A DNA stretch of 57,503 nucleotides from positions 1 through 57,503 of the IMG/VR virus record IMGVR_UViG_3300042445_000578; one strand, written 5' to 3'. This document shows, piece by piece, positions 1 to 57,503 of this stretch. A program made the translations under genes and the position numbers. The stretch is from a virus (lineage: Duplodnaviria > Caudoviricetes). How positions within the stretch are numbered: position 1 is the stretch's first letter; every line of letters begins with the position of its first letter. The notes below the pieces were generated by a model that was not told where the DNA came from, searched no databases, and saw only the letters and a program-made list of their open reading frames with translations.

Positions 1-2489
1 TCCATTTCTCTTGGAGCTTCAGCTGGCTTGGCTTCTTCAGCAATCTTAGCCTGTTCTGCTTGTCTTTCCTTCTCACTATCCTCTCTACGCTTCATCATCT
101 CTGCGTATTGCTCAGGCTTGTTGTATTTAGACCATAACTCGTCTAGCTTGAGGGTAGAGAATAAACGCTGATCGTTGGCTTCATTTTCAATATAGCCTTC
201 AGCATTAGCACGGTCAAACATAGGTTTGCCGTACTTGGCGATGAACTGATTAGCTGTTCCTTTAGTCTTCTTGATGGCTTCAATAGCATCAAGCATCTTC
301 TTCTCAGCTACATCTTCTTTGCTTGGCTTGGCAGCTTCTGTTTCATAAGACTTAATTAAATCCTGTAACTGTTTTACTTGTTTTTTAGCATCTTTTTGCC
401 CATCTGGGCCAGCCTCACCAATCAGGGCATCATTATTTGCATGACCTCCTTCATAGAATGTGCCAAGAAGATACTTAGCCTCATCCACAAGATCTTGATC
501 TGTAAAGTCAGTGATAGCCTTTTTCTCATCTGTACTAATGTTTTCTAATGTCTGTGAAAGCTCATAAATATCCAAAGCTTTCTTTAGTACAGGGCGTTCT
601 GCAAGAGCCTTCTTAACTGCTTGGCGTTCTTGGTTAATCTCGGCTTGAGTCTTAGGTGCTTCTACAGGTGCTTCCTCTTCAACTACCTCAGTAGCTTGTG
701 GCACAACAGGAGCTTCTTGTGGAGCTTCAAACTCTTGCTCATCAAACGCTTTAACAGTAGTAGGAACTGATGGCTCTTCCTCTGGTTTAGCTTCTTTAGG
801 CTGTCTTAGCTTTGCAAAAGAATCACGCAATGCCTGTGTCTTTTGTTGCAACTCACCACGAATCTCATCAAAGAATGGCTTGTTTTCTGGTGGAGCTTCT
901 GCTTCAGCAGCTGCGATTTCTTGCTCTACCTCAGGTGGCAAAGCCTGTTCAGCTACTGGAGCCTCGGCTTCAACCGCAGGAGCTTCTTCTACGGCTGGTG
1001 CTGCTTCTGGGTTTAGGGTATTGTAAATAGCAGAAACTGTCTCATCTGCATCTTTACTAGGGGTAATACCTAACTCTCTAGCCAGCTTGTTTACATCACG
1101 TTTATTAATAACTCCCGCTTGTTCAGCTTGAACAATTAACTGCTCAAGTCTCATTGATGCACGGGCATGTAGCTCTGGATCAATACCTTCAGGAACGGGC
1201 GGCACTACGGCAGGAGCTGTAGGTGGCACTCTAACATCCGTTAGAGTTGGATCAGGTTGTTGACCTCTTAGGCGTTCAACCGCCTTTTCACCACCAAAAG
1301 CGGCTGTTTCTAGGATACTTGTTGGACCTTCGCCAGCTGCTTCAAGGAACACTTGACCAAGCTTATTAACAGATCCCTCAGTTGCAATCTGGGCTAAGGC
1401 TTCACCACCACCGCCACTGATCATTTGGGCTGCTGGCTGGGCTACGCCAATGTTAACGGCTTCTCTTGCTACCTGACCTTTAACCACGCTCTTAGGCACA
1501 AGCATTTTGCTTGCTAGGCCAGCTGATGCTGTATCTAATGAACCAATAATAGAGGCTCTGGTTAGGGCGTGTTCATACGCCTTGGCAAACATAACAGGGT
1601 CGTTTAAGGCTTTGTTGACCGCTACTGGGTCATTGATGTTAACGCCCTTGTCTTGGAAATATTCTGTAACGCCAGATGATAGTTCTGTAGCAAAGCTTGT
1701 GCTACCCATGGCTACTGCGCCAACGGTTGGGTTACGTGTAACAGCGCCCAATACCAACGCAGGAACCATCTGTGGAGCGCTCTCTAATGAAACACTAGCC
1801 ATCACACCAAGCGGGTCTACTTGGAAGGCATCAAATATTTCTTTTGCTGTATTAAGTTTACCAATCGCCTCTACTGCTGGTCGTTTACGGTATTTACCAG
1901 ACTCTGCCTGAGCCTCCATGACTTTCTTTTGAGCTTCAGCTTGACGTGCTTGCAAGCTCTGAATTGCGGCATCAGCTTCTTCTGGTGTGAAAGGAATGAT
2001 CTCACCAGAAATGGGATCTCTTACACCACCTTGACCCTGCCTAATTTTATTGATTTCTTTTTGATAATTAGAAACATCTAATCTAGGTATGGTTCCAGCT
2101 AAATTGGCAATACCAGACATGATTGGATCTGTCTGTCGTTGTAGGAACGGTACTTCTTCCTCGTACTGGCGAGTTTTTTCTGCTAAATCGGCAAGTTTAG
2201 CTGCGTTTAACTCTTCTTCAGGGATGCGCTGTTTGATTTGACCAGCAACTTCTTCAAGGCTTGGCCCTGTGGCTGGAGCTGCTTGTTCTGCTGGAGTAAG
2301 GGTTGTGCCTTCTAAGACGCTGCCAGTTTTCTTTGGCTGCTTAATATCTGGACCTTCGCCAGATAGAAGTTGTTGCCCGAAGGATGGTTTGAATAACGAA
2401 CCGCCAAGTTCTGTAGCTAGTTTATCTAAGTCAGTTTCCTGACTAGCAGCTGAACCGCCAAGACCCTTGGCTAGTTTATCGTAATCCAT
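1..2489 (-). CDS. Large internal virion / DNA-ejection protein, N-terminal part (runs off the left edge)
   Basis: ATG at 2489 (MDYDKLAKGLGGSAASQETDLDKLATELGG...); the same frame is open at the left edge (...EAKPAEAPREM); Ala/Glu/Pro-rich; last gene of the structural operon. Not in the ORF track because truncated. Confidence 0.7.
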   Translation of the reverse strand, partial: MDYDKLAKGLGGSAASQETDLDKLATELGGSLFKPSFGQQLLSGEGPDIKQPKKTGSVLEGTTLTPAEQAAPATGPSLEEVAGQIKQRIPEEELNAAKLADLAEKTRQYEEEVPFLQRQTDPIMSGIANLAGTIPRLDVSNYQKEINKIRQGQGGVRDPISGEIIPFTPEEADAAIQSLQARQAEAQKKVMEAQAESGKYRKRPAVEAIGKLNTAKEIFDAFQVDPLGVMASVSLESAPQMVPALVLGAVTRNPTVGAVAMGSTSFATELSSGVTEYFQDKGVNINDPVAVNKALNDPVMFAKAYEHALTRASIIGSLDTASAGLASKMLVPKSVVKGQVAREAVNIGVAQPAAQMISGGGGEALAQIATEGSVNKLGQVFLEAAGEGPTSILETAAFGGEKAVERLRGQQPDPTLTDVRVPPTAPAVVPPVPEGIDPELHARASMRLEQLIVQAEQAGVINKRDVNKLARELGITPSKDADETVSAIYNTLNPEAAPAVEEAPAVEAEAPVAEQALPPEVEQEIAAAEAEAPPENKPFFDEIRGELQQKTQALRDSFAKLRQPKEAKPEEEPSVPTTVKAFDEQEFEAPQEAPVVPQATEVVEEEAPVEAPKTQAEINQERQAVKKALAERPVLKKALDIYELSQTLENISTDEKKAITDFTDQDLVDEAKYLLGTFYEGGHANNDALIGEAGPDGQKDAKKQVKQLQDLIKSYETEAAKPSKEDVAEKKMLDAIEAIKKTKGTANQFIAKYGKPMFDRANAEGYIENEANDQRLFSTLKLDELWSKYNKPEQYAEMMKRREDSEKERQAEQAKIAEEAKPAEAPREM
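1228..1247. repeat. Palindrome ACTCTAAC-atcc-GTTAGAGT (copy 1 of 4)
   Basis: Perfect 8-bp inverted repeat with 4-nt spacer; same arms at 35477, 36423 and (1 mismatch) 56146. Confidence 0.85.
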
Positions 2490-2510
2490 ATACCACCCTA
2501 AATTGTATGT

Positions 2511-4547
2511 TTATTTCAAGTTAGCTTGCCTTTTAAATTCATCGGCTGCTTCTTGTGTAGGGAAAGTATAACTCTTTCCACCAGGAACGGCTACTGTTAC
2601 AGGGCCTTTTTTTGCCCCTCCAGGTGCTGGCGGTGGTGATGGTGGAGTCACGTTCACATCCTTAAACCCAAGAAGATCTGTAAGATCTTGAGATAGCTCA
2701 CCACGGGCAATCTTACGAGCATCAATCTTTTGTTGCTCTGGATTTTCCTTGTATTTCTTATAATTAACGCCACCTGGTTTAGCAGTTTTACCTAGCTCAT
2801 CGTAAGCATTATTGAACAAGTCTTTGTAAATTGACTGCGCTCTCAAATAGTCTTGACCTTTTTTATATTGAGCTGTTGCATCACGGCTCGCAGCTGCGCC
2901 TTCCAAAGCTGCTTCACGACCATATAGCTGACCAAGAGATGTTTGCATTTGACCAGTAAGACCAGTCTGTCTAGCAAGTTTAGATTTACTAGCTTCAACA
3001 CCTTGTTGCATCAAGGCACGTTTATCAGCTGCCTCGTCTGACATTGATTTAGCATAAGTCTCTAAGCCTTTTTCACCGCCTAAACCTAAATTACTTAACG
3101 CATATGGAGATTGACCTCTTGCTGTGGCAAAGCCAGCATTAGTTAATGCCATGTACGGCGCCATCTCTCTACGCGCTTTAATATCTTGTCCAAAGGTAAG
3201 ACGTTCTGCATCTGATTCTGCAAATGGGTTTTGTGATTTCTGTGCTTCAATATCAGATTTAATTTGACCTTCTAGCCAGTTCATGTAATCAGCACGTTTC
3301 TCTTTGCTTGATCCACCTGTAGAGAAGGCAATAATGCCGCCTTCAGCAGCAAATTCAGGAACCATATCACCTGTACCAATAGCATCAATACCAGAACGAC
3401 CACCCATCATAGATACAGCCTCAGGGTTCATTTCCATACGGCGGCGAAGCATCAAAGCCTCTTCTACCATCTGCTGTTCAATAGGATTTAAGTTAGGGCT
3501 ACCCAATAATGTTTCTAGCTGGTCTGTGGTCATAGACTTAATCTCACCACCGCCTAGATAGCCAATCTGTCCACCATCTTTGTAGCCCTTTACAGAGCCG
3601 CCTTCAGCCATGCCACCAGGTCTAAAGCCACCAGACATACCGTAGATACCCAAGCCAGCCATACCCAAGCCACCCAATTGTGAAGCCACATTTGGTGGAG
3701 CTGTGTAAACCTGCTGGGCAGATTGAGACAATGGCAATCCGCGTAACATGTCTGACATGAACGCCAATTGAGTGTATGGATAGTTTTTTTGCTTGAGAAA
3801 GTCTTGGTATCCCAAATCCAAAGCTTGTTGACCTTGAGCTTGTTGAACCGCACCAACCTTCTGCTGTTCGCCCAAGATGCCCATACGCTGACCAAAACCA
3901 GTCTGACCTAGCTGACCTAATGTAGAGGCAGCCTGTAATCCTTGACCCATGCCTTGTAAACCTAAGCCAGCACCATATTGTTGAGCCTGTTGAGCAGCTT
4001 GGAAAGCGTTTTGGCTACCTTGAGCTTGAATGTTAGCTAACTGTGTGTTTAAGTTACGACCAGCTTCTGAACGCTCCAAAGCGGCACGAGAGCCACCAAA
4101 AGCACCAGAACCTACGGCACGTTGATTTAATGCACCTAAACCTTTTTGATAGTCACGGAAAGCCTCAGACTTCTGTGTGTCAACCACATTCTGCATGTAT
4201 GGTGACATGAACGCTTGAGTAGCACGGGGATCAGTAGCCATGTTCATATAGTTACTGCCAGCACTTAACGAGCCTAGACCAGCCAATGCTGCCATGCCAG
4301 AACCTGCGCCAATCTCTGGTGCAACCTGCATATTGCCTACGCCTTGGAAAGCTTGCTGTTGCATTGGAGTAAAGTCTTGAATACGCTGACCACCATAGGC
4401 TTGATATGGATTGGCATTAATATCCGTCAAAGCTTCTGACTTGCCAAGCATATTCTCCACATAGGGACGTGCGTATTCAGGTATCGAGGTGTTCGTTACC
4501 GTTTGTGAACTTGGTGCTGGTGCTGGGCTTCCGCCGCCTTTACCCAT
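2511..4547 (-). CDS. Putative internal virion (DNA-transfer) protein
   Basis: 678 aa, Gly/Gln/Ala-rich N-half, repeated x-x-x-GG motifs, position after tail genes as in podoviruses. Confidence 0.6.
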   Translation of the reverse strand: MGKGGGSPAPAPSSQTVTNTSIPEYARPYVENMLGKSEALTDINANPYQAYGGQRIQDFTPMQQQAFQGVGNMQVAPEIGAGSGMAALAGLGSLSAGSNYMNMATDPRATQAFMSPYMQNVVDTQKSEAFRDYQKGLGALNQRAVGSGAFGGSRAALERSEAGRNLNTQLANIQAQGSQNAFQAAQQAQQYGAGLGLQGMGQGLQAASTLGQLGQTGFGQRMGILGEQQKVGAVQQAQGQQALDLGYQDFLKQKNYPYTQLAFMSDMLRGLPLSQSAQQVYTAPPNVASQLGGLGMAGLGIYGMSGGFRPGGMAEGGSVKGYKDGGQIGYLGGGEIKSMTTDQLETLLGSPNLNPIEQQMVEEALMLRRRMEMNPEAVSMMGGRSGIDAIGTGDMVPEFAAEGGIIAFSTGGSSKEKRADYMNWLEGQIKSDIEAQKSQNPFAESDAERLTFGQDIKARREMAPYMALTNAGFATARGQSPYALSNLGLGGEKGLETYAKSMSDEAADKRALMQQGVEASKSKLARQTGLTGQMQTSLGQLYGREAALEGAAASRDATAQYKKGQDYLRAQSIYKDLFNNAYDELGKTAKPGGVNYKKYKENPEQQKIDARKIARGELSQDLTDLLGFKDVNVTPPSPPPAPGGAKKGPVTVAVPGGKSYTFPTQEAADEFKRQANLK

Positions 4548-4549
4548 AT

Positions 4550-4972
4550 CTATTCTCCGAGAGGTAATTCATAAGTTACCCATGTTGCCTTGTAACCGTC
4601 TTCTTTAAACACTTTAGCCCAGCCTGGTCTGCCTGTAGACTCAATACCGTCACAGCCAGATGCCGCACCGAACTTCTTTAACAAATCAAGCATTGGATCT
4701 TTCCAAAGCTTTAAATCCTCACCGCCACAGAATTGCATGGCTAGTAACTTACGTTTAGGGTAGTTAACAATGTTGGTCACCACTATCCCTTTAAATTCTC
4801 CTGATGACTCATAAGCCACCCACATCTGATAATCATGCTCTTTTACGCAGTCATAAATATCATCTGACGTATAGCGACCAAACGTATATTTGGTTGCCTT
4901 TGCTGCAAACTTCTCAACCTTATCCCAGCAGGTATCTATGTATCCATTAGGAACCATAGAAACTTCTATCAT
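4550..4972 (-). CDS. Conserved phage protein, GNAT-like fold
   Basis: 140 aa; GCDGIESTGRPGWAKV resembles acetyltransferase-like genes found between podovirus tail and ejection genes. Confidence 0.45.
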   Translation of the reverse strand: MIEVSMVPNGYIDTCWDKVEKFAAKATKYTFGRYTSDDIYDCVKEHDYQMWVAYESSGEFKGIVVTNIVNYPKRKLLAMQFCGGEDLKLWKDPMLDLLKKFGAASGCDGIESTGRPGWAKVFKEDGYKATWVTYELPLGE

Positions 4973-6690
4973 GCTGGTAGGTTCTTTCTAGCCTTGGAAT
5001 CTACGGCTACTTTACCTTTACCTACTGTCTTCTTACGATCAGCTTGGATTCTATCCATCATTTCGTATAAACGCTTTGCTCCTGCATCTGTTGAGCCATT
5101 GCCCAATTCAGATACGATACGAGCTGGAATCACAAACTCACCATCAGCTAAACGTGCTGGCTGTTTACCATTAATAGTTGCTGGGATGTCATCAGATACG
5201 CCATCGCCTGGGCCTTTAAGTAATTGACCAGCTGCATATCCACCTAAATTGCCATCTGCAATACCGCCACCATCAAAACGTTTGGTATATTTAGCACCAT
5301 AAGACTTATCTCGTCCACCTGGAGATTGCTCAAAGTAACCAGAAAGGTCTGAATCCTTATCTAACTTTTTAGTAACACCAGCACCGTACCTTGCAATACC
5401 TGATTTTTCTGGGTTTTTATAACCCATAGCCATTAACTTTAGCGCTGTGTCTTCATCTAAATTTTGGTTCATTGTTGCCAAGGCGTTCATGTTTTTTCCA
5501 TCTTGGCTGATTCCTGGAGCAAACATAAAGTCTTGAGGTTTTTGACCCATGGCTTTAGCTTGTTCGTCACCAAACATTGTGCCTTCTAAAAGACCCATGC
5601 GTTTAGCACGAGTAAAGTCTCTTAAACTATCTGGCATATCTCTTTCGAACTTCATTTGCTGCATTTGATCAAGCATTTTGTTTGTTGGCTGACCACCATT
5701 AGAGAACTGAGGAATGTCGCCACCCACAGTAGTCATAGGGGAATAACCCTCACGCATACCTTGAATTGCAGATAACCCACCAGGTGGCATAAGATTTAAG
5801 TTAGGAGGCACTTCTCCTCCGTTGGCCGCCTCATAAGTAGGCAACGCCTTATAACCTTGATCAAAATAGGTACGCTCACTGGTATCCATCGGGCTAGTCG
5901 TTCTACCAGCTAAGTCATATTGAACAGGCTGAAAGAATTGAGACTGACCTGGCTGTGGCTGTCTCATGGCTGTTGTGTATTCGTAAGGTCGGATAGTTCC
6001 CTTATCTTGAGGAACTGATACGCCTTTATTCTGCATACCACCTAGTAGTGATAATGCACCAGCACCACCAAGACCTAGGGCTAACTTCTGGTTGCCTGTC
6101 AGACCTGGTTTTACCATTGACTCTTTTGGAGGGAAATTTAGATTCTCTGGATAAACGTTATTAGCCTGCCCTGGAGAAAATCCTTCAGATGCTCCTGGCA
6201 TATCAGCCCATGTTTGTGGTGCTGCCTTAACTGATTCTAGGGCTGCGGTAGGTGTATCTACGTTAGCTGTAGGGGTTGTAGCGCCTGCACCAGATAATGC
6301 AGACATACCGCCAGATAGAACGCCAGCTGTTAAACCACTTTGCAAACCTTTGTTAATATCGCCAGTCAACAAGGCAGTAGCACCACCAGTCAATAAGCCC
6401 ATGCCTACGCCTTGAGCTAATGCACCAGTTCCTAAGCCTAAGCCTGATCCAATAGATGCACCCATAGGACCGCCAAAATACATCAATGCCGCAGTAGCAG
6501 CAATTGGTAATACGTCATCTAGGAAACCAGCTTCAGGTAAACCTGTCTTTGGGTTGATACTTAATGAACCACCTTTGGCTCTAGCAATAGCTTCTAGACC
6601 CGCAACTTCACGCGGGGTCATGTGAACCAGCATCTTGTCGTCATTACGACCTTGCTGCTGTAATAGGTTTGCTGTTGCTTGTAGGCTCAT
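4969..6690 (-). CDS. Putative internal virion protein
   Basis: 573 aa; N-terminal GRNDDKMLVHMTPREV..INPKTGLPEA and C-terminal GPGDGVSDDIPA..LADGEFVIPA motifs typical of such phage virion proteins. Confidence 0.55.
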   Translation of the reverse strand: MSLQATANLLQQQGRNDDKMLVHMTPREVAGLEAIARAKGGSLSINPKTGLPEAGFLDDVLPIAATAALMYFGGPMGASIGSGLGLGTGALAQGVGMGLLTGGATALLTGDINKGLQSGLTAGVLSGGMSALSGAGATTPTANVDTPTAALESVKAAPQTWADMPGASEGFSPGQANNVYPENLNFPPKESMVKPGLTGNQKLALGLGGAGALSLLGGMQNKGVSVPQDKGTIRPYEYTTAMRQPQPGQSQFFQPVQYDLAGRTTSPMDTSERTYFDQGYKALPTYEAANGGEVPPNLNLMPPGGLSAIQGMREGYSPMTTVGGDIPQFSNGGQPTNKMLDQMQQMKFERDMPDSLRDFTRAKRMGLLEGTMFGDEQAKAMGQKPQDFMFAPGISQDGKNMNALATMNQNLDEDTALKLMAMGYKNPEKSGIARYGAGVTKKLDKDSDLSGYFEQSPGGRDKSYGAKYTKRFDGGGIADGNLGGYAAGQLLKGPGDGVSDDIPATINGKQPARLADGEFVIPARIVSELGNGSTDAGAKRLYEMMDRIQADRKKTVGKGKVAVDSKARKNLPA

Positions 6691-6729
6691 TTATGCCTCG
6701 CTGGGTTAATTACGTTGAAGTTTATCATG

Positions 6730-7005
6730 TTAGACAGTTGTTCCGCTAGCGTTTTTCCACACTGTTCCGTTATACCAAATAGGGTACCCAAGTGTGGTGT
6801 CGTAGTACTGCTGTCCAATAACTAAAAAAGTGACTGGCCTATTTGCTGTAGTCCCAGAAGGAGGCACATTTATGCCCTGAGCAAAGTTATCTACCTGCGC
6901 AAAATAAAGACGTAAGGCATTGTTTAACTGTTCCTGATATTGAGGCTCATACTCAGCTGGTGGGGCAAGTAAGAGGTTGGGGGCCTTTGGTGGGATTAAT
7001 GCCAT
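6730..7005 (-). CDS. Hypothetical virion-associated protein
   Basis: 91 aa ORF translationally coupled to the upstream tail gene. Confidence 0.55.
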   Translation of the reverse strand: MALIPPKAPNLLLAPPAEYEPQYQEQLNNALRLYFAQVDNFAQGINVPPSGTTANRPVTFLVIGQQYYDTTLGYPIWYNGTVWKNASGTTV

Positions 7006-8909
7006 TATCTTCTTCCGTCTGGGCGAATATCAATACGAGGGGCGCCAAGCTGCCAAGTTGTACCTACGGTAGCACTTTCAATGCGGAAAGCCATCTGACG
7101 ACCACGGATACGGGTATATACCTGACCTGTGAACAGCTCTACGGGATACTGCTGAGTTCTTATAACTGTTTTGTCGTTTGGCGTTCCATAAGCTGTTCCT
7201 GCGTTAGTTCTTGGTTTAACAACCATTGTGCAACTAGGATTAGCTGCATTAGATCCAGCAAATGTTATGTCAGGTAATATGCGCCACACAAAGCCAAAGT
7301 TATGACCATCGCCAATATCAAAGTCAGATGACTGAATGTAGGCATTAATAGCCACAGCACTAGGGCCTGAAACGTCATCTACCCCATCTTCATGGTTAAG
7401 CAAGCGGCGATTATAGTCAGCAGCAATTGGGTGCTGTTGCGTTCCTGAATCAAACCATGCTGTACGACCTAATGTGCCGTAATACCAAACACGGTCTAAG
7501 TAGTTGTACACCACATAGCTATCAACGACCAATGAACTAACAGAACAATAGAACCACCATACCTCTGAATACTGTTCGTTAGAGGCTGCAAAAACCTGCC
7601 AAGACTGGTCTCTGTTTAAGTTTTGGAATACAAATGTACGCAAGCTGGATGGTAAAGTTTCCACACGACCAGAGTATGAGAAGAACTTATCGGAACCCAT
7701 CCAATAGGTAACGTTGTTAATCGTAATGGCTGCTCTTGGACTCATGATGGAAATGTTGTCCTGCAAGAGCTGGAAGCCGAATACATACGGTGGGCCTAGA
7801 TACTGCATAGAGTAAACCGCAGCATCTGTAAATACGACAATCTCTTGACGGGTATTAACCGCTTGAATGATTGATGAGCCGATAGTTAAGCGCTGTTCGC
7901 CAGACTGGTTAGTGGCTGATGGCACCCAGTCAAATGGATTTTCTTGGTCAGACCAACGAACCAACAATGGGTCAAATGGTGTATTTGGAACGGCTGGGTC
8001 ATATGGATTAGCACCAAAACAAATAACAAAACGCTGTACCGCGGATGAAATAACTTGATTGGTTGTATTTGGAACAAACTGTCCTGAATAAGACGCGGCA
8101 TTAGCAGCTGATTCTAAAGTCACTGCACGGACACTAACCCCTGTAGTGGCATCCCAGTAATAAAGCTCACCACCACGAGGCGCAAAAATAAAGTCTTCAC
8201 CAAAGTTATCTTGAGTCCACAAACGAAGCTGTGAGCCAATACCTGTTGTATAGCTAGAACTCCATGTTCCACGTGACCAAGGACCAGCACCCCAGCCTGT
8301 ACCAATGGTGTATACGTCATTACCAGACGGTAATAGATAAGTGATTGTGGTTGAGTTGCCACCATGACGAATGTCGTTGGCTGTAGCTGTTGTAGGGATG
8401 ATAACGGTGTATGCCGAGGCGTTAACAACCGACGCAACCTCATATTCGGTATTTAAAATAGTAGCAGATACGTTACCGCTAGTGTTATATAAATTAGCAG
8501 CACCTGAAAAGATAACATAGTCACCTGCCTCTGGGTTGTAAGTAGCATCCACTACTGTAACAACGTTACTCCCGTTTGAGGCAAAGAATGGACCTGATGT
8601 AGCCGTAGAAGCATTAACCGTAACATCATAAATAGGGGTAATGTCGTAGTAAGCGCCGCCTTTATTTAGATACATCTTAGAGTTTGTGCCAACCCCAATA
8701 AGGCTAACACCATCTAGTAAAGTCCAGTTATTTAAAGAACGGCAGGTACCAAGAAATTGCTCATTAGAAAAACGTGTCCAACCCCCTAGCTTTTCAGGAA
8801 AACCAGAACGAAAACGGATTTTGTCGCAATCGTACCAGCCACCCTCATTAGCGTAGTTAGTATTTTCTTTATTAACACCTGGTCGGAATACAAGTTTCTG
8901 TAACGGCAT
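7005..8909 (-). CDS. Tail tubular protein B / head-closure (P22 gp10-like) protein
   Basis: 634 aa beta-rich; VRWSDQE, YWMGSDKFF, RIRGRQMAFRI motifs; synteny. Confidence 0.65.
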   Translation of the reverse strand: MPLQKLVFRPGVNKENTNYANEGGWYDCDKIRFRSGFPEKLGGWTRFSNEQFLGTCRSLNNWTLLDGVSLIGVGTNSKMYLNKGGAYYDITPIYDVTVNASTATSGPFFASNGSNVVTVVDATYNPEAGDYVIFSGAANLYNTSGNVSATILNTEYEVASVVNASAYTVIIPTTATANDIRHGGNSTTITYLLPSGNDVYTIGTGWGAGPWSRGTWSSSYTTGIGSQLRLWTQDNFGEDFIFAPRGGELYYWDATTGVSVRAVTLESAANAASYSGQFVPNTTNQVISSAVQRFVICFGANPYDPAVPNTPFDPLLVRWSDQENPFDWVPSATNQSGEQRLTIGSSIIQAVNTRQEIVVFTDAAVYSMQYLGPPYVFGFQLLQDNISIMSPRAAITINNVTYWMGSDKFFSYSGRVETLPSSLRTFVFQNLNRDQSWQVFAASNEQYSEVWWFYCSVSSLVVDSYVVYNYLDRVWYYGTLGRTAWFDSGTQQHPIAADYNRRLLNHEDGVDDVSGPSAVAINAYIQSSDFDIGDGHNFGFVWRILPDITFAGSNAANPSCTMVVKPRTNAGTAYGTPNDKTVIRTQQYPVELFTGQVYTRIRGRQMAFRIESATVGTTWQLGAPRIDIRPDGRR

Positions 8910-8917
8910 AATTTACC

Positions 8918-9394
8918 CTAAGATTCGTACAGGGCTTTTTCACCCTTGCGGCGTTTATCTAACCCTTTTAGCACTTTACCACCAGCTTTGTTCCACTTCA
9001 AGAACTCTTCTGCGGCAGCTTCAAATTCTTTTCGGTTGTGCTTCATTCTTAGGGTACTGTTTTGCAAGTTACCAAGACCTACATTGAATGAAAAGCTAAC
9101 TAAAGCATCAAACTGACCTTGAGTCATTTCACCTGGGCATAAGCGATGAACGCCTGCTTCAAACCTGTTTAGGTCTTTCTTTAGGATATCGTTGACTTCA
9201 TCCATGCTTAGAACCCGATTCCACCCAGCAGGAATAGGAAGTGCTTTTCGGTCTTCTAACTTAACTCTAGCATGGGTAGGGTCAATAACATGGCCCACGC
9301 CACACGTCCAAAGTAAAGCGGGACACTGGTACGGGGAGGTCTTCACCCCCTCGTCATGTTTAATCATCTCAATAAGCTTTTCGCTTACGTTCAC
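8918..9394 (-). CDS. Endolysin, GH24 phage lysozyme
   Basis: HDEG..PYQCPALLWTCGVGH, QGQFDALVSFSFNVG, FLKWNKAGGKVLKGL.KRR. Confidence 0.9.
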   Translation of the reverse strand: MNVSEKLIEMIKHDEGVKTSPYQCPALLWTCGVGHVIDPTHARVKLEDRKALPIPAGWNRVLSMDEVNDILKKDLNRFEAGVHRLCPGEMTQGQFDALVSFSFNVGLGNLQNSTLRMKHNRKEFEAAAEEFLKWNKAGGKVLKGLDKRRKGEKALYES

Positions 9395-9894
9395 TTTTTA
9401 GACCATCCGCGTGATCCGAACCAGTAGCCAATAATGCCGCCTAGCATAGCCATTTCATCATCACTGAAAATCTCATCAGAAATCTTTAACAAGTCATCAA
9501 TATTTCCAATAACGCCTGGGTGCATAAACACGTAGATACCGATACCTACGTTAATCACAAACAACTCAGCCACGAACAAGTAAGTTACCATCGGGCGCAC
9601 TGTTGCTACGAATGTAGAAGCCCACGGAGCCGCCTTTTGTAGTACTTTGGCGTCATGCTCATAAGCCGCCTTAGTCATGTCTGCATCTGTCTGCATCATT
9701 ACTTGGTCAGTGCGAATCTCTTCTACCTTGGCTTGTGCTGCGTAACCTTTCTCCATCATCTGGATTTCACGCTCTGTCTGCATCTTGGCTAGGTCTAGCT
9801 CATGCGCCTTGTCAGACTTATCTTGGAAGAAACCCAATACGCTTGGCAATCCTGAGATTAACAAGCCACCTAGTGTTGAAATTAGCGATAACAT
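9391..9894 (-). CDS. Putative holin (3-TM type)
   Basis: Hydrophobic segments, VRPMVTY and IIGYWFGSR motifs, overlaps lysozyme start. Confidence 0.65.
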   Translation of the reverse strand: MLSLISTLGGLLISGLPSVLGFFQDKSDKAHELDLAKMQTEREIQMMEKGYAAQAKVEEIRTDQVMMQTDADMTKAAYEHDAKVLQKAAPWASTFVATVRPMVTYLFVAELFVINVGIGIYVFMHPGVIGNIDDLLKISDEIFSDDEMAMLGGIIGYWFGSRGWSKK

Positions 9895-9895
9895 T

Positions 9896-10348
9896 TTATT
9901 GTCCTAAACGGTTAGTTGTTGCACGTTTCAATGTGTTCATCTCAGAGCGTAGTGTAGAACTTGTTACATCTAGCTCAACCTTTTGTGCAGCCAAGCCAGA
10001 ACGTAATTCTTTCTGTGTGCTTTCTGCAACAATCTTGGCTTCGCGCGCTGCCATCAACGCCTCTGCTAAACGCTCCTGCATCTTAGCTATTACCTCACGT
10101 TGATCCGCTACCTTCTCTTCTAGTAACTTAACCTTGCGCTCCGCGGCTGATGCGGATGAGGCAGTATCACTGTAGCCCTCATACATCTCTTTGACTTCGT
10201 TGAACTTGGTAATACCTGTATAGCCAGCACCCAAAATAGCAGGTACGCCAGCAATAATGAAGCCAGCTACCATTGTGTTTTGCTTAGCCCAAGTTACCCA
10301 CTTATCTACAAAGCCTTGTACTTTATCTAGTTTCTCTAAATCGCTCAT
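9896..10348 (-). CDS. Membrane-anchored coiled-coil protein
   Basis: One TM segment followed by a long coiled coil; next to lysis genes. Confidence 0.55.
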   Translation of the reverse strand: MSDLEKLDKVQGFVDKWVTWAKQNTMVAGFIIAGVPAILGAGYTGITKFNEVKEMYEGYSDTASSASAAERKVKLLEEKVADQREVIAKMQERLAEALMAAREAKIVAESTQKELRSGLAAQKVELDVTSSTLRSEMNTLKRATTNRLGQ

Positions 10349-11505
10349 TGTTCAAATCCTAAGTCTTGGTTGTATTCTGGCTGGTTAAAGCCCGTTTGTT
10401 GTAGCAGATCCATCATTATTAAGTCCTGCGTCAGTATGTTGTTTGGTATCCCACTCACCAACTGTGGTTCGAAGAATACGTTCGGCTGTGCTAACCCAGG
10501 TTTCACAAACAGCTCCAACGACAACACAAGGCCAACCACCGACTGCGTTTTTCCCTTTGGGGGTGGGGATGGGGATGCCTGTGTATTCGAGGTTGTCGGA
10601 GAATCCGTCTTTGGCGGGGCCTCCATCTTCACTTCTGGTTCGTCCTTTTTCTGTTCCCGTTCTTTCGGTTTCGGTGCTGGCGCCATCGGGATCGCTTCCG
10701 AGTTCGGAGCAATATTTGGGGTCGGCGCAGTTACAGGTGAGGATTGGATTATTGGGGCAGATGTGGTCGTAGGGGGTTTGACTGGACTCGCTGGGTTCAC
10801 AGGCGAAACAGGGTTGGTCGGGTTGTTTACTGACTTTTTGCAATTGTTGGATGTAGTCACCCAAGGTTGCCACACTGGACTCCCGTATGGATCTGGACAC
10901 ATCGAGGAACGCATCTGGATAATGCTCCCCGTATAGCCTGTTTGGCAGCTGAGTGTTTGTTGTTGGCTGCTTATTTGACATGTTGGCGGGTTTTTGACGC
11001 AGGTGTCTTGGATTTTGAACCAGTCGGCTTGGACTGGCTGACCATAGCTACCTGACGGACAGTTGGTTTCTTTTTTCCAGGTTTGCGTACCGCTGTAGTT
11101 GACGGGGCAGCTTCTTGTTTCGACTTGCGCTTGGTAGGTGCAGGTGACTGGGTTTGGGGTGCAAGTGTTTTGGATGACTGTCCACGGTTGCCAGGTGTTG
11201 TCTGGGCAGGTTTTTGTGCGGCTTTGCGTGATTTGACCACTGAAGTTGGTTGGGCAACTTTGGGTTTGCGTTTCGGTTTCAACTTGGCAGGTTGGCGCGG
11301 CTTGAGGGCAGATGGGGGAGATTCCTGGGTACGCTTGGCACGCAACGGCTTGACACTGGGCGAGGGTTGTTCCACCGTCAACGAAGAGGGTGCTGTAGAC
11401 TGGTTTCCCATTAGTCCACGTACCAGCATAACAAGCCGCTTGAACATTATTTGCTTTCGTCAGGCTTAACAGCAGCCAAGTCAACAAGAGGAGGAACCGA
11501 GCCAT
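10345..11505 (-). CDS. Exported Cys-rich repeat protein
   Basis: Probable start MARFLLLLTWLL.. (signal peptide); three ~52-aa repeats C..ETQ.C..(F/Y)(S/T)G...C...W....C; Pro/Thr-rich linker. Confidence 0.6.
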   Translation of the reverse strand: MARFLLLLTWLLLSLTKANNVQAACYAGTWTNGKPVYSTLFVDGGTTLAQCQAVACQAYPGISPICPQAAPTCQVETETQTQSCPTNFSGQITQSRTKTCPDNTWQPWTVIQNTCTPNPVTCTYQAQVETRSCPVNYSGTQTWKKETNCPSGSYGQPVQADWFKIQDTCVKNPPTCQISSQQQTLSCQTGYTGSIIQMRSSMCPDPYGSPVWQPWVTTSNNCKKSVNNPTNPVSPVNPASPVKPPTTTSAPIIQSSPVTAPTPNIAPNSEAIPMAPAPKPKEREQKKDEPEVKMEAPPKTDSPTTSNTQASPSPPPKGKTQSVVGLVLSLELFVKPGLAQPNVFFEPQLVSGIPNNILTQDLIMMDLLQQTGFNQPEYNQDLGFEQ

Positions 11506-11929
11506 ATAATTTCTTAAACTTTTCAGGATGACGTTTAATCCACTCGTTACGGGCAGCATCGCCAACGAGACCATCAATCGGACATGGTGTGCCTGACATC
11601 ATCATGGCATCCCAGTTCTCTTGTCTAGCTGAACAAGCAATAGCAACCGCAGCTACTTTAAGCCCGTTATTAGATAAGAATGTAGCCCACTTACGGCGTG
11701 AGCAGTCCTCATCCATCATGTAACTACCACCAGAGAAGCCAATCACCGTAGAGCTAATAGCTCCAGAAACAGCAACCAAACAGTTGTCTTGACTGAATGA
11801 ACTAATAGACGGCGCCATAGCACCTGCTGGCGGTTGACCTTTGTAATTGATCGTGGTGTCTTGAGCCATTGCACTAGCCATAAGACCACCTAACAAAAGC
11901 CCAACGAGTAAAGCTGTTAGGCTACGCAT
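11447..11929 (-). CDS. Exported Cys-containing protein
   Basis: Signal peptide (MRSLTALLVGLLLGGLMASAMA-Q); four Cys. Confidence 0.6.
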   Translation of the reverse strand: MRSLTALLVGLLLGGLMASAMAQDTTINYKGQPPAGAMAPSISSFSQDNCLVAVSGAISSTVIGFSGGSYMMDEDCSRRKWATFLSNNGLKVAAVAIACSARQENWDAMMMSGTPCPIDGLVGDAARNEWIKRHPEKFKKLYGSVPPLVDLAAVKPDESK

Positions 11930-12126
11930 TACCAAAGAATTCCAATAGTTGATACAGATGTTGCGGCAATAGTCACTGACTGTTTTGGCGTAGATAGATC
12001 TTGGCTACAATCATTGCATTTCTGCGCGGCTAACTCTGATTCATCAACATCACGATTACAGCTTGGGCAGTATATTTCAACCTTGTGCGCTACATCGCCA
12101 GCTTCTGCTTGTTTTTCAATAATCAT
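11929..12126 (-). CDS. Small zinc-ribbon protein
   Basis: CPSC...CNDC. Confidence 0.55.
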   Translation of the reverse strand: MIIEKQAEAGDVAHKVEIYCPSCNRDVDESELAAQKCNDCSQDLSTPKQSVTIAATSVSTIGILW

Positions 12127-12506
12127 ATTAACTCTTCATGGATTAAGGGTTTAACGCCCAACGATTTAAAAATATCTTCTTGACTAATACCTTCAGGAAT
12201 CATAGCCGGGTCAACAATATCATCTACACCGTCACCGTCTCTAATAGCATGTATACAGGCTGCTACAGTACCGTCCTCTAACGCAGTAATAGTATGTAAT
12301 TTACCTTTTTGTATAAAAATAATATGCGGTGCTTTAAACGTTGTTTTTGCACCCTCAACATCTACTTCAACGCTACCAATAGACAACAAGGTTGGGTGGT
12401 CAAATACGTGCTTGTGGCCTTCCATAAAATCACCAGCATGATTAAACTTCATTAGCTTAATCCAGACATTACTAATCAACGCCATCTGTACGGTTGGGTT
12501 GCTCAT
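12123..12506 (-). CDS. Cupin-fold protein
   Basis: GHKHVFDH..LL..GSVEV and PHIIFIQKGKLHTITALED cupin motifs. Confidence 0.7.
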   Translation of the reverse strand: MSNPTVQMALISNVWIKLMKFNHAGDFMEGHKHVFDHPTLLSIGSVEVDVEGAKTTFKAPHIIFIQKGKLHTITALEDGTVAACIHAIRDGDGVDDIVDPAMIPEGISQEDIFKSLGVKPLIHEELI

Positions 12507-12802
12507 ACTGTACCTACAGGAATAACTGAGTCTGTTAGAGGGCCTTCGGTATTAGGGTTAACGCTAACTTCACCAGTGCCCGTGTATGTGGCTACAACTC
12601 CATTTATATATGTAATTGTTAAAGTTTCCCCAGAAAGAACCGCATGGGCGGAACCACCATTGAGTAAGGTATTGGTATCCCATTCGTCAGCACAATTACA
12701 GTCTGTAGGTACTGGGCATGAGCAAGATGCTTTGTGCATCTCATATATAACTTTAGCTTCGTCAACTTCAGCAATTGCAATTAGTTCGTTAATATGTGCC
12801 AT
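12503..12802 (-). CDS. Hypothetical protein
   Basis: 99 aa ORF in operon, CSCPVPTDCNC cluster. Confidence 0.5.
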   Translation of the reverse strand: MAHINELIAIAEVDEAKVIYEMHKASCSCPVPTDCNCADEWDTNTLLNGGSAHAVLSGETLTITYINGVVATYTGTGEVSVNPNTEGPLTDSVIPVGTV

Positions 12803-12804
12803 GA

Positions 12805-13578
12805 TTAGAATGTAAAAGTAAAATCTGTGTAGTAACGAGTTTCGTATATTGGTTGGCCTGATTTAGTATACCCAACAATTACTTGATATGAACCCGCAAA
12901 CTGACCAAATGCTTGCCCCAAATTGTTCATTGAAATACTTGTACCTGTGTCTCCAGTACCGTTTCGCCCAGCATTTAAATATACGGTTACAGAGTTAGTG
13001 CCATTCCATCGTGCAGCAGCCATCCAGGCAGCTCCTGGAGCAGGACCTACTGGTGTACCCTGCCCAGTCTGTGCAGCAATATTTTGACCATACGCATAGA
13101 TTGGGTTACCAAAGATACAATTACAAGGATGTTTAACAAATCCTGATGCCCCCGTAGCATATTGAATTACGTTAGCATTAGCACTTGTAAGTGGGATCTG
13201 GACAATCTCGTTGTATTGGGCTGTAGCCGCTGTCCCTGTGTAGTATCGGAGCTGTGTCCATGAAGTAGAATTGGCGCCCGACCCCCAATAACCTATAGTC
13301 AATCGTAGAGCGCCATTAAAGTAATCTAAGCTAAACCCATAATTAGCGGAGTATACATAGTTATTAGAACTCAAGCCGTAGTAAGCACGTGTTGCGGAAG
13401 CGCCTCTAAACGACAACACATTAATAGCGCCAGATGTTGGTATCGGGCCGTTTGGGGCATATACGCCAGCACCTATGTAAGGGCCCCCTTGGTAATACTC
13501 AAAAATACCAGCTGGGTTAGTGCCCCCAAACTCTGTTTGAATATCAAATAAACCTACGGCACCATTACCAATTGTCAT
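12805..13578 (-). CDS. Tail-fibre tip / adhesin-like protein
   Basis: N-terminal DIQTEFGG..EYY..SGAIN..FRG domain paralogous to the N-terminus of 17485-18366; aromatic-rich C-domain. Confidence 0.55.
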   Translation of the reverse strand: MTIGNGAVGLFDIQTEFGGTNPAGIFEYYQGGPYIGAGVYAPNGPIPTSGAINVLSFRGASATRAYYGLSSNNYVYSANYGFSLDYFNGALRLTIGYWGSGANSTSWTQLRYYTGTAATAQYNEIVQIPLTSANANVIQYATGASGFVKHPCNCIFGNPIYAYGQNIAAQTGQGTPVGPAPGAAWMAAARWNGTNSVTVYLNAGRNGTGDTGTSISMNNLGQAFGQFAGSYQVIVGYTKSGQPIYETRYYTDFTFTF

Positions 13579-14351
13579 AAAGAACCCCCGCCAATTACGT
13601 TTCCAACGCAGGTTAAGTTGCCAGATGTGTCTAAGCGCATACGGTTTGTACCACCAGACCTAAATAACAATACGCCACCTGATTCAACAATTGTCCAGCC
13701 ACCACCTAAAGCAACTGTAGTTGCCGTAACGTTAGTAAGTGTTGCGTTACCGCCAGTAATAGCCACGGCGTTAGCATTTTGAGTTGCCATTGTGCCAAGC
13801 ACTGTCTGTGAAGCCGCTGTTATCCTACCCTGAGCATCTACTGTAACCGTTGCCGCTGAATAAGTTCCAGCTGTAACCGCCGTGTTAGCTAAGTTAACTG
13901 TTGTAGTATCACCTACTGTAGCCACGTTCATGCCAGTACCAGCAGCAACTACCGTTTGAGAGGCTGCTGTGTAAAAGGTTGTGCCATCACACCATACAAT
14001 TCTTGTTGTACCGTTAGCTATTGCTACGCCTGAACCGCCTGAAGTCTTAATTGTGACCGTTGCACCTGTGGCGTTTTTAATGATATAAGTCTTTTCAACC
14101 GCTGGGGCAATTAGGTTTTGAGCTGTTGAGTTAGTACCAATAAGGTTTAACACAGCATTACGGGCCTCATCTGGTAAGCCGTTATTGGCTGACAGGGTGT
14201 AAGTTGCATTAGCAAAAGTAATATCCACCACGTTAGTAATAGCAGACTCAATGATTGTGCCTAGGTTTGAATTGGTTGTATCACCCCAAACACCGTCTTG
14301 CTCACCAGCACCGATGAGTTCTATACGTAATGTTGTTGAATAAGTTGACAT
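13575..14351 (-). CDS. Short tail fibre protein
   Basis: Thr/Ala/Gly-rich; AGTY..ATVTVDAQGRITAA fibre motif; RMRLDTSGNLT C-terminus. Confidence 0.65.
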   Translation of the reverse strand: MSTYSTTLRIELIGAGEQDGVWGDTTNSNLGTIIESAITNVVDITFANATYTLSANNGLPDEARNAVLNLIGTNSTAQNLIAPAVEKTYIIKNATGATVTIKTSGGSGVAIANGTTRIVWCDGTTFYTAASQTVVAAGTGMNVATVGDTTTVNLANTAVTAGTYSAATVTVDAQGRITAASQTVLGTMATQNANAVAITGGNATLTNVTATTVALGGGWTIVESGGVLLFRSGGTNRMRLDTSGNLTCVGNVIGGGSL

Positions 14352-14360
14352 GTTAATTCC

Positions 14361-15026
14361 TTATGAAGGTATTTGAACCCACGTAGGGCTTTCAGATGTT
14401 GATATATTAACCCAATTTGGCGTTTGTGAGTCATCAATTAAGCCCCAAACAAGCACCTGGGCAACGATTCCTGTAGCAGAAACGCCTGTAACTGTTACTA
14501 GAGCCTTACCAATAATGCTGACATTACCTAATTCTGTTGTTCCTACTACCCCAGTAACAGGAGCAGCCACGTTAGCAGATACGGTAGCAGTGCCTAAGAA
14601 TGTCGTACCTACAATACCTGTTACATCAATAACCGCTTTAGATATTGTGCTTACATTACCAATTTCACCAATAGCCTGTAAGCCAGTAAGCGTAACAACA
14701 GCCGCCGCGTTGGCAGTAGCCGTGCCTAAAGCAGTGGTACCTTGAACGCCTGTAACAGATATAACCGCCGCACTAATAATGCTGACGTTGCCGATCTGTC
14801 CTGTGGCCTGTAAGCCTGTAACATCAATATTGGCTTCACCAACTACAGAAACCGTACCTACATAAACAATGCCTTCAACGCCAGTAGTAGCCGTAGAACC
14901 TGTACCAATTACAAATGGGGTGCCTATTTGGCCAGTAGCAGATACGCCTTCAGGATACGCAACTGTGCCTTCACTTACCGAACCGCTGGCAAATGGGGCT
15001 TCTGCGAATGATGAGGCTGCAAACAT
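14361..15026 (-). CDS. Val/Thr/Gly-repeat virion protein
   Basis: ~21-aa repeats VTG.Q(A/G)T..(I/L)G.V; MFA..SFAEAPFA N-terminus. Confidence 0.55.
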   Translation of the reverse strand: MFAASSFAEAPFASGSVSEGTVAYPEGVSATGQIGTPFVIGTGSTATTGVEGIVYVGTVSVVGEANIDVTGLQATGQIGNVSIISAAVISVTGVQGTTALGTATANAAAVVTLTGLQAIGEIGNVSTISKAVIDVTGIVGTTFLGTATVSANVAAPVTGVVGTTELGNVSIIGKALVTVTGVSATGIVAQVLVWGLIDDSQTPNWVNISTSESPTWVQIPS

Positions 15027-15027
15027 A

Positions 15028-15546
15028 CTATAGTGTACCCTCTATGAACTCAACAATAAAACCCCTATCCTGGTTGCTCCACGCAAATATTTGGTTGTTG
15101 TAGGCAAAGTCGTTTAAAAGAGGCTTTTTGTCAGCTGGTATGGTGTCGTAATGCTGAGAGTACTTAACCCATTGTTGCGTGTTAGTAGCAAAGTCATATT
15201 CGCTAAAAGAGATGTCATCACCAGTTGGTTTATAGTAAGTGGTTGGTTCGTCATTCTCAAAATACACATAATCATACGTAACGCCGTTTACCACTGCGTT
15301 TTCCTGAAATAGCTCTATGCTGTTGTCCGCAAAAACTCGAATTACAAAATCACCTGACACAAAGGATTGGCATAAAACCTGTTTGGTTGTGGCGTTATAA
15401 ATAGAATACAAGTAAAGGCAGTTAGGTTTAACTGTTTCAGCAATTGCTTTTTTTTCTGGAAATAACGTGCTACTTGGGTACTCGCCAGAAAGATTTAGGT
15501 TAGTAACAGAAGTTCCTTCGAGTTGATTAACGGTTAAAAACATCAC
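15028..15546 (-). CDS. Hypothetical protein
   Basis: 172 aa ORF in operon. Confidence 0.55.
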   Translation of the reverse strand: MMFLTVNQLEGTSVTNLNLSGEYPSSTLFPEKKAIAETVKPNCLYLYSIYNATTKQVLCQSFVSGDFVIRVFADNSIELFQENAVVNGVTYDYVYFENDEPTTYYKPTGDDISFSEYDFATNTQQWVKYSQHYDTIPADKKPLLNDFAYNNQIFAWSNQDRGFIVEFIEGTL

Positions 15547-15552
15547 ATTCCT

Positions 15553-16242
15553 TTAAATTTTGCTTTTAAAATCAAGTATTTCTTTTTGGTTCAACCCGTA
15601 TTGTGTAGCTAAACTTTCCATTTCAGGCGTCCATGTAACGGTTTCAGACAATATTTTAGCTTCAATAGAATTTAAATTTACAGCATTTAGTTCATGTTTT
15701 TCAAACGCCGCGCAAGACAAAGGGAACGCCGCCTTTACAAGTGTATACATAGCTTGGGCGTATTCATGTATTTCTCTTTGTGGATGCGCCGCTGTAAGGA
15801 ATGGATCATTAATTTCTGGGCTAAGCCTTAAATACATTGTGTACAAAAAGTTACGAAGGTTAAGCTTCCAAAAAGCCTCAACATAAACAGGCTCTAATCC
15901 AGTCTCAATATCAAAAACATCAAAAGAATGGTCACTAGCTGGCTGAGGATTGTTAAAAAACTCATTGGTCATATCTGCATATCTTTGACTTGCAATATTG
16001 GTTGTGGCGGTTCTATGCCGTAAAAGCTTGGCCATAGTAGCAAAAGTCATTTTTACTTTAAACTTTAACTCGCACATGTCAAACGGGGTAAAATGTTTTT
16101 GTCTAAACATATAGTCAATTAGCTTCTGGGGATCAACTTGGTCGTTACCCCAAAACTCCATAACGGCGTCAATAACCGCTTGGTCGTTACCCATTACATC
16201 TACTAATTTAACAAATCCATTTCCGTTCGATACTGTTATCAT
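15553..16242 (-). CDS. thyX: Flavin-dependent thymidylate synthase-like protein
   Basis: RHR-x7-S signature (RHRTATTNIASQRY), HFTPFD, NLRNF...LRL...HPQREI..YA. Confidence 0.7.
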   Translation of the reverse strand: MITVSNGNGFVKLVDVMGNDQAVIDAVMEFWGNDQVDPQKLIDYMFRQKHFTPFDMCELKFKVKMTFATMAKLLRHRTATTNIASQRYADMTNEFFNNPQPASDHSFDVFDIETGLEPVYVEAFWKLNLRNFLYTMYLRLSPEINDPFLTAAHPQREIHEYAQAMYTLVKAAFPLSCAAFEKHELNAVNLNSIEAKILSETVTWTPEMESLATQYGLNQKEILDFKSKI

Positions 16243-16700
16243 TTTATATCCACAAGTTTAGTGTGTTCATCCCCACATGTATCACCTTCCCAGCGAATAG
16301 TTACACTGGTCGGTTTAATACCTTCATCCCACTTCTCAAGACTTAAAAATGCACCACCTCTTTCTCCAACATGGAGCGCATGTGTGTCGCCACTTTTTAT
16401 GGTCGGCCCTAAAATACCAAATATATCAACATTAGGTGGTATTAAATTTATTATGTTGTTTTGTTTTGTGCCAATATCGCCACCTAATAGCATTATGATG
16501 TTGTTAACTCCAGGATGACTATGGTCTGGGGATCCTGTGTGTGGTCTTACCAAATAAAGCTCGGCCTGATACTGGCCTTCTCGGTAAAGCACGTAGCTAT
16601 AACTAATCTCAGTTACATAAATTGGGTCTTCTTTTGGAGGGCGCATTGGCATGCCATTAGCTTTGTACCACGCCGCAAACTCCTCAACCGTTTGCCACAT
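16239..16700 (-). CDS. Cupin-like protein (paralog A)
   Basis: LYREGQYQAELYL..P...PDHSHPGV; paralog of the next gene. Confidence 0.55.
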   Translation of the reverse strand: MWQTVEEFAAWYKANGMPMRPPKEDPIYVTEISYSYVLYREGQYQAELYLVRPHTGSPDHSHPGVNNIIMLLGGDIGTKQNNIINLIPPNVDIFGILGPTIKSGDTHALHVGERGGAFLSLEKWDEGIKPTSVTIRWEGDTCGDEHTKLVDIK

Positions 16701-17241
16701 TTTTTAGTTCCTCTAAGTAACCCATTGTTTTAGTAACGTCAGCATACCCATCTATGACAAGAGCTTCTGGGTAGATGCGTTTAATTAGTTTTTCTTGCAG
16801 AGGACCCACTGTTTTACCTTTCCAAGCTGCTGCAACAGTCGTTGGTATTCCAGATTTCCAGTGCTGTATTGCAAGTAACGGAAAGCCCGTTTCTTCGTTT
16901 TCAAATCGGACCCCCGCCCCGTGAGACTGGCCTTTCCTTAATACAGGGGAGACGTATGCAACATAATTATTATCACTTTCCTCTGCCAATCTAACTTTAA
17001 TAACATCTACTCCAGGGTGTTCATGGAACTGAACAAGTGGTTTTGGATGAATTAAATATAATTCTACTTGAAACTGCCCGTGCCTAAACAAACAAGTTGA
17101 GGTTGCATCATCAGACATAAAAACCTCAGCACCTTTAGGAAAAATTAGAGGTAGCCCGTTTTCAAGATACCAATCACAAAAAGCACTTACATCTTCCCAC
17201 GTTGTTGGTATATGTAACTTAGGTAGTTTATAAGTTTTCAT
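16684..17241 (-). CDS. Cupin-like protein (paralog B)
   Basis: LFRHGQFQVELYLIHP....HEHPGV. Confidence 0.55.
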   Translation of the reverse strand: MKTYKLPKLHIPTTWEDVSAFCDWYLENGLPLIFPKGAEVFMSDDATSTCLFRHGQFQVELYLIHPKPLVQFHEHPGVDVIKVRLAEESDNNYVAYVSPVLRKGQSHGAGVRFENEETGFPLLAIQHWKSGIPTTVAAAWKGKTVGPLQEKLIKRIYPEALVIDGYADVTKTMGYLEELKNVANG

Positions 17242-17488
17242 TTATTTTATTCAACGCTTTTGCCAGTAGTTCAGGGGGAATTTCTGTGCCATTATCCCCT
17301 CCATCCTTACTTTTATGTTCGTACCCATGCTCATCAATATAAACACAACGGTAATGAACCCCGCGAGTTTGAGAATAATAAAGTTCAAGCGCGTTTTTCA
17401 ATATACGGCTTGCGACATCATCTTTTGAAGCTAAATACTCATATTGCCCTATTAAACAATTAAAAACAATGTGTTTTTCTTCTATCAT
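17228..17488 (-). CDS. Hypothetical protein
   Basis: 86 aa ORF overlapping both neighbours. Confidence 0.5.
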   Translation of the reverse strand: MIEEKHIVFNCLIGQYEYLASKDDVASRILKNALELYYSQTRGVHYRCVYIDEHGYEHKSKDGGDNGTEIPPELLAKALNKINENL

Positions 17489-18366
17489 CCTAGTCCTCCA
17501 TACCTGTTACCTGTTGCTGACCATGTAATAAAACCGTTTCCGCTTACAGCTAAACCACCAGCTCCACCAACTCCACCGTTTGATGCTGGTACGCCATAGT
17601 AAAGAGTACCTGGGCTACCAGAGTTACCTGTAGCGCCCCAAGAAGCCCCGCTGCCGCCATTACCGCCGTAGTGAGTTGCATCAAGTACTACACCAGCACC
17701 ACCGCCGCCACCGCCGCCAGATGTTCCAGAGCCACCAGCATTAACCCCAGTACCCCCTGCTGAATTTGCTAGACCTGTTCTTCCACCGCCGCCGCCACCA
17801 CCGCTAAGAACTTGGTACGCACCACCAAAACCTTGTCCACCGCCACCGCCACCACCGCCGCCACCGCCAATATCTGAATTATTTTGAATGGTTACAGAAG
17901 TTCCAACAGCCAAGCCAGTTCCACCGCCACCACCAGCGCCGCCAGGGTTAGCAGCAGCTCCACCACCACCACCCATACCGATAACATATCCGTTGTTAAC
18001 AAAAGTTACGCCACCAGGCCATGAACCATCAATAGTTAACGCAGCCACACCTGTGTTTGATGAGTAAATCCAATAACCACCTGCTAACGTAATAGTAGCT
18101 GCAGAACTACCGTTCCAACCGTTAGCTAACGCCCAAGAGCGCAAGTTTAACTGGTCTTGGTTGCTAGAAATGGTGGCATTAAATGATGGTGAAGTAGCCT
18201 GTGTGCCGTAAAAGTCGCTAAAATTGATTGCACCTGAAGAGAACGTAAAAGGACCACCACTTGATGTGTAGTAAGTAGTCCCTCGGTATGCGTTTAAGTT
18301 GTTTCCTCTACCAAACTCAGCATTAATCTGAGCCATGGTTAGCGGTCCTGATGAAGGTAGTGCCAT
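17485..18366 (-). CDS. Glycine-rich adhesin (T-even gp38-like)
   Basis: Poly-Gly motifs (NNGYVIGMGGGGG, NNSDIGGGGGGG), C-terminal ITWSATGNRYG; follows the long fibre gene. Confidence 0.6.
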   Translation of the reverse strand: MALPSSGPLTMAQINAEFGRGNNLNAYRGTTYYTSSGGPFTFSSGAINFSDFYGTQATSPSFNATISSNQDQLNLRSWALANGWNGSSAATITLAGGYWIYSSNTGVAALTIDGSWPGGVTFVNNGYVIGMGGGGGAAANPGGAGGGGGTGLAVGTSVTIQNNSDIGGGGGGGGGGGQGFGGAYQVLSGGGGGGGRTGLANSAGGTGVNAGGSGTSGGGGGGGAGVVLDATHYGGNGGSGASWGATGNSGSPGTLYYGVPASNGGVGGAGGLAVSGNGFITWSATGNRYGGLG

Positions 18367-20993
18367 TATCTAGCCTTTAACAGTTCAATTTCTTTCTTAA
18401 GCTCAACAACTTGTTTTGCCAATTCAATAGCAGCTACTAGCGCGGCGTTACCGTATGCAAGTGATAATGTTTCATCACCTATAACAGTTTCGGGTAACAA
18501 CTTTTGCATATCTTGGGCTGATGCACCTGCCTGTCTTTCACCAGAATCAATACGAGTATACGTACCTGACTTGACCTTGGCAAGACGCTCAACAAAATCA
18601 GAACCTACGCTAGACCAATCTTTCTTTAAACGCTCATCTGAATAGGCTGTTACGTTACCGCCAGCAGTAAAGTTATTACTTGTATCTGTAGTAAACCGCA
18701 TGCCACCAACACTGTCATACAGACCTATTACATCATCGCTATCTCTACCAAAAAAGTAAACATTTCGTCCTGTAAAATTCCAAGTAATCGTTCTTTCTGA
18801 TCCTGCAGCATTTAGAGATAAACTTTGTATTGTATAGCTATTACCCGTGTTTAAAGCATTGGCTGTAGTAGCTGTAGTAGCGTTAGTAGCGTTAGTAGCG
18901 TTAGTAACGGCTGTTGATCCAATCTGACTAACAATGTCAGCTGCTGAAGCAATACTTACGGTATTAGCCGCACTACGGTTTAGCAAGCCATTTGTAGATA
19001 GAGCCGCCACAGAAGCCAACTGAAGACTATATGCCTGTACATCTGTACCAATTGTTAAACCTAAGTTAGTACGTGCATTGGTTGTGTTAGTTGCTCCAGT
19101 ACCACCATAAGCTACAGCAATTGCGTTAGCTGTCCAAGCACCCGTAGCAATCGTACCTACGCCCGTAATACCTGTATAAGAACCAGTTAGACGACCTGAT
19201 GGTAGCGTACCAGACGTAATATTAGATGCGTTAGCTGTATCTGTTGTTGCTGAAGGAGCTAAACCTGTAATATCCCCTGCTGCTGGCTGCGCCCAACTCG
19301 GTGCTAATCCAGCTGTGCCTGTACCAGTTTGGCTTAAGAACTTCTTAGTAGTTGTAGTGTTTGGTGTTACTTTATCTAGCTGTGTAGAGGTGTTTGCATA
19401 AAGCATTTCACCCTGCGTGTAACTAGAAATACCTGTACCACCATTTGTAGGGCCTAATGTACCTGAAATAGCTGCGGCTTGGTCAAGGGCAACAGCGTTC
19501 CACTCAACGTTAGTACCACCAGCATTAACCCTTAATGATTTGTACCCAGCACCTATTGCTAACTTAGACCATGTATTAGTGGCTGAACCATATAGCAAGT
19601 CACCTGTAGCAACTGTGTTAGCACCTGTACCACCTAATGTTGCTGGTACTGTAGTTAAGGATATAACCTGACCCGTAACGTTGATTGGGCTTGTGCCTGT
19701 ATAAGCAGCTGGCTGAGAGAAAAGTTCAAAATGAAGCGGAGTTGTACCTACTGTTACGGTGCCTACTTGTGAAAAAATCCAAGAAGAACCAATATTTGTA
19801 CTTCCAGAGGTTACGTAAACGTAGGCGTTTGTAGATATATTACCAGGGGTATAAGTATTAAAATCTGTTGCGCGTGTTAAAACCCATGGCGCACTACCGC
19901 TACCAGATTCGGTTACAACATATATACCGTTATATTGGGAGCTAACTTCATTTTTTATAAGAACACGTATGCCGTTATCTGTTGGAGATACAAGAGTTAC
20001 ACCGTCTATAACCAATGCTGCGTTAGCGTTTGCTGTAAGTGTTGCGCCAACTCCACTAGTACCATTGTTGTAAGTTGGAGAATTAGGTAGGGCGGCTGCT
20101 GTAGCATAAACAGCTGAGTCGTGAACAATAAAGCCAGTAGAAACCGCGCTATCAACGTATTGTTTTGTAGAAGCCTGTAAAGCAAGCGTAGGATCTGCGT
20201 TTAAAAGAACTGTTGAGCCAAAAGTAGCAGCACCATTAGATGTAAATGTGCCAGGTATCGCAACGTTGCCTTTAAAAGAAGTACTTAAATCCGAACCAAA
20301 TGTTACTACGGCACTGTTTACGTTCACACCACCAGCAAAAATTGTTACGTTATTTGTGGCTGAACCAACAAGCAATACGCCGCCATCGTTATATAGATAA
20401 CTTGAATTTGGAGAAAAAATTGGATACGCTGCTTCTGTATAGTTTGAGCTACAAATACCCATGTCAATAAAGTTATTTGTACCATCACCAATATCGTTAT
20501 AAGCAACAATATCTGTAGAGGCGTTAGAGGAATCGTTTAAGTTCTGTACATATAACTGAGCAAAACTAGGTTCATTAGCGTAAAACTCACCTAAAGACGC
20601 GCCAAAGCTTGTGTAAGTGGTAACGTTAGCACCAACAACTGTAATTGGGCCTTGACGTAGAACAGTGGTGCCATTGGCTTCTTCAAAGACAGCGCGCTCA
20701 GATGGGTAAGTAACAAACACATCTTTTGAACCAGCACTAAAGTTAACTAGCGCGCCAGCAGAAGAAGATGAGTAAACAGTATCTCGACTTAGTTGGTCAG
20801 GCGCTGTAAACGTACCTACACCAACTTCCCATTGGGATGTACCTTGGCCAGCAATACAGTAATACACCGTTGATCCCGTAGGGATGGCAGTGTTAAATGA
20901 TTGAAATCCAACAACCGCACCTAATAGCGTGGCTGTACCTGTGCTGGTTACACTTGTAACCTCTTTAACGCGGTCTTTTAGTACAAGAGCCAT
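18366..20993 (-). CDS. Long tail fibre with C-terminal intramolecular chaperone (peptidase S74-like)
   Basis: 875 aa; GGTG repeats; YSDERLKK..GASAQD...LLPE..LAYGN...A..EL coiled-coil end. Confidence 0.8.
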   Translation of the reverse strand: MALVLKDRVKEVTSVTSTGTATLLGAVVGFQSFNTAIPTGSTVYYCIAGQGTSQWEVGVGTFTAPDQLSRDTVYSSSSAGALVNFSAGSKDVFVTYPSERAVFEEANGTTVLRQGPITVVGANVTTYTSFGASLGEFYANEPSFAQLYVQNLNDSSNASTDIVAYNDIGDGTNNFIDMGICSSNYTEAAYPIFSPNSSYLYNDGGVLLVGSATNNVTIFAGGVNVNSAVVTFGSDLSTSFKGNVAIPGTFTSNGAATFGSTVLLNADPTLALQASTKQYVDSAVSTGFIVHDSAVYATAAALPNSPTYNNGTSGVGATLTANANAALVIDGVTLVSPTDNGIRVLIKNEVSSQYNGIYVVTESGSGSAPWVLTRATDFNTYTPGNISTNAYVYVTSGSTNIGSSWIFSQVGTVTVGTTPLHFELFSQPAAYTGTSPINVTGQVISLTTVPATLGGTGANTVATGDLLYGSATNTWSKLAIGAGYKSLRVNAGGTNVEWNAVALDQAAAISGTLGPTNGGTGISSYTQGEMLYANTSTQLDKVTPNTTTTKKFLSQTGTGTAGLAPSWAQPAAGDITGLAPSATTDTANASNITSGTLPSGRLTGSYTGITGVGTIATGAWTANAIAVAYGGTGATNTTNARTNLGLTIGTDVQAYSLQLASVAALSTNGLLNRSAANTVSIASAADIVSQIGSTAVTNATNATNATTATTANALNTGNSYTIQSLSLNAAGSERTITWNFTGRNVYFFGRDSDDVIGLYDSVGGMRFTTDTSNNFTAGGNVTAYSDERLKKDWSSVGSDFVERLAKVKSGTYTRIDSGERQAGASAQDMQKLLPETVIGDETLSLAYGNAALVAAIELAKQVVELKKEIELLKAR
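18862..18906. repeat. Short coding tandem repeat (GTAGCGTTA x3 plus degenerate copies)
   Basis: Encodes VTNATNATNATTATTA in the tail fibre. Confidence 0.7.
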
Positions 20994-21005
20994 GTCAGGC
21001 TCCTA

Positions 21006-21440
21006 TTAAGCGATGCGAATGATAGCTGTTGTGTTCGTAGCAGCTGGGAACTGAACAGTAAAATCACCGTCAGTAGATGTCTTGTCGCTACCAAAGTCCA
21101 ACACAGCAACCGCAGAATTACTTTGGCTGTTGTTGTAAATCAAAGCGCCACGAGCTGTGATTGTTGCTGAAGACCATGTAGTGTCTGCAAAGTCAATGTA
21201 AGCTGTTGTACCTGAGCCACCATTAGTCGGGGTTGTAGTCACCGATAAAGTGTTACCACCAGCACTGTAGTTACCAGTAGAGGCTACTTCACCAGAGGTT
21301 GTGTACGCAGTTGTGTTGGCATCTAAAGTTGCTGAGTTTGTATACAAAGCAATCTTAAACGTGTTAGCTGAAAAGTTTTGCAAGCCATTCAAAAGTTGAA
21401 TCTTGAAAGACGTTGGCATGTAGTTACCTGTAAAGGCCAT
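21006..21440 (-). CDS. Virion structural protein
   Basis: FKIALY, GEV...NY.AGG, TITARGALIYN, VLDFGSDKT motifs common in phage structural modules. Confidence 0.6.
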   Translation of the reverse strand: MAFTGNYMPTSFKIQLLNGLQNFSANTFKIALYTNSATLDANTTAYTTSGEVASTGNYSAGGNTLSVTTTPTNGGSGTTAYIDFADTTWSSATITARGALIYNNSQSNSAVAVLDFGSDKTSTDGDFTVQFPAATNTTAIIRIA

Positions 21441-21453
21441 TTTTTACTCCTAT

Positions 21454-22134
21454 TTATAACTTGTTGTACTGCAAACTGGTTTGTCCAGCGCGATAAGCAT
21501 CGTTTCTCTCTAAGCCATCGCCAAGACGCTTTAACTGCCCTAATGCTTCATTATACTTTGCTTCGATGTTAGCAATCATATCAGGTTCACCACGCATGTA
21601 AATATACGCTTCTCTTAATGCGCCGTAAAGTAATACTGGATCATAATTATCACCCAACCAACTAGTGCCAGCGGTAACAATTGATTCTGGATAGAAGAAG
21701 TAATGAAGCTCTATTGTCAAATTAGCATTTGGTGTTGGGCCGAGCATAAAAGACAATTCTGTAGGGTTAGCTGATCTAGGGCCAAACAAAGCATAGTATT
21801 TAGGGGTTCCAGTAGCTGTAGGAGCTGGATAAGCCTGGCGAATAAAGTTAACGTCTTTATTTAAAAGGTATTCATACTCACCGTTGGCTTGAATAACAGC
21901 CATAGAAAATACTGAAAGAAAATCCGTAGGGCAGGCTAGATATGTATTATTAGTAGTACAAACACCCGTCACGTTTTTACGCAAAGAAGGTAGTTGTACA
22001 CTGTTGTATATACGGTCTTCAGCCTGTTGAACAAACGTAGCTATCTGCTGGGCAGACGTCAAATTACCAGCCGAAGCTGGGAAATCGTTTTCAGCGTACG
22101 CTTGGATTCTAGCGGATAACTCTGTGTAATTCAT
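21454..22134 (-). CDS. Head-tail adaptor / tail tubular protein
   Basis: MNYTEL.., AEDRIY, GTPKYYA, LLYGAL.EA. Confidence 0.6.
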   Translation of the reverse strand: MNYTELSARIQAYAENDFPASAGNLTSAQQIATFVQQAEDRIYNSVQLPSLRKNVTGVCTTNNTYLACPTDFLSVFSMAVIQANGEYEYLLNKDVNFIRQAYPAPTATGTPKYYALFGPRSANPTELSFMLGPTPNANLTIELHYFFYPESIVTAGTSWLGDNYDPVLLYGALREAYIYMRGEPDMIANIEAKYNEALGQLKRLGDGLERNDAYRAGQTSLQYNKL

Positions 22135-22397
22135 TAGGCCATCGGTCCACGTGCTTTAGTGCCTTTAGTAGCGCAGCCAGTGCCACGAATCTTCATTTCG
22201 CCATGTTTATTAATAACATCATTGGTTTTTTTAGTATACCCACCAACAGACATATTAACTTGGTCAACACCATTACCTGGTTTAGTAACCACGTCTTTTA
22301 GGTTTTTCATCTTTTTACCATCCATAGTATGTGGCTCCGCATAAACTTTGGCAGGTCCTACTTCTTTCCCGCCTTTTTTCATTGAATATTTAGCCAT
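22134..22397 (-). CDS. Small basic protein
   Basis: C-terminal IRGTGCATKGTKARGPMA. Confidence 0.6.
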   Translation of the reverse strand: MAKYSMKKGGKEVGPAKVYAEPHTMDGKKMKNLKDVVTKPGNGVDQVNMSVGGYTKKTNDVINKHGEMKIRGTGCATKGTKARGPMA

Positions 22398-22399
22398 GA

Positions 22400-22591
22400 T
22401 TAGCCTCGTTTTTGAGCAGCAACTTTAGCCAGGCCACGACCCATAGTCTTCATATCAATGTTGCGTTTACCGCCACCTGAAGTTTTTGTGCCTTTTCCGT
22501 GCAAAGCTGCTACTGTAGGGCCTGAATCACCAAGGTTTTTACCTTTGGTTTTGCCCTGTTTAGTGATACCGTCTGCGCCTTTTTTAAACAT
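22400..22591 (-). CDS. Small basic protein
   Basis: ADGITKQGKTKGK motif; GGAG RBS. Confidence 0.55.
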   Translation of the reverse strand: MFKKGADGITKQGKTKGKNLGDSGPTVAALHGKGTKTSGGGKRNIDMKTMGRGLAKVAAQKRG

Positions 22592-22600
22592 GATTTACTC

Positions 22601-22990
22601 CTAATTAGTAATTACTGTTACTGTACCAAGTTGTACACTTGCAATCAAGTTATTTGGCGTTAATTCCGTATCAAACAGCCTTGATCCACCTACAGGGTTC
22701 CAACCCCACTGAAAAATTCTACTACCACCCGATGGGTCACCTTCTGCACCTACTCCAGATACTTGATAACTGGTATCAGGTCTAGGATTTCTTAAAGCCT
22801 GAGGGTCATCAACTGGATACATACCTAAAGATAGCTGAGGCTGATCTGGCTCCCAACATTCAGGACAAACAAGAATATTCTTTACCTGCTGTTTAATAAC
22901 CAATTTTTTTAGTTGCTTAAGCTTATATCTTTGACCACAGCGGTCACATTCTGCAATCGCATACTTACCAGATGCAAAACGATTAGGCAT
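22601..22990 (-). CDS. Zinc-finger phage protein
   Basis: CDRCG...VCPEC.EPDQPQ, DPQALRNPRPD. Confidence 0.6.
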   Translation of the reverse strand: MPNRFASGKYAIAECDRCGQRYKLKQLKKLVIKQQVKNILVCPECWEPDQPQLSLGMYPVDDPQALRNPRPDTSYQVSGVGAEGDPSGGSRIFQWGWNPVGGSRLFDTELTPNNLIASVQLGTVTVITN

Positions 22991-23927
22991 AGAATAAGTT
23001 CCTTGGCACAAAACGAATTGGAGCTTTTTCCCTGTCTTCGTCTGCGGCTAAAGTAAATTGTTGCTCATAGTCTGTTTTGAGCATCAATACACGGTCTGGA
23101 GACACTTCAGGCTTCTTCATAGAAATGTAGTAAGCCAAACCAGCTACCATGCAAGGAATAAATCTAAATGGAATATCCTGATCAGTAACGCCTGTTCCAG
23201 CATCCTGAACCCTGCGCATACGCCAGTAAACGAATGTATATCCACCGCCTGCATTAGGGGATGGCCATACGTTAATAGATGGTACGTTAGAGATAGTCAC
23301 AATAGCACCAGCCGTATGTGCTGCTGGAATAGTGCCTTGTTGACCACGACCTAGGTTAGTCAACACGCCAGATGTTCCAGCCGTGCTGTTTAATGTCAAA
23401 GTGTTATAACTGATCAACTCATTATCCAGCTTGATAAAACCCGCAGCTGGTAACACTGTTACATCAGATAAGCTGATTGAACTGTCTGTGGCTGTAATAG
23501 TTGTAGACAGGGTTGAAGCTGTTACGCTTGATTGACCTGATTGACGGTTAATCCATACTTGGATAGGGCGGCCAGTAGTCAACTTATTTGGAATAGTTGA
23601 GTAAGTAGACTCGCTAATACGGCTGATATTGATGTCAATCTGGTTAGATGAACTACCGCTATTTTGACGTATAACCTGGTCTAGAAGGTCAATCGTGTTG
23701 TTAGGTAGGGCATAGATAGCCTGACCCGTATTCATCGTAATCTGGCCCTGTTCTACGGTCCACAAATTGATGCCACGGTTAGCCCACTCTACAGTAAGTA
23801 GGTTTAATGATCGTCTGGCCGTTTTAAAGTCGTAACCAGTACGTAGTTCAAGACCACAACGCTCAAACGCCTCTTCGATTAAATCGTTTAGGTCTAGATT
23901 AAATGCTGTGGTTCCTGATGTTGTCAT
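22983..23927 (-). CDS. Tail tubular protein A-like / adaptor
   Basis: IEEAFERCG, SLNLL..EWANRG.NLW, GLAYY; synteny. Confidence 0.6.
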   Translation of the reverse strand: MTTSGTTAFNLDLNDLIEEAFERCGLELRTGYDFKTARRSLNLLTVEWANRGINLWTVEQGQITMNTGQAIYALPNNTIDLLDQVIRQNSGSSSNQIDINISRISESTYSTIPNKLTTGRPIQVWINRQSGQSSVTASTLSTTITATDSSISLSDVTVLPAAGFIKLDNELISYNTLTLNSTAGTSGVLTNLGRGQQGTIPAAHTAGAIVTISNVPSINVWPSPNAGGGYTFVYWRMRRVQDAGTGVTDQDIPFRFIPCMVAGLAYYISMKKPEVSPDRVLMLKTDYEQQFTLAADEDREKAPIRFVPRNLFYA

Positions 23928-24172
23928 TTCTTAGCTGTCCTTGCTGACTTAATAAAGTCTGCTTTAGTTGGTGCGCCTTTGGCACCTGGTTTTCTCATTT
24001 TCTCACCAGATCCCTCAGCTATGCGTTTTTTCTTCGCATGGATATTGGCATATAGGCCAACCTTGCCACCTTCAGCAAATTGCGTAAAGTCGGTGTCATC
24101 ACGTCTGGCTTTCTTTTTACCGCCAGGCATCTTGCTTGTCATTACAGCGCCCATACCACGAGAAGGTCTCAT
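23924..24172 (-). CDS. Small basic protein
   Basis: MRPSRGMG.., FAEGG, GLYANIHAKKKR. Confidence 0.55.
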   Translation of the reverse strand: MRPSRGMGAVMTSKMPGGKKKARRDDTDFTQFAEGGKVGLYANIHAKKKRIAEGSGEKMRKPGAKGAPTKADFIKSARTAKK

Positions 24173-24522
24173 GCTTTTGTCTTTCCACGAATTGCGCAAC
24201 CATCTGCGCGTGATGAAGCGGATTTAACTTTACCGCCGCTTTTCAATGCTTTGTAACCTTCCATGCCACCAAAAGGTTTGCTAACAGTAGAACGATATTC
24301 ATTCATAGCAGCTGCGGCTTTTTGTTCTTTAGCCATTGCAGCTTGAGCCTGGGCTTCTCTTTCAGCAGCTTCTCTAACTTTGGCTTCATCTTTTTCTTGG
24401 GCGTTACTGGCAATCATTCTTGAGCCAATACCCAACAAACCTTTGTCAGCCATTTTACCAAATGCCCCCTTGCCAGAAATTACTCCAGCAGCTGGGCTAA
24501 TGTCACCTAGCTTAAGTCCCAT
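24169..24522 (-). CDS. Small basic protein
   Basis: KSGGKV..RADGCAIRGKTKA. Confidence 0.55.
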   Translation of the reverse strand: MGLKLGDISPAAGVISGKGAFGKMADKGLLGIGSRMIASNAQEKDEAKVREAAEREAQAQAAMAKEQKAAAAMNEYRSTVSKPFGGMEGYKALKSGGKVKSASSRADGCAIRGKTKA

Positions 24523-24524
24523 AA

Positions 24525-24815
24525 TTACACCATTCTTCCTTTGGTTTTGCCACGAATTGCACAGCCATCAGCCTTTTTCACATAGCCACCTTTACGGAAA
24601 CCAGCGTTCTGATAAGCCTCGCCTTCACGAGCAGACTCTGAAACAGAATCACGCATCTTCTTGCCAGCCTTTTGATCATCACGTGCTGATTTAGCCATGG
24701 TTGTTGAAATCTTAGATAGAAAGTCTTTTTCACCTTCAATGCCACGAACCATAAGTTCACGTGACTTATCTAGTTTCTCAACCTCTTTAACTGATGGTTT
24801 GCGATAGTTAGCCAT
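24525..24815 (-). CDS. Small basic protein
   Basis: FRKGGYVKKADGCAIRGKTKG. Confidence 0.55.
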   Translation of the reverse strand: MANYRKPSVKEVEKLDKSRELMVRGIEGEKDFLSKISTTMAKSARDDQKAGKKMRDSVSESAREGEAYQNAGFRKGGYVKKADGCAIRGKTKGRMV

Positions 24816-24817
24816 AA

Positions 24818-25258
24818 TTAGCACTTACCGCCGTAAGCCATTTTAACCATTTTGCCTTTTGTATGACCTTTAGATACGCAACCGTCTGCACGTGTTACGC
24901 CACCTTTAGCCATTTTGTGCATGCGCTTCTCATGACCTTTTACAGCCTTTTCAGCTTCTGCTTTCATCATTGGTTTGTCTTTTGCCATATCTGAATGTTT
25001 CATATCACCACCTTTGGAAAAACCTCTAAATTTAGTAAGGCTCGCATTTGGCATTTGTAACATGCCAGCACGAGTTTTTGTCTTGTTAATACCAGCTCTC
25101 ATAGGGTTGGTTGTGCCACCCTTACGGAACTTCTTGCCTTTGTCAGCATCCATAAACTCTTCTCCTACTGTTTTTGGAACGCCTACCTTTTTGGCAAACT
25201 TTGGGTTATTAGCCACAGCAGCCATAAAATTGTGTTGCTTTTTACTAGTTGATGGCAC
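24818..25258 (-). CDS. Small basic protein
   Basis: MPSTSKKQHNFM.., MAKGGVTRADGCVSKGHTKG. Confidence 0.6.
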   Translation of the reverse strand: MPSTSKKQHNFMAAVANNPKFAKKVGVPKTVGEEFMDADKGKKFRKGGTTNPMRAGINKTKTRAGMLQMPNASLTKFRGFSKGGDMKHSDMAKDKPMMKAEAEKAVKGHEKRMHKMAKGGVTRADGCVSKGHTKGKMVKMAYGGKC

Positions 25259-25493
25259 TTCGTTGTCCTTTTATAAAGTCGTCCAACTTAGCTTCCATGC
25301 GATCTATTCTATCTAAAACACGGTTGATGTCGTTATGAACATCTGCCTTGGTCACGTACTCCTTAGCAATTTCTTCACGAGTTCTGTTTAAGAGAATTTG
25401 AATACGGTTTAACTCAATTGACTTTTCTTTTAAAAAGAACGCCAACATACCCAATAGGGTTGTCAGCACTAAGTTCCAGATTAACATTTCCAT
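25245..25493 (-). CDS. Membrane-anchored coiled-coil protein
   Basis: N-terminal TM; REEIAKEYVTK..RIDRME.KLD. Confidence 0.55.
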   Translation of the reverse strand: MEMLIWNLVLTTLLGMLAFFLKEKSIELNRIQILLNRTREEIAKEYVTKADVHNDINRVLDRIDRMEAKLDDFIKGQRSAIN

Positions 25494-25738
25494 CGTTTTA
25501 GACTCGCTGCTTTACGAGTAGGTTGACCCTTCTCATCCTTCATTGGACCAGGCATACCAGACATACGCGCGCAAAATGACTTCTTACGTGCGCCACCTTC
25601 TGGCTGTGGAGCCTTTAAGTTTGATCCAGTAGCTTTGTTGTATTTAGCACGGCCTTTAGCAGTAAGACCAGCCCCTTTTGAGACTGGTAACTTCTCACCA
25701 CGACCTATAGCTAGAGATACACCCTTTTTCTTAGCCAT
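25481..25738 (-). CDS. Small basic phage protein
   Basis: GLTAKGRA.YN..TGSNLKAP, RKKSFCARM, SLKRWKC. Confidence 0.6.
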   Translation of the reverse strand: MAKKKGVSLAIGRGEKLPVSKGAGLTAKGRAKYNKATGSNLKAPQPEGGARKKSFCARMSGMPGPMKDEKGQPTRKAASLKRWKC

Positions 25739-26021
25739 AAAACGTTGTTACCGCTGCGTTAGCTGGTAATACTACATATACACCAAGATCAAAACGAATA
25801 CCTTCACCTGGTATCAATGTAGAAATAACAGCGGTATTTGTAGTAACATTTAATGTTAAACGTTCTGTGCCAGTAGCGGAATTAGCTGAGGTATCCCAAA
25901 ACTGAATCTCACCAGCCGTTCCACCAGAAGCTACTTGATAGCCTTTAATTCGAACGGGACCAGTAATAATTTTAGCACTTGCATCTGTGTGTGCTGCTTT
26001 TACGTCATATTGCATTGCCAT
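25731..26021 (-). CDS. Virion structural protein
   Basis: IPGEGIRF..GVY; AGGAG RBS. Confidence 0.55.
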   Translation of the reverse strand: MAMQYDVKAAHTDASAKIITGPVRIKGYQVASGGTAGEIQFWDTSANSATGTERLTLNVTTNTAVISTLIPGEGIRFDLGVYVVLPANAAVTTFYG

Positions 26022-26066
26022 AATTAATCTCCTAAATTGTAAGCGGGGCCAAAGCCCCTAGATTAA

Positions 26067-26522
26067 TTAAGCTGTTAAGTTATTAGCTTGCAAGTAAATA
26101 ACAGTCACAGTAGCTGCACCGTTAGCGCCGTTTCCATCAGTAGCAGTGAAATATGCGTTAACTTGGATGTCTGTTGAACCAACATCTGTACCAACAGTTT
26201 CAATTGTGCCACGAGTTGTAGCTAATGATTTAACTGAAGTTGATGGAACAAAAGCATTTGTGTTGCCAGTGATACCAACGGTAACCGCCGCTGCGTTTGA
26301 GTCATCGTTAACCGTAGTTACGTTTAGGATGCAATCAACGATTTGTGAGTTAGCTGGGATTGTAGCTACAACAGTGTTAGCAGATGCGCCAATAATGTCA
26401 ATAACAGCTGATTGGGCCATTAGAACTTGACCGATGTTACGTACGTTTGTACCAACAGTAGTACCAGTTGTGTTAGGGATGTTACCAGCGCGAATTGGGC
26501 CGCTGAATGTAGTATTAGCCAT
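26067..26522 (-). CDS. Probable capsid decoration / minor head protein
   Basis: MANTTFSGPIRAG, TIPANSQIVD; downstream of the capsid gene. Confidence 0.55.
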   Translation of the reverse strand: MANTTFSGPIRAGNIPNTTGTTVGTNVRNIGQVLMAQSAVIDIIGASANTVVATIPANSQIVDCILNVTTVNDDSNAAAVTVGITGNTNAFVPSTSVKSLATTRGTIETVGTDVGSTDIQVNAYFTATDGNGANGAATVTVIYLQANNLTA

Positions 26523-26635
26523 TTTGAGTCCTTATATACAAGTTAGCCTATTAGTCGGTATATCGTCTGCTGGGGCAGTCTAATAAGCTGGTTTCCCAGT
26601 TTCAGTAATCTTACTCTAATTTTAAGAAGTTGCAA
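26523..26635 (-). promoter_or_regulatory. Sigma70-type promoter plus structured 5' leader
   Basis: TTGCAA (26635-26630)-N16-TAAGAT (26613-26608); leader with a 10-bp stem, inner hairpin and two possible pseudoknot pairings ending at the AAGGA RBS. Confidence 0.5.
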
Positions 26636-27302
26636 CTATTTTAAAGAACATTTGCGTTTGATTTTGCGTAGGACCATAAGGATCGCAGAAGTTACCCAAA
26701 TGACCTGACATCATGTACATGTTAAGCATCATTCTTAGTTCTACAAAGTCGCTATCGTCAAAACACAAAACAGCGCCATTGTTAGCATACTTAATAACAT
26801 TCTGTAAGTCTTGTTCTGCCACATCTAACCCATGGCCGCCGTCAATAATATAGCCAGTTAGGCTCTTGTTGGACTGCAATACTTCTGGTAATACAACTGT
26901 TGAGTCACCTTTAACTAGTGTAATTCTGTCTTCAAATATAGTTTTTAGGTACTGAAAACATGGTTCTGTGTATTGATGTTCGCATATATCAACACATGTA
27001 AGTTTTAGTTCTGGGTTAGCCGTTAGCATTAGTAGCGCACTAAATCCTGAGTTAAAGCCAATCTCAACAATCTCTTTATGGGCCATAGCAAATATAGCTA
27101 AAGCGGCGCGTTTAGGAAAAAACTTCTCTACTAGCTGGCTTCGATGTGGGTCTAAATGCTCGTAGAAAATGTTGCCCTCTAGTGGCTCACCTACGTCATT
27201 AATAATTTTGTTTAGTGTTTTTAAATTGTGATCGTACTGTGTAAACAGTGGTTCTTTTTCTGCTAGAAATATTGGAATTAAACTTGCGTTTGGGAAGTTC
27301 AT
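26622..27302 (-). CDS. Class I SAM-dependent methyltransferase
   Basis: VEIGFNSGFSA motif I, VDI, GDS, IIDGGH, CFDD. Confidence 0.8.
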   Translation of the reverse strand: MNFPNASLIPIFLAEKEPLFTQYDHNLKTLNKIINDVGEPLEGNIFYEHLDPHRSQLVEKFFPKRAALAIFAMAHKEIVEIGFNSGFSALLMLTANPELKLTCVDICEHQYTEPCFQYLKTIFEDRITLVKGDSTVVLPEVLQSNKSLTGYIIDGGHGLDVAEQDLQNVIKYANNGAVLCFDDSDFVELRMMLNMYMMSGHLGNFCDPYGPTQNQTQMFFKIVATS

Positions 27303-27318
27303 GTAATTCTCCTGAAAT

Positions 27319-27347
27319 AAAAAAGGGGTCCGAAGACCCCTCTTTTT
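27319..27347 (-). terminator. Rho-independent terminator after the major capsid gene (possibly bidirectional)
   Basis: AGGGGTC-TTCG-GACCCCT (cUUCGg loop on minus strand) with T-tracts on both sides. Confidence 0.8.
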
Positions 27348-27365
27348 ACCACAAAGTGCAAGCTA

Positions 27366-28277
27366 TTAAGCTGAACCTTGTGAACCGAACATACCCAATG
27401 GATCTGAGAAACCGAATGAATAACGCTCACGAGCCTTGTAACGTACGTTACCAGTATCGAAGTCGCCGTCCATGCCAGTTGACATTGGTGTACGTACGAA
27501 GTGCTTCATGCCGTTAGGTACATCAGTACACAAGAACCATGCGTTGTTATCTGTCAAGTAGTTGTTTACTGTATAACCACCTGGGATAGAACCGTTGTTC
27601 TTAATTGCGTTGATGTCGTTATCGGCTGTGCCAACACGCAATTCAGTTTCAAGCAAACGAGTTGCAACGAACTGTAATGATGGTGGAACAATTAGCTTAG
27701 TAGGTTTAGCAGCGATCAAAAGACCACGCTCGTCTGTCCAAGCAGCGATTTGAATAACAGCATTTTCCAATGATGTTTCGTTCAAGTCAGCTTGAGTAGC
27801 TGGCGTGTTGCTGTTTACACCACCTGAAACTAGCGGATGTGCTGTAGAGAACAATGCTTGACCATCACCACCAGCAAAGGCGCTGTTAAAGCCGTTGTTC
27901 AATACGTTAGCAGCTTTTACTTGCTTTGTGTAAGCCATAGCACGAGCTAGAGCCTTTGTATAACGACCTGATAGGCTGTCATACAAGTTATCTTCAATAG
28001 CTTCTTCAGTTAAGCTGAAGCCAAGAGCGATAGTCTCGTGTGTATAGCGAGCTGTAAAAGCTTCCTGTGCGTTGTCATATGCCAATGCAGAACCTTCGTT
28101 CTTTACTGGTGCGGCTGAGAAGCCTGACAACTTAGTTTCTTCTTCGAACGAACGCTCAGAAGTCTCTGTATCGTAGATTTCTTTGTGTTGTTCACCGTAT
28201 GTTGCGTACTCAAGTCCGAACAATGCGTTCAATCCTGGTAGTAACTCTTTTAAGAGTTGTGCGCGTGAAATAGCCAT
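27366..28277 (-). CDS. Major capsid protein
   Basis: MAISRAQLLKELLPGLNALFG, TEEAIEDNLY, GDGQALFSTAHP, RYKARERYSFG; follows portal and scaffold. Confidence 0.85.
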   Translation of the reverse strand: MAISRAQLLKELLPGLNALFGLEYATYGEQHKEIYDTETSERSFEEETKLSGFSAAPVKNEGSALAYDNAQEAFTARYTHETIALGFSLTEEAIEDNLYDSLSGRYTKALARAMAYTKQVKAANVLNNGFNSAFAGGDGQALFSTAHPLVSGGVNSNTPATQADLNETSLENAVIQIAAWTDERGLLIAAKPTKLIVPPSLQFVATRLLETELRVGTADNDINAIKNNGSIPGGYTVNNYLTDNNAWFLCTDVPNGMKHFVRTPMSTGMDGDFDTGNVRYKARERYSFGFSDPLGMFGSQGSA

Positions 28278-28288
28278 TATCTAGCTCC

Positions 28289-28915
28289 TTATGCGAAGTC
28301 AACGCCGCCAGCAGCGGATGTCAACTGAGGGTTAGTCAAAACAACAATAACTTCGCAGAAGTTTGTTGCGTTAATAGCTGTTTCTGGAACAACTGCAATT
28401 ACCTTAACAGGCAATGTAGTAGCGTTACCAGCACCAACTGATGGTGCCACAACACCGTTACCAGAGTTACCAGTAGTTGTTGAGCCAGCTTCCTGGTCTA
28501 CAACTAAGTTAACGCCGATAGCTTTAGTAGTTGTTGAAGACATCACGCCTGAACCGTTAGTTACAGCTACTTTGTAAGCAGCGTTTTCATCAACTACCAC
28601 ATAAGCGATAGCAGAAGAAGCAGCAGCGTTACCTGGGTAATACTGTGACTGAACTGTCTGACCTTGGGTGTTTACATACTGGCAGCCTACAAATACACCA
28701 GCTGTCATGTTTGCTTGGTTAGCAACTGTTAGAGCTGAAGTAGTTGTTACTGTTGATTTAACTGCGCCGTCATTGATTAGAACTAAGTCACCGTTAAAAA
28801 TGGTAGTTGTTACTGATTTGATACCGTATTGGGTAGTCGCACCAGCGTATGGCATGCCATCTTGACGATTAACAGGTCTAAAACCGTATGGAGCGCTTAC
28901 TGTTGGATAAGCCAT
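28289..28915 (-). CDS. Capsid-associated (cement/decoration) protein
   Basis: APYGFRP, IFNGDLV, GVFVGCQY; immediately upstream of the capsid gene. Confidence 0.55.
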   Translation of the reverse strand: MAYPTVSAPYGFRPVNRQDGMPYAGATTQYGIKSVTTTIFNGDLVLINDGAVKSTVTTTSALTVANQANMTAGVFVGCQYVNTQGQTVQSQYYPGNAAASSAIAYVVVDENAAYKVAVTNGSGVMSSTTTKAIGVNLVVDQEAGSTTTGNSGNGVVAPSVGAGNATTLPVKVIAVVPETAINATNFCEVIVVLTNPQLTSAAGGVDFA

Positions 28916-28940
28916 TTAAATACTCCTAATTAATAAAAAG

Positions 28941-29396
28941 TTAACTATTACCTTTACCAAAACTTACCGAAGATTTACGCTCAGTAAAGAGGGGCATCCT
29001 TGGGTCATTCTGGCGCATAAAGCTATTGTCTACAGCTCTCGTTTGAGAATCAGTTAAATTTTGGTAATGTGCATTACGCTGATCAACCAATTCTGTAGGA
29101 GTTTTGCATAACAACAACCCACCGATCTCAATGTTGTCTTTAAAACGACTATTGGGATCCATTAACAGTCCAAACTTCGGTTGCTCTTCGATTCTTACTG
29201 GCTCCCAACCTTCTCTTATTTTGGAAGATAAGTTGCGTGGGTCAGCTTGACCGTTAGTAGCTACACGAATCCATCTGTAAGAAAAGCCAGCCTGTTTATC
29301 TGGTTCAGGTAACAACTCAGGCGCCTGCCACTGTTTAGGACGTTCTGCTTGAGTTCTTGTTGCCACTTCTCTTGGTGTTCTTGAATTTTCAGCCAT
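28941..29396 (-). CDS. Conserved head-module protein
   Basis: YRWIR, REGWEPV, IGGLLLCK. Confidence 0.55.
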   Translation of the reverse strand: MAENSRTPREVATRTQAERPKQWQAPELLPEPDKQAGFSYRWIRVATNGQADPRNLSSKIREGWEPVRIEEQPKFGLLMDPNSRFKDNIEIGGLLLCKTPTELVDQRNAHYQNLTDSQTRAVDNSFMRQNDPRMPLFTERKSSVSFGKGNS

Positions 29397-30363
29397 TTTG
29401 GGACTCCAATTTAGTTAGTTCACGAGCATACTGCTCTGGGGTAAGTTTGAATTTCTTAGCCAAATTAAGTTGTCTTTGAGTCAAAGTAATCTTTTTTGGG
29501 GATGTACTTCTGGTCGCTGGAGCAACAACAGTGCTTGGTTTACTAACCTTAGCAGTGTTTTTGGACACTGGGTTTTCAGAGGTTTTGGACTCTGATTGGT
29601 CCTCAAATCTCTCTGGGAACCGTCTACGCATTTCTGCGTCAATTGTAGCAAAGTAGTTTTCTGAGCCTACTGGCACACCTTCTACTTGCAATCTTCTATG
29701 AACACCCATTGCTAGGTAGCTCATATCTTGATCAACACCGTACCAGCTGTTTTTGTCCAGCCATGCTTGGGTTTTTGGATCCAAACGTTGCGGTTGTTGA
29801 CTTTGTACATCAACTTCTTCTTCTTGTAAAGAGGTTTCGTACTGATTTTTGTCACTTTCTACTTTAGCGGCCTTGAACTTAACTTCCGTTAAACGTTCTT
29901 GTGCATCAGCCAAGCGGTCAGAGTCGCCAGAATCATAGGCGTCTTTGAATTCTTTTTTAGCATCAGCCAGCTCTCGCTCAATCTTTTCTTGGCTATTGGA
30001 GATTAATGTTTTCTCTCCTTCAGACAAGCGACCTTTGAGCTTTTTGTTCTCTTCCACAAGTAACTGTGCTACTCGAATAGCCTCTGCCTGATCAGCAGTT
30101 GCGGCTTCTTTAGCACGGCGTTCATCGTTCCAAACCTTTTTGAGTTGCTTTAAGCGCATCTTAGCTTTTTCGGAATACTCCTCAAGCTCGTCTTGCTCAA
30201 GCTCATCAACGATGTCTTTTGGCATAGGTGCTGCATTAGCACGGTCAGCCTCTGGCGTATCGTCAACAATCTCTATTTCTACCTCATCTTCAGAGACTAT
30301 TTGAACCTTTTTTTCAGCTTCAATCTCGTCTGGAAACTTAAATTCTTCCATATATTCAGACAT
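29389..30363 (-). CDS. Putative scaffolding protein
   Basis: Acidic coiled coil; C-terminal LT..Q..LAKK..LTPEQYA; between portal and capsid. Confidence 0.6.
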   Translation of the reverse strand: MSEYMEEFKFPDEIEAEKKVQIVSEDEVEIEIVDDTPEADRANAAPMPKDIVDELEQDELEEYSEKAKMRLKQLKKVWNDERRAKEAATADQAEAIRVAQLLVEENKKLKGRLSEGEKTLISNSQEKIERELADAKKEFKDAYDSGDSDRLADAQERLTEVKFKAAKVESDKNQYETSLQEEEVDVQSQQPQRLDPKTQAWLDKNSWYGVDQDMSYLAMGVHRRLQVEGVPVGSENYFATIDAEMRRRFPERFEDQSESKTSENPVSKNTAKVSKPSTVVAPATRSTSPKKITLTQRQLNLAKKFKLTPEQYARELTKLESQNG

Positions 30364-30372
30364 GTTTACTCC

Positions 30373-30783
30373 TTACACTCGTGTGATGCCGCGTGGGTCT
30401 TCTACAATACCCTCTACGGAATCATCATTGATTAATCGGAACTCGCGTCCGTGAATCTTTAAACGTGTACCAGAGTTTGGTCTGGCCAGAATAAAATCAC
30501 CGACTTTGCACCACGGGCCATTAGGAAAACGTGCTTTATCCGTGTAGCAGTCTGGTCCGAGCTTCACAACAAAGAACACTGTAGAAAGAATTTCTTCAAA
30601 GTGCATTGTTGAGTCTGCCTTCAATAAGCCACTTTCATATTCCTTTTCTTGATCAGGAATAGCGCACAGGATGCGGTAGCCAACAGGTTCAGGGAGTTGC
30701 TTTGCTTTTTCTTCTGCTGTTTGAGGCAGGGTTGTTACTGCATTTACATCATCGGGGTTTGAGCCGATAAGGATTTCACTCAT
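30373..30783 (-). CDS. GroES/Cpn10-like co-chaperonin
   Basis: P.GYRIL, SGLL, VVKLGPD, KVGD.I, G.EFRLINDD.V. Confidence 0.7.
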   Translation of the reverse strand: MSEILIGSNPDDVNAVTTLPQTAEEKAKQLPEPVGYRILCAIPDQEKEYESGLLKADSTMHFEEILSTVFFVVKLGPDCYTDKARFPNGPWCKVGDFILARPNSGTRLKIHGREFRLINDDSVEGIVEDPRGITRV

Positions 30784-30970
30784 CCGAGTTCTCCATTCTT
30801 TGTTTGAGGTCTATGATGGTTAAACATGCAGCTTCAAGACCTCGTAACTGGCCACATGTGTACTTATACTCCTCGTAAGACTGACAGTTCCCAGCAGCTA
30901 ATGCGTTTTTGAGCATTTCAATGCGTTCTCTGTTGTGGTCTAAGAGGTAGTCAAGATTTGAGTCAATCAT
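30776..30970 (-). CDS. Hypothetical protein
   Basis: 64 aa, YEEYK..CG..RGL; coupled to portal. Confidence 0.55.
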   Translation of the reverse strand: MIDSNLDYLLDHNRERIEMLKNALAAGNCQSYEEYKYTCGQLRGLEAACLTIIDLKQRMENSDE

Positions 30971-33411
30971 TCTTTACCCTTTTTGACAGGTTGTTTTTGA
31001 CCTTGTGCTAATTCCTTGCCAATCTTGAATCCCTCAATTTGTTTTTTAAACTCAAGTTCTTCACGATCAACAGCGGTTTTAGCGCCAATTTGCATACCAG
31101 CAATACGTTCTTGCGATTCAATGCGCTCTTTCTCAACCTTGATCTGGTCAGCTTTGGCTGCTGCATCAAGGACGTCTTTCTGCTTCTTACGCAATAACTC
31201 TTGCTCTTCAAGCTGTTGTTCTTTGATTTGCATCTGAATAACAGGATCTTGAGCTGCTTGCTGGGCTTGCTGTGCTGCCACCTCAGTCTTGTTGCGGTTG
31301 AGCAACATGTCAGAGGCTTGAGCTGCCATTTGAGAAATACGGACTTCAAGATCTTTTGGAATCTCGTTTTCGTCTTCTGCATCTGGCAATGGAACGCCAA
31401 TAAGTTGTTCCATTTGTTTCTTATATTCAAAGCCTAAGTGTTCGTTAATGTGCGCCATGGCTGCTGCTTGGATAGCCTGCGCATTTGGGTTTTGACCAAT
31501 TAACTGACCAATCTTAGGATCTTGAATTGCGTTCATATGAACTTGGATATGAGCCTGATGATCTTGGTAGTAGAACGCCTTGACTGGCTTCATATTGATG
31601 ATGTTCATATTCTCTGTAATTGGGTCTTCTGGCTTCTTGTCTTCTTCTAGCTTGACAAGCTTCTCAGCGTTTTTAATACCCAATACTTCTAACATTTGAC
31701 GGTGCAACTTAGCTAAGTTGTATAGCTGTGGCGCTTGCTGGGCTAACTGTAGAACCGCCTGATACTGGACAACCTTCTGTGACATTGTTGCAGCATTAGG
31801 ATCTGACACAGGGATAACGTCCACATTGTCGTAATCAGACTGCTTGGCAAGACGGCTACCTTCTGATGGTTGATAGCTGTATTCTTCTGGCGTGTAGTCA
31901 CGGATGATTCCTTTTAATAGCTTTAACTCTTGTTTCATTGAGTAATGAACACGGGCTTGAACCGCTGACATTACCTTCAAGGTACGCTCTAGGATGGCTA
32001 ATGTTGTACCAACTGGTGAGTTGGCTGACATATCGCTGATCTTCAGGTCGGCTGCGGATGCAAAGCGGCGTCCTTCATCCACAATGGTATTCATCAAGCT
32101 ATAAAGAACTTGGCTTGGCTCTTTGTATGGAAGAGGCAATAAGTTATCTTTTAATGTGCCAGATGGAACGTCTACATCTCGGAATTCGCCTGGGGCAATT
32201 GGTGTATCGTCACCTTTAACACGCATACCACGGGTTTTAAAGCCGCCTGGTAGGTTACTTAGTGTGCCAGCATCAACCAATTGACGGATGATAGATGTGC
32301 CTGACTTAGCAAATGCGCCAATAAGATGGATAAGACCAAAACAGTAGAAACCAAAGCCAGGTACATAGCCGTAATGTACAAAATGTTGGCGTTTTTGCTT
32401 GGTTGAGTCATCTGGGTTCCAGTTTCTGCGAATGGCTAGTACGTTTTGCGTACCTTTTTCAATGGTCACTACGTATGGAAGAGCAATGCCTGTTGGCTCG
32501 CCGTCTTCATCTACATCTTCGTAGCCTGGTAAGTCCAAGTCTACGTGCATTTCTAATAACTTAAAGCGATCATCCGTTGTGGCACGGAATCCCATTTTTC
32601 TTGCAATTTCTTTCTCCACTTCATCCATTGTCATGACTGGATCGCCCAGTTCTATGTCACGGTAGAAACCAGCCACTTGTAAACGGCGCAATTCATTGCC
32701 AGTTTTACGCATTACATGCGTTACACGCTCGGCTGTTTCTAGACTCGATGCTCCGTAAGGAACAATGATGTCTTCAGCAGGTACATAAATTGAGACCTGG
32801 CGCTCAATATGTGGATCGTAATAGACTTTCTTAAATGCGTTACCTGATAAACCAAGTCCCCAGACCATGCGCTCGTGTTCTGGGCGGTATTCTGGCATCA
32901 CATCTGTGATTTGGTAGTTCATGTCGGCTTGAACTCGTTTGGCAGCATCCATTTTTTCTGGAGTTTCTTTGCCAATAATCACTGTTTTTACTGGGCCACT
33001 GGCTGGAAGCGTTTCCATCACAGTTTCCGCTTGGAATTTAACTAAAGCTTCTGACAATAGTGGGTGATAAACGCCACAAGCGCCTTCCCATGGCTCAGTT
33101 CTTTCTTCAATCTTCATACCTAGCAGCTCTAAACCGTCAACATAGGTCTGAATCCAGTCTTTTCTGGCACTGATGTCTGAGTCAACATCCCCAATTAAGT
33201 CATTGGCTAGGCTTGATAGGGTATTTTCATCAATCTCTTCAGCTAAGTTCTTGCTGAATTCATCTTCTTCTTCGCGGATCTCAATCTCTAAACCGTCAAT
33301 AGCAATATTCACTGCCTCTGGGTCTTCAATTTCAATCTCAATGGCTGGTTCAGCATCGTTGATAGCCTCTAAACCCTGAGGGAGTTCGTATAAACTTTTT
33401 TCTATTGACAT
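30967..33411 (-). CDS. Portal protein
   Basis: 814 aa following the terminase; PWEGACGV.HP, GNAFKKVYYD, RQLVDAGTLSNLP. Confidence 0.8.
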   Translation of the reverse strand: MSIEKSLYELPQGLEAINDAEPAIEIEIEDPEAVNIAIDGLEIEIREEEDEFSKNLAEEIDENTLSSLANDLIGDVDSDISARKDWIQTYVDGLELLGMKIEERTEPWEGACGVYHPLLSEALVKFQAETVMETLPASGPVKTVIIGKETPEKMDAAKRVQADMNYQITDVMPEYRPEHERMVWGLGLSGNAFKKVYYDPHIERQVSIYVPAEDIIVPYGASSLETAERVTHVMRKTGNELRRLQVAGFYRDIELGDPVMTMDEVEKEIARKMGFRATTDDRFKLLEMHVDLDLPGYEDVDEDGEPTGIALPYVVTIEKGTQNVLAIRRNWNPDDSTKQKRQHFVHYGYVPGFGFYCFGLIHLIGAFAKSGTSIIRQLVDAGTLSNLPGGFKTRGMRVKGDDTPIAPGEFRDVDVPSGTLKDNLLPLPYKEPSQVLYSLMNTIVDEGRRFASAADLKISDMSANSPVGTTLAILERTLKVMSAVQARVHYSMKQELKLLKGIIRDYTPEEYSYQPSEGSRLAKQSDYDNVDVIPVSDPNAATMSQKVVQYQAVLQLAQQAPQLYNLAKLHRQMLEVLGIKNAEKLVKLEEDKKPEDPITENMNIINMKPVKAFYYQDHQAHIQVHMNAIQDPKIGQLIGQNPNAQAIQAAAMAHINEHLGFEYKKQMEQLIGVPLPDAEDENEIPKDLEVRISQMAAQASDMLLNRNKTEVAAQQAQQAAQDPVIQMQIKEQQLEEQELLRKKQKDVLDAAAKADQIKVEKERIESQERIAGMQIGAKTAVDREELEFKKQIEGFKIGKELAQGQKQPVKKGKE

Positions 33412-33419
33412 ATCTATCC

Positions 33420-34910
33420 TTAGTAATATGCTACTTTGCGTCTAAAGTAAACAGGATCGTCTACTTCATCCGTTTGTAATCTTAAAAAGCCGCCTTTTCT
33501 AAAGCGTATCAGGGCTTGAGTCGCAGAGTCAACCAAGTCATCGTGATCCGAATTAGGAAATGCAGCCATCTCTTCCATCACCTCTTCTGCCCATCGCGTA
33601 CGAGGACACCATATCTTGCCAGAAGCAAACAAGTCTGATACGGAGTTTACTCTCGAAATCTTATCATTACCACGGGTTGGTGTAAATTCTTGTACAGGAA
33701 TACCCATCCTTCTTAATTCAAAAACTAGCGGCGCACCAGAGGCTTTTGCCTCAACAATGAACGCATCGGGTTCCCATTCACGGTACATTTGCAAAGCTCG
33801 TTCTTTTAATTCAGGAAACTCTAGCCGTTCTTTATAAGCATCCAAAAGGATCACGTTCACATCGTCTGGATTCTCATCTTTATAAAAGACTCCCCATGTC
33901 GTGCAAGCAGAATAGTCTGACCGTTCATTCTTAGTAAACGCTGTGTCCCATGACTGGATAATAAATTCGCATGGTGGGGGCGTCTCATGTTCCCATTCCT
34001 TCCACCACTCGCGTTTAACAATCGCACCCGCTTCAGATGTCGGTTGCTGCTGGTACTGCGCAGACCATTTTGAAACGGGAAGTTCGTTACGTAATTTAAC
34101 CAACTCTTCATACGACCAAAACTCTGGCCATAAAGGTTTCTCGCTCGGTAAAATGGCTGGTAAATCAATTTGCTCCCATTCATCTCCATCCCTTTCAATC
34201 GCGCTTTGTAAAATCCTGCCCGTTAAATCTCGTTTACCCCAACGAGTCATAACGATCACAATTGCACCGCCTGGTTGCAAACGTTGGCGTGGACCAGATG
34301 AATACCATTCATAAACCTTGTCGTACACCTCAGGGTTACTAGCTGCTAAGGCTGCCTCTTGCTCCGAGTGCGGATCGTCAATAACCAATAAATCAGCACC
34401 TTTACCTGTAACAGTACCGCCAACACCAATAGCAAAATACTCACCGTTCCCGCTAGTAGACCAACGACCAGCAGCTTTACTATCAGACCTAAGATTGACA
34501 TTTGGAAACACCTTTGAATAAACATCACCATCCACCAAGTTACGTACCTTACGACCAAAGCCAACCGCTAGTTCGGCTGTGTTAGAACACTGAATGATCT
34601 TCTTATTAGGGAATCTACCTAGGAACCAAGCTGGCAATAAATACGAGGCAAACTCTGACTTTGTGTGTCGCGGAGGCATATTAATGATCAGCCGCTTAAT
34701 CTTCCCAGCTGCTATGTCCTCAAACTTCTTAGCCATCAAAGCGTGATGCCTGCCATGAATGAACCCAGGCCACATGACCTTAACAAAGTCCATAAAACTG
34801 ACTTGCGCTTTTTCCCTGGTCACAGCATCTGAATACGCCTGTGCCATTGCAAGTAAAGACTCACGCTCGCCCTCAGGCAGCTTATCTATGAGTTCTTCTA
34901 ATTTACTCAA
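33420..34910 (-). CDS. terL: Terminase large subunit
   Basis: INMPPRHTKS Walker A, LLVIDDP Walker B, QSWDTAF and HDDLVDS nuclease motifs. Confidence 0.92.
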   Translation of the reverse strand: MSKLEELIDKLPEGERESLLAMAQAYSDAVTREKAQVSFMDFVKVMWPGFIHGRHHALMAKKFEDIAAGKIKRLIINMPPRHTKSEFASYLLPAWFLGRFPNKKIIQCSNTAELAVGFGRKVRNLVDGDVYSKVFPNVNLRSDSKAAGRWSTSGNGEYFAIGVGGTVTGKGADLLVIDDPHSEQEAALAASNPEVYDKVYEWYSSGPRQRLQPGGAIVIVMTRWGKRDLTGRILQSAIERDGDEWEQIDLPAILPSEKPLWPEFWSYEELVKLRNELPVSKWSAQYQQQPTSEAGAIVKREWWKEWEHETPPPCEFIIQSWDTAFTKNERSDYSACTTWGVFYKDENPDDVNVILLDAYKERLEFPELKERALQMYREWEPDAFIVEAKASGAPLVFELRRMGIPVQEFTPTRGNDKISRVNSVSDLFASGKIWCPRTRWAEEVMEEMAAFPNSDHDDLVDSATQALIRFRKGGFLRLQTDEVDDPVYFRRKVAYY

Positions 34911-35127
34911 TTGTTCTCACCCTTAAACCCGCAGGCCGAATCGATCGCGCTCTTCTAGGCACTCCCTTACATACTCCAATCTCAACGAGTAATTTCATTT
35001 TTCTAGCCACATTGCTACGACTCTTCTCGCCCGTTACCCGCATAACGTCATCAATGCTAGGACCAAACCCAAAGGTCTTCCACCACTCATCTATCACAAT
35101 AAAGATCTCTTTCTGGGCGGGTGTCAT
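34903..35127 (-). CDS. LexA-type winged-HTH DNA-binding protein (no peptidase domain)
   Basis: MTPAQKEIF..I......G.GPSIDDV......S.S.V......L...G....P.RARSI. Confidence 0.65.
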   Translation of the reverse strand: MTPAQKEIFIVIDEWWKTFGFGPSIDDVMRVTGEKSRSNVARKMKLLVEIGVCKGVPRRARSIRPAGLRVRTIE

Positions 35128-35388
35128 CTATTTGCCTCGTACCACTTAATCTTGTCCTCAAATGTCAACTTATCAAACTTAATAAAAACATTCCTTATAA
35201 ACCTTTGCCATTGCTTCCTAGCTAACTCTGCCTCAGGTGTGTGCTTACTCACTCTGGATACCTCTTCGTCATGATCATCACCGCCTCATCGCGCAATAAC
35301 ATTGTTAATAACTTCTGCTTCTCTTCTTCCGTCATCGACTGGATCGCCAACAACATTTCTTCATATGTCCAAATTTTCATATACCCCC

Positions 35389-36288
35389 CTATGCCTTTTC
35401 TACCCAAAAAGTGACGGGGGGTGTTTCTGTAGCGCTATTACCCTCGTCCTGGGAAATTTTTATACCCCCCTCCCCCACTCTAACAGATGTTAGAGTTGCA
35501 GGGTCTTGATTTTGAAGGGAAATTTCTAAAGTTGGTGATTGAGTGAGTGGATTACTATGCAATGAGGCCACTGTGCAATCGTCAAATTTTGGGGGTGATA
35601 CCCCTGTCGGTGCGGAGAAATCGCCATCGGAAACCCCTACGCCACCCACATCAATCGCATCTACATCCATAACACCATCATCTGATACATTAACTGGGCT
35701 TGCATCATCATTAACCTGTGCTTCGCCAGTCAACTCTGCCAGTAATGACTCCGCAGAATACTCAGCAATCTTTTTATCCCCACTAGAATTCATAGCCAGT
35801 GATAACGATTTGATTAGCTTCTCTCGCATGGCTTCGCTACTGTCTGTCTTGATATGCTCTACTCGATTGGTGAAGAGTGATACCTCTGTTATCTTGCCAA
35901 GCAACTCCAGTGCCTTCAACTGTTGTGCGTGTGGGACATCATCATCCAATGTCTTTTGAGTTAACTTATGGATTATGTGCATCCTCAAGTGAGCAGGCGT
36001 TTGATATTTATTCGCTTCCATTGCCACCTTGAAGGCATCTACTTGGGTTTGTATTGCGTCATTCTTTAATAGCTTCTGCCCATTGCGTGATTGTGTGTGT
36101 GGTTTGCCTGTTGAGTTATGACTATTCCTGTATGCCTGAGCCTTGCTCTCGCCCTTGGCTATCTCCTCTGCGAACTTCATCTGCTTTGGGGTTAGCTTGG
36201 TTGTCTTACTGCTTGCACCCAGTAGCAGAGTATTCATAGGCATTGCCTTGAGTCCTTCAGCTATTTGTTTGCGTGTTAGTTTGGTCAT
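35389..36288 (-). CDS. Terminase small subunit-like protein
   Basis: LTPKQMKFAEEI..G....QAY HTH, LKALELLGK; upstream of terL. Confidence 0.65.
   Translation of the reverse strand: MTKLTRKQIAEGLKAMPMNTLLLGASSKTTKLTPKQMKFAEEIAKGESKAQAYRNSHNSTGKPHTQSRNGQKLLKNDAIQTQVDAFKVAMEANKYQTPAHLRMHIIHKLTQKTLDDDVPHAQQLKALELLGKITEVSLFTNRVEHIKTDSSEAMREKLIKSLSLAMNSSGDKKIAEYSAESLLAELTGEAQVNDDASPVNVSDDGVMDVDAIDVGGVGVSDGDFSAPTGVSPPKFDDCTVASLHSNPLTQSPTLEISLQNQDPATLTSVRVGEGGIKISQDEGNSATETPPVTFWVEKA
35477..35496. repeat. Palindrome ACTCTAAC-agat-GTTAGAGT (copy 2 of 4)
   Basis: Perfect inverted repeat. Confidence 0.85.
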
Positions 36289-36422
36289 AGGTATTTAATG
36301 AGGATTTAGTAGTAGTGATAATAGGACAAGACGATAGCTATGTGCAACTGGTGTCTGTCTATTGGATATCTTTGGTATCTCTCTCTGTATGAGTTTGACT
36401 CACTGGACTGTATCGCTTCGCT

Positions 36423-36442
36423 ACTCTAACAAGCGTTAGAGT
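36423..36442. repeat. Palindrome ACTCTAAC-aagc-GTTAGAGT (copy 3 of 4)
   Basis: Perfect inverted repeat in the divergent intergenic region. Confidence 0.85.
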
Positions 36443-36576
36443 GCAATTTAGGCGTGTTTTAGAGCCATGCTTTCCCTTTTTATGCCCAGTTATCCGCAAG
36501 CAAGCCCTTCCTGAGCTGTATCAAATGCCTTGGAAGCCTTTGTTTATATAGAGTGAAAATATTTGTTTAAAAGGTG

Positions 36577-36606
36577 TTGACAAGTCAATACAGATTTATT
36601 GACAAT
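36577..36606 (+). promoter_or_regulatory. Putative early sigma70 promoter
   Basis: TTGACA (36577)-N18-GACAAT with AT-rich upstream sequence; a second TTGACA at 36599. Confidence 0.5.
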
Positions 36607-36648
36607 GAAGTCTGTTGTATCGGTTTAATTAAATAAAAGGGGAATTAA

Positions 36649-36867
36649 ATGAAAGACGAACAAGTGTTAATACAAGCAGTGCGTGTCGTAGCTAATGATA
36701 GATACGATAAGGGTTGGTCTGTGATTGTTGAGTCTTGGACTGATGGCGATATTCTTGAAGTGTTATCAGAGTGCCAGTTTGATTTGTTTAAGACTGTTGA
36801 AGAGCTACAGTCCTATGTTGATGCTTACCTAGACAAGCAAGACGATATTGAATCAACTGCGTTTTAA
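36649..36867 (+). CDS. Small acidic early protein
   Basis: AAGGGG RBS; 72 aa. Confidence 0.7.
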   Translation: MKDEQVLIQAVRVVANDRYDKGWSVIVESWTDGDILEVLSECQFDLFKTVEELQSYVDAYLDKQDDIESTAF

Positions 36868-36884
36868 CCAAAGGGGAAATACAT

Positions 36885-37148
36885 ATGAAAGACTTAGAGA
36901 AAACAATACGAGTAGCTGATAGATTCATGGCAATCACAACTCAAGACTTACCACAAGACCTAGCAGTAGATATCGCTATTCGTTTAGCCTACTGCCACAT
37001 GGATACACCATTGGACTTGGATGCCATGTTAGATACTGATGACCTATTCTCATTCAAGCATGATGTTGTTGGTATCTATAACCATTGGGATAACGATAGC
37101 AAGAAGCTGACTGGATGCTTCATGCCACGATTCGCCCAGTCAATCTGA
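36885..37148 (+). CDS. Early protein (DUF6874-like)
   Basis: PLDLDAML..DD.F.F.HDV.GI..H.D....L..CF.PRFA. Confidence 0.6.
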   Translation: MKDLEKTIRVADRFMAITTQDLPQDLAVDIAIRLAYCHMDTPLDLDAMLDTDDLFSFKHDVVGIYNHWDNDSKKLTGCFMPRFAQSI

Positions 37149-37191
37149 TGATGGCTTGAGTAGCCGAAACAGTCGTAAGACTGTCATTGAC
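37139..37191 (+). ncRNA. Type I hammerhead ribozyme 1
   Basis: GTCAAT-CTGATGA-T-GGCT(TGAGT)AGCC-GAAA-CAGTC(GTAA)GACTG-TC^ATTGAC; all three stems pair; predicted cleavage after C37185 (GUC). Confidence 0.88.
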
Positions 37192-37212
37192 ATAACAAAG
37201 GGGAAAATTATT

Positions 37213-37437
37213 ATGACAAGCAATTATCACAATGCCAGTATGGTTGATGTAGCGACTGCTATCGTTGACCGATTGATTGACAACTACGAAGGCAAAGGCG
37301 AATTCATCACTGAATTCTATGAGCTATCTGAACTGATTGGCAAAGCTATTGCCAACTCTAACCACTTCAATCGCATTGAAGAAATCGCCATGGAAAATGG
37401 TGTTGTTGAATCTGACTACTTTGAAGGGGAAGAATAA
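37213..37437 (+). CDS. Small acidic early protein
   Basis: AAGGGG RBS before ATG 37213. Confidence 0.65.
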   Translation: MTSNYHNASMVDVATAIVDRLIDNYEGKGEFITEFYELSELIGKAIANSNHFNRIEEIAMENGVVESDYFEGEE

Positions 37438-37712
37438 TGGCTAACTGGAAACATGAAATAGATGTTGCTGACTTGTATGCCAAGTATGAGTCTGCTGATA
37501 TTACCGATAGCGAAATGATTAACAGTCTGCACAAGGTGTTTACTGCCTTCATTGATGCTAACCCACAACTCAACGACATTGTTGACTTCTACCGATTCTC
37601 TGATGCCGTTGATGAGCTACTAATCGCTGATGACATTGAAGAAGCTGACTATGCCTTGCAGTCAATCTATGACTTCGCTGATGACAATCGTATTTGGATT
37701 AAAACCTTCTAA
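37437..37712 (+). CDS. Small acidic early protein
   Basis: 91 aa; IYDFADDNRIWI. Confidence 0.7.
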   Translation: MANWKHEIDVADLYAKYESADITDSEMINSLHKVFTAFIDANPQLNDIVDFYRFSDAVDELLIADDIEEADYALQSIYDFADDNRIWIKTF

Positions 37713-37722
37713 GGGGATGATG

Positions 37723-37887
37723 ATGAAACACTTTATTTACTTTTTAAACCTTGCTATTTTTGGTCTGTTTATGCTCTCTATCTATGTGGTATCAGAGAAT
37801 CCCGCACCTTTGTATATCTTTACTTTAATTGCATCAACTGTTGGTCTGTGCCTGATGTTTGCCTTGCACTGCGAAACTTCAGACTAA
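37723..37887 (+). CDS. Small 2-TM membrane protein
   Basis: AAGGGG RBS; two hydrophobic helices. Confidence 0.6.
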   Translation: MKHFIYFLNLAIFGLFMLSIYVVSENPAPLYIFTLIASTVGLCLMFALHCETSD

Positions 37888-37948
37888 CTGATGATGGGGT
37901 GAATCCCCGAAACTGGGTGCATAGCTACAAGTGCATCCAGTCTTAGTC
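37882..37948 (+). ncRNA. Type I hammerhead ribozyme 2
   Basis: GACTAA-CTGATGA-T-GGGG(TGAAT)CCCC-GAAA-CTGGGTGCAT(AGCTACAA)GTGCATCCAG-TC^TTAGTC; predicted cleavage after C37942 (GUC). Confidence 0.88.
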
Positions 37949-37959
37949 AACTGCTAGGA
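37946..37959 (+). promoter_or_regulatory. GTCAACTGCTAGGA leader/RBS element (putative sRNA target)
   Basis: 14-nt perfect complement of the candidate sRNA; includes the AGGA(G) RBS of the ORF at 37967. Confidence 0.7.
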
Positions 37960-37966
37960 GATACAA

Positions 37967-38155
37967 ATGATTCAGTGGTATATCAATTCAAAGCCTGTGC
38001 CTAAAGCTATTGCTAGGGTTCACTTGGAAAACGCCATGCCTTATCGGACTGCAAGAGAGATTGCATCCGCTATGACTGGTGCATTGAAAAAGGATGAATT
38101 CTTTGTCAAGGTATGTGCTGACTATGGCGTGCATTACGCTAACTTAACTCATTAA
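37967..38155 (+). CDS. Early hypothetical protein
   Basis: AGGAG RBS; 62 aa. Confidence 0.65.
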   Translation: MIQWYINSKPVPKAIARVHLENAMPYRTAREIASAMTGALKKDEFFVKVCADYGVHYANLTH

Positions 38156-38165
38156 GGGGAAACTA

Positions 38166-38345
38166 ATGAAATTTATGATTGAAATCCGCACCGATAACTC
38201 AGCGTATGAGCAGTCTTTTTATGATGAGATTATTGCCAACTTGCAACTGGTTATCAGGATGGTTGATTCTCAGTTTAAGGTAGGTGTCATTCACGATACC
38301 AATGGCAACAAGGTAGGCAAATTTTTTACAGTGGAAGGGGATTAA
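38166..38345 (+). CDS. Early hypothetical protein
   Basis: AAGGGG RBS; MKFMIEIRTDNSAY...DTNGNKVG (59 aa, not in ORF track). Confidence 0.65.
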   Translation: MKFMIEIRTDNSAYEQSFYDEIIANLQLVIRMVDSQFKVGVIHDTNGNKVGKFFTVEGD

Positions 38346-38346
38346 C

Positions 38347-38916
38347 ATGGGATGGACTGGTTCACAAAAGTTTGACTCACTGCCAACAAAGGACTGGTTA
38401 GTAAAGGAATTCACTAACGAGTCTGATACTCACAAGTGGGAATTAACGGATGTATCCATGCGTGGCAACACTGCGTATGGCATCCACAAGGTGCAAGACA
38501 AAGCTACTGGGATTATCTTGGCTGAAGCCATCATTATCCTGACTCGCAAAGAGGATGGTTGGCTTTACTTCAAGGAAATGGGGGAAACTGTGCATCCCTA
38601 CTACTATGATGCACCGAAGAAGCTACTGGATAAACTGGATGCTCTCTTTCCACCATTTAATGACAATGCCAAGGCATGGCGTGATGCCTGTCGTGCAAAA
38701 GCCACCAAGAAGAAATCTGCCAAGCTAGTTATTGGGGATGTGGTCAAGTTTGCCAAGCCAATGAGCTTTGGGCAATTCTCTGAGGATACCTTTACCTTTG
38801 AAAGCTACTTTGGTAAGGATTCTTTCAGAGCCACCAATGGTGTGCTATGTCGCATTACCAAGTGGAAGCAGAGGGATTTTGAGGTTTTATCAACAAAAGG
38901 GGAAAGCAATGAATGA
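38347..38916 (+). CDS. Early protein (DUF6927-like)
   Basis: MGW.., KEMGETVHPYYYDAP..LL, AKAWR..C. Confidence 0.6.
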   Translation: MGWTGSQKFDSLPTKDWLVKEFTNESDTHKWELTDVSMRGNTAYGIHKVQDKATGIILAEAIIILTRKEDGWLYFKEMGETVHPYYYDAPKKLLDKLDALFPPFNDNAKAWRDACRAKATKKKSAKLVIGDVVKFAKPMSFGQFSEDTFTFESYFGKDSFRATNGVLCRITKWKQRDFEVLSTKGESNE

Positions 38917-39175
38917 ATTATCAAAGATGAATGAATTGGAGATTGAGGATCACTGGACTAATGAAGCCAGTAGTCTATTACTAGGCAAAAAGATAACTAG
39001 GGTTCGCTATGTAAGCCATAGAGAAGCAGAAGACATGGATTGGACTTCAAGACCTGTTGCATTTATGTTGGAAACTGGTATTTGGTTTTTCGCATCCATG
39101 GATGATGAAGGCAATGATGGTGGTGCGTTGTTTACTTCGCATCCTGAGAAATCAGTCCTTCCAGTGTTGAGGTAA
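38909..39175 (+). CDS. Early hypothetical protein
   Basis: AAGGGG RBS; SMDDEGNDGGALF. Confidence 0.65.
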   Translation: MNELSKMNELEIEDHWTNEASSLLLGKKITRVRYVSHREAEDMDWTSRPVAFMLETGIWFFASMDDEGNDGGALFTSHPEKSVLPVLR

Positions 39176-39177
39176 TT

Positions 39178-39387
39178 ATGAAAACAACGATTAAGGGGTT
39201 TGATTTGTCTGTCGTGGAATTGGATAACGACTCTGTTGCAATCAATTTTGATAAGGATGGTGCAACTGGTGGTTATATCAATATCAAGATGGATGATGAT
39301 GGTGTGGTGGTAGATGTGTTTAATGCCTGTGGGGACTGTATTAGCTCTACATGGTCTTTTTATAACGAACTTATGCAAGGGGAATAA
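39178..39387 (+). CDS. Small acidic early protein
   Basis: GAGG RBS; DDDGVVVDVF. Confidence 0.6.
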   Translation: MKTTIKGFDLSVVELDNDSVAINFDKDGATGGYINIKMDDDGVVVDVFNACGDCISSTWSFYNELMQGE

Positions 39388-39388
39388 C

Positions 39389-39724
39389 ATGGAATTGAAT
39401 CAATTTACTGGGACTGAAAACTATCATAGGTCATGTATGTTTGTGCCTAAGATGGTGCATACGGATGGCGTTGACTACTTCTGCTCTGAAGCCAGTGCCT
39501 ACTGGTTTTTGGATATTGTGGCAACTGAAGTATTTCCATTGCAAGAGGTGGATTACTTCTTGTCAATCAAGATGGTGGTGGCTGATGGCAAAGCCACAAT
39601 CACTGTGGAAGATGGGGACTGCAAGGTTTTAAAGACTAAGAACATTGAATTCACTGACTGCCCTGAAGGGGAGTATGAATTCTTTTTGACTGACAATGTT
39701 TTGATGCTAACTAGCGAATACTAA
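39389..39724 (+). CDS. Early protein (DUF6876-like)
   Basis: QFTGTENY, TDGV, AYWFLD, IEFTD.P, LML.SEY. Confidence 0.6.
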   Translation: MELNQFTGTENYHRSCMFVPKMVHTDGVDYFCSEASAYWFLDIVATEVFPLQEVDYFLSIKMVVADGKATITVEDGDCKVLKTKNIEFTDCPEGEYEFFLTDNVLMLTSEY

Positions 39725-39734
39725 GGGGGACACC

Positions 39735-40181
39735 ATGGGATTAGATATGTATTTAACTGCCAAGCGTTATGTTTGGAATTACAAAGATGAGGACAAAGCC
39801 TTGCAAGACCAACTGGATGATGTGATGAAAGATGATTTATCTGATGGCATGAGAGTCAAAGAAGTAGCGGTAGATGCTTTCTATTGGCGTAAAGCTAACC
39901 ATATTCACAAGTGGTTTGTGGATAACTGCCAAGGGGGTGAGGATGATTGCCAAGAATACTGGGTTGAAGCTAAACAACTGGTGCGACTCAAAGACCTGTG
40001 CGAGTCTGTCTTACTGCAAAAGGATGTGGGCTTATTGCCTACTGCGGATGGCTTCTTCTTTGGATCAACTGACTATGACGATTGGTATTGGTCTGAGATT
40101 GAAGAAACTGTTAAGGGACTTGAGAAAGTATTGAAACTGGATACTGCCAAGTGGGACTTCTACTATCGTGCTTCATGGTGA
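39735..40181 (+). CDS. Conserved phage early protein (MGLDMYL family)
   Basis: MGLDMYL, YWRKANHIHKWF, GFFFGS, FYYRASW. Confidence 0.65.
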   Translation: MGLDMYLTAKRYVWNYKDEDKALQDQLDDVMKDDLSDGMRVKEVAVDAFYWRKANHIHKWFVDNCQGGEDDCQEYWVEAKQLVRLKDLCESVLLQKDVGLLPTADGFFFGSTDYDDWYWSEIEETVKGLEKVLKLDTAKWDFYYRASW

Positions 40182-40186
40182 ATAAC

Positions 40187-40444
40187 ATGGGCAAATACAC
40201 TGTATATGCCTATGATGCCGAGATTGAACTGGGTGGGGAAACCTACTCAGTTTTACTGGGCATTGAGGAAGAAGGACACCCAAGCAATGCCTATGAGGAC
40301 TCATGGTGCGATAACAAGATTTACTACTACATGACTGATGCTGAACTAGCTGAACTCAAGAGTGGTGATGAGCTTGATGAGGGGACTATCTTGTTATCCA
40401 TTGATAAAGACAATCCGACTATCTATGAGGTGGAATATGAGTAA
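40187..40444 (+). CDS. Small acidic early protein
   Basis: Very D/E-rich ORF in operon. Confidence 0.6.
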   Translation: MGKYTVYAYDAEIELGGETYSVLLGIEEEGHPSNAYEDSWCDNKIYYYMTDAELAELKSGDELDEGTILLSIDKDNPTIYEVEYE

Positions 40445-40619
40445 TTTTTACATTGCGTATGCAACATCCAAGGTTTATCACCAAATAAAGGTGGTGGCTG
40501 AATCAGAAGAAGATGCAAAGCGTTTGATTGCTGAAGGCAATTACTATGCTTGGGATGAACTGGATAATGAAGATTTTCAAATACAAGAAGTAATTTTTGA
40601 TGGAGTGCATGATGCCTAA
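40437..40619 (+). CDS. Small acidic protein, DpnD/PcfM-like motif family
   Basis: VVAESEEDAKRL. Confidence 0.55.
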   Translation: MSNFYIAYATSKVYHQIKVVAESEEDAKRLIAEGNYYAWDELDNEDFQIQEVIFDGVHDA

Positions 40620-40797
40620 ATATAGCGTGTTAATGACCACTGCTGACTATGTGGAAGTGGAAGCAACTGATCCAAGGGATGCTGAAATGGTGGCTTGGGG
40701 TATGTATAAGGAAGGCGATATACGACCTGAACACCCTGAGTTTGTTTGTGAAGAAGCCGATTTAATTGAAGGGGATGATGATGGCAATGACCTATAA
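40609..40797 (+). CDS. Small acidic protein, DpnD/PcfM-like motif family
   Basis: MPKYSV..VEVEATDPRDAEMVA. Confidence 0.55.
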   Translation: MMPKYSVLMTTADYVEVEATDPRDAEMVAWGMYKEGDIRPEHPEFVCEEADLIEGDDDGNDL

Positions 40798-41071
40798 ATC
40801 AAATAGAAGTGAAAACCAATGGGACATATGGCATAGCAATGTCAATGGGGATGAAATACTGCATACATTCGCAACTGAAGAAGAAGCAGATTACTACTTG
40901 AAAACTGGTAAAAAACTCATAAGCAAAGCCATGGTGGAAGGATGGCTAGGGTCTGACAACATGAGTGTTGATGATTTTCTTGACCTATTAACTGAAATCA
41001 TCAATGAGGATTATCCATTGGATATCTTCAGAGCTGATGTTTTGGAATTTATGGAGATGGAAAATGCCTAG
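40781..41071 (+). CDS. Small acidic early protein
   Basis: AAGGGG RBS; FATEEEA. Confidence 0.6.
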   Translation: MAMTYKSNRSENQWDIWHSNVNGDEILHTFATEEEADYYLKTGKKLISKAMVEGWLGSDNMSVDDFLDLLTEIINEDYPLDIFRADVLEFMEMENA

Positions 41072-41237
41072 TTTTACTGCGAGTTTTTCAAGTGAAATAA
41101 GAGTATTGATTGATGCTGACACCATAGAACAAGCAGAAGAAATTGCTAGGGAAATGGAATTGAATCATTCAGATTTACAGAAAAACGGAGAACACTGGGG
41201 AACAGTGTTTTACGACATTAACGAATTTGAGGAGTGA
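41064..41237 (+). CDS. Small acidic protein, DpnD/PcfM-like motif family
   Basis: IDADTIEQAEEIA. Confidence 0.55.
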   Translation: MPSFTASFSSEIRVLIDADTIEQAEEIAREMELNHSDLQKNGEHWGTVFYDINEFEE

Positions 41238-41386
41238 TGATGCCGAAGTTTGAGATTACCTACAAGGAAGTAATTGAAGCTGAAAGCGAAGAGCAAGCGA
41301 TTGAGTGGTTATTTGTATATCTAGCTGATTGCTTGAGGGATGATGATGTATCTGTATTTAACTTTTTTGAACTTAAAGGGGAATGA
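41237..41386 (+). CDS. Small acidic protein, DpnD/PcfM-like motif family
   Basis: MPKFEITYKEVIEAESEEQAIEW (not in ORF track); GGAG RBS. Confidence 0.55.
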   Translation: MMPKFEITYKEVIEAESEEQAIEWLFVYLADCLRDDDVSVFNFFELKGE

Positions 41387-41388
41387 CT

Positions 41389-41943
41389 ATGCCTAACTGG
41401 TGCGATAACAACTTGTATTTAGAACACAATGATCCTGAGATGATTAAGAAGGCGAAAGAAGCATGGGAGTCTGGGAAGTTTTTAGCGACTTTTGTGCCTG
41501 AGCCTGATTACACAAAGGTAAAAGTAAAGCCTACTTTTGATAACAGTCATATTACTGGTAAGCCAGTGGCTGACTTTGTTAATCCTGACCAAGCATGGTG
41601 GGATTGGCGAGTGCAGAACTGGGGGACTAAATGGGACATTGGATATGATGCTGACCGAAGCAATCATGCTCAAGGATGCGATAAAACCATGTTTGTTTAC
41701 TTTGACTCTGCTTGGAGTCCACCAACTGATGCCTATGCCAAATTAGCTGAACTAGGGTTTTTGGTGAAAGCATTTTATTACGAAGGTGGATGTGCCTTCT
41801 GCGGTTCATGGATAGATGGTGTTGAGGACTTCCACAACATTGAAGAACAGACTCAGGCATGGGTAAAAGAGAATATTCCTAAATACATTGATGATGAGAT
41901 GGATATATCCATGCAATATGAATTAGATGAGGAGTGGGAATAA
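41389..41943 (+). CDS. DUF1281/YubB-like ferredoxin-fold protein
   Basis: MPNWC.N.L, WWDWRVQNWGTKWD, FDSAWSPP, YYEGG..F.G. Confidence 0.7.
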   Translation: MPNWCDNNLYLEHNDPEMIKKAKEAWESGKFLATFVPEPDYTKVKVKPTFDNSHITGKPVADFVNPDQAWWDWRVQNWGTKWDIGYDADRSNHAQGCDKTMFVYFDSAWSPPTDAYAKLAELGFLVKAFYYEGGCAFCGSWIDGVEDFHNIEEQTQAWVKENIPKYIDDEMDISMQYELDEEWE

Positions 41944-42233
41944 TGGGTGCGGTGGTATTTATGAATGTGGGACTGGGAAGCAGTGCCAAGAAAGCCTTTG
42001 ATAGTCTAGTTTACGAAGCTAGGTATCAGCATGGGCATGGTGGATACACTGGGACTATTGCAGAAAAGAACTCTTTTGTAATGATCCTATTAGCTGAAGG
42101 ACTGGATGCCTTCCAGTATGCCGAACAACTGATTGATGATGATGACAAAAGGGTATGCGATAAATGGGGGGATGCTGGGTGCATCCATATTAAAGATGAT
42201 GAATACTTATTCTTTGGATGGGCTTCAGAATGA
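41943..42233 (+). CDS. Early hypothetical protein
   Basis: GHGGYTGTIAEK, DKWG.AGC, FFGWASE. Confidence 0.6.
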   Translation: MGAVVFMNVGLGSSAKKAFDSLVYEARYQHGHGGYTGTIAEKNSFVMILLAEGLDAFQYAEQLIDDDDKRVCDKWGDAGCIHIKDDEYLFFGWASE

Positions 42234-42448
42234 CTAGAGATGAAATGATTAAAGAATTGATTGATGATGATATCAATGGGTGGTATGACAGAGATGATAA
42301 GGATGCCTTCTTCTCATACATCATGCTTAATGGGTGGACTGGATACAAGACTCAATCAGATGAAGAGCTAACGGAAGAGTGCTTCAATAGGGGAATCCTA
42401 GATGATACGCATCCATCCTTTGATCCAGTGCTAAAGAATGAGGTGTGA
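42230..42448 (+). CDS. Small acidic early protein
   Basis: GW.GY...SDEEL..E. Confidence 0.55.
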   Translation: MTRDEMIKELIDDDINGWYDRDDKDAFFSYIMLNGWTGYKTQSDEELTEECFNRGILDDTHPSFDPVLKNEV

Positions 42449-42774
42449 TGATGAGTAAATGCTCTTTTTGCGACCATGATGACGGATACCTGTGCTTTTA
42501 CTGTGAGGATTACTTGAAGGATACAGTGAAGGATGTTATCCACAAATTCAAGAATGAAATCTTGGATACTGGGGACTGGTGGTATGCAGTTAATACTGCC
42601 CACGATACCTATGATGTCAATGTGCATTGCTTGGATGATGAAAACTGGGAAAAGCCTGATGCCATATTCAGCATCAATCTGTATAGGCTTGACCTAGGCG
42701 ATACAAGTAGCTATCACTCTAGGGTGCAGTATGACCTTGATCCAATGACTAGAAAGGAAATTAGACTGCTATGA
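42448..42774 (+). CDS. Early protein with N-terminal Cys pairs
   Basis: CSFC...CFYC; GAGG RBS. Confidence 0.55.
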   Translation: MMSKCSFCDHDDGYLCFYCEDYLKDTVKDVIHKFKNEILDTGDWWYAVNTAHDTYDVNVHCLDDENWEKPDAIFSINLYRLDLGDTSSYHSRVQYDLDPMTRKEIRLL

Positions 42775-42944
42775 GAAGATACGAAGTTAAGATTTGCACC
42801 AGTGCGACTACTGTTGTGGTGGTGGATGCCAGTGATGCGGATGAAGCCTGTGAAATGGCGATTGACCTAATCAATGAAGATGATATTACCTTTGATGGCG
42901 ATTGGGATATTGTGGATGTTTGTGAAGTAGATCCAAGGGACTGA
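42771..42944 (+). CDS. Small acidic protein, DpnD/PcfM-like motif family
   Basis: MRRYEV..VVVDASDADEACEMA (not in ORF track). Confidence 0.55.
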   Translation: MRRYEVKICTSATTVVVVDASDADEACEMAIDLINEDDITFDGDWDIVDVCEVDPRD

Positions 42945-42945
42945 C

Positions 42946-43227
42946 ATGAATTTAAGACTAGCAAAAGGCAAAGTGCCGATTGATACTGGGGATGGGTATG
43001 TGTTTATACCCTTCCCTGATGAAGAGGAGTTTTGCCAACTGTATAACAACTATACCCCTATGGATAGACGGAAGCGATACTGGAAGGTGTTGTCTGAAAG
43101 AATCCAAGGTAAAACACTGAAGGACAGTGGATTACCTCATGGGATTAGTAAACAAAGGGTTAGGGAGATTGAAGCTAAGTTTATGAGATTGATCACAACG
43201 GCTTACTTTTGTAAACCAAAGGTTTGA
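42946..43227 (+). CDS. Sigma-70 region-4-like HTH protein
   Basis: R..GKTLKD.G..HGISKQRVREIEAK. Confidence 0.6.
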   Translation: MNLRLAKGKVPIDTGDGYVFIPFPDEEEFCQLYNNYTPMDRRKRYWKVLSERIQGKTLKDSGLPHGISKQRVREIEAKFMRLITTAYFCKPKV

Positions 43228-44023
43228 TTGATTGACTAGCTTTAAAAGTGCCGACTCTGAGATGGTAGTCGTTGAAATCTTCTCCAACTGTATCGGAAAT
43301 CCAATAAGGCTTGCCTGTTTTTTGGGCGGTGGATTCTCCAGTATGGTTGGAGTCGTTATCAGCAATGACGAACCCACTGGGGATGTGCCTACATATTTCT
43401 TGCATATTGCTTGCGGAAAAGCATATGTAGATGCAACACTCCAGTTTATTGGCTTGCATTACAGTCCTAATGGACAATCCAGTAGCAAAACCTTCGCAGA
43501 ATATAGGGATGCCTTTTGCACCGATCCTGAAGGATGCACCTTTAGTCTGTTGACCATACAAGAACTTCTTCTCCCCTTGCTCATTGATGAGCTGACACCC
43601 CACTACTTCCCTGTTAAATCGCATAGGTATTACCATTAACTTATCGCCTTTATCTGTGTTCCAGATCAACGATTCTTCGTCTGGGAAGCCTTTTTTTGCG
43701 AGATATTCATGCGTTTGGTGCTGACATTGAGAAATTATCCAAGTGGCTCTGGATTGAGCGTCTTTTGCCAGTTTCTGTCTTTCTGAGTCAAAACTGAGTT
43801 TTTTTCGCTGCAACTCTGGATTAAGCGCATTTCTGTCATCTGTCTTCCACATGGCTGGTTTGTCCATGGTAGCCCAATTCTGCACCCATCCAACATCTCC
43901 CATGAACTTATAACGACCATTGCGTTTGTGCGGATGGTCTTCTGTGGGGGTTGCCATCCATCTGAAAGGCGTTACATCTCCAAGAATCAAGCCATGGAGT
44001 CTTGCGAAATCTTCAAATCTCAT
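43193..44023 (-). CDS. DNA primase (TOPRIM domain)
   Basis: YLAKKG, GCQLI...GEKKFL.G, CEGFATG, IADND..G, DFND. Confidence 0.8.
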   Translation of the reverse strand: MRFEDFARLHGLILGDVTPFRWMATPTEDHPHKRNGRYKFMGDVGWVQNWATMDKPAMWKTDDRNALNPELQRKKLSFDSERQKLAKDAQSRATWIISQCQHQTHEYLAKKGFPDEESLIWNTDKGDKLMVIPMRFNREVVGCQLINEQGEKKFLYGQQTKGASFRIGAKGIPIFCEGFATGLSIRTVMQANKLECCIYICFSASNMQEICRHIPSGFVIADNDSNHTGESTAQKTGKPYWISDTVGEDFNDYHLRVGTFKASQSIKPLVYKSKPL

Positions 44024-45495
44024 TTGTTCTTACCTTTTGACCACCTGATGTTGCGTGATTTAATCCACTTTAAAGTAGCCATGGTTGGTGGAGTCGGTGC
44101 TTCAATCAGTCCCCTAGGCCATACGCCAAACTTCTCACGGTACTTGTGACTAGCCCAGTGTGGATTGTAGGCTTTCTCATTGGCTATAAAGATCAACTGG
44201 GAATAGAAGTCTTGCTTATCATCTTTCCTGACCTTGACTCCTGCCACCAACTCCTCTAAACGACCTGATACTGCATGAACTTCATTGCGTTTTTGACGGA
44301 TGTGACCGCAATTAGGACAAGTATCTGTTCCTTTGGGCCATAGGTGTTCGCATACTGGACACTTAGATTCCTTCTTTTTCTTCTCGGTTGGCTCTCTTTT
44401 GGCTTTCTCTCCCTCATTACTGAGTGTTTTTACGCCGTTTTCGTACAATTCATCCCAATCATCTTGGAATCTGAGGTAGTTTCCACTGTGATCTAGCCAT
44501 AAAGCGAACTCTTTGTCTGGATGTTGGCGCATAACTCGCCCCATTTGTTGCACATGGGATGAAAGAGATTTGCTAAACGGTCTTGCGGATATGCCAATCA
44601 TGACATCTGATACGTCAAAACCCCTTGTAAGAATGTCGGTGGCTATCAGTCCATGGATTTGTGTATCAGGCTTGGCAAAGTCTTCAATGGCTTCTTTCTT
44701 GAACTCATCATTGTCTTTGTAGCTGATGGATACAAAGTTATATCCCTTGATGGCAAACTGCTCCACAAGATCTGCTCCATGTGCCACGCCAGCACAAAAG
44801 ACAATGGTTTTTCTTGGTCTGCCAAATATCTGGTGGGTTTTATCAATCCATTCGGATACTATGTCCCCTGTTAGCTTCATTCCTCGCTCTGTGACCACAT
44901 CCCCTGACCATTCGCCAGCAATCTTCTTAGCCCCAGTCATGTCAATCTCTTTGGCAATGAAGACCTTTAATGGAGCAAGCCACTTTTTGCCTACCAAGTC
45001 TTCTGTGGTTGAACCGCATACAACATTCGTATACAAGTCCCCCAGTCCCTTAGTAAAGGGTGTGGCAGTTAAACCAATAACTCGGATGTTAGGGTTATCT
45101 TTGATGAACTCGGATGTTTGCTTTCTAGCAATATGACACTCATCCACAATCAGTAAGTCCATATCTGGAAAGTCATCTCTTCGTTCCAAGGTCTGAGCAG
45201 AACATACCTGTAGGCGTTCACGCTTGTCATATCGCCAGTGATTAGCCTGGAATACACCATGCTTTAGCCTGTATTTGTCCAGGCGTAGACTGGTTTGATC
45301 CACCAAAACAATGCGATCTAAGACCATGGCTGCGCGCTTGAACTTCTCGCCTGTAGCCTTCATCAAGGCAATGGCAACTTCTGTCTTGCCAAAGCCTGTT
45401 GGGGCATACAACAACTGTGATCTATGACCCTGACGGAAGCCTTCCCTGAGGGATTCTATGACATCTTGTTGATGTTCTCTTAGCTCTAGTTCCAT
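44020..45495 (-). CDS. Superfamily 2 DNA helicase with C-terminal Zn ribbon
   Basis: APTGFGKT, DECH, GLTATP, TRGFD, QQMGRVMR, CPVC..CPNC. Confidence 0.9.
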   Translation of the reverse strand: MELELREHQQDVIESLREGFRQGHRSQLLYAPTGFGKTEVAIALMKATGEKFKRAAMVLDRIVLVDQTSLRLDKYRLKHGVFQANHWRYDKRERLQVCSAQTLERRDDFPDMDLLIVDECHIARKQTSEFIKDNPNIRVIGLTATPFTKGLGDLYTNVVCGSTTEDLVGKKWLAPLKVFIAKEIDMTGAKKIAGEWSGDVVTERGMKLTGDIVSEWIDKTHQIFGRPRKTIVFCAGVAHGADLVEQFAIKGYNFVSISYKDNDEFKKEAIEDFAKPDTQIHGLIATDILTRGFDVSDVMIGISARPFSKSLSSHVQQMGRVMRQHPDKEFALWLDHSGNYLRFQDDWDELYENGVKTLSNEGEKAKREPTEKKKKESKCPVCEHLWPKGTDTCPNCGHIRQKRNEVHAVSGRLEELVAGVKVRKDDKQDFYSQLIFIANEKAYNPHWASHKYREKFGVWPRGLIEAPTPPTMATLKWIKSRNIRWSKGKNK

Positions 45496-45656
45496 TATTT
45501 TGTATATAAATCTGCAACTGAGTCTCTCATCTGTTTAGCCAAGAAGACAATGTTATCGGATTCAATGTCTACTGTGAGCCAGTCCTTTTTGTTGATTGCA
45601 TCATGAACCTCTCTGATGCTCATGTTTAGCTTAAGAATTGCTTCTGAATAGTCCAT
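45495..45656 (-). CDS. Hypothetical protein
   Basis: 53 aa MDYSEAILKL.., overlapping both neighbours. Confidence 0.5.
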   Translation of the reverse strand: MDYSEAILKLNMSIREVHDAINKKDWLTVDIESDNIVFLAKQMRDSVADLYTK

Positions 45657-46486
45657 TATGCTGTTTCCTTTAGTTTTCTTTTAAGTGAATTAACTGTCTT
45701 CATTAGCTCTGCGTTACGGTGCTGAAACATATCTCGGCTTTCACGCAATGATTTGTTATCAATCTCCAAGAGTCTGACTTGCTCACGCAACTCCTTGATT
45801 GTGTCTTCCACATCAATCTTCTCAATTTCTGAAGCATCCCACGCACCAATGGATATTTTGTCTTTGAGAAGGGTGACTTCCTCGTCTAACTGGGTGATAA
45901 CCTCGGTTAGCTCTTTGATTTTGTCTTCTTTCTCGTCATAGGTGGTGACATCAGGCTTGGTGGTTGGCGTTTCACGCTTACCAATGTTGCCAGTCTTCAT
46001 CTCTTTTTCTACACCATCCTTGGTGACAAACTTCTTGGTCTTTGGTTCATCCTTGATTTCCATGGATGCCTTGACTCGGCTGACCATCATGGCTGTTACG
46101 CCAACATGGGCTGCGATGCGAGCCTGTGTCCATTCCTTGTATCTTGGTTCAAGCAACATCTTTCTAACGATTTCTTTGTTGTCTTCTGGTGACATGGATA
46201 AGCCACGATCCTTGTTAGCACCGTAGGAATACTCTTTAGCATCATCCAGTGAGCCTTGGTAGACTTCTGCATCAATAGAAGCAGTGGCATTAGCCTTGGT
46301 AGCATGGTAGCGGTGGAAGCCGTCTGCAAGCCAATACTCTGCACCATCAAAGAATACGGTGACTGGTGGGAATGATGTGCCTTCACGCATGGCTTCTGCG
46401 TAATCTTTAACTACATCGTAGTTAATTTCTTTTCGTGGCTGTGTGCCACCGTCTATACGGATATTAAGAATGTTGAGTGTTTTCAT
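45656..46486 (-). CDS. ParB/Srx-domain protein with HTH and coiled coil
   Basis: TQPR, FPPVTVF, LADGFHRY.A; WTQARIAAHVGVT..MVSRV HTH. Confidence 0.8.
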   Translation of the reverse strand: MKTLNILNIRIDGGTQPRKEINYDVVKDYAEAMREGTSFPPVTVFFDGAEYWLADGFHRYHATKANATASIDAEVYQGSLDDAKEYSYGANKDRGLSMSPEDNKEIVRKMLLEPRYKEWTQARIAAHVGVTAMMVSRVKASMEIKDEPKTKKFVTKDGVEKEMKTGNIGKRETPTTKPDVTTYDEKEDKIKELTEVITQLDEEVTLLKDKISIGAWDASEIEKIDVEDTIKELREQVRLLEIDNKSLRESRDMFQHRNAELMKTVNSLKRKLKETA

Positions 46487-46772
46487 TTGTAGCTCCCATG
46501 CGAACTATGTTGTAAAAGATATTGGATAGTTCTAAAAAAGATTGATTAACGATACGCTCCTTAGGTTTTACCTTTAGATCTTCCAGGCGGAAAGCCCAAG
46601 TTGCCCTTTTACCTACAATGCGACCCTGTGTTCTGAGATAGGTCAAACGACCAGCTGCGGTGGCTGGACTAACCTTCAGAAGGTCTGCAATTTGAGATGT
46701 GGTGACTGCGCCATTTTGAGCAATGGCGTCAAGAATTTTGTCAGTGAATTCCTTGTTTTGCTTACCTGACAT
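46464..46772 (-). CDS. Winged-HTH DNA-binding protein
   Basis: ILDAI..NG.VTTSQIADLLKVS..TA..RLT.L...G.I; GGAGG RBS. Confidence 0.7.
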   Translation of the reverse strand: MSGKQNKEFTDKILDAIAQNGAVTTSQIADLLKVSPATAAGRLTYLRTQGRIVGKRATWAFRLEDLKVKPKERIVNQSFLELSNIFYNIVRMGATNENTQHS

Positions 46773-46814
46773 GGATGCCTCCGTAAGCGGATAAAGTTGT
46801 TTCCATTTGATTTT

Positions 46815-46826
46815 TCCTAGCAGTTG
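46815..46826 (-). promoter_or_regulatory. CAACTGCTAGGA element (putative sRNA target)
   Basis: 12-nt exact copy, 8 nt before the ATG of a 14-aa ORF (46806-46762). Confidence 0.65.
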
Positions 46827-46836
46827 GATGTTCAGT

Positions 46837-47022
46837 TTAAAACGGTGCTTCTTCTACGTCAATGGTTGCTACTCTCTTTGGAATGTGTTCTATCCAATAA
46901 GCTGTATCGCCATTGATGAATTCTTCTGCTTCTGTTTTAGTCTCAAAGCCACGGATTGGACCACCCCAGTCATGCACCATGTAACGGATGGCTTGGTATT
47001 TAGGTATTTTTAGTTGAATCAT
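46837..47022 (-). CDS. Hypothetical protein
   Basis: 61 aa; FETKTEAEEF, C-terminal EEAPF. Confidence 0.55.
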   Translation of the reverse strand: MIQLKIPKYQAIRYMVHDWGGPIRGFETKTEAEEFINGDTAYWIEHIPKRVATIDVEEAPF

Positions 47023-47246
47023 TTCTTTTCTGCTTTGTAATAAGTTCTTTTTATGCTTACTTTGTATTTAAGACCTGTCTCTAAGTCCTCTATCTCATTT
47101 ATTCTAAATTTATCCCACTTGTCTGGCTCATCTTCTACTGTCCATGGCTCTGATTCAATGATGTAAACGGCATCATCAATATCGTCAGCTTCAAATTCAG
47201 CCACCCACGTAGCAACCATTGAGTATGTAGCTCTGTATTTTTTCAT
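47019..47246 (-). CDS. Small acidic protein, DpnD/PcfM-like motif family
   Basis: MKKYRA..EFEADDIDDA. Confidence 0.55.
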   Translation of the reverse strand: MKKYRATYSMVATWVAEFEADDIDDAVYIIESEPWTVEDEPDKWDKFRINEIEDLETGLKYKVSIKRTYYKAEKK

Positions 47247-47383
47247 TATTTTGATTCCCCCATTAGTTCAATCGCAGCCTGCCATGCTTCCCATGCTGAC
47301 TGGGTATGTGTGTTTGTGAACACGCCATCCTCACGGGTAAGCACATAGTTATGCTCCTTTGCCCACTGTCTAAACTCTTTCAT
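47246..47383 (-). CDS. Hypothetical protein
   Basis: AGGAG RBS; MKEFRQWA...AWEAWQAA (45 aa, not in ORF track). Confidence 0.5.
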   Translation of the reverse strand: MKEFRQWAKEHNYVLTREDGVFTNTHTQSAWEAWQAAIELMGESK

Positions 47384-47489
47384 TTCACTCTCCTGTTTGT
47401 GGACGCAATACGCCCAACGCCAACGCCATTTAGCGCTATATGTAACTCAACATACTTTAGTAACATTAACGCTATATTGATGATATGAA

Positions 47490-47811
47490 GTCAGATTCCT
47501 GGTGGTGAAGACACACCTAGCCTACCTAGATGTGCCTTCAACCGTTGATTCCTGTATGGAGCCTACAGCACCCGACAGTCTTTCGTAGAGTCGGCACTAT
47601 CTTCGCCACCGACATTTGCACTGTTACATCTACTTACCCCCAGTAGTGCTTGAGTAATGATCGCTGGTGTGGTTTTGCCCCGTCCAATCACTACTTCAAT
47701 TGTTAGACGTGATTGACAAAGTGGCAATAACGCATGCCAATAAATGGCACGGTAAGTATTCACATTGTCACTTGGGAATTGTTTCAGTCCCTAAGCACGT
47801 CTAGCAGTTGA
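47490..47811 (-). other. Structured non-coding region (long leader, ncRNA or origin)
   Basis: 15-bp hairpin 47506-47540, alternative GTCGG/CCGAC helices 47572-47613, 16-bp imperfect inverted repeat 47696-47711/47796-47811 with nested stems. Confidence 0.55.
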
Positions 47812-47846
47812 GTTCACAGATTAAATGAAATAAAAATAATTTGCAA
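47801..47846 (-). promoter_or_regulatory. Sigma70 promoter with TCAACTGCTAG at about +1
   Basis: TTGCAA (47846-47841)-N17-TAATCT (47823-47818)-N6-TCAACTGCTAG; same geometry as the promoter at 56109. Confidence 0.65.
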
Positions 47847-47857
47847 CAACTATTTGC

Positions 47858-47893
47858 AAAAAGAAAAAACCCCCAGGGATTAGCTGGGGGTTT
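47858..47893 (-). terminator. Rho-independent terminator
   Basis: AAACCCCCAG-ctaatcc-CTGGGGGTTT followed by TTTCTTTTT on the minus strand. Confidence 0.8.
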
Positions 47894-47984
47894 AGTGGTG
47901 AAGGGGTCACCATGGAGGTCTTGCATTGCACAAGGTCAACTGCTAGGATGCCTAGGCTTGTCGTGGACTTGGAGGTCGTTAGAC
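47860..47984 (-). ncRNA. Candidate trans-acting antisense small RNA (~125 nt)
   Basis: Own promoter and terminator, no ORF on this strand; contains TCCTAGCAGTTGAC (antisense to the repeated leader element), GACCTCCA x2 and hairpin GGTGA-CCCCT-TCACC. Confidence 0.65.
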
Positions 47985-47990
47985 ACACTA

Positions 47991-48020
47991 AATATAGCAG
48001 AAATTCTTAACACCTGTCAA
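47991..48020 (-). promoter_or_regulatory. Sigma70 promoter of the candidate sRNA
   Basis: TTGACA (48020-48015)-N18-TATATT (47996-47991) with extended -10 TG. Confidence 0.7.
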
Positions 48021-48045
48021 CCTATAGTGTTTGTCAAGTAAATAT

Positions 48046-48333
48046 TTACTTAATGCCGACTTTTTCATTATCAAACAGCCAGCCTACCGTCTTTCTATGG
48101 GCGTTTTCCCATAGTTCTTCCCTTTCAGCCTTTGATAAGTCTTTACCCTGATCGAGATCCATGTGGCATTTGTAGCAGAGCGCTGCGATTCTATAGTCAT
48201 GTGCCTTGATGCCACGGCCTTTGCCATCCCTAAGCTGGTTACTGTGCGCTGCAACAATCGTTCCATCTTGTCTCCCACAATGTTGGCATGGAGACTGCCG
48301 AACAATCTCCAATAGTTTCTTATTTCTATACAC
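48046..48333 (-). CDS. DUF1364/YbcO-like His-Cys nuclease
   Basis: PCQHCG, AAHSN, GKG.GIKAHD, LCYKCH; probable GTG start at 48333. Confidence 0.65.
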   Translation of the reverse strand: MYRNKKLLEIVRQSPCQHCGRQDGTIVAAHSNQLRDGKGRGIKAHDYRIAALCYKCHMDLDQGKDLSKAEREELWENAHRKTVGWLFDNEKVGIK

Positions 48334-49096
48334 GCTGTAAAGCCCCACTGAAGATGTATGTGCCAGTATGGGATAACTGAACCCAAGGCGCGGCATGAAC
48401 CTTGAAGCCATGAGTTCTAGCTAACTTACAAAAGTGATAGTCCTCAGATAACAGACGGTTATTGGATTCAGGGTCAATACTTGTGGCAAAGTATTCTTTG
48501 ATAATCTTTGGCTTACGCTCAGTGTCTACAGCCAGATACATATCACTGTTGTATTCAGGCACTTTATCAGCCAGAGCCTCAAACACTTCACGTTTAATCA
48601 ACATAAAGCCTGTGCCACCGTTTTGAATCTCTAATAGCTCACTCATCTTTACTTCTTGGCGTTCTTCTTTGACCAAGTTCACCACGAATGTGCCTGTATG
48701 GTCTTTTAACTGGTCAGCAGGTACACCTCTGTTTACCGCATCAGCTACACGTTGCCAATGGATTTCCTTTTTGGGGTACAAGCCACAACAAATATCTACA
48801 TCACGTCTAACCATCTCGATGATGTCGTTTGGATTGAAACCAATGTCTGCGTCAATAAACATTAAATGGGTAGCGTCTGAGGCTAAGAAATCATATGCCA
48901 AACTGTTTCTAGCACGGGTAATCAATGACTCATTCATCATGTAGGTGTAATACATGCGAACCCCAGCCTTGCTACAGATCATTGGTAGCTGCATAAGCGC
49001 AGCCGTATAGTTACCAATGCACATACCGCCATACATGGGGGTAGCTACAAATAGTGCTGGTGATTTAATCGTTGGTTTCTCGTTGTTTTCGCTCAT
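48326..49096 (-). CDS. GT-A fold glycosyltransferase-like protein
   Basis: VATPMYGG, ESLITRARN, LMFIDAD, GTGFMLIKR.VF, LSEDY.FC, H.G. Confidence 0.75.
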   Translation of the reverse strand: MSENNEKPTIKSPALFVATPMYGGMCIGNYTAALMQLPMICSKAGVRMYYTYMMNESLITRARNSLAYDFLASDATHLMFIDADIGFNPNDIIEMVRRDVDICCGLYPKKEIHWQRVADAVNRGVPADQLKDHTGTFVVNLVKEERQEVKMSELLEIQNGGTGFMLIKREVFEALADKVPEYNSDMYLAVDTERKPKIIKEYFATSIDPESNNRLLSEDYHFCKLARTHGFKVHAAPWVQLSHTGTYIFSGALQRV

Positions 49097-49110
49097 TTTG
49101 CTCTCTTTCT

Positions 49111-49770
49111 TCACGTTGTTGATCTTGCGGTGTCATTTCTAAATCTTTCATCCATATTGTCGTAACCTGTTCCAGACCCCCACAGATGACGAGAAAAGTG
49201 ATGACCTGTAACTTTAGTTTCGTAACCAGAGTGATGCTCTGGCATAAAGAAGTGAGAAGGATACACTGTCAGATTGGCTTGCTTCTTAAAAAATACTTCT
49301 GTTACTAGCATTGGGCCAGTAATCATCCATGCCAACTTCTTCTCATTGCAGTCTTTGGTAGCTACCTCTTCCATACATAACTTCAAGGCTTCAGCACCAG
49401 GAACTGATCCCATCACCGTATTGGCGATTAAGTTATTGCGAACAATCTCTTGCTCCCAACAGGCAAAAGCCTCACAGTTAAGTAGCCAGTCTTCCAATGG
49501 CTTAACGCAGTAAGTATCCGCATCAATATAGATGCCACCATGCTCGTAGAGGATTTCATAACGCATCACGTCACTAGCGCCAGCAAAGTCTTTCTTAATA
49601 AGCATGTCATGGAGTTGGCGGTAGTTCTTCCAGTTTGTACCTTGGACTTGGTTATTGCCCCAGACTCTTACCTCGTAGTCTGGGTTCTTCTTAATCCATG
49701 TATCAATACAAGCCACTGGCTTCTTAGACTGATCGCCTATCCAGATAATGTGAATGAGTTTAGGTATCAC
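49111..49770 (-). CDS. Glycosyltransferase, GT32/OCH1-like (DXD)
   Basis: IPKLIH.IW.G, SDV.RYEILYEHGGIYIDAD. Confidence 0.85.
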   Translation of the reverse strand: MIPKLIHIIWIGDQSKKPVACIDTWIKKNPDYEVRVWGNNQVQGTNWKNYRQLHDMLIKKDFAGASDVMRYEILYEHGGIYIDADTYCVKPLEDWLLNCEAFACWEQEIVRNNLIANTVMGSVPGAEALKLCMEEVATKDCNEKKLAWMITGPMLVTEVFFKKQANLTVYPSHFFMPEHHSGYETKVTGHHFSRHLWGSGTGYDNMDERFRNDTARSTT

Positions 49771-50042
49771 TTCTTCCTCCTTGCTTCTTTAATTTCTTCA
49801 AGCATCTTTGCCATCAGGTCTGCGCAGTAACCCAAGAAAGGCCACTTGGTTGTGCCATTAGCCATACTACGTGCCATCCCAATAGCAATTTCAACGGTGC
49901 GTATGCTTACTTTTCTCATTTTTCTCTCTTATCTTCGCTTCTATTTTGTCAAACAGCTCACGAGTGTAGCCACCGATGCCGTCACCATTACTGCCAACGA
50001 TTTCTTTAATCTCATCGTCTGTTAGGTATTGCCATTCTTGGT

Positions 50043-50342
50043 TCATTTAATCCCATGCCTTTTTTCTATTGCTCTAGCAAATTCAACAAATCCAATAGTT
50101 TTCATGCTATGTCCGCAAGGAATTTCATCTATATGTTCTTGATGTAGTTCCCATATTTCCTCATCACTTAATGGCTTTGTTTGTGGTGTATAAATGTGTA
50201 GGCTTTTTCCATCATAAACACCGACTGGCTTACTCTGCTTATCCAATTCTTCTACAAGTCTGCGAATCATGTCTGAATATTCGTTGTAGCAATTAAAATG
50301 TTTCTGTAGCTCATCCGCTAGTTTCAATGCTTCTTCTTTCAT
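50043..50342 (-). CDS. Hypothetical protein
   Basis: KPLSDEEI...FARAIE..HGI phage motif. Confidence 0.55.
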   Translation of the reverse strand: MKEEALKLADELQKHFNCYNEYSDMIRRLVEELDKQSKPVGVYDGKSLHIYTPQTKPLSDEEIWELHQEHIDEIPCGHSMKTIGFVEFARAIEKRHGIK

Positions 50343-50412
50343 TTCTTTAACTCCTTTAAGATGCACTCAAGGCGATACACAATCACGATGAGGCAGATTA
50401 AGATAGCCCAGC

Positions 50413-50706
50413 TCATTTCAATACCTCTGCGGACTTAACCTGACGTGTTTCACCATCAAATATGTATTTAATGTTTGGCTTCTCATCGGGGTGAGCCAGT
50501 ATGTTACCTCTTGGCGATAATCGGATATGCTGAAACATCACAACATCTATCTTTATGGGTGTTGGCTTGATGCGGTAGTTTTGTTCTTCGCCCCAGCTAG
50601 GTGAATCTGGAACTTGCCAATCAACCCAATCACCATAAAAATCATGCTGGATTACTTTACCATCTGCCCATGCTTTTATTACTTCTGCGTGTTTATGTGG
50701 TTTCAT
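50413..50706 (-). CDS. Hypothetical protein
   Basis: MKPHKHAEVIKAWADG...YRIKP phage motif. Confidence 0.6.
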   Translation of the reverse strand: MKPHKHAEVIKAWADGKVIQHDFYGDWVDWQVPDSPSWGEEQNYRIKPTPIKIDVVMFQHIRLSPRGNILAHPDEKPNIKYIFDGETRQVKSAEVLK

Positions 50707-50863
50707 CCCTCACTCCAATCACTGTAGTAATACTCATAAACAGGCAACAATCCAAATAACCATGTACCAATCTTTCGCTTTTCAAGAGTCCTAGTGCGTA
50801 TGACTGGGTTAAATTTGTCGGGTGTATACCTAACTTGCATGTACTCGGTGTCGTCAACCTGCA

Positions 50864-51055
50864 TCACTTCACCATGCACGTGTAAGCCAATTTACCAATA
50901 CGGAACTGCTTCAAGGTATCGCAGTCCTGTTGTAACTGATAAGTAAAGGTGGCGTTGGAAACCATACTGCCTACAGCAAAGCCAACAAGCAGAACAATCA
51001 AGAAGTTGCGTAACTTGGCAATCCAAGCCTTGTCTTCTTTAATATCTGTATCCAT
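50864..51055 (-). CDS. Small membrane protein
   Basis: One TM segment, two C-terminal Cys. Confidence 0.5.
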   Translation of the reverse strand: MDTDIKEDKAWIAKLRNFLIVLLVGFAVGSMVSNATFTYQLQQDCDTLKQFRIGKLAYTCMVK

Positions 51056-51386
51056 TGCTGCTTCCTTTCTTTTTACTGTAGTTAGCGTTCATAGTAAAAG
51101 CTGTGACTGGATAACGCATCTTTTGGTTAGTATCAATCCAATACACAATCACAGTCTCATCTTCAACACCCCAACAACCTTCGCTTGTGTATCCTGCTGA
51201 ACCATAGTTGTAAGCACGGTTTAACTTATCAAACACTTGACCATCGTATTTACACTGTTGATCAGTTAATACAATCTTTCCACCAGCCTGGTTAGGTTGG
51301 GTTGCGACTGTCTCAGCCTTAACTGAAAACGTATAAGCAGCCATCCATGCAACAAGCACACCTCCAATTACATACCTAGTTTTCAT
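51039..51386 (-). CDS. Exported protein
   Basis: Signal-like N-terminus; NQAGGKIVLT..C...GCW. Confidence 0.55.
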   Translation of the reverse strand: MKTRYVIGGVLVAWMAAYTFSVKAETVATQPNQAGGKIVLTDQQCKYDGQVFDKLNRAYNYGSAGYTSEGCWGVEDETVIVYWIDTNQKMRYPVTAFTMNANYSKKKGSSNGYRY

Positions 51387-51688
51387 TGTTTTCCCTTTCG
51401 TTCCTTGGCGTTTTGCAAGCATTTTGCACAGCACCAACGTTTAACAAGCCCCTTGTTTGATACGATCCACTCACCACCGATAGGGGTTTTCATCAGACGG
51501 CAGGATGTACACCACTTATTCTGATCATTCACCCTTTTTAACTCTCCGCTTGATAGCTGGTAACCCAGCAGACTCTTCTTTCTTTCTTGCTTCTAGCATC
51601 TCGTCTGCAAATCTGTAGCACTCTTCTGCGCTTGCTCCAGTCATTGCTCTAAACATGGCAAAGCAATCTCTCAAGTCATCTTCGTTCA

Positions 51689-51910
51689 TCAATGCACCTC
51701 TCTCATCATGCGTTTAATCCTACGCTGGGCATTGTTGTAAGACTTACGGAAAGCATAGACAGCCTTCTCTTCTTCCATGCCAGCTTCTACTGCAATCGTG
51801 GCAAGCACCATGCTCACAGCTGAAAGAATGACTACCGTATCAGTGCCACCCTTCTCAGACAAAAGCCTTAGGATGGATATTGCAACTTCTCTTGACGGAT
51901 CTTCACTCAT
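51689..51910 (-). CDS. Hypothetical protein
   Basis: 73 aa ORF in operon. Confidence 0.5.
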   Translation of the reverse strand: MSEDPSREVAISILRLLSEKGGTDTVVILSAVSMVLATIAVEAGMEEEKAVYAFRKSYNNAQRRIKRMMREVH

Positions 51911-52185
51911 TTCATCTCCAGTTCTTTGATTTGGTCAGCGATGTGAGTACCCAAAGTCCGCTTATGGATAACAATCATCTTGGCTTCAGGGGAGCAGCCG
52001 ACTACCTTGGCAGCATCCATCAAACCCTTGTTGTAGCCACTCTTAAATTGATCGTTACCATCTAACATGGTGACAATCGCATTGCGGATTAGCTCTGAGG
52101 CCTTACGTTCTTTAGCCAGCTTTCTCAGCTTCTTGACGTGTTCTTCAGGCAAGTAAACTGAGTACGGGACTAGTTTCTTTTCCAT
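51907..52185 (-). CDS. Ribbon-helix-helix-like DNA-binding protein
   Basis: YSVYLPEE..KKLRKLA.....SELIRNAI. Confidence 0.6.
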   Translation of the reverse strand: MEKKLVPYSVYLPEEHVKKLRKLAKERKASELIRNAIVTMLDGNDQFKSGYNKGLMDAAKVVGCSPEAKMIVIHKRTLGTHIADQIKELEMK

Positions 52186-52589
52186 GCGTTAAATTCCTCT
52201 ACTAGTTTTTTCATAAGTTTCTGGGCGTTTGCATCAGTTTTAAGCTCGGAACGGGACTGGATACCTAAGTAATTACGCATCCACTCAGTTGCTTCCTTCT
52301 CGTTCTCTTCAAATATCTGGGTATCTTCATACAAATACTTCCAAAATTGGGTGTCTTTGCAGAACATCCCAGCGATCCGAATCATCTTGTCACCTTCAAA
52401 CTCGGCTGGTCGGTTCATAGGTTGCTCATTGGCATCAATCCTGACCATGGCAACGCCATACCGCGCCCCAACATAATCCCTGAGAAGCTCCTCTGGAATA
52501 TCGTCTGGGTGGATGGAAAGCGTCAGCACATAGCCAGTCTTATCTTGCTTGATGGCTACCTTGACACCCTCAAACTGTAGCGGTTTCAC
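52170..52589 (-). CDS. Conserved phage protein
   Basis: QFEG.K....QDK.G..L.L.IHPDD.P, LGI.SRSEL. Confidence 0.55.
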   Translation of the reverse strand: MKPLQFEGVKVAIKQDKTGYVLTLSIHPDDIPEELLRDYVGARYGVAMVRIDANEQPMNRPAEFEGDKMIRIAGMFCKDTQFWKYLYEDTQIFEENEKEATEWMRNYLGIQSRSELKTDANAQKLMKKLVEEFNAWKRN

Positions 52590-52818
52590 GAACTTTACCT
52601 TCTAGATACTTGATGATCGTGCGTTGCTCTGACACCGTAGCTTCTAGCAAGTCACAATCCACATAGGATTTAGCTAGTGCGTTCTGTAGTTTTTGGCATA
52701 GATCTTGAAAGTCAACCTTGGCTTGTTCTTGATCCCACTTTTCTAGCTGTTTCTCTAGTGATACAGCTGGGTTAGTCTTGCGTGGTTGTTTATCTTTAGC
52801 ACCTTTAGTTCTTGGCAT
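52570..52818 (-). CDS. Hypothetical protein
   Basis: MPRTKGAKDK; AAGGAG RBS. Confidence 0.5.
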   Translation of the reverse strand: MPRTKGAKDKQPRKTNPAVSLEKQLEKWDQEQAKVDFQDLCQKLQNALAKSYVDCDLLEATVSEQRTIIKYLEGKVRETATV

Positions 52819-52828
52819 ATTGTTCTCC

Positions 52829-53083
52829 TTAGTATGGTAAGTCACTGTCTTTTTTAACCCATGGCTCTGAAGCCGCTAGGGATAAATACTCTTTGCCTGA
52901 TTTGGCAGTCTTTGACCATGCAGATATGGCAATCTTTACAAGAGGACCATCTGCCTTGTTCATCTGTTCAATGATGAATGTCTTGTCTAGGTGGACATCA
53001 CCACGCCAGTCAGGATGATTCTCCATCTGCTTCTGTTCATTAACAAACATTGCACCGCTATTTGGTTTTTGCTCGAAAGCCAT
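52829..53083 (-). CDS. Putative ssDNA-binding (DUF736-like) protein
   Basis: NSG.MF.N, HPDW.G, ISAW.K...SG..YLSL, C-terminal DLPY. Confidence 0.55.
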   Translation of the reverse strand: MAFEQKPNSGAMFVNEQKQMENHPDWRGDVHLDKTFIIEQMNKADGPLVKIAISAWSKTAKSGKEYLSLAASEPWVKKDSDLPY

Positions 53084-53085
53084 AA

Positions 53086-53826
53086 TTACTCCTTAGTTAG
53101 TTGTGTACGTGCTGCTGTGAATAACGCCATTAAATCTTTAAAGAAAACGGCATCGGTTGCTTTTACTATGTCAAACAGGGTCTTGTTCTTCTTAAAAATG
53201 TGCATAACGTCTTCTTCGCTTGCAGCAGTCATTAATAGAACCTTGCAGGCATCCTTGATGTTTGCTAACCATGCAGGGATATCTAAATCTGAATCAGGCT
53301 TGGCAGGTGCTACGATCTGAAACTCTCCTGCTTGACCAGTGATTGGTCTGATTGGTTTTAAGTTTGCATCAACAGGCTCACCGTTAACAGTTTTAATTAC
53401 TGGCTTAGGTGCAACTGGTTTTGCCGTAAATTTCGGAGTCTCATCAGGATTTGCTGTTTCATCCAAAATATCATTCTCAACAATCTCAAAAGCATTAGTC
53501 CATAGATAACGGCGTAGGTAAGTCTGCACAGCGCCTAAGTTCTGAACTTCATGACTACCTTTTAATGAAGCTGTTGACATAGGGGAAGTGAATGTAACAA
53601 AGTCACCATCACCACCTTCTGTGTCATAGATAGTCAAATAAGCCATCTCTTGGTTAAACGACACCACACCGCACAAGCCTAACTTTTGGCAGATGTTTTG
53701 AATAGCTGGCAAGAAGTCAGCCAATACAAAATATTCATATCCAGCAAACTTATTCTTACCTGACTTGGTTAGCTTGGTGTTCTGCAACATCAACCGTGCA
53801 TCTTGTAACTTTTTATATACGCTCAT
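53086..53826 (-). CDS. ERF-family single-strand annealing protein
   Basis: KSGKNKFAGY.Y..L.D, QNLGAV.TYLRRY. Confidence 0.85.
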   Translation of the reverse strand: MSVYKKLQDARLMLQNTKLTKSGKNKFAGYEYFVLADFLPAIQNICQKLGLCGVVSFNQEMAYLTIYDTEGGDGDFVTFTSPMSTASLKGSHEVQNLGAVQTYLRRYLWTNAFEIVENDILDETANPDETPKFTAKPVAPKPVIKTVNGEPVDANLKPIRPITGQAGEFQIVAPAKPDSDLDIPAWLANIKDACKVLLMTAASEEDVMHIFKKNKTLFDIVKATDAVFFKDLMALFTAARTQLTKE

Positions 53827-53936
53827 TCTGTATCCTTATTTTTAGCAAATTCGTAGTCAGAACGGTACTCCGTTGGGGATGTCCATCCAAACTTACGCCA
53901 TGTTCTTTGGGCGTCTGTATCTTTCATAAAACCTCC

Positions 53937-55067
53937 TTAACGTGCTGACTGTCTTTCTTCCATTTGTGATATTAATAAACCAACCTTACTTGTTGAAACA
54001 AATCCACTACTAATTTCATCTTCATCAGCCTCAACAGATGACACATTAAAATCTGCTGTAGCCAATCCCTGAAACTCAGGAGCAGTAACTAAACATTTGT
54101 AACCTTTCCAAGTAAAATCATTCATTCCTCTTATGTGTTCTTTAACGATTGTTGTTTTGTTTTCGTATTTCCTTTCGTGTTGTTTTACAAAGTGGATAAT
54201 CTTTTTCTTCTGACCAGTAGGCGTTACAGCAGTCTTATCCCTATCTGAAAAGTATTTTTTAGTTAGAGATTTATCAATAGAAAATGTCACCCTATCTCCA
54301 CTATGCTTTACTGCAACACTCCAACTATTTTTTCTGTTAACCCAAAAATCAAACATGTTCTTAAATAAAGCCTTTAATAAAGTTGTTGGCTCATACTCAT
54401 CTTTGACCCAATCTGTAATGAGATCAGGATTAGAAAATACTGGTTTTTTGTAGCTTTGGTGTTTGTTCTTACCTTTTGTAATTTGAACGGTGTCAAACCT
54501 ATGCTCTTTGCATACATCTATTTCTCCGTTCTTTTTAACAACAATCCAAGCCGCTATCCAATATAAATGACCACTCATCCTGTAGGCCAAACCAACCTTA
54601 TAAATAGTTCCAGTCTTCTTTTCTGTATACCAAGGTAATGACTTTACTTTTATGCCAAACATGAAGTCAGGAGATAGCGTTTTTGATTCATCATCTTTTT
54701 CTTTATTTCCAAGAACTGACACAAGCATCATTGACGGCATTGTTTTTGATGTATCAATCAACATATTATCGTTTGTAATGTCAATTATTCCTGTTGATGG
54801 CACATAAGAACCTAGCTTTTTAAGTCCCAATACTTCATCTTGATGGAGCCAGCTTCCATGTTTACCAAACTTAAACTTGTAAGCGTTAAAAGTTTCCTCA
54901 ATATCATCCAATAACTCGCTAAGTGTTTTTGGAACATCATCTTTGGAATCAGACGTATCTTCTATTTCATCAATAATTTGTGGCTCAGGAACAATCAGCT
55001 CTGGGTTTTTAAACCAACTGAGGATTGTAAGTAATGCACCACCAATTTTTTCCATCACTTGACTCAT
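53937..55067 (-). CDS. Hypothetical protein
   Basis: ~376 aa; IIHFVK.HER....T.VKEH.RG motif; AT-richer than neighbours. Confidence 0.6.
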   Translation of the reverse strand: MSQVMEKIGGALLTILSWFKNPELIVPEPQIIDEIEDTSDSKDDVPKTLSELLDDIEETFNAYKFKFGKHGSWLHQDEVLGLKKLGSYVPSTGIIDITNDNMLIDTSKTMPSMMLVSVLGNKEKDDESKTLSPDFMFGIKVKSLPWYTEKKTGTIYKVGLAYRMSGHLYWIAAWIVVKKNGEIDVCKEHRFDTVQITKGKNKHQSYKKPVFSNPDLITDWVKDEYEPTTLLKALFKNMFDFWVNRKNSWSVAVKHSGDRVTFSIDKSLTKKYFSDRDKTAVTPTGQKKKIIHFVKQHERKYENKTTIVKEHIRGMNDFTWKGYKCLVTAPEFQGLATADFNVSSVEADEDEISSGFVSTSKVGLLISQMEERQSAR

Positions 55068-55948
55068 ACCAACTCCTTTCCACTGTTGTAATCTTTCCAT
55101 TGGCTACAGAAATCCCGTACTTGGCAGAAGTTGGCGCAACGAGTACGCTCCCCTGGTCTTATTTCTATTTCATACTCATCGCTGAGTTCCTTTAGGGCTT
55201 CAATGGCATAGTCCTCTCGGTCATATACCTTCTTAGCCTTGATACCGCCCCTCTTCTTGATCGCCCAAGTGGTAGGCTTTTCCCACATCTCTGACGGAGT
55301 GCAGTCAGGTAAGTCACCATCAGTTTCCATGGCGAACTCACAAGCACTATGCAATGCCACCCTTTTAGAGATAAACTGTTCTCGCTCGTCAAACGACCAC
55401 AGTTTGATAGGGATTTCTTTGACTGGAGCTTCTGGATAACCCTCTTTCGTAGCGGCTTCTCTACGATTCCAGTCACGAATCAACCCAACGATACCTACTG
55501 AACTAACGGTCTGCTTCTTGGCACGTTCAATTAACCATGCGTAGATGTTGAGTTGCTGTTCCCACTCAATCTTCTCGTTCATCATTGCCCAAGCAGATGT
55601 AGTCTTATAGTCACGAATGTCAATCGTGCCATTAGAGTTAACGATCTGTAGGTCAATAGCTCCTGAGATGTGCCAACCGTCATGTTCCACATGGATACGC
55701 TGTTCCACCACATGGTTGCCATCCTTGCCATGCTCAAGAATGTTGTGCATTGCTGAACCGAATAGCGACCAAATCATGTCGGCTACATCCTGTTCTAGCT
55801 CTTCATCAAACTTCTTGGTCAAAGCAACGATTTTTGGGCTATTCAACAGCTGAGTCGCTGAGATATTAGCCTTACCTTTGCTGTAAGTAGGGCGTTCCAA
55901 GACATTCATGAACGTCTGTGGGATGCCATACTTATTGGTTAGTTTCAT
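55064..55948 (-). CDS. PD-(D/E)XK (Cas4/RecB-like) exonuclease
   Basis: SATQL, GSAMH, ISGAID, IRDYKTT, QLNIY, RC..FC.V..FC. Confidence 0.8.
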   Translation of the reverse strand: MKLTNKYGIPQTFMNVLERPTYSKGKANISATQLLNSPKIVALTKKFDEELEQDVADMIWSLFGSAMHNILEHGKDGNHVVEQRIHVEHDGWHISGAIDLQIVNSNGTIDIRDYKTTSAWAMMNEKIEWEQQLNIYAWLIERAKKQTVSSVGIVGLIRDWNRREAATKEGYPEAPVKEIPIKLWSFDEREQFISKRVALHSACEFAMETDGDLPDCTPSEMWEKPTTWAIKKRGGIKAKKVYDREDYAIEALKELSDEYEIEIRPGERTRCANFCQVRDFCSQWKDYNSGKELV

Positions 55949-56049
55949 TCAATTCCCCTTTCAATAAATGATTTAGCGCACCGCATGGCAACAACCACAA
56001 TGGCTACTGGCAACAATACAGCGGTAACGATACCGACAATTACTCTCAT
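55945..56049 (-). CDS. Small membrane peptide (34 aa)
   Basis: MRVIVGIVTAVLLPVAIVVVAMRCAKSFIERGIE; ATGA overlap with the exonuclease. Confidence 0.5.
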   Translation of the reverse strand: MRVIVGIVTAVLLPVAIVVVAMRCAKSFIERGIE

Positions 56050-56061
56050 TAAATTTTCCTT

Positions 56062-56109
56062 TCCTAGCAGTTGAGACTCTAGATTACTGCTTGTTTAGGG
56101 GTATGTCAA
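56062..56109 (-). promoter_or_regulatory. Sigma70 promoter with TCAACTGCTAGGA at about +1
   Basis: TTGACA (56109-56104)-N17-TAATCT (56086-56081)-N6-TCAACTGCTAGGA. Confidence 0.75.
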
Positions 56110-56136
56110 TAGGTCATACCTATTTTCTCTCAACTG

Positions 56137-56165
56137 TTGTATTCAACTCTAACAGATGTTATAGT
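56137..56165 (+). promoter_or_regulatory. rusA promoter overlapped by palindrome copy 4 (ACTCTAAC-agat-GTTATAGT, 56146-56165)
   Basis: TTGTAT-N17-TATAGT with extended -10 TG; ATG follows 5 nt later. Confidence 0.6.
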
Positions 56166-56170
56166 TTGGT

Positions 56171-56521
56171 ATGCACATTCAACTCCAACTACCATACCCA
56201 CCCTCTGTCAACCATTATTGGGGACAGTCTGGCAACCATCGGTTCATCGGCAAGAAGGGCAAAGAGTTCAGGGCTATGGTCATGGATGCGGTCAATGAGG
56301 CTGGAATACAGCCCCTAGAAGGCCGTTTAGCGGTGCATATAGCACTCTTCCCCCCAGACAAGCGTAAAAGGGACGTGGACAACGTTTTAAAGAGTTTATT
56401 AGATGCCTGCGAGCATGCTGGCTGCTATGAGAACGATAACCAGATAGATGAATTACACGTTATTCGACAGGAAATAATCAAGGGCGGGGCTTGCACAATT
56501 GTGATTCTGCCAATAAACTAG
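56171..56521 (+). CDS. rusA: Holliday junction resolvase RusA
   Basis: LPYPPSVNHYW, PPDKRKRDVDNVLKSLLD, YENDNQIDEL. Confidence 0.92.
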   Translation: MHIQLQLPYPPSVNHYWGQSGNHRFIGKKGKEFRAMVMDAVNEAGIQPLEGRLAVHIALFPPDKRKRDVDNVLKSLLDACEHAGCYENDNQIDELHVIRQEIIKGGACTIVILPIN

Positions 56522-56552
56522 CACCGTAGTCTTCCTTGTAAGTGAGAGTGTT

Positions 56553-56580
56553 AGGGGGGCGTTAAAACCCCCCTCTTTTT
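56553..56580 (+). terminator. Rho-independent terminator between convergent genes
   Basis: AGGGGGG-cgttaaaa-CCCCCCT-CTTTTT. Confidence 0.7.
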
Positions 56581-57503
56581 ACAGCCCTGCGTCTTTACGC
56601 ACCTCAAAGATTCCGTCTAACATTTCCTGCTTCATTCTAGTCAGATCGTTAATCTCTTTGCGTCTTTCTTCTGAACTCATGCTCTTATCAAAAGTCCTAC
56701 CAAGTCTACGAATCTCTTTATTGATGCCTTTTAGTTCTTCATCCAAGCTGAGGATGTAGCCATGGGCTTCAATTAACTTCTCATTCTTCTCGTAGTATTT
56801 GTCAGCTTTCTCAAACTTCTCATCTTCCATCAAAATATTCCAAGTCTTGTATGCCTCAATTGTTTTATCTTTGAGGTCATAGTACAACTGCTCGTTAAGC
56901 TTCATTACTTCTGGAGCCACGAATGTACCAACAATTGGGTTTTGTTTAAGCTCGGATGCTACACGGCCTTCTGAGAATACAGCATTGCTGAACCATTGAG
57001 CCAACGCGCCCATTGTGCCAAACGTTCCACGGATGAAATGATCTGTTTTGACTGGGCTGATACCAGTATATTCACCAAATATCTTTGCCAACTCAGATGT
57101 AGTGGCGTTGTATTGCTCTGATGACTCTACATCAGCTAAGCTCTTTGGAACCACTGTGCCGCCTGTGAAGAAGTTTCTATCCAAGAAAATTTCTAAAGAT
57201 GGTTTCGCACCAGTTGGGATTGGCGTTGGACCAAGCACTGAATCAACAAAAGCCTTGAGCCAAGCGTCTACTGCTCTGGTGGTATCAATCTCCTGCTCTG
57301 TGCCGTATTTGCGTGCATAGTTAATAATCATCTCAGGAGTTACCTTAAAGAAGAACGCAGCAGAGTTGTTCAAAGGTATCAATACATGCTTACCAGTAGC
57401 CTTCTTAGAGAACGGTACATAGAAGTTTCTAGCCTTCGTAGCATCATCTAGCTCGTCATAATCAGGATCTAGGGCAGCCAATAACGTATAGGCAATAGCT
57501 AAG
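56579..57503 (-). CDS. C-terminal part of a large virion protein (LPD38-like region), 5' end outside the window
   Basis: Frame open to the right edge; RNFFTG..VVP, TSELAK..G..TGISP.K.DH.IRG.FG.MG motifs. Confidence 0.65.
   Translation of the reverse strand, partial: LAIAYTLLAALDPDYDELDDATKARNFYVPFSKKATGKHVLIPLNNSAAFFFKVTPEMIINYARKYGTEQEIDTTRAVDAWLKAFVDSVLGPTPIPTGAKPSLEIFLDRNFFTGGTVVPKSLADVESSEQYNATTSELAKIFGEYTGISPVKTDHFIRGTFGTMGALAQWFSNAVFSEGRVASELKQNPIVGTFVAPEVMKLNEQLYYDLKDKTIEAYKTWNILMEDEKFEKADKYYEKNEKLIEAHGYILSLDEELKGINKEIRRLGRTFDKSMSSEERRKEINDLTRMKQEMLDGIFEVRKDAGL

Follow-up and report, generated by a model that had tools for sequence, protein, structure and literature searches.

A minus-strand unit (47984-47864) of an uncultured freshwater phage probably encodes a trans-acting antisense sRNA that acts on the leader of the replication operon and on three first cistrons. 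The window analyzed here is the whole stretch of 57,503 nucleotides, and the related viral loci with which it was compared are designated by L-numbers. Complementarity between the sRNA and its predicted targets exists and, as judged from these comparisons, is maintained in related phages by correlated change. The locus would represent a variant of c4/CI-like phage antisense control. The features on which this reading relies are listed in Table 1.

Table 1. Predicted features of the sRNA locus, its targets, and the hammerhead ribozymes (window coordinates)
Feature	Position	Strand	Basis or remark
Hammerhead 1, type I	37139..37191	+	Descriptor; predicted cleavage after 37185
Hammerhead 2, type I	37882..37948	+	Descriptor; predicted cleavage after 37942
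Target GTCAACTGCTAGGA, 14 nt, 4 nt past predicted cut	37946..37959	+	Overlaps SD of gene 37967-38155
Replication genes: wHTH, ParB-like protein, helicase, Toprim-domain protein (primase-like)	43193..46772	-	Domain search
14-codon leader ORF spanning SD and start codon of wHTH gene (46772)	46762..46806	-	Read from sequence
Target CAACTGCTAGGA, 12 nt, at about +1 of transcript and RBS of leader ORF	46815..46826	-	Motif search
Promoter TTGACG-17-TAAACT	46834..46862	-	Consensus scan, 9/12 positions
Betaproteobacteria-1 RNA (RF02932), within replication leader	47570..47694	-	97.4 bits vs gathering 49.4
Leader hairpin, loop CUGAAACAAU	47774..47791	-	Read from sequence; 5' arm overlaps second target segment
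Extended leader target TCAACTGCTAG, 2 nt, GTGCTTAGG	47790..47811	-	18 Watson-Crick and 2 G-U pairs with sRNA
Leader promoter TTGCAA-N17-TAATCT (replication operon)	47818..47846	-	Read from sequence
Small RNA, ~121 nt, 3-4 hairpins	47864..47984	-	5' end inferred from -10 box, 3' end from terminator
Intrinsic terminator of sRNA	47867..47893	-	Scan; stem co-varies among homologues
Seed, complement of GTCAACTGCTAGGA, loop of hairpin 2	47935..47948	-	Motif search and folding
sRNA promoter TTGACA-18-TATATT, TG-extended -10	47991..48020	-	Consensus scan, 11/12 positions
Target TCAACTGCTAGGA, 13 nt, at RBS of 34-codon ORF	56062..56074	-	Motif search, 6 nt past TAATCT
Promoter TTGACA-N17-TAATCT, recombination and early operon	56081..56109	-	Read from sequence; unreported by consensus scan

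The predicted small RNA unit and the copies of its motif

The initial annotation had described an ORF-less transcription unit on the minus strand, and its homologues, folds, promoter, and terminator support a conserved, structured, non-coding RNA; no reading frame is open across the unit in its 16 homologues. Searches with nhmmer detected the sRNA in 11 of 75 ParB-anchored loci (and in one more by eye) and in 18 of 80 DUF968-anchored loci. A similar promoter (TTGA[CT]-N17-20-TAnnn[TC]) occupies the equivalent place in 13 of the 16 homologues, and folding places the seed in the loop of hairpin 2 for 14 of the 16 distinct copies. The helices are varied, at least six being found for hairpin 2 and at least eight for hairpin 1 among the 16 copies. 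Hairpins 1 and 2 of the window sRNA are weaker than those of its relatives; in the subfamily that it forms with L016 and L012, a local hairpin competes with hairpin 2, yet the seed is unpaired. Two features of trans-acting base-pairing sRNAs were found: an independent, ORF-less transcription unit and an unpaired seed that has stayed complementary to its targets through correlated changes. Four sequencing runs contain parts of this phage as assembled contigs of sparse cover, which carry neither transcript ends nor strand.

The sequence CAACTGCTAG occurs exactly five times in the window, at 37948-37957(+), 46817-46826(-), 47801-47810(-), 47937-47946(+), and 56064-56073(-), compared with about 0.11 expected for a given 10-mer on both strands of 57.5 kb, and the pattern read backwards has no match there. 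When one mismatch was allowed, 10 matches were obtained versus 5.09 expected, so that only the exact copies stand out. The exact search and the contexts agree with the four sense copies at predicted 5' ends or RBSs, and the one antisense copy in the ORF-less unit, claimed by the initial annotation: each of the four sense copies is separated by no more than 7 nt from a -10 box, or by 4 nt from a predicted ribozyme cut. Its statement that the structural operon has no target also held, as the window search found no exact copy in that operon, just partial 8-11-nt matches within coding sequence, at 33126 and 2443-2453.

Outside the sRNA genes, 34 sites with the core CTGCTAGG were listed for the window and related loci, 30 of them oriented like the local operon, to judge from their contexts, and many directly 5' of a start codon. 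Two sites lie within coding sequence on the strand of the neighboring genes (33126 in the window and 6202 in L006, the strand of the latter being assumed) and two on the opposite strand (36966 in the window and 15310 in L016). Whole-record 8-mer matches fell within the early region in 7/7, 3/3, and 6/7 cases, and in 2/4 in a fourth record. The core is nearly invariant among phages with a ParB identity of only 40-73%; this exceeds the expectation for free co-evolution and hints at an added constraint, be it the SD, many simultaneous targets, or a protein.

Complementarity to the replication leader and to ribosome-binding sites

The promoter of the replication leader was not reported by the consensus scan because TAATCT matches at only 3/6 positions, and the arrangement TTGCA[AT]-N16-18-TAAYCT is common to 12 phages. 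The target at 47811-47801(-), which begins 6 nt past this -10 box, is by sequence comparison the first half of a two-segment sRNA duplex that co-varies across phages; this, the strongest point, was overlooked by the initial annotation. The cognate duplex of the window phage has a predicted energy of -32.6 kcal/mol. Across phages, the two leader segments offer about 10-26 paired bases (only 10 nt in the adjacent leader of L017), and the segment outside the core varies, in most cases still fitting the sRNA of the phage concerned. The mean duplex energy in 12 phages was -31.2 kcal/mol for cognate versus -21.7 kcal/mol for non-cognate combinations; no permutation out of 100,000 attained the cognate energy sum, and the cognate sRNA was the best partner for 10 of the 12 leaders. 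In a strand test, the mismatches in cognate duplexes comprised 11 G-U versus 8 A-C, which is barely an excess.

Downstream, the leader hairpin keeps its loop CUGAAACAAU while its stems differ in the window phage, L006, L082, and L007. The Betaproteobacteria-1 RNA is found above threshold at the equivalent position in L007, L009, L012, and L016, which places this orphan RNA in the putative sRNA-targeted leader of a phage replication operon.

The target before the wHTH gene, 46826-46815(-), begins 7 nt past the -10 box TAAACT, and L017 has a leader ORF of different sequence at the equivalent position. In this operon, the Toprim match (26.4 bits) is slightly under the Pfam curated cut-off of 27.2. 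At the 56-kb promoter, L006, L017, L011, and L013 retain both the -35 box and the target, and the 34-codon ORF (56049-55945) overlaps the start of a PD-(D/E)XK nuclease gene. A generic duplex-energy ranking of 150 RBS windows did not set the targets apart: with z = -2.4 and -1.9, they ranked behind three spurious windows.

Comparison of related phage contigs for joint change of seed and targets had been suggested by the initial annotation, and correlated changes were seen in the leader as well as at the RBS sites. The latter were of several kinds: CAAC to TAAC, a flank switch, and the replacement of U-A by C-G within the core. For example, L007 and L009 have CAGTTAA in the sRNA and three targets TTAACTGCTAGG (TTAAC occurs three times in L007). 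In L012, L016, and L021, the sRNA reads TCTCCTAGCAGAG and four to five targets read CTGCTAGGAGAT, the GGAGAT flank following the sRNA flank at four to five sites of L012 and L016. L101 and L104 combine an sRNA core TAGCGG with the target CGCTAGGAGA (CGCTAGG in L101). Over 81 sites in eight phages, the core-anchored helix length summed to 781 for cognate combinations versus 729 +/- 19, a sum attained by 43 of 40,320 permutations.

These data bear on whether the short sites matter. It is unlikely, in our estimate, that regulation by the sRNA is limited to the adjacent replication leader and its long duplex, with the other 10-14-nt matches being a shared leader/RBS cassette of no regulatory meaning. 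The extended pairing is indeed confined to the adjacent leader, the short matches are not energy outliers, and the motif includes the SD; but the flanks of the RBS sites track the sRNA flanks phage by phage (L007, L012/L016, L101), and the 81-site cognate test also speaks against a passive cassette. The motif might otherwise be a DNA operator, bound by a phage repressor such as the wHTH protein at +1 of early promoters, with the copy in the sRNA gene as another operator. We judge this improbable. The motif is without dyad, many sites are intra-operon, at an SD and after a ribozyme or hairpin element instead of a promoter, and almost all have the sense orientation; the copy in the sRNA gene is always in a mid-RNA hairpin loop, and a protein site does not explain 10-26 phage-specific paired bases between leader and sRNA. 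In its favor are the three copies at +1 to +13 of promoters, the strongly conserved core, the wHTH gene as first of the replication operon, and the count of G-U versus A-C, which gives RNA no advantage.

That strand test is equally neutral toward the idea that the complementary arms, which flank the terminator and the leader promoter, are DNA inverted repeats around an invertible promoter segment of ~135 bp or pair in cis in a read-through transcript. This we regard as very improbable, since the arms are discontinuous and imperfect and have a strong terminator and a promoter between them, no recombinase domain was found among 30 proteins scanned (part of the genes of the window), and the dispersed RBS sites would be left unexplained.

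Predicted hammerhead ribozymes

Both hammerheads named in the initial annotation are real by motif and stem co-variation, their cleavage being predicted. A strict type I descriptor (CUGANGA, GAAA, A15.1-U16.1, and H17 in order) matched the two window copies and 11 further sites, and gave no match in a control of 1.1 Mb of reversed sequence. Among the 13 sites, stem I is represented by eight different 6-bp sequences, and stems II and III vary and stay paired. Hammerhead 2 has homologues with co-varying stems in L006, L012, L016, L017, and L009. Neither window copy was matched by the Rfam hammerhead families at E <= 10, even on a 951-nt stretch. In sRNA-bearing loci, 6 of 10 hammerheads precede a target, so that the link between ribozymes and sRNA is partial. 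That they form one system is a proposal of the initial annotation; hammerhead 1 has no sRNA target behind it, and 4 of the 10 are without one.

A possible circuit and its relation to known systems

In the mechanism that we favor, the minus-strand unit would make an antisense sRNA of ~120 nt from its own sigma-70-type promoter, ending at the intrinsic terminator, and the loop of hairpin 2 would offer the seed to two kinds of target. One would be ~20 bases, in two segments, in the 5' leader of the replication-operon transcript, whose predicted start is ~50 nt past that terminator; this pairing would unfold the conserved leader hairpin. The other would be 12-14 nt located at the extreme 5' end and in the Shine-Dalgarno region of three further first cistrons: the 14-codon ORF that leads into wHTH-ParB-helicase-primase, the small ORF preceding the nuclease and ERF genes, and the gene that hammerhead 2 would release. 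The hammerheads are predicted from their motif to cut the long early transcript just 5' of RBSs, and cuts and promoters together would generate short 5' leaders holding the target. Pairing may block ribosome entry or lead to message decay. As a constitutive sRNA built up, early and replication expression would fall, which could serve as a timer or as carrier-state immunity.

The idea that an RNA controls the early and replication programme found partial support: the seed complements leaders or RBSs of non-structural units, and the first early promoter of the plus-strand operon (~36577) has no sRNA target in the window. It is possible, if doubtful, that the whole constitutes an RNA developmental circuit, in which promoters and ribozymes make leaders of common sequence and a constitutive sRNA titrates them all, giving an early-to-late timer or superinfection immunity with no dedicated repressor protein, the hammerheads defining sRNA-addressable translation units. 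A link of this kind can be tested directly here: ribozyme cuts, together with promoters, are proposed to expose a leader for a co-evolving sRNA.

The c4 RNA pairs with its message through two separate segments and is cut out of an operon transcript; we take its family to be the C4 antisense RNA of Rfam (RF01695). In the available part of a 2025 review, c4 of P1/P7 (immI) is a small phage RNA, not an overlapping antisense, with loop stretches complementary to a message encoded downstream in the same region, with which it pairs in trans around the RBS (PMC12197685). The window sRNA is similar in that a loop sequence is complementary to a downstream message near its RBS. Unlike c4, it has its own promoter and terminator, conserved in homologues, and is not processed from an operon; it has at least four dispersed targets, in contrast to one c4 message, and these belong to replication, recombination, and early genes, not to an antirepressor. 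The Rfam C4 model had no match to this region at E <= 10, and the sole weak Rfam match over 47858-47968 lies on the opposite strand and belongs to an unrelated family (18 bits vs gathering 108).

The CI RNA of P4 lies in or next to the leader of the primase-helicase operon and pairs there, preventing expression of the replication genes; it arises by processing of that leader and acts by premature termination. The window sRNA likewise adjoins a replication-operon leader and has complementary sites in it. Unlike P4 CI, it has targets in further operons, and no conditional terminator was found in the replication leader of the window phage. In T4, the translational repressor RegA and the nuclease RegB are each a single protein factor that shuts off many early messages at RBSs; the action proposed here on several messages at RBSs is alike, while the factor would be an RNA. 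To our knowledge, only a few antisense RNAs control phage development (c4, CI, sar, OOP), each of them through a single message. The same review, in its available part, describes no phage sRNA whose regulon consists of early genes of the phage itself and does not contain the word ribozyme (PMC12197685).

Hammerheads are established in phage and prophage operons, where, according to the available part of Perreault et al. (2011, PMC3088659), several flank single genes or short blocks in long transcripts. In the haloviruses HF1 and HF2, one is 13 nt upstream of the start codon of an early helicase; in that part of the paper, the function of phage-operon hammerheads is called unclear and no partner RNA is named (PMC3088659). 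A literature search found no later function for them since 2011. If the sRNA reading is true, they would gain a concrete job, that of creating sRNA-addressable translation units inside long early transcripts. Compared with the 2011 arrays, 6 of 10 predicted cuts here would release a 5' end with an sRNA target, and the present copies are of type I with a 6-bp stem I and are missed by the Rfam models. In both window hammerheads, a single additional U lies between stem II and the CUGAUGA box, a feature shared with L012, L017, and hammerhead 1 of L006.

Genome context and the small RNA gene

The window is an entire IMG/VR virus record of 57.5 kb, with a G+C content of 43% and an estimated completeness of 90%, and its gene blocks are listed in the table together with the leader elements discussed below. 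The Toprim-domain protein of the replication operon is primase-like, its Pfam score being slightly under the curated cut-off. Consistent with the initial annotation, which had seen no integrase and no CI-like repressor with a peptidase domain, a PHROGs and Pfam scan of 30 proteins returned no integrase, repressor or recombinase. No tRNA genes were found in the window, and megablast of positions 43000-57503 against a phage collection gave zero matches. The gene at 49111-49770 (-) encodes a DXD sugar transferase. The TcdA/TcdB catalytic glycosyltransferase domain is among its Pfam matches (E 2e-10), probably because a phage glycosyltransferase would share this fold.

Gene blocks of the window and leader elements of the window and related loci (numbers with L denote loci from related viral contigs)
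Feature	Coordinates	Strand	Content
Structural genes	window 3 to ~36288	-	small-terminase-like gene at end of block
Early genes (~25, small)	window 36649-43227	+	one block
Replication operon	window 43193-47383	-	Toprim-domain protein, helicase, ParB-like, wHTH protein
Second minus-strand operon	window 48046-56049	-	DUF968-like, two glycosyltransferases, ERF, PD-(D/E)XK nuclease
Betaproteobacteria-1 RNA (RF02932)	window 47570-47694 (-); L007 4733-4853; L009 2503-2623; L012 2754-2870; L016 9200-9320		
Hairpin after Betaproteobacteria-1 RNA	window 47506-47540 (-); L007 ~4885-4915		CTAGG in both arms
Alternative leader sequence (approximate)	L006 9440-9700; L017 9650-9860; L013 3760-3990; L014 5530-5760; L021 2440-2680; L010 5190-5300		
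Two-hairpin element	L016 17589-17670, 19486-19567; L012 10750-10831; L017 15247-15328; L007 9920-10001, 12088-12169	-	

The 10-mer that had been noticed as a repeat occurs exactly five times in the window and zero times in the reversed control. Three copies sit 6-7 nt after a -35/-10 pair, and one begins 4 nt past the point where a hammerhead is predicted to cleave, overlapping the Shine-Dalgarno sequence (SD) of the gene at 37967-38155. The fifth is the reverse complement and lies within a unit that is predicted to make the antisense sRNA and has a 10-bp terminator and a promoter in agreement with the consensus at 11 of 12 positions. This unit had been described as lacking any ORF, which holds in the relatives, as the small ORFs called mechanically are not conserved and no frame is open across 16 homologues. 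The proposed control of the whole early programme stands only in part: targets are found at early and replication units, with the exception of the first early promoter of the window, whose counterparts in L016 and L017 have one.

Homologues of the sRNA were searched for with nhmmer around two anchor proteins: of 75 loci with the ParB-like protein, 11 had one, as did 18 of the 80 loci (from 329 relatives) with the DUF968-like protein; one more, in L021, was spotted by eye. No sRNA was found downstream of the DUF968-like gene in the seven genome-contig loci of the protein scan (Cupriavidus, a Limnohabitans MAG and others). The 16 distinct copies share an architecture of 5' hairpin, second hairpin, third hairpin and terminator, with a TTGAC-type promoter in 13 and the seed enclosed by the second hairpin in 14, while their helices are diverse, with at least six distinct ones in hairpin 2 and at least eight in hairpin 1. 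Hairpins 1 and 2 are weak in the window's own sRNA. Its subfamily has an invariant local hairpin as a rival for the 3' arm of hairpin 2, and either predicted fold leaves the seed unpaired. As the alignments were not structure-aware, MAFFT with RNAalifold yielded no more than the terminator and a single invariant local hairpin, and structure was therefore judged on single-sequence folds (L098 left out). On this comparative evidence, the sRNA is a conserved, structured gene.

Co-variation of the sRNA and its targets

A promoter of the form TTGCA[AT]-N16-18-TAAYCT, kept in 12 phages, would start the replication-operon transcript just past the sRNA terminator, and the leader of this transcript complements the sRNA in two segments, beyond the short motif. 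In the window, the leader reads TCAACTGCTAG, 2 nt, GTGCTTAGG, and forms 18 Watson-Crick and 2 G-U pairs with the sRNA loop and its adjoining 5' part. The co-variation that the initial annotation had suggested looking for in related phages was recovered here, since the second segment differs in each of L006, L007, L082, L086, L103, L111, L016 and L096, and in each matches the phage's own sRNA. Over the 12 phages, the mean duplex energy of leader and sRNA was -31.2 kcal/mol for cognate pairs vs -21.7 for non-cognate ones, and the cognate sum was reached by none of 100,000 permutations, in which kinship was ignored. Ten of the 12 leaders had their cognate sRNA as best partner, and 8 of the 12 sRNAs their cognate leader. 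These 12 loci come from 18 screened sRNA-bearing ones, L010, L021, L098 and L121 having been dropped because the downstream promoter was not found, and L101 and L104 because they showed a distant -10-like match only.

In the window, L006, L082 and L007, a leader hairpin (window 47774-47791, -) has the second segment as its 5' arm; the stem of this hairpin co-varies and the loop is kept as CUGAAACAAY (CAAACAA in L007). Pairing with the sRNA would open this hairpin. The second leader (46803-46794) also has a GAAACAACTT block like the loop, and there it is read in another frame, so that the conservation appears to be at the nucleotide level.

The short targets at ribosome-binding sites (RBSs) change with the sRNA as well. 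In L007 and L009 the sRNA has ...CAGTTAA and three targets are TTAACTGCTAGG, and in the window it has ...CAGTTGA and the targets are (T)CAACTGCTAGG. The sRNAs of L012, L016 and L021 carry TCTCC 5' of the core and are without TTGA on the 3' side, and four to five targets there are extended to GGAGAT and have lost CAAC. In L101 and L104 the core itself is changed, to TAGCGG in the sRNA, and the target is CGCTAGGAGA. Judged from these sequences, the short targets co-vary with the sRNA. In a core-anchored test on 81 candidate sites of 8 phages, the cognate sum was 781 vs 729 +/- 19, a value reached in 43 of 40,320 permutations (kinship ignored). The candidates were those of 282 TGCTA sites that form a helix of at least 10 with any sRNA, and the duplicates or near-duplicates L008, L009, L010, L019 and L022 were left out. 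Ranking 150 RBS windows by RNAduplex energy did not pick out the targets.

Outside the sRNA genes, 30 of the 34 CTGCTAGG sites listed have the orientation of the local operon, which was inferred from their contexts; many of the 30 are directly upstream of a start codon, and what precedes them is a hammerhead, a promoter or, among relatives, a two-hairpin element. Coding sequence contains two sites, at 33126 of the window (same strand as the neighbouring genes) and 6202 of L006 (strand presumed the same), and two are on the opposite strand, at 36966, within a plus-strand gene of the window, and at 15310 of L016, whose other strand can be read as a seed with a terminator behind it. In whole records, the share of the 8-mer found in the early region was 7/7, 3/3 and 6/7, and 2/4 in a fourth.

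Pairing between the sRNA and its targets is thus supported by comparative evidence. The mismatches in the cognate leader duplexes, 11 G-U vs 8 A-C, do not separate RNA pairing from an inverted repeat in the DNA. The motif core is nearly invariant across distant phages, which suggests an added constraint, whether from the SD, from many simultaneous targets or from a protein.

Hammerhead ribozymes and leader elements

No hammerhead, twister, pistol, hatchet or C4 was reported by Rfam at E <= 10 in 36000-57503, 37050-38000 or L016:17400-20000. Because both hammerheads of the window were missed even at this level, a strict type I descriptor was written, which specified the core boxes (with at most one extra base allowed behind the first), an A-U pair closing stem III, and at least 4, 3 and 4 pairs in stems I, II and III, respectively. 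The hammerheads proposed initially were recovered by motif. Over 1.1 Mb (window and 75 loci) the descriptor returned 14 rows for 13 distinct sites, against zero in the reversed control. Each of the 13 is oriented with the early operon and has a stem I of 6 bp, with an SD and a start codon no more than about 10-25 nt further on. Stem sequences vary between the sites with pairing kept. Both window hammerheads deviate from the consensus by an extra U; an extra base at that position is known in some natural hammerheads. In the hammerhead-2 homologues of L006 (18157-18244, -) and L016 (18508-18595, -), stem III contains a tandem duplication of ~24 nt, and the sites still satisfy the descriptor.

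The idea that ribozymes and sRNA form one system is borne out for some sites only. Among the 10 hammerheads in sRNA-bearing loci, a target follows six and is missing behind the other four, including hammerhead 1 of the window, its L006 homologue and the L007/L008 copy, and the link is accordingly partial. The placement of these hammerheads agrees with the arrays in prophages and the hammerheads of haloviruses HF1/HF2 described in the available excerpts of Perreault et al. (PMC3088659), in which the function of phage hammerheads was left open.

Directly upstream of target RBSs lacking both promoter and hammerhead we observed the two-hairpin element, which shows some co-variation (9 of 19 pairs). 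Rfam returned nothing for it at E <= 10 in the L016 stretch (two copies) or at gathering level in the other loci, and the element may serve in processing or be a ribozyme not yet described.

Betaproteobacteria-1 RNA is the sole Rfam family above threshold in the window, and the only one at gathering level in the window and eight loci. In five phages it lies within the sRNA-targeted replication-operon leader, a context that may bear on the function of this orphan RNA. The conserved hairpin that comes after it contains, in both arms, the core of the sRNA target. Phages without this RNA have another long conserved leader sequence in the same place, with shared blocks such as ACTCCGCACGATAG and CCTGTCAGCGAGGGACTGG, for which there was no Rfam match at gathering level in L006, L013, L017 and L011 (the duplicate of L010).

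Proposed mode of action and comparison with known systems

The sRNA would be a constitutive antisense RNA that binds the 5'-proximal SD regions of first cistrons in early translation units, with the replication-operon leader as its stronger partner, and its accumulation would lower the expression of its targets. Two targeted first cistrons (46806 and 56049) are short ORFs, each extending over the start codon of the gene behind it, so blocking them could silence downstream genes through translational coupling, a step in agreement with the c4/icd analogy. Both the lowering of expression and a role as a timer or in immunity are inferred. Four lake or freshwater sequencing runs hold small shares of the phage (0.06-0.18), as assembled contigs only and with sparse cover at the locus. 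Ends, strand and joints are not visible there, and these runs speak neither for nor against expression.

The closest system is c4 of phages P1 and P7, in which, according to the accessible portion of a 2025 review, loop sequences pair around the RBS of the ant mRNA (PMC12197685). The window sRNA is outside the Rfam C4 family, with no match at E <= 10 in 36000-57503. Like the CI RNA of P4, which is tied to a replication operon, the sRNA is linked to such an operon. In contrast to c4 and P4 CI, it has its own predicted promoter and terminator and several dispersed targets, one of which is predicted to be released by a ribozyme. The literature searched, supplements aside, gave no account of this sRNA or of an sRNA-ribozyme link, and the same portion of the review describes no such arrangement, with zero occurrences of "ribozyme" (PMC12197685).

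Additional seeds may exist. The AAGGGG SD is found at fourteen early genes of the window (36637-41389, +) and nine of L006, and, among the seven phages counted, only these two carry CCCCU in the hairpin-3 loop of the sRNA (window ~47912-47898, -); L082, outside that count, carries the loop too. Because the match amounts to one evolutionary event, a second seed in this loop is only a lead. In L016 (15270-15345, -), the last early gene has the anti-motif CCTAGCAG at its 3' end, directly before an intrinsic terminator, and this looks like a second seed borne by a 3' UTR.

Follow-up and report, generated by a model that had tools for sequence, protein, structure and literature searches.

What could a putative self-cleaving RNA accomplish between two small phage genes when the stop codon of the first gene forms part of its catalytic core? 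This question arises at positions 37139-37191 of an IMG/VR virus record, the whole of which was analysed (57,503 bases, hereafter the window; 43% G+C; completeness approx. 90% by CheckV). The genes for the small and large terminase subunits lie on the minus strand at 33420-36288, and a plus-strand operon of small genes, divergent from them, begins near 36.6 kb. Two of its genes border the element:

36885..37148, plus strand: upstream gene, 87 aa, DUF6874 / phrog_12453
37213..37437, plus strand: downstream gene encoding a 74-aa acidic protein, the first of three small genes between the two ribozymes described below

The product of the upstream gene matches Pfam DUF6874 (E 4e-19, model positions 3-84 of 84) and the PHROG family phrog_12453; judging from this match over the full length of the model, the open reading frame is a real gene. 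The 74-aa protein has no Pfam or PHROG family match, and an Atlas search with it gave a sole lead (0.75), a hypothetical protein. The only Rfam family reported in the window is RF02932 (Betaproteobacteria-1 RNA), present at full length at 47570-47694 on the minus strand and scoring 97.4 bits, where the gathering threshold is 49.4.

Read directly from the sequence, positions 37139-37191 of the plus strand make up a complete type I hammerhead motif, referred to here as HH1, whose parts (given with the flanking positions and the leader that follows) are arranged as listed.

37138, plus strand: invariant flanking A, kept in 71 of 71 distinct rows of the family alignment described below
37139-37144, plus strand: stem I 5' strand, GUCAAU
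37145-37151, plus strand: core C3-A9, CUGAUGA
37152, plus strand: extra U after A9
37153-56, plus strand: stem II 5' strand, GGCU, with G10.1-C11.1 as the closing pair
37157-61, plus strand: loop II, UGAGU, 5 nt (family consensus U-N-A-N-U)
37162-65, plus strand: stem II 3' strand, AGCC
37166-68, plus strand: core G12-A13-A14, invariant in 71 of 71 family rows
37169-37174, plus strand: stem III 5' strand, A37169 + CAGUC, in which A15.1 pairs with U16.1
37175-78, plus strand: stem III loop, the tetraloop GUAA
37179-84, plus strand: stem III 3' strand, GACUG + U, making stem III 6 bp overall
37185..37186, plus strand: C17 and the predicted scissile bond, positioned by the hammerhead consensus
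37186-91, plus strand: stem I 3' strand, AUUGAC
37192, plus strand: invariant flanking A, kept in 71 of 71 family rows
37193..37212, plus strand: remainder of the leader with the Shine-Dalgarno-like AAAGGGGAAA, preceding ATG 37213

All 16 of the 16 pairs are Watson-Crick, with none mispaired beside the core, and the topology is that of type I, in which stem I is open and stems II and III are closed by loops. The core positions listed for hammerhead membership in Perreault et al. 2011 (PMC3088659), namely C3 U4 G5 A6 N7 G8 A9, G12 A13 A14 A15.1 and U16.1 H17, are all found in HH1. The minimum-energy fold of the 53-mer alone is the hammerhead secondary structure (-15.6 kcal/mol, z -2.2). The final codons of the upstream gene, CAG-UCA-AUC followed by UGA, supply the invariant A, the 5' strand of stem I and U4-G5-A6, the stop codon being U37146-G37147-A37148. 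The next ATG is at 37213, and a cut after 37185 is predicted to leave it a 27-nt leader (from 37186) with AAAGGGGAAA as the ribosome-binding site. The earlier note had described the complete core with stems I, II and III and the GUAA loop, the UGA inside CUGAUGA with the 5' strand of stem I as coding sequence, the extra U between A9 and G10.1 and the leader of 27 nt; each of these was found where it had been placed, the coding sequence being that of the DUF6874 gene.

A descriptor consisting of CUGANGA, an optional one-base insertion, a stem II closed by G..C, GAA, a stem III closed by A..U, H17 and stem I finds exactly two type I hammerheads on both strands of the window, at 37139-37191 and 37882-37948. 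When the window was shuffled 300 times with its dinucleotides preserved, the loose descriptor matched once in total (0.0033 per shuffle) and the observed stem quality was not reached (0 matches). A chance origin of HH1 is excluded. The second element is as follows.

37882-37948, plus strand: HH2, second hammerhead, found by the descriptor scan and by the covariance model R1 (61.8 bits), of whose seed it is not a member

HH2 is built from stem I GACUAA/UUAGUC, an extra U, stem II GGGG/CCCC with loop UGAAU, and an 11-bp stem III, and its predicted cut falls after C37942, 24 nt before the next ATG at 37967. The TAA stop (37885-37887) of a small membrane-like open reading frame (approx. 55 aa) forms the last 3 nt of the 5' strand of its stem I. 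Folded alone, HH2 has the hammerhead secondary structure at minimum energy; in its 136-nt context, the minimum-energy fold breaks stem I, and the 3' strand of stem I pairs with the AGGAG ribosome-binding region. The two copies, starting at 37139 and 37882, lie on the same plus strand of a terminase-bearing virus contig and enclose three small open reading frames, which is the arrangement of clustered phage hammerheads.

HH1 and HH2 belong to a larger family. A search pattern of 25 letters common to both (the core with the extra U, G10.1, the U-G-A-N-U loop, C11.1 and GAAA), from which the stems were left out, has 52 matching places in 50 IMG/VR contigs. Hammerheads were confirmed at 51 of these 52 places, 49 by the strict descriptor and two more by a covariance model; the remaining match, in L003, fails both and was rejected. 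Among the confirmed copies, the length is 6 bp for stem I and 4 bp for stem II without exception, and stem III ranges from 5 to 11 bp. The covariance model, R1, was seeded with 14 copies of equal length, chosen by requiring stem I pairing. Run without filters, R1 recovers just these two members of the window, HH1 at 75.7 bits and the unseeded HH2, the next place reaching 13 bits. In the window and the 50 IMG/VR loci together (489,287 bases), R1 gives 95 matches at E<=0.01, which reduce to 71 distinct rows and include many copies that lack the extra U or have C or G at N7.

In the alignment of these 71 rows, 99.6% of the cells are standard pairs. Double changes occur in 13 of 16 pairs, across all three stems, and the seed alignment behaves alike; this count of pairs changed on both sides is non-discriminating in the alignment of 71 rows, being reached by 157 of 500 column shuffles. 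The number of double-change cells is a different measure: 360 were counted vs 106 +/- 8 in column shuffles, and none of 500 shuffles reached the observed value, with the reservation that the alignment was fitted to R1 and that the covariation of stem I is affected by the choice of seed copies on stem I pairing. When partners are slid by one to three columns, pairing falls to 30-40%. No double change is seen in the remaining three pairs, namely G10.1-C11.1, A15.1-U16.1 and the invariant G-C pair at the outer end of stem I. The complete core, the second copy, the covarying family and the custom model score of HH1 lend strong support to its original identification as a hammerhead.

Sequence variation in the family is confined to positions at which the hammerhead rules allow it. 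Across the 71 rows, N7 varies among U (55), C (12) and G (4), and H17 between C (63) and A (8), without ever being G; 53 rows have U as the extra nucleotide following A9, 1 has A and 17 have none; and U4 is replaced by C in 2 rows. An A on both flanks of stem I, together with the outer G-C pair of this stem, is found in all 71 of 71. These flanking adenosines and the U-N-A-N-U consensus of loop II hint at a possible tertiary contact of stem I with loop II, of the kind that hammerheads need for fast cleavage at cellular Mg2+. When loop II position 4 is compared with the second nucleotide after stem I, a trend emerges (G-U 12, U-A 16, A-A 22) but no clean rule, and no clean covariation between loop II and the flanks of stem I is seen across the family rows.

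The copies tend to be clustered. Among 37 non-redundant loci, 20 have multiple copies (two to five), and all 34 of the 34 adjacent pairs in these 20 loci lie on one strand, with a median spacing of 638 nt. Copies from one genome share their stem I sequence in 35 of 54 pairs, their stem II in 9 of 54 and their stem III in 10 of 54; between genomes, the corresponding numbers are 237, 219 and 61 of 2431. Owing to this within-genome identity of stem I (e.g., in L002, L011, L001 and L050), the ends produced by cleavage would be interchangeable between copies, and the released mRNAs might share a 5'-terminal hexamer as a common handle. The dominant stem I types are GGUUAA (18) and GCACAU (13). In copies of the latter type, the base after the predicted cut opens an AUG (C|AUGUGC) followed by a frame of 69-118 codons, for example at these places:

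L025:7159-7215, GCACAU-type copy with AUG at the cut
L001:4063-4119, GCACAU-type copy with AUG at the cut
L050:2764-2820, GCACAU-type copy with AUG at the cut
L002:7477-7530, GCACAU-type copy with AUG at the cut

Cleavage of such copies could yield leaderless messages that begin with 5'-AUG, although in G+C-rich DNA the frame may be due to chance.

Judged with the 25-letter pattern, the family looks essentially viral. One genome per species was searched for 185,579 prokaryotic species, and 21 matches were found, compared with approx. 17 expected by chance in 596 Gb for 18 fixed bases (by arithmetic); one is a convincing hammerhead and two are marginal at 22-23 bits. The convincing member (L054, 3432-3504, minus strand, 53.8 bits) is on a contig of a Candidatus Taylorbacteria bin, and this 13-kb contig may be viral. 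By large terminase, the nearest cultured phages are the Pelagibacter phages HTVC027P and HTVC023P together with 023Pt_psg01 and DSL-LC04 (53-58% identity). R1 has no match in these four genomes, an empty result that shows little, and blastn of window positions 35000-40000 against cultured phages gave no match. A 57-mer blastn match in a gene of Pseudomonas phage GP100 (E = 0.1) was dismissed as chance, R1 having no match there.

A further relative is the contig L045, which is syntenic with the window at 35.5-43 kb at roughly 45-70% amino-acid identity. Its one hammerhead precedes the same AACUGCUAGGAGAUA leader as HH2 and differs from it in the sequences of stems I, II and III; it can be regarded as the positional counterpart of HH2. 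The leader AACUGCUAGGAG(A) recurs before several small genes of this phage group (window 37950-37960; several places in L045), one exact copy and four with one mismatch being present in the window vs 0.9 expected. For the DUF6874 protein, a single-sequence query found no close relatives and a two-sequence alignment found four. At the DUF6874 homologue of L045, a 9-bp hairpin (AAGCCCA-loop-UGGGUUU) lies approx. 6 nt past the stop codon, in place of a hammerhead. The same hairpin is found in L077-L079, and the L077 version shows two compensatory changes. Its positions are:

L045, 4540-4585 and 5150-5200, minus strand: AAGCCCA-loop-UGGGUUU hairpin, a few nt after stop codons
L077-L080, about 1745-1800: AAGCCCA-loop-UGGGUUU hairpin, behind the DUF6874 gene

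R1 has no match at the DUF6874 junction of the four homologous loci, three of which are on independent contigs, while L080 derives from the contig of L045. HH1 is not conserved at this junction, where the relatives have a plain structured hairpin instead.

The position of the hammerheads relative to genes was analysed in 74 non-redundant contexts by taking the longest open frame that ends between -60 and +15 of C3, a heuristic rather than a gene prediction; in 73 contexts, this frame has at least 40 codons. The upstream stop codons are distributed as follows.

-52 from C3: 1 context
-38 from C3: 1 context
-15 from C3: 2 contexts
-13 from C3: 2 contexts
-12 from C3: 8 contexts
-11 from C3: 3 contexts
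-9 from C3: 7 contexts
-8 from C3: 13 contexts
-3 from C3: 17 contexts
+1 from C3: 11 contexts (among them HH1)
+11 from C3: 6 contexts
+12 from C3: 2 contexts

HH2 has its stop at -3. Upstream frames end between -15 and +12 of C3 in 71 of 73 contexts; 36 of the 73 stops lie within the ribozyme (in the terminal triplet of the stem I 5' strand, in UGA of the core, or in a UGA/UAA of loop II), and a further 20 include the invariant A(-7) or G(-6). The stop-codon overlap, which the earlier note had taken as special to HH1, is instead a property of the whole family. From the predicted cut to the first plausible start codon, the median distance is 25 nt (interquartile range 20-30, n = 72). The order throughout the family is a stop codon, 0-8 nt, the ribozyme, a leader of approx. 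25 nt and a start codon.

It is quite probable that HH1 is a type I hammerhead, predicted to be self-cleaving, that serves as intercistronic punctuation of a polycistronic phage mRNA. From the observed motif, family, covariation and placement, we infer that it is cleaved in vivo and that this affects expression. HH1 would be transcribed within the plus-strand operon that starts near 36.6 kb, and as soon as the 3' strand of stem I had been made, the RNA would fold and cut itself after C37185. According to a 2019 review, hammerheads cut 3' of H17 and leave a 2',3'-cyclic phosphate and a 5'-OH. The upstream piece would thus end in the cyclic phosphate and would carry the hairpins of stems II and III as well as an intact stop codon, so that termination would be unaffected. 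The downstream piece would begin with a 5'-OH and an A-rich leader carrying the ribosome-binding site of gene 37213, and cuts at both HH1 and HH2 would free a three-gene segment of approx. 757 nt (37186-37942). Each piece would gain its own ends, and hence its own stability and its own translation start. Differential stability or translation is also the consequence suggested for phage hammerhead processing in the same review, where the question is called open. The idea that cleavage unmasks the ribosome-binding site was rejected as unsupported, the change in predicted accessibility being too small: the predicted unpaired probability of the start region is 0.61 uncleaved vs 0.67 cleaved (n = 69), and 0.65 vs 0.66 for HH1. 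RiboJ-type synthetic insulators place a satellite-RNA hammerhead before a ribosome-binding site and thereby produce a defined short 5'-OH leader; these are engineered, and a natural insulating role for HH1 is an analogy only.

The reading as punctuation has precedents. In Perreault et al. 2011 (PMC3088659), clustered prophage hammerheads are described as flanking single genes or short gene blocks, and are proposed to process transcripts into mRNAs of operon length or single-gene length; in polycistronic constructs of approx. 2 kb, three clusters were cleaved in vitro and one in E. coli. HH1 and HH2 resemble the clusters described there in that they share a strand, are spaced by a few hundred nt, lie among small phage genes and have the consensus core. 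However, those clusters are from prophages, whereas the present family is from uncultivated IMG/VR phages, is unreported by Rfam 15 models, and is marked by a 6-bp open stem I with invariant A caps, by U-N-A-N-U and by the frequent extra U. The same text describes the HHphage variant of the haloarchaeal viruses HF1/HF2, which precedes a start codon by 13 nt within an early polycistronic transcript; a 5' end mapped there within three nt of the cleavage site, so that the ribozyme defines the 5' end of the mRNA. Like HH1, it lies a short distance upstream of a start codon in a polycistronic transcript; it differs in its core insertions, its adaptation to salt and its archaeal host, whereas HH1 and HH2 have a canonical core and leaders of 24-27 nt.

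The most serious alternative takes the stop codon itself as the regulatory element: a terminating ribosome would melt stem I and the core, cleavage would occur only in gaps between ribosomes, and the ratio of cut to uncut RNA would report the translation load of the upstream gene. A ribosome covers approx. 12-15 nt 3' of its A site, and one stopped at 37146-48 would, with a footprint of about this size, extend over the 5' strand of stem I, the core and some of stem II, so that the ribozyme could not be folded for as long as it stayed there. Given that 71 of 73 stops lie near C3, stem I would be covered by a terminating ribosome in practically all members, in agreement with such gating; the exact stop geometries of HH1, HH2 and the 36 plus 20 contexts with stops in the ribozyme or on A-7/G-6 agree with it as well. 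None of the family members leaves enough distance after the stop for the ribozyme to lie outside a ribosome footprint, and UAA is retained at the end of the stem I 5' strand even in copies whose operative stop is a different one. The family-wide lack of a spacer fits selection for ribosome coverage, yet it fits mere tolerance as well. Genome compaction is an equally good explanation of the overlap, because the gene packing of the operon is just as tight at junctions that lack a ribozyme (stop-to-start gaps of -1 to 17 nt) and because the plain hairpin that replaces HH1 in relatives begins equally near the stop, after approx. 6 nt. Moreover, cleavage is irreversible, so that ribosomes can merely delay the cut, and coupling of this kind was not found in the literature searched. 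Gating by translation seems unlikely, although it is plausible on geometrical grounds. It is similarly doubtful, and perhaps a little more so, that the stop codon was built in purposely, with termination resetting the hammerhead, such that a ribosome-gated ribozyme needing neither ligand nor protein fixes the linkage of the cistrons.

Far less credible is the view that HH1 is a chance or decayed look-alike of a hammerhead and inactive. One point in its favour is the silence of Rfam, against whose hammerhead models the earlier note had proposed an Infernal search. None of the families RF00163, RF00008 and RF02275-7 reaches its gathering score in the window; in the 181 nt around HH1, no hammerhead family appears even at E<=10; RF00163 gives nothing at E<=10 over the whole record; and a 2.5-kb stretch of L002 with five sister copies has no Rfam match, even at E<=10. 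RF00163 (Hammerhead_1) shares the open stem I and the core with HH1, and its model has 45 positions; its low score probably stems from the longer stem III, the 5-nt loop II and the extra U. Since the covarying family and the custom model recover HH1, the negative Rfam result is read as a limit of the Rfam models and not as evidence against the motif. The single non-consensus extra U in the core might also be seen as a sign of decay. A natural and active hammerhead of a viroid, reportedly described by De la Pena and Flores in J Biol Chem in 2001, carries one surplus nucleotide where HH1 does, between A9 and G10.1, though it is of type III and belongs to a circular plant-pathogen RNA. Against the look-alike view, every core position of HH1 matches the consensus, the expectation from shuffles is 0.003, a second copy is present in the window, and among the 71 distinct covarying relatives, 53 have the same extra U.

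It is highly improbable that the segment 37186-37942 is excised for religation, circular or joined to other pieces, through a hybrid hammerhead in which the stem I 3' strand of one copy pairs up with the body of another: the within-genome stem I identity noted above (35 of 54 pairs, vs 9 and 10 for the other stems) would make ends interchangeable in the family, but GACUAA of HH2 and AUUGAC of HH1 cross-pair at only 3 of 6 positions when counted by hand, and Perreault et al. 2011 (PMC3088659) raise spliced or circular products as a possibility and could not detect them. No more plausible is a role of the stretch as DNA, that is, as an internal sigma-70 promoter for the downstream genes, suggested by this match:

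37187-92 and 37209-14, plus strand: sigma-70-like TTGACA, 16 nt, TATTAT, 11 of 12 matches

Although this is the best promoter-like match in a scan of 36000-43200, such sites are fewer there than in shuffles (9 vs 20.3 +/- 4.0), the -10 hexamer overlaps ATG 37213 so that the transcript would start inside the gene, TTGACA is the 3' strand of stem I plus the invariant A in a family whose stem I varies freely, and the core, stem II and stem III are left unaccounted for, which makes TTGACA-16-TATTAT at 37187-37214 probably coincidental.

By its sequence and predicted structure, HH1 is thus of the known clustered phage type I hammerhead kind. What may be new is the definition of the family (6-bp stem I, A/A caps, U-N-A-N-U and often a U following A9), the failure of Rfam 15 to see it and the quantified stop-codon rule, although some of the family sequences may already figure in the supplementary alignments that accompany Perreault et al. 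2011 (PMC3088659). An overlap of phage hammerheads with stop codons was not found in the literature searched, and the term 'stop codon' is absent from the accessible parts of PMC3088659 and the 2019 review. Because Rfam 15 misses this family, annotation pipelines under-count hammerheads in viral metagenomes. The initial remark that most phage hammerheads have no known function agrees with the reviews consulted, in which the purpose of bacterial and phage hammerheads is still listed as an open question. Within this context, the locus offers a clean, compact, two-copy example together with a family of 71 sequences that follow a rigid placement rule, and this rule makes processing, stability, insulation and translation coupling open to simple reporter experiments.

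Follow-up and report, generated by a model that had tools for sequence, protein, structure and literature searches.

A type I hammerhead motif upstream of a shared leader complementary to a candidate small RNA in an early phage operon

The locus

The window, that is the whole stretch of DNA analysed here (57,503 nt; IMG/VR record IMGVR_UViG_3300042445_000578), is a whole phage genome of 57.5 kb. The phage was sampled from lake water. In its early operon on the + strand an upstream ORF, 37717-37887 (56 amino acids from the first in-frame ATG after a Shine-Dalgarno sequence), for which a family search returned no family, is followed by ORF 37967-38155 (62 amino acids, AUG at 37967, + strand), which has no match in PHROG, none in Pfam and belongs to no known family. 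Between the two lies a type I hammerhead ribozyme motif with open stem I (HH2), and 743 nt upstream of its start begins a sister hammerhead (HH1), both on the + strand and thus in the sense orientation of the operon. Each occupies one of the only two long gaps of the operon, filling the space between the preceding stop codon and the ribosome-binding site that follows. These hammerhead-filled gaps measure 64 and 79 nt; the other four ORF junctions of the stretch range from a 1-nt overlap to a 17-nt gap.

HH2 (37881-37949, + strand, including the flanking A on both sides; motif proper 37882-37948) was recognized from the sequence, by a descriptor scan with shuffles and by a covariance model built from relatives only. 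Its 6-bp stem I pairs GACUAA (37882-37887) with UUAGUC (37943-37948), the last three bases of the 5′ strand being the UAA stop of ORF 37717-37887. The core box CUGAUGA (37888-37894) is followed by an extra U (37895) between A9 and G10.1, a 4-bp stem II GGGG/CCCC (37896-37899 with 37905-37908, G-C pair first) closed by the loop UGAAU, the GAA of G12-A13-A14 (37909-37911), a stem III of 11 pairs (37912-37922 with 37931-37941, A-U pair first) and the GUC triplet (37940-37942), C17 being C37942. The conserved core (C3-U4-G5-A6-N7-G8-A9, G12-A13-A14 and the N-U-H triplet) is complete, with the extra U as the single departure, and all three helices are present with the closing pairs A15.1-U16.1 and G10.1-C11.1 and an open stem I. 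By core, helices and covariation (see below) HH2 is confirmed as a type I hammerhead motif; its cleavage is a prediction, placed between C37942 and U37943. The predicted 3′ product, UUAG-UCAACUGCUAGGAG-AUACAA-AUG (start codon at 37967), has 4 nt ahead of the leader discussed below, just as a preliminary description of this DNA had read it.

The constrained hammerhead fold is feasible (nearest-neighbour energy −28.1 kcal/mol); a competing fold reaches −30.8 kcal/mol, so that the hammerhead fold is worse by 2.7 kcal/mol. The hairpin that competes with stem I, CUUAGU/GCUAGG, is present in this phage only. Fast hammerhead cleavage at low Mg2+ requires a tertiary contact of stem I with stem II elements. 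The geometry of HH2 (a 6-bp stem I ending in A/A, a 4-bp stem II and a conserved U..A-rich loop) fits such a contact; no specific or canonical loop-loop pairing can be named. A 4-bp match of UUCA (37877-37880) with UGAA of the loop is possible at HH2 and has no counterpart at HH1.

HH1 (37138-37192, + strand; motif 37139-37191) is built in the same way, with the same extra U and the loop UGAGU, and differs from HH2 in the sequence of all three stems. It was found from the sequence, in the descriptor scan and by the covariance model. Its predicted cut lies after C37185, the UGA stop codon of ORF 36885-37148 falls within its CUGAUGA box, and the ribosome-binding site behind it is an ordinary AAGGGG. 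The spacing of about 740 nt, the shared architecture and the differing stems given in the preliminary description were therefore correct, down to the loops UGAAU and UGAGU.

The descriptor scan of both strands of the whole genome returned exactly two sites, HH1 and HH2, and zero additional sites when relaxed to one core mismatch. Among 400 shuffled genomes with preserved dinucleotides, loose matches numbered 7 in total and none equalled the real ones; with 0 of 400 shuffles as good, the pair did not arise by chance. The covariance model R1, built from relatives with the window left out, scored HH1 with 68.8 bits (E 2.7e-19) and HH2 with 38 bits (E 2e-9), the next-best match in the window having 12.4 bits. 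The curated Rfam hammerhead models gave no match in the window at the gathering threshold, so that both HH1 and HH2 fall short of it, and none on 36800-38300 at E up to 10.

The hammerhead family in related phages

The loci of relatives, 80 in number, were fetched by TerL homology alone. They contain 39 hammerheads, all of them opposite in strand to TerL, and these lie 1.9-4.9 kb from its start, a distance matched in the window; at least one is present in 24 of the 43 loci long enough to reach that distance. Hammerheads of the family of HH2 are thus common among the relatives, and together with the scan and the shuffles this bears out the earlier reading of HH2 as a well-formed hammerhead. In 34 hammerheads from TerL-related loci covariation extends to each of the three helices, with 99.3% of the cells paired and 14 of 16 pairs changed on both sides (slid controls of the family alignment: 27-41% paired), a count that is partly circular because the family alignment was collected with a descriptor demanding pairing.

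Among 67 distinct members the flanking A is found on the 5′ side in 63 and on the 3′ side in 59, and the extra U between A9 and G10.1 in 38. In 49 of the 67 relatives' hammerheads the motif starts at the stop codon that ends an ORF of 40 or more codons, and the distance from the cut to the start codon clusters at 20-31 nt, the values in the window being 24 and 27. Judged from these sequences, the family is a phage-specific type I subfamily: stem I has 6 bp and an A/A cap, stem II has 4 bp and a loop resembling U-N-A-A-U, and A9 is often followed by an additional U. The relatives also include variants whose core is CCGAUGA, and in three loci (L084, L085, L081) one stem I sequence is common to all hammerheads of the contig.

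An Rfam scan of 8 relatives detected no hammerhead at the gathering threshold; one relative without the extra U reached 30.8 bits, the cut-off of Hammerhead_1 being 34. Two things are absent from Rfam: this type I subfamily, which its models miss, and a new two-hairpin structured RNA element that occupies the same niche in relatives, for example at L042:6041-6107 on the minus strand (see below).

The leader and its copies

The leader behind HH2, UCAACUGCUAGGAG (37947-37960, + strand), contains the Shine-Dalgarno sequence AGGAG (37956-37960); 4 nt separate the leader from the predicted cut and 6 nt from the AUG. Its core, ACUGCUAGG, is kept in relatives. When the genome was searched for the 14-mer with at most 2 mismatches, five sites were found (37947+, 46814−, 47798−, 56061− and 47936+), 0.33 being expected; none of 100 shuffles reached five.

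All three minus-strand leader copies begin 6 nt after −10 hexamers, which were read by eye. A promoter consensus scan covered 36000-50000 and listed for the leader copies only the promoter 46862-46834, not that before 47811; 56074 lies outside its range. Behind promoter 46862-46834 the copy CCAACUGCUAGGAA (46814-46827, − strand) heads a mini-ORF and then an operon with a small protein that we predict from its translation to be DNA-binding, a ParB-like protein, a helicase and a primase. The degenerate copy UCAACUGCUAGACG (47798-47811, − strand) heads a transcript with the Betaproteobacteria-1 RNA, and UCAACUGCUAGGAA (56061-56074, − strand), whose TTGACA-17-TAATCT promoter was identified by eye, precedes a small ORF and, after it, the genes for a Cas4-like exonuclease and an Erf-like protein. 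The leader is found 0-10 nt after promoters in the window and in seven relatives (G001, G006, G007, G008, G010, G011 and G013), so that its placement at about +1 of promoters, proposed from the window in the preliminary description, holds in this phage and beyond it.

CUAGGA occurs at 1 of 114 crude gene starts of this phage. We propose that the leader ACUGCUAGGAG is a special translation-initiation cassette rather than the usual ribosome-binding site of the phage.

A candidate small RNA

On the minus strand a candidate small RNA of about 125 nt (47985-47860) contains the anti-leader AUCCUAGCAGUUGA at 47949-47936 and a terminator hairpin (47893-47867) followed by a U run. It is preceded by a sigma-70-like promoter (48020-47991, − strand; TTGACA, 18 nt, TATATT) with 11 of 12 consensus matches and TG. 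Judged by consensus matches alone, it is an independent unit with its own promoter, no ORF and an intrinsic terminator. The fold z-score is −3.13, with CAGUUGA unpaired. The candidate matches four leaders of the window over 11 to 14 nt, the longest match, 14 nt, being that with the HH2 leader; the complementarity claimed earlier has thus found a candidate partner, with counterparts in other phages. In a ranking of duplex energies against translation starts the HH2 leader came 6th of 132 crude starts, and since this ranking is dominated by long-loop artefacts we relied on exact-match runs.

Antisense units of like build stand in unrelated flanking sequence in other phages (G001, G009, G012, G010/G013, G011 and L142). 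A pattern scan of viral contigs for the antisense motif gave 22 loci, 11 of which have promoter-like hexamers and a terminator by eye and collapse to 5 sequence types; the other 11 resemble coding or unrelated sequence and were dropped. In G010, G011 and G013 the exact 9-mer occurs exactly twice each, once in a leader and once in an antisense unit. Among genomes with a completeness of at least 90%, the four in which the leader occurs (window, G001, G010 and G011) have the antisense unit as well, and G003 (93% complete) has neither leader nor anti-leader nor hammerhead. In G004 the small RNA that lies upstream of the Betaproteobacteria-1 RNA is a different one, with scattered 9-mer matches only. 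Neither the seed CCUAGCAGU nor the leader ACUGCUAGG changes between lineages; as they never vary together, they offer no compensatory proof of pairing.

Association of hammerhead, leader and small RNA

Behind 12 of 37 hammerheads in TerL-related loci CUGCUAGGA lies within 35 nt of the cut. The preliminary description had set this adjacency beforehand as a point to check in relatives, counting its loss against the reading; because the adjacency is conserved, that objection falls away. A gene-level table, which rests on crude ORF calls and on related, non-independent contigs, has 11 gene starts with motif and hammerhead, 19 with the motif only, 21 with a hammerhead only and 1008 with neither (odds ratio 27.8, p = 1e-10).

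Seen from the leader, about 40 of the 48 copies in relatives stand behind a maker or marker of an RNA 5′ end or a structured spacer, and rarely at a plain gene junction. By count, 14 copies are behind descriptor hammerheads and 2 behind CCGAUGA variants; by eye, about 13 are behind the two-hairpin element, itself perhaps a processing site as well, and roughly a dozen follow promoter-like hexamers. In the window and, by eye, in G001 the hammerhead-linked leader is the one with the longest match to the small RNA.

The link between small RNA, leader and ribozyme is not obligatory. The complete genomes G010 and G011 have the small RNA and the leader and no hammerhead, many hammerheads in relatives precede other ribosome-binding sites and not the leader, and that of G012 precedes a different leader.

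Two suggestions of the preliminary description did not carry over to the relatives. That binding of the small RNA modulates cleavage had been read from a 3-nt overlap of its target with stem I. Among relatives, 2-7 nt separate the 6-nt stem I strand from the shared motif, which begins 8-13 nt behind the cut, and in G001 the overlap is absent, the 12-nt match beginning 2 nt past that strand. That cleavage exposes the target has no conserved structural basis, the hairpin CUUAGU/GCUAGG being limited to this phage. Taken as a whole, the earlier interpretation is partly supported.

Proposed mechanism and alternatives

Motif, statistics, conservation, conserved adjacency and complementarity, all directly seen, are the starting points of the following proposal. 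HH2 would be transcribed within the early + strand operon, would fold once the 3′ strand of stem I leaves the polymerase, and would cut itself after C37942. The two ribozyme hairpins, with a 2′,3′-cyclic phosphate, would then form the end of the upstream RNA directly behind the stop of ORF 37717-37887; the downstream RNA would carry a 5′-OH, the 6-nt remnant of stem I and the leader ACUGCUAGGAG, 6 nt before the AUG of ORF 37967. This leader, which otherwise stands directly after transcription starts, would be the pairing site of the small RNA (47985-47860, − strand), and since the seed CCUAGCAGU covers part of the Shine-Dalgarno sequence, pairing should block initiation. HH2 would break the translational and physical coupling to the upstream cistrons and place an operon-internal gene under the small-RNA control that the replication and recombination operons, which are promoter-proximal, would have.

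From the shared leader behind the predicted cut and its pairing with the small RNA we propose that HH2 acts as a natural ribozyme "insulator", by which an operon-internal gene gets the standard near-5′ leader that is open to small-RNA control. We hold the chances of this proposal to be evenly balanced; in making it we infer that HH2 cleaves in vivo, that the small RNA is expressed and represses, and that the regulation depends on cleavage. More tentatively, and with the scales tipped somewhat against it, the phage may belong to a group of freshwater phages with a small-RNA regulon that targets a standard 12-nt leader needing an RNA 5′ end close by; transcription would supply the end at promoters, and within operons a hammerhead or, in relatives, the two-hairpin element set between upstream stop codon and leader, and one small RNA would switch replication, recombination and selected early genes.

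Alternatively, an active HH2 may merely chop the early polycistronic RNA into pieces that differ in stability or translation, the leader being a portable strong ribosome-binding cassette that recombines among phages, and any control by the small RNA being independent of the cut. This would fit the 21 crude gene starts at which a hammerhead stands without the motif, compared with 11 that have both, the ordinary AAGGGG site behind HH1, and the ordinary site AACCAAGGAG of another phage group, which occurs with and without hammerheads. It would fit also the pairs of small RNA and leader in G010 and G011, which do without hammerheads, and the absence of the cassette of ORF plus HH1 from a minor strain variant, as expected from modular shuffling. 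We nevertheless consider it less likely than the insulator proposal, because the leader is enriched behind hammerheads by the odds ratio given above, because most of the 48 leader copies stand behind such a maker or marker of a 5′ end or a structured spacer, and because in the window and G001 the longest small-RNA match falls on the hammerhead-linked leader.

It is improbable that ACUGCUAGGAG is instead bound by a protein that represses or activates translation, or that it serves as an enhancer recruiting ribosomes, in which case the antisense copy would have some other role or be fortuitous. A third-party binder would be expected to keep the motif invariant across divergent phages and never covarying with the antisense copy, which is the pattern found, and the duplex-energy ranking of the HH2 leader is not clean. 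Such a site would leave unaccounted for the reverse complement in at least five unrelated contexts, each with consensus-like promoter hexamers and an intrinsic terminator and with no conserved coding on either strand, and the exact 9-mer that G010, G011 and G013 each have just once in a leader and once in an antisense unit.

HH2 could also be an inactive relic, kept from cleaving by its additional U, the length of stem III and the competing hairpin, so that the region would be only a structured spacer. The lack of a match to the Rfam models and the more stable competing fold speak for this, and the CCGAUGA variants in relatives indicate that some decay does occur in the family. We regard a relic as very improbable, since all other core positions are intact, the extra U recurs in more than half of the distinct members together with covarying helices, and stem I is able to form before the competing strand is transcribed. 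A U inserted at this position was reportedly found to be tolerated or even rate-enhancing by De la Pena and Flores in 2001 (in JBC), which also counts against a relic.

That HH1 and HH2 release a 757-nt fragment for ligation into a circular or spliced RNA is hardly credible: the end chemistry (5′-OH, cyclic phosphate) would suit RNA ligases, and the stem I sequence shared within contigs of L084, L085 and L081 would make ends interchangeable, but in the window HH1 and HH2 have stem I strands that lack complementarity to one another, and prophage hammerhead arrays examined for circular or spliced products gave none according to Perreault et al. (PMC3088659).

Host

A blastn search of 36600-38400 against the phage collection gave zero matches, so that no cultured relative, and no host, could be obtained from there. 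Searching bacterial and archaeal genomes with TerL yielded 11 contigs, all from metagenome bins; host assignment by this route was dropped because the bin labels disagree (Bacteroidetes, Rhodoluna, Alphaproteobacteria, Burkholiales-type and others). The Betaproteobacteria-1 RNA in the window is only a hint to the host. No RNA data set listed has a large share of the sampled words of the window; two possible RNA runs have 7-8% of them and, as contigs, display neither starts nor ends of transcripts.

Relation to known systems

In the early mRNA of phage T7 the host protein RNase III cuts long hairpins between cistrons and so generates defined messages with short leaders. The cuts are intercistronic here too, with the difference that the RNA is predicted to cut itself, leaving a 5′-OH. 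The c4 RNA of phages P1 and P7 and the sar RNA of P22 are short phage RNAs with their own promoter and terminator that pair with a leader including its Shine-Dalgarno sequence. The candidate small RNA resembles them in having its own promoter and terminator and in its complementarity to a Shine-Dalgarno leader. It differs from them in that one seed matches several unlinked leaders, one of which is predicted to become 5′-proximal via a ribozyme, and there is no sequence similarity; the unit is absent from Rfam.

RiboJ is said to have been engineered in a 2012 study from a satellite-RNA hammerhead with an added hairpin. Like HH2 it is a self-cleaving ribozyme before a ribosome-binding site that yields a fixed short 5′ leader whatever lies upstream (compare PMC6206723). 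The arrangement of HH2, in contrast, is natural, operon-internal and combined with a putative small-RNA target.

HH2 is likewise close to the Hammerhead_1 type (RF00163) and the phage hammerheads of Perreault et al. (2011, PMC3088659), which share with it CUGANGA, GAAA, the GUC triplet, the three helices with an open stem I and an intergenic position in phage operons, with several copies flanking short gene blocks. HH2 differs from RF00163 in the extra U after A9, in a stem I that has exactly 6 bp and an A/A cap and in having no nameable internal loop or pseudoknot; HH1 and HH2 lie below Rfam detection, as does the relative with 30.8 bits. RAGATH-1 (RF03152) is likewise of type I with a short stem I and is weakly matched by relatives (31.6, 24.8, 23.7 and 22.7 bits), far under its cut-off of 56.3 bits; its extra 5′ hairpin is absent here.

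PMC3088659 also describes HHphage of the haloviruses HF1 and HF2, a hammerhead only 13 nt before an early-gene start codon, with the transcript 5′ end mapped within 3 nt of the cut. HH2 shares with it the position a few nucleotides upstream of an early-gene start codon. HHphage differs in belonging to an archaeal virus, in core insertions near C3, in salt-dependent activity and in its place at the head of the transcript, and the passage on it describes no shared leader or small RNA (PMC3088659).

Meaning for phage hammerheads

Phage and prophage operons have been known to contain hammerheads since 2011. In vitro cleavage was shown for several gene-flanking prophage hammerheads, with the processing of polycistronic RNA as their proposed role (Perreault et al. 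2011, PMC3088659). A 2017 review treats the role of prokaryotic hammerheads as an open question (PMC6155905), and that of phage and prophage hammerheads is still described as open in PMC6155905 and PMC6765202. Processing of polycistronic RNA by phage hammerheads having been proposed already in 2011, the new point here is the tie to leader and small RNA: compared with the type I hammerheads of PMC3088659, what is added is the conserved leader behind the cut and its match to a phage small RNA. A literature search, with subscription journals outside its coverage, returned no hammerhead tied to a small-RNA-targeted leader.

The locus, together with its relatives, yields a testable hypothesis on the function of phage hammerheads. 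The predicted ribozyme product carries the leader of the primary transcripts of the replication and recombination operons, which is complementary to a conserved candidate small RNA. If the proposal is true, self-cleavage and small-RNA control would be joined in one circuit, the placement of the ribozyme exactly between a stop codon and a ribosome-binding site would be explained, and the "ribozyme insulator" of synthetic biology would have a natural counterpart. Prokaryotic hammerheads would then have a concrete biological role, the uncoupling of a cistron from its upstream neighbours.

Genome context

The window comprises an entire record, a virus genome of 57,503 bp. Its minus strand carries the genes of the large and small terminase (33420-34910 and 35389-36288, respectively), a long structural block below them, a replication operon (ParB-like protein, helicase, primase) and a recombination operon (Cas4-like exonuclease, Erf-like protein); on the plus strand, small ORFs in close succession form an operon from about 36649 onward. 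The DNA runs containing the region are labeled as lake-water metagenomes. No cultured relative of the phage was found, and the phage is left without an assigned host because the host labels of look-alike contigs from metagenome bins conflict.

In the plus-strand operon two elements, HH1 (37139-37191) and HH2 (37882-37948), fill the sole long gaps of their stretch (64 and 79 nt), the remaining four ORF junctions ranging between an overlap of 1 nt and a gap of 17 nt. A low-depth contig in the DNA run X9 jumps from 36867 to 37212 with 9 other letters between; this strain variant, which is without 36868-37211, lacks both ORF 36885-37148 (DUF6874) and HH1, as if the two behaved like one gene-plus-ribozyme cassette. 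A sigma-70 promoter match (11/12; TTGACA, 16 nt, TATTAT) at 37187-37214 (+) is made of the 3′ strand of HH1 stem I together with the conserved A, and its -10 hexamer overlaps the ATG at 37213; it is probably coincidental.

Two hammerheads of a phage subfamily

The preliminary description had read HH2 as a hammerhead ribozyme, and all its elements are present at 37882-37948 (+): the stem I 5′ strand GACUAA, in which UAA serves as stop codon for the upstream ORF, the core CUGAUGA followed by an extra U, stem II (GGGG/CCCC) with the loop UGAAU, GAA between stems II and III, stem III of 11 bp with A-U as first pair, the cleavage triplet GUC with the predicted cut after C37942, and the stem I 3′ strand UUAGUC. 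HH1, as also described there, follows the same plan including the extra U, with the loop UGAGU; none of the three stems has the same sequence in both. Scanning the two strands of the genome with a descriptor returned HH1 and HH2 and no other site, also none with one core mismatch allowed, and 400 dinucleotide-preserving genome shuffles gave 7 loose matches in total, none equal to the real sites.

Rfam yielded no hammerhead match in the window, neither at the gathering threshold nor with E relaxed to 10. One relative that lacks the extra U scores 30.8 bits on Rfam Hammerhead_1 (cut-off 34), and the subfamily therefore lies just below the Rfam detection line. With a covariance model built from 34 hammerheads of relatives, the window being left out, HH1 scored 68.8 bits (E 2.7e-19) and HH2 38 bits (E 2e-9), the next-best match in the genome being 12.4 bits.

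These relatives came from 80 loci collected by similarity of the large terminase protein (TerL) alone. The descriptor matched 39 hammerheads in them, every one opposite TerL and 0 on the strand of TerL itself. The 37 left after a stricter filter and removal of duplicates sit 1.9-4.9 kb from the TerL start (HH1 2.2 kb, HH2 3.0 kb), and at least one hammerhead is present in 24 of the 43 loci that extend far enough from TerL. Among the 34 used for the model, 99.3% of the cells of all three helices are paired (27-41% in slid controls) and both sides change in 14 of 16 pairs, figures to be read knowing that the descriptor used for collecting itself requires pairing. At the level of sequence comparison the relatives settle the identity of HH1 and HH2 as hammerheads, and HH2 very probably is an active one that processes the operon RNA.

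Within the subfamily (67 distinct sequences, the window's two included) stem I is exactly 6 bp long, with a flanking A 5′ of it in 63 sequences and 3′ of it in 59. Forty-nine begin at the stop codon that ends an ORF of 40 codons or more, often UGA within CUGAUGA or UAA immediately before it, and the distance from cut to next start codon is mostly 20-31 nt (24 and 27 nt in the window). The extra U occurs in 38 of the 67; its spread among copies that covary and are intact in every other respect speaks for tolerance. De la Pena and Flores reportedly found in 2001 that a U at this position is compatible with, or even favorable to, cleavage. Two hammerhead-like elements opposite TerL (L007, L059) have a CCGAUGA core (U4 to C) with the leader directly after; they may be weakened or inactive variants retained in position. 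In L084, L085 and L081/L095 3 to 5 hammerheads per contig share one identical stem I sequence, and the fragments between them would therefore have interchangeable ends.

The leader and its adjacency to hammerheads

Behind HH2, before the AUG at 37967, lies a 14-mer leader (37947-37960, +) with four further copies in the genome at up to 2 mismatches vs. 0.33 expected. Three of these are on the minus strand, 6 nt past -10 hexamers as read by eye, and head the replication operon (46814-46827), the recombination operon (56061-56074) and, in degenerate form (47798-47811), the transcript carrying the Betaproteobacteria-1 RNA; the consensus promoter scan supports only the promoter 46862-46834 among them. 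The leader is not the ordinary ribosome-binding site of the phage; CUAGGA is found at only 1 of 114 crude gene starts and AAGGGG-type sites are common. At 46814-46827 (-) it is followed by a 14-codon mini-ORF (46772-46813, -), which overlaps at its end with the ATG of the gene that follows. That gene encodes a small protein predicted to bind DNA and precedes the ParB-like gene. The overlap suggests translational coupling via a leader peptide; a start similar to this arrangement occurs in the related phage genome G001.

The leader motif CUGCUAGGA occurs 48 times in the 103 first-fetched loci (overlapping contigs counted separately). Fourteen copies start 8-13 nt past a hammerhead cut, 2 more follow the CCGAUGA-core elements, and the remainder mostly follow, as judged by eye, promoter-like hexamers or a recurrent two-hairpin RNA element. 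The adjacency noted for HH2 is conserved, because 12 of the 37 TerL-locus hammerheads precede CUGCUAGGA and a crude gene table gave an odds ratio of 27.8 for leader motif vs. hammerhead (p = 1e-10; rough ORF calls, and contigs that are related and statistically non-independent).

The two-hairpin element (e.g., L042:6041-6107, L001:4156-4222 and L101:5140-5206, all -) is confined to relatives and absent from the window, and had no Rfam match. It consists of a 10-bp hairpin, an invariant GGGAUU junction, a 6-bp hairpin and AAUCAU, and occupies the hammerhead niche, with a stop codon before it and the ACUGCUAGGAG leader behind; in 12 sequences, compensatory changes affect 6 of 16 pairs, and it may be a further processing site or ribozyme. 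In another phage group (L081, L091, L095) most genes have the group's own extended ribosome-binding site AACCAAGGAG, whether or not a hammerhead precedes them.

A candidate small RNA complementary to the leader

The fifth site of the leader family, 47936-47949 (+), is the antisense of the leader and falls within a candidate small RNA of ~125 nt (47985-47860, -), preceded by a near-consensus promoter (48020-47991, -) and ending with an intrinsic terminator (47893-47867, -). Its predicted fold has a z-score of -3.13 and leaves CAGUUGA of the anti-leader unpaired. Directly downstream lies the Betaproteobacteria-1 RNA (RF02932; 47570-47694, -; 97.4 bits, E 4e-17), an RNA of unassigned role preceded by a promoter and the degenerate leader copy; the same order is found in G012, and a homologue of the RNA in G004.

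Units of the same build share the seed CCUAGCAGU, the rest of their sequence being unrelated. They were found in G001 and G009 (via TerL or the hammerhead pattern) and in G012, G010/G013, G011 and L142 (via a pattern scan). G010, G011 and G013 each contain the exact 9-mer just twice, one copy belonging to the antisense unit and the other to a leader placed a few nt past a promoter and 5-6 nt before an ATG. Hammerheads are absent from G002, G003 (93% complete), G004 and G005. The motif is missing from both strands of G003 and G005, and in G002 and G004 it occurs at control level only. Seed and leader never change together, and their pairing is thus not backed by compensatory changes; a third-party binder could account for the motif instead.

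A proposed role for the ribozyme

Several hammerheads flanking genes in prophages were described by Perreault et al. (PMC3088659), who report three prophage arrays cleaving during transcription in vitro, propose processing to shorter mRNAs, and place a halovirus hammerhead 13 nt upstream of a start codon. Type I hammerheads are given as typical of bacteria and phages (PMC13725137), and two reviews (PMC6155905, PMC6765202) treat the role of prokaryotic hammerheads as an open question. The HH2 ribozyme is thus a fresh example of an already known type.

Its link to leader and small RNA is a statistical association and no strict rule. Both G010 and G011 carry the small RNA unit and leader and lack a hammerhead, many hammerheads of relatives precede sites other than the leader, and that of G012 precedes a different leader. 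The preliminary description had proposed that small RNA binding modulates cleavage, or that cleavage exposes the target. Neither was adopted, because both the 3-nt overlap of the small RNA pairing with stem I and the competing hairpin CUUAGU/GCUAGG, whose non-hammerhead fold is predicted to be more stable by 2.7 kcal/mol, are peculiar to the window phage.

It is position that is conserved: from the upstream stop codon, where it begins, the ribozyme reaches to within a few nt of the leader, which elsewhere stands at the beginning of transcripts or follows a different structured element. In the favored reading the hammerhead would act as a natural insulator that severs an internal cistron from upstream translation and RNA; the freed cistron would carry the standard leader near its 5′ end and would then be controllable by the small RNA as the promoter-proximal operons are. 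Taken as a whole, this reading could equally well prove right or wrong. Our literature searches returned no paper that ties a hammerhead to a leader targeted by a small RNA; the arrangement of a ribozyme with a leader matched by a small RNA is a new variant.

Follow-up and report, generated by a model that had tools for sequence, protein, structure and literature searches.

A candidate trans-acting antisense small RNA gene beside the replication module of a freshwater phage

To our knowledge, few phage small RNAs regulate genes of their own phage in trans. The CI RNA of phage P4 is an immunity RNA related to the c4 RNA of P1 and P7, with which it belongs to the Rfam C4 family. In plasmids, the ColE1 RNA I/RNA II pair and pT181-type attenuation control replication through cis-antisense RNAs that are fully complementary to their targets. 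CcsR/Cuckoo, AbcR, RsaE/RoxS and the Betaproteobacteria toxic sRNA (RF02278) are anti-Shine-Dalgarno small RNAs with C-rich loops, and the T4 RegB endoribonuclease is a protein nuclease cleaving GGAG. The antisense mechanism of P1/P7 c4 was described by Citron & Schuster 1990, as cited in PMC8198154; phage small RNAs are presented, in the available text of PMC12197685, mostly as cis-antisense RNAs of temperate phages or as RNAs acting on host genes. Excerpts of Perreault et al. 2011 (PMC3088659) describe clustered hammerhead ribozymes in phage and prophage operons, including a haloviral one 13 nt before a start codon.

Here we describe a locus in a window of 57,503 nucleotides, the whole stretch of phage DNA analyzed, which we judge, with a probability of about 0.6, to hold a trans-acting antisense small RNA gene that works like P1 c4 or P4 CI. 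The exposed middle of the RNA is complementary to the ribosome-landing sequences of phage messages, and it would therefore probably switch them off. The DNA of the phage is found in lake and freshwater metagenomes, as contigs of sequencing runs. The anatomy of the system, its conservation, its complementarity to phage leaders and its co-variation with them are directly observed.

As with c4 and CI, the small RNA (sRNA) lies upstream of its apparent target leader on the same strand, and its predicted pairing, which appears to be phage-specific, is short, partly bipartite and directed at the leader or ribosome-binding site of the next unit. Differences between sRNA and target are compensatory among related phages, which recalls the P1 versus P7 specificity. 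Unlike c4 and CI, which are excised by RNase P from an operon transcript and target an antirepressor operon, the sRNA has its own promoter and terminator and a cognate target that is a non-coding leader before a structured RNA. Its seed also matches several distant ribosome-binding sites, and it has no Rfam match to the C4 family. Lysogen immunity of the c4/CI type is not indicated, as no integrase or repressor was found among the window proteins scanned and a pattern scan of 185,579 bacterial species genomes gave no sRNA copy beyond one chance-level match. This match, in a Sulfitobacter MAG (8.6 bits, E 0.36; by our own estimate about three such are expected by chance), was considered as a clue to a host or prophage and rejected; treated as chance, it points to neither.

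The resemblance to ColE1 and pT181 lies in an RNA of about 100 nt with three hairpins that would bind the 5' portion of a longer, structured RNA located next to replication genes, with refolding of the downstream RNA during transcription as the expected outcome and specificity evolving by paired changes. The phage sRNA differs in being encoded on the same strand as its target, adjacent to it and only partly complementary, and a role of the neighboring Betaproteobacteria-1 RNA as origin or primer is only hypothetical. Like the CcsR/AbcR/RsaE class, the sRNA is stand-alone and carries unpaired C-rich motifs able to occlude G-rich ribosome-binding sites (two CCUCC and one CCCCU in the window copy), but its conserved element is a seed outside the loops, CCUAGCAG, and its targets are leaders of the phage itself. 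With RegB it shares the character of a phage device against the Shine-Dalgarno of one class of the phage's own mRNAs, although the sRNA would read a longer motif by pairing.

The small RNA gene and its family

The minus-strand letters read in the initial annotation, including promoter and terminator, match exactly (Table 1), and the stand-alone minus-strand small RNA gene it proposed is borne out, being conserved and having hairpins that covary; its observation is confirmed and its interpretation partly supported. Both promoter hexamers and the TG are kept in a 21-sequence alignment. The terminator is the sole terminator-like site in 47300-48300, and in the family both sides have changed in 7 of its 10 pairs, with 100% of cells paired. 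The probable transcript start lies near 47984 and the end in the T-tract, for a length of about 120 nt. Judged from its sequence, with its own promoter, a Rho-independent terminator and no conserved ORF, the gene appears to be an independent transcription unit. A 41-aa ORF at 47801..47926, which starts in CCAUGG, was considered as a peptide gene and rejected, its ATG being missing in relatives. The single-sequence fold has a z of -2.44, a modest margin, since 4 of 200 shuffles fold equally well.

Table 1 Coordinates of the sRNA gene, the adjacent P2 unit and candidate target sites in the window
Feature	Position	Strand	Basis or remark
sRNA promoter, TTGACA-18-nt spacer-TG-n-TATATT (extended -10)	48020..47991	-	11/12 consensus matches plus TG
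sRNA unit by covariance model R1	47862..47990	-	81.6 bits, E ~5e-16
Hairpin 1, loop CUCCAA with first GACCUCCA copy (47970-47977)	47960..47984	-	fold
Antisense (seed) region between hairpins 1 and 2	47935..47970	-	core UCCUAGCAGUUGAC at 47935-47948
Hairpin 2, CUUGUGCAAUGCAAG, near-invariant in family	47920..47934	-	covariation
C-rich linker, second GACCUCCA copy	47913..47920	-	
Hairpin 3, GGUGA-CCCCU-UCACC	47897..47911	-	predicted fold
sRNA intrinsic terminator, 10-pair stem and T-tract	47864..47893	-	stem to T-tract scored 47893..47867
Second conserved promoter P2, TTGCAA, 17-nt spacer, TAATCT	47818..47846	-	conserved alignment block
P2 leader 5' arm, cognate sRNA target	47785..47812	-	11 contiguous pairs and 9-pair second helix, -32.0 kcal/mol
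P2 leader 3' arm CACGUCUAAC, pairs in cis with 5' arm	47702..47711	-	ends just before Betaproteobacteria-1 RNA
Betaproteobacteria-1 RNA (Rfam RF02932)	47570..47694	-	97.4 bits vs gathering 49.4
Hammerhead-like three-way junction (CUGAUGA ... GAAA ... UC^)	37882..37942	+	just upstream of target a
Target a, GUCAACUGCUAGGA	37946..37959	+	overlaps Shine-Dalgarno of ORF 37967..38155
Target b, UCAACUGCUAGGA	56062..56074	-	Shine-Dalgarno of 34-aa hydrophobic ORF 56049..55945
Target c, CAACUGCUAGGA	46815..46826	-	few nt past -10 of TTGACG-17-TAAACT

The covariance model finds a single copy per source in the window and in 31 of 49 helicase-related viral loci; every copy lies on the helicase strand, upstream of that gene. 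In a second set the model finds the sRNA in 43 of 43 sources, again once per source and in the same position, and the sequence pattern occurs in 44 viral contigs; related loci share kinship, and these family counts are not counts of independent events. Of the 18 related loci without a match, 8 have less than 2.4 kb of upstream flank and 10 have enough. In the family structure 95.8% of cells are paired and 14 of 23 pairs are changed on both sides, a level reached by none of 500 shuffles (slid controls, 33-54%).

No Rfam 15 family reaches its gathering score over the sRNA, including C4 antisense RNA, Cuckoo/CcsR-type, AbcR and RF02278. The best permissive scores, NsiR1 at 19.0 bits versus 39, RF02278 at 18.8 versus 50 and ctRNA_p42d at 18.4 versus 50, come from alignments that rest mainly on the terminator, and the comparison with Cuckoo/CcsR and AbcR first drawn for this RNA is therefore one of analogy, not of membership. 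The 600-bp sRNA region gave no blastn match in 50,697 phage records, an exact 24-mer search of viral contigs returned nothing, and the literature searched holds no account of this sRNA or of any sRNA tied to RF02932.

In 35 of 37 sequences hairpin 2 contains a U-G pair; read from the plus strand this pair would be an A-C mismatch, which marks the minus strand as the transcribed one. This leaves next to no credit for a plus-strand, GGA-rich RNA that sponges CsrA/RsmA, an alternative the initial annotation had itself doubted. Four GGA motifs do lie on the plus strand across the unit, and a plus-strand promoter-like site at 47813-47840 points into it, but this site sits in the AT-rich P2 promoter with hexamers that are not conserved, the plus strand has no terminator, and the other G-U pairs would likewise become A-C mismatches.

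Among the 29 of 37 distinct homologues listed, the hairpin 1 stem covaries (GUCAG/CUGAC, ACCAG/CUGGU, CCAAG/CUUGG, CCAGU/ACUGG) around a C-rich loop; hairpin 3 has the stem types GGUGA/UCACC and GGAUC/GAUCC, three positions differing on both sides; and the linker reads GCCCUCGG, GCCUCGG or GCCCACGG, with CACCUCCU in divergent forms. The hairpin 1 sequence of the window copy is an outlier within the family.

These elements bear on the full model proposed at first, in which the RNA is built of three anti-ribosome-binding-site modules, a CCUCC repeat against GGAGG, the CCCCU loop against AAGGGG and the seed against CUAGGAG, perhaps addressing host mRNAs as well. We regard it as quite unlikely as a whole. 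The repeat is present and hairpin 3 is predicted by folding. The 8-nt direct repeat GACCTCCA has two copies in the 57.5-kb window (47970-47977 and 47913-47920), a number that is unremarkable (1.32 expected; 36 of 100 shuffles reach two), the striking part being the location of both within the sRNA unit; GACCUCCA occurs twice in this RNA only. The early AGGGG class of ribosome-binding sites is real: AAGGGGA occurs 14 times versus 5.9 expected, none of 100 shuffles reaches 14, 12 of the 14 lie on the plus strand between 36637 and 41382, and the motif stands at the head of at least 8 early genes. For the CCCCUU loop, 12 ORF starts are preceded by a complement versus 3.5 expected, and the phages of the five CCCCUU-bearing sRNAs have 8, 3, 2, 2 and 1 AAGGGG ribosome-binding sites. 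In addition, among the same 29 of 37 homologues the hairpin 1 and 3 loops share a motif in each phage, and the linker stays C-rich throughout. Against this, the repeat is private to this phage and is not conserved even in the closest relative, G-rich 5-mers are enriched ahead of genes in any case, and of 7 phages with a CGAGGC ribosome-binding site only 2 have GCCUCG. Most members have CCCACA/ACACAC loops, the complements of which are not enriched at ribosome-binding sites (0-3 observed versus 1-3 expected), and the match of a CCCCU loop to the AAGGGG class fits a minority of lineages only. The seed stands, whereas the CCUCC repeat and CCCCU loop do not hold as features of the family.

The seed, its target sites and hammerhead-like elements

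CCUAGCAG is near-invariant among 37 distinct homologues. In the family the core has a mean unpaired probability of 0.66, versus 0.45 for the whole RNA, and folding models it as an accessible seed complementary to several mRNAs near their ribosome-binding sites; the value is low, 0.25, in the window copy, where the core is predicted to be mostly paired because CUAGG and CCUAG form a local hairpin. The four exact complements of greatest length outside the gene all fall on sRNA nt 43-56 and on the sense strand of leaders, in agreement with the 11-14-nt seed for four leaders reported previously. They measure 14 nt at target a, 13 nt at target b, 12 nt at target c and 11 nt at 47801-47811(-); one unrelated 12-nt match equals the third-longest. 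Among 4000 random 14-mers drawn from the window, only 3 reach that number of places (five, their own included) with a match of at least 11 nt. Three of the four sites complementary to UCCUAGCAGUUGAC span a Shine-Dalgarno, and the fourth is the 5' end of the P2 transcript.

Target a begins 4 nt past a predicted hammerhead cleavage site. Target b lies 5-6 nt past the -10 of TTGACA-17-TAATCT, and its ORF heads an exonuclease/Erf module. Target c precedes a 14-codon upstream ORF and a winged-helix gene (46772..46464) that heads a ParB-like/helicase/primase module. The target genes have no PHROG annotation for function. When the whole window was scanned by RNAduplex with a 40-nt seed, the P2 leader came 7th of 14366 windows, the gene itself counted, and this energy-only scan does not single out the ribosome-binding-site targets; because G-rich coding stretches score like the true leader, we set it aside in favor of contiguous complements.

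Of 16 relatives, 15 have 1-6 sites of the form (A)ACUGCUAGGAG that match the seed segment. Outside sRNA genes there are 65 distinct CTGCTAGG sites, and 51 of them have a start codon and an ORF of at least 30 aa beginning 2-14 nt further on, versus 18.6% of random positions. L007 and L024, among six weak covariance-model matches, have no matching targets. In the divergent lineage L020/L046 the core is UCUCCUAGCGG, alongside 4-5 ribosome-binding sites reading CCGCUAGGAG: the core has changed from CAG to CGG and the targets from CUG to CCG at these 4-5 sites. The seed and its targets thus appear to have evolved in a compensatory manner, the core with the ribosome-binding sites and the flank with the P2 leader, although two DNA segments would co-vary just as well if they formed a DNA-level inverted repeat or served as a changing protein operator.

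The latter would be a DNA site, CAACTGCTAGGA, at the starts of transcription units, bound by a phage protein such as the winged-helix product of 46772..46464, with RNA pairing incidental. Three window sites do lie at a fixed 5-6 nt past a -10 hexamer, one of them ahead of the helix-turn-helix gene, and the concerted change of all L020/L046 sites would also fit an altered protein specificity. We nevertheless consider an operator very unlikely: many sites lie inside operons past hammerhead-like elements, not at promoters; almost all sites lie on the sense strand with a start codon 5-9 nt further on (51/65); and the complement coincides precisely with the single-stranded stretch of a structured RNA. 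Moreover, the 17-25 bp of complementarity between sRNA flank and P2 leader differ in each phage and are absent at the other sites, and an operator needs none.

The region of target a (37878-37952) folds into a three-way junction at -28.1 kcal/mol (z -3.87). A custom hammerhead descriptor, with the core CUGANGA ... GAAA ... UH and three stems closing on it, which this junction fits, has 23 matches in 631,641 bases and none in each of five shuffles. In nine of the 23 elements, among them the two of the window (37139-37185 and 37882-37942), an additional base separates the core from stem II, and in 21 of the 23 the motif matched by the sRNA then follows. No Rfam hammerhead model reaches gathering in the window or the related loci scanned, and on the early module there is none at E<=1 (6.8 kb) or at E<=10 (121 bases). 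Like the ribozymes in the excerpts of Perreault et al., these elements separate short phage genes and would process a polycistronic RNA to gene-length fragments; unlike them, they have no Rfam call, and the link of 21 of 23 to an sRNA-matched motif is not described in those excerpts.

From these features we infer that the sRNA is transcribed, pairs in vivo and acts repressively, as well as its likely timing. For the c4-like antisense gene favored here, host RNA polymerase would make the RNA of about 120 nt from the near-consensus promoter and stop at the intrinsic terminator. The product would form three hairpins and a terminator hairpin, with (C)UCCUAGCAG exposed between hairpins 1 and 2. The exposed segment could pair with the CUGCUAGGAG motif that several phage RNAs bear near their 5' ends, at a distance of a few bases from a promoter start or directly past a hammerhead-like cleavage site. 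Since CUGCUAGGAG contains a Shine-Dalgarno, pairing should block ribosome entry, and the duplex would probably be exposed to RNase.

The P2 leader and the Betaproteobacteria-1 RNA

The main partner of the sRNA, absent from the initial annotation, is the co-evolving leader of the adjacent P2 transcript. The promoter consensus scan that found the sRNA promoter missed P2. The 5' flank of the seed region pairs solely with this neighboring leader, which adjoins the sRNA gene in every locus examined. The duplex energy between sRNA and leader averages -31.8 kcal/mol for cognate and -21.9 kcal/mol for non-cognate combinations, a difference reached by none of 20000 permutations, and the own leader ranks first for 17 of 21 sRNAs. 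In the closest relative, L002 (92% helicase identity), both flanks are replaced compensatorily. What was first proposed as a central seed antisense to phage leaders and ribosome-binding sites is upheld, and the sRNA and its targets co-vary.

A long leader hairpin is predicted in 7 of 7 P2 leaders folded, with cis energies of -9 to -40 kcal/mol; as the 5' arm is sequestered in it, sRNA pairing would need a co-transcriptional or assisted route. The leader ORFs are tiny and non-conserved, which leaves its AGGAG without evident coding use. The Betaproteobacteria-1 RNA lies within an untranslated region of about 430 nt from P2 to an ORF starting at 47383, and in 16 of the 18 related loci that were scanned it likewise lies after the sRNA (86.8-100.4 bits in those 16). 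Betaproteobacteria-1 is not named in the main text of Weinberg et al. 2017 (PMC5737381); the motif is described in the supplements, which may give known context. The name of this RNA family is the sole hint at a host taxon. A hairpin past the Betaproteobacteria-1 RNA with CUAGG motifs was considered as a second binding site and rejected, as the motifs pair mutually and L040 lacks them.

If the sRNA acts as a c4-like regulator, its strongest and phage-specific partner would be the 5' arm of this non-coding leader, about 50 nt downstream of the sRNA terminator, which would normally be self-folded ahead of the Betaproteobacteria-1 RNA and the replication module. If the sRNA binds the 5' arm as it emerges, the 3' arm would be released, and the folding or survival of the long untranslated region might change.

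Two other readings give the leader a different part. In one, the terminator is leaky and the supposed sRNA makes up the 5' portion of the Betaproteobacteria-1 untranslated region, its match to the leader being a long-range helix or a single-stranded DNA or cruciform structure near a replication origin. The arms are indeed about 125 nt apart on the same strand beside the replication module, and co-variation cannot tell cis from trans. Between the arms, however, stand a strong terminator with a covarying stem and T-tract and a conserved -35/-10 pair; the leader already has a cis partner in its 3' arm, the seed also matches distant sites on both genome strands, and the G-U pairs suit an RNA of one strand. 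A cis structure is accordingly highly improbable.

In the other reading the P2 leader is a decoy, a timer by which firing of P2 titrates the sRNA off the CUGCUAGGAG ribosome-binding sites and so releases them. It would account for a leader that retains a Shine-Dalgarno-like AGGAG with no conserved ORF, for complementarity of 17-25 pairs versus 10-14 nt at the ribosome-binding-site targets, and for the constant position of the leader next to the sRNA gene. Yet the segment is masked by the leader's own 3' arm, which would be needless in a sponge, and the joining of the leader to the Betaproteobacteria-1 RNA in 16 of 18 loci suggests control of what follows. We consider a decoy unlikely.

An extension of the c4-like reading, which we offer tentatively and hold to be doubtful, is that the sRNA, the self-folding P2 leader and the Betaproteobacteria-1 RNA together form an RNA-only switch that gates the replication module. 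Freeing of the 3' arm would refold the untranslated region of about 430 nt, as ColE1 RNA I does on RNA II. Through the phage-specific flank each phage would answer only to its own sRNA, and the flank could then be a determinant of heteroimmunity or incompatibility; the invariant core could serve to exclude relatives, by letting the abundant sRNA of a resident silence the hammerhead-processed early messages of superinfecting phages. The phages concerned are apparently virulent and come from freshwater. Such a switch, if true, would give the orphan RF02932 its first functional context and would be a case of RNA-based exclusion outside lysogeny.

The family, present in dozens of uncultured lake-phage contigs, has a target set that can be read from sequence, and its lineages form a natural series of compensatory mutations. 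A single circuit would connect a new sRNA with the orphan Betaproteobacteria-1 RNA and with hammerhead-like sites that lie directly before targeted ribosome-binding sites. Because the pairing rules are explicit, the system is testable by reporters without culture of the host, and sRNA-leader pairs could supply orthogonal sets of RNA regulators and targets.

Contigs of two RNA runs include 151-nt pieces at 47425-47575 and 47612-47762, over the region of the Betaproteobacteria-1 RNA, and another piece at 48165-48300, none of them over the sRNA; a further run, which we guess to be RNA, includes a contig of a relative that spans 47716-47958.

A conserved small RNA gene upstream of the helicase

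The viral contig of 57,503 bases (approximately 43% G+C, approximately 90% complete) carries a recombination and replication module encoding an exonuclease, Erf, two glycosyltransferases, HNH/DUF968, winged-helix and ParB-like proteins, helicase and primase. The small RNA (sRNA) unit lies in a gene-free stretch of 660 bp between the end of the HNH gene (48046) and the start of a small ORF (47383). The two glycosyltransferase-like genes (49111-49770 and 48326-49114, minus strand) immediately precede the HNH gene and the sRNA; one has a DXD sugar-binding region (Gly_transf_sug, 1.2e-15).

The minus-strand sequence of the unit proposed in the initial annotation matches the window exactly as written. 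Its promoter was recovered with 11/12 matches, and its intrinsic terminator is the sole terminator-like site within 1 kb. The predicted fold of the sRNA, three hairpins followed by that of the terminator, has an energy of -36.2 kcal/mol (z -2.44); 4 of 200 shuffled sequences fold equally well, and an Rfam search gave no family match over the sRNA. A covariance model trained on 17 homologues detected a single copy in the window and a single copy in each of 31 of the 49 viral loci recruited via the helicase, in every case on the helicase strand and upstream of that gene. Scores exceeded 80 bits in 25 of these loci and were 26-34 bits in six. The model found no match in the other 18 loci, where the upstream flank is shorter than 2.4 kb in eight and sufficient in ten. 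The conserved-core sequence pattern is present in 44 viral contigs, and a second search gave one match in each of 43 sources, representing 37 distinct sequences. A scan of bacterial species genomes found no copy besides one chance-level match.

In the alignment of the 37 sequences, which was fitted to the model itself and is therefore biased in favor of structure, 95.8% of cells are paired and both partners vary at 14 of the 23 pairs. None of 500 shuffles scored as high, and shifting the partners by one to three columns reduced pairing to 33-54%. Among the 29 of 37 sequences listed, hairpin 1 comes in four or more stem versions and hairpin 3 in two (GGUGA/UCACC and GGAUC/GAUCC), and the loops of these two hairpins have a common motif within each phage. 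A U-G pair in hairpin 2, found in 35 of 37 sequences, identifies the window's minus strand as the transcribed strand. The promoter hexamers, TG and T-tract are kept in relatives. Contigs of two sequencing runs on record as RNA included none over the sRNA. The sRNAs form a genuine, conserved phage family that had not been filed before.

The invariant hairpin 2 (UUGCACAAG...) has scattered matches of 11-13 nt at 30997-31008 (minus strand) and in three related loci (L021 6533-6545, L008 11762-11773, L044 13380-13390), which are probably due to chance or common ancestry.

Features of the window relevant to the sRNA
Feature	Position	Strand	Detail
Structural genes	36.3 kb down to 1	minus	
Small early genes	36.6 to 43.2 kb	plus	
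Recombination and replication module	57.5 down to 43.2 kb	minus	
sRNA promoter	48020..47991	minus	TTGACA-18-TGcTATATT
sRNA seed	47948-47935	minus	UCCUAGCAGUUGAC
sRNA terminator	47893..47867	minus	intrinsic
Promoter P2	47846-47818	minus	TTGCAA-17-TAATCT; conserved; directly past sRNA terminator
Seed complement	37946-37959	plus	14 nt; overlaps Shine-Dalgarno of 62-aa ORF
Seed complement	56062-56074	minus	13 nt; overlaps Shine-Dalgarno of 34-aa hydrophobic ORF (55945-56049)
Seed complement	46815-46826	minus	12 nt; ahead of 14-codon upstream ORF and winged-helix gene heading helicase/primase genes
Seed complement	47801-47811	minus	11 nt; start of P2 transcript
Betaproteobacteria-1 RNA (RF02932)	47694..47570	minus	Rfam, 97.4 bits; orphan family; 168 nt downstream of sRNA
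Hammerhead-like element	37139-37185	plus	descriptor match
Hammerhead-like element	37882-37942	plus	descriptor match; cleavage site predicted 4 nt before target 37946

Seed complements and hammerhead-like elements

The sRNA segment between hairpins 1 and 2 is nearly invariant across the family (CCUAGCAG). The initial annotation had assigned it as a seed for four leaders, and when the full-length sRNA is compared with the rest of the window, its four longest exact complements do all fall on UCCUAGCAGUUGAC, with one unrelated 12-nt complement equalling the third-longest in length. Only 3 of 4000 random 14-mers from the window had equally many matching places. The three minus-strand complements each lie 5-6 nt past a -10 hexamer that is spaced 17 nt from its -35 element, which places them at the extreme 5' end of their transcripts. 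Two results count against the proposed targeting: an energy-only scan of the window for targets was unspecific, and the seed core of the window's sRNA is predicted to be largely paired (unpaired probability 0.25 versus a family mean of 0.66).

Complementary sites of the form (A)ACUGCUAGGAG occur one to six times in 15 of 16 relatives. Of the 85 distinct CTGCTAGG sites counted over 21 sources, 20 are the sRNA genes; 51 of the other 65 lie 2-14 nt ahead of a start codon with an ORF of 30 aa or longer, compared with 18.6% of random positions, although these counts include homologous, non-independent sites of related phages. In the divergent lineage L020/L046, the core is UCUCCUAGCGG and ribosome-binding sites at four to five places read CCGCUAGGAG, with both sRNA and targets altered at many sites. 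Locus L017 has a 13-nt seed match ahead of a start codon; no comparable targets were found in L007 and L024, which have the weakest covariance-model scores.

Hammerhead-like elements (CUGANGA, stem II, GAAA, stem III, UH, with stem I open) lie between early genes, and the plus-strand seed complement begins 4 nt past the predicted cleavage site of one. There are 23 in 631,641 bases (two in the window, 21 in L002-L044) and none in each of five shuffles. Past 21 of the 23, CUGCUAGGAG and a start codon follow within approximately 12 nt; the exceptions, 37139-37185 and its counterpart in L002, precede an AAGGGGA ribosome-binding site. Rfam called none of the 23, and nine, including both window copies, have an extra base between core and stem II. 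Clustered hammerheads in phage operons are already known (PMC3088659); their coupling to an sRNA-matched ribosome-binding site, seen in the window and its relatives, was not found in the available part of that report.

The 34-aa ORF bearing a target site is strongly hydrophobic and is the first of the exonuclease/Erf operon. Divergent from it, a 116-aa ORF (56171-56521, plus strand) may, by eye, be RusA-type resolvase-like. A CUGCUAGG motif with no ORF downstream of it occurs at L004 9317, L010 6232, L012 9341, L003 6136 and L044 11405 (plus strand of each locus), directly past a bidirectional terminator at the convergence point of the helicase/primase genes and the early module.

The P2 leader and the Betaproteobacteria-1 RNA

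The transcript of P2, the second promoter, opens with the fourth seed complement, and for every one of 22 distinct loci a long, often bipartite duplex is predicted between this leader and the 25-35 nt separating hairpins 1 and 2, with energies from -24 to -42 kcal/mol. The leader target begins 31-50 nt past the sRNA end in 20 loci; the spacing is 80 nt for L006 and 135 nt for L002. Flanks of sRNA and leader vary between phages in concert: in L002, the closest relative (helicase identity 92%), sRNA CCUGAUUUUUCC faces leader GGAAAAAUCAGG, and the window counterparts are GCCUAGGCAU and GUGCUUAGGG. Mean duplex energy is -31.8 kcal/mol for cognate versus -21.9 kcal/mol for non-cognate pairs, 17 of 21 sRNAs pair best with their own leader, and none of 20000 permutations gave a cognate mean as extreme. 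Co-variation alone is compatible either with RNA pairing or with a DNA-level repeat or operator. At the sequence level, the family has legible targets and co-evolves with its adjoining leader.

The P2 leader contains only tiny, non-conserved ORFs. All seven leaders folded are predicted to form a long hairpin in which the 5' arm is the one bound by the sRNA and the 3' arm stops just short of the Betaproteobacteria-1 RNA. This RNA lies downstream in the window and 95-167 nt past the sRNA in 16 of 18 related loci scanned. No terminator was found downstream of it in the window, placing it within an untranslated region of approximately 430 nt that precedes the replication module. Past the 3' boundary of the Rfam model, conserved sequence and hairpins extend for at least approximately 70 nt, to approximately 47480 (GCUGUGGCUCC..., then a hairpin GGCGCAC.../...GUGCGU), so the model may cover only part of the natural element.

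Proposed action, known antisense RNAs and C-rich modules

Base-pairing sRNAs block 30S binding when their duplex covers the Shine-Dalgarno sequence no more than approximately 20 nt from the start codon, and three target sites in the window are so placed. The sRNA most likely represses a small regulon of phage messages by acting in trans as an antisense RNA, a reading that best explains the observed anatomy, conservation, complementarity and co-variation; from these we infer its transcription, pairing in vivo, and the sign and timing of regulation. Pairing with target Shine-Dalgarno regions would block 30S entry. The P2 leader would be a special, phage-specific partner, where sRNA binding would face competition from the 3' arm of the leader itself, most plausibly while the leader is being transcribed. 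This binding would alter folding or stability of the untranslated region bearing the Betaproteobacteria-1 RNA. The family matters for phage RNA biology, its mechanism being a proposal.

Phage-specific compensatory pairing is among the traits of the P1/P7 c4 and P4 CI antisense RNAs. The sRNA has this in common with them, together with a position upstream of the target on the same strand and action on the next leader, and would work like them, judging from sequence. The geometry also resembles that of ColE1 RNA I/RNA II, but the sRNA is not cis-antisense. Membership of the c4/CI family was ruled out: the sRNA has no model match, it carries a promoter and a terminator of its own, and no lysogeny functions were seen in the window. 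The c4-type operon arrangement and antisense role are described in PMC8198154.

sRNAs with C-rich anti-Shine-Dalgarno loops are only a loose analogy. The CCUCC repeat of the initial annotation is real but private to the window phage, and hence not a family feature; its CCCCU loop complements a genuine AAGGGGA class of early ribosome-binding sites, but CCCCUU loops occur in a minority of lineages, where some AAGGGG sites are used too. The CCCACA/ACACAC loops of most members have complements without enrichment ahead of genes, and only two of the seven phages with a CGAGGC ribosome-binding site have GCCUCG in the sRNA. The CCUCC/CCCCU modules may be lineage-specific additions or coincidence.

Twelve AAGGGGA motifs immediately before start codons of small early genes (36637-41382, plus strand) constitute a phage-specific class of ribosome-binding site. 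Relatives have other stereotyped early leaders, such as ..AACCACUAAGCACGAGGCCACAAAAUG ahead of eight L040 genes. In one sub-lineage, a single conserved gene has AGGAGUGUGA(A/G)gAUGccuaa as its ribosome-binding site, which contains a 10-11-nt complement (L041 7306-7315, L044 12911-12920, L004 11133-11143, L043 9670-9679) of the sRNA terminator loop CUCACACUCCU; this loop could possibly be an extra targeting module in an unusual location.
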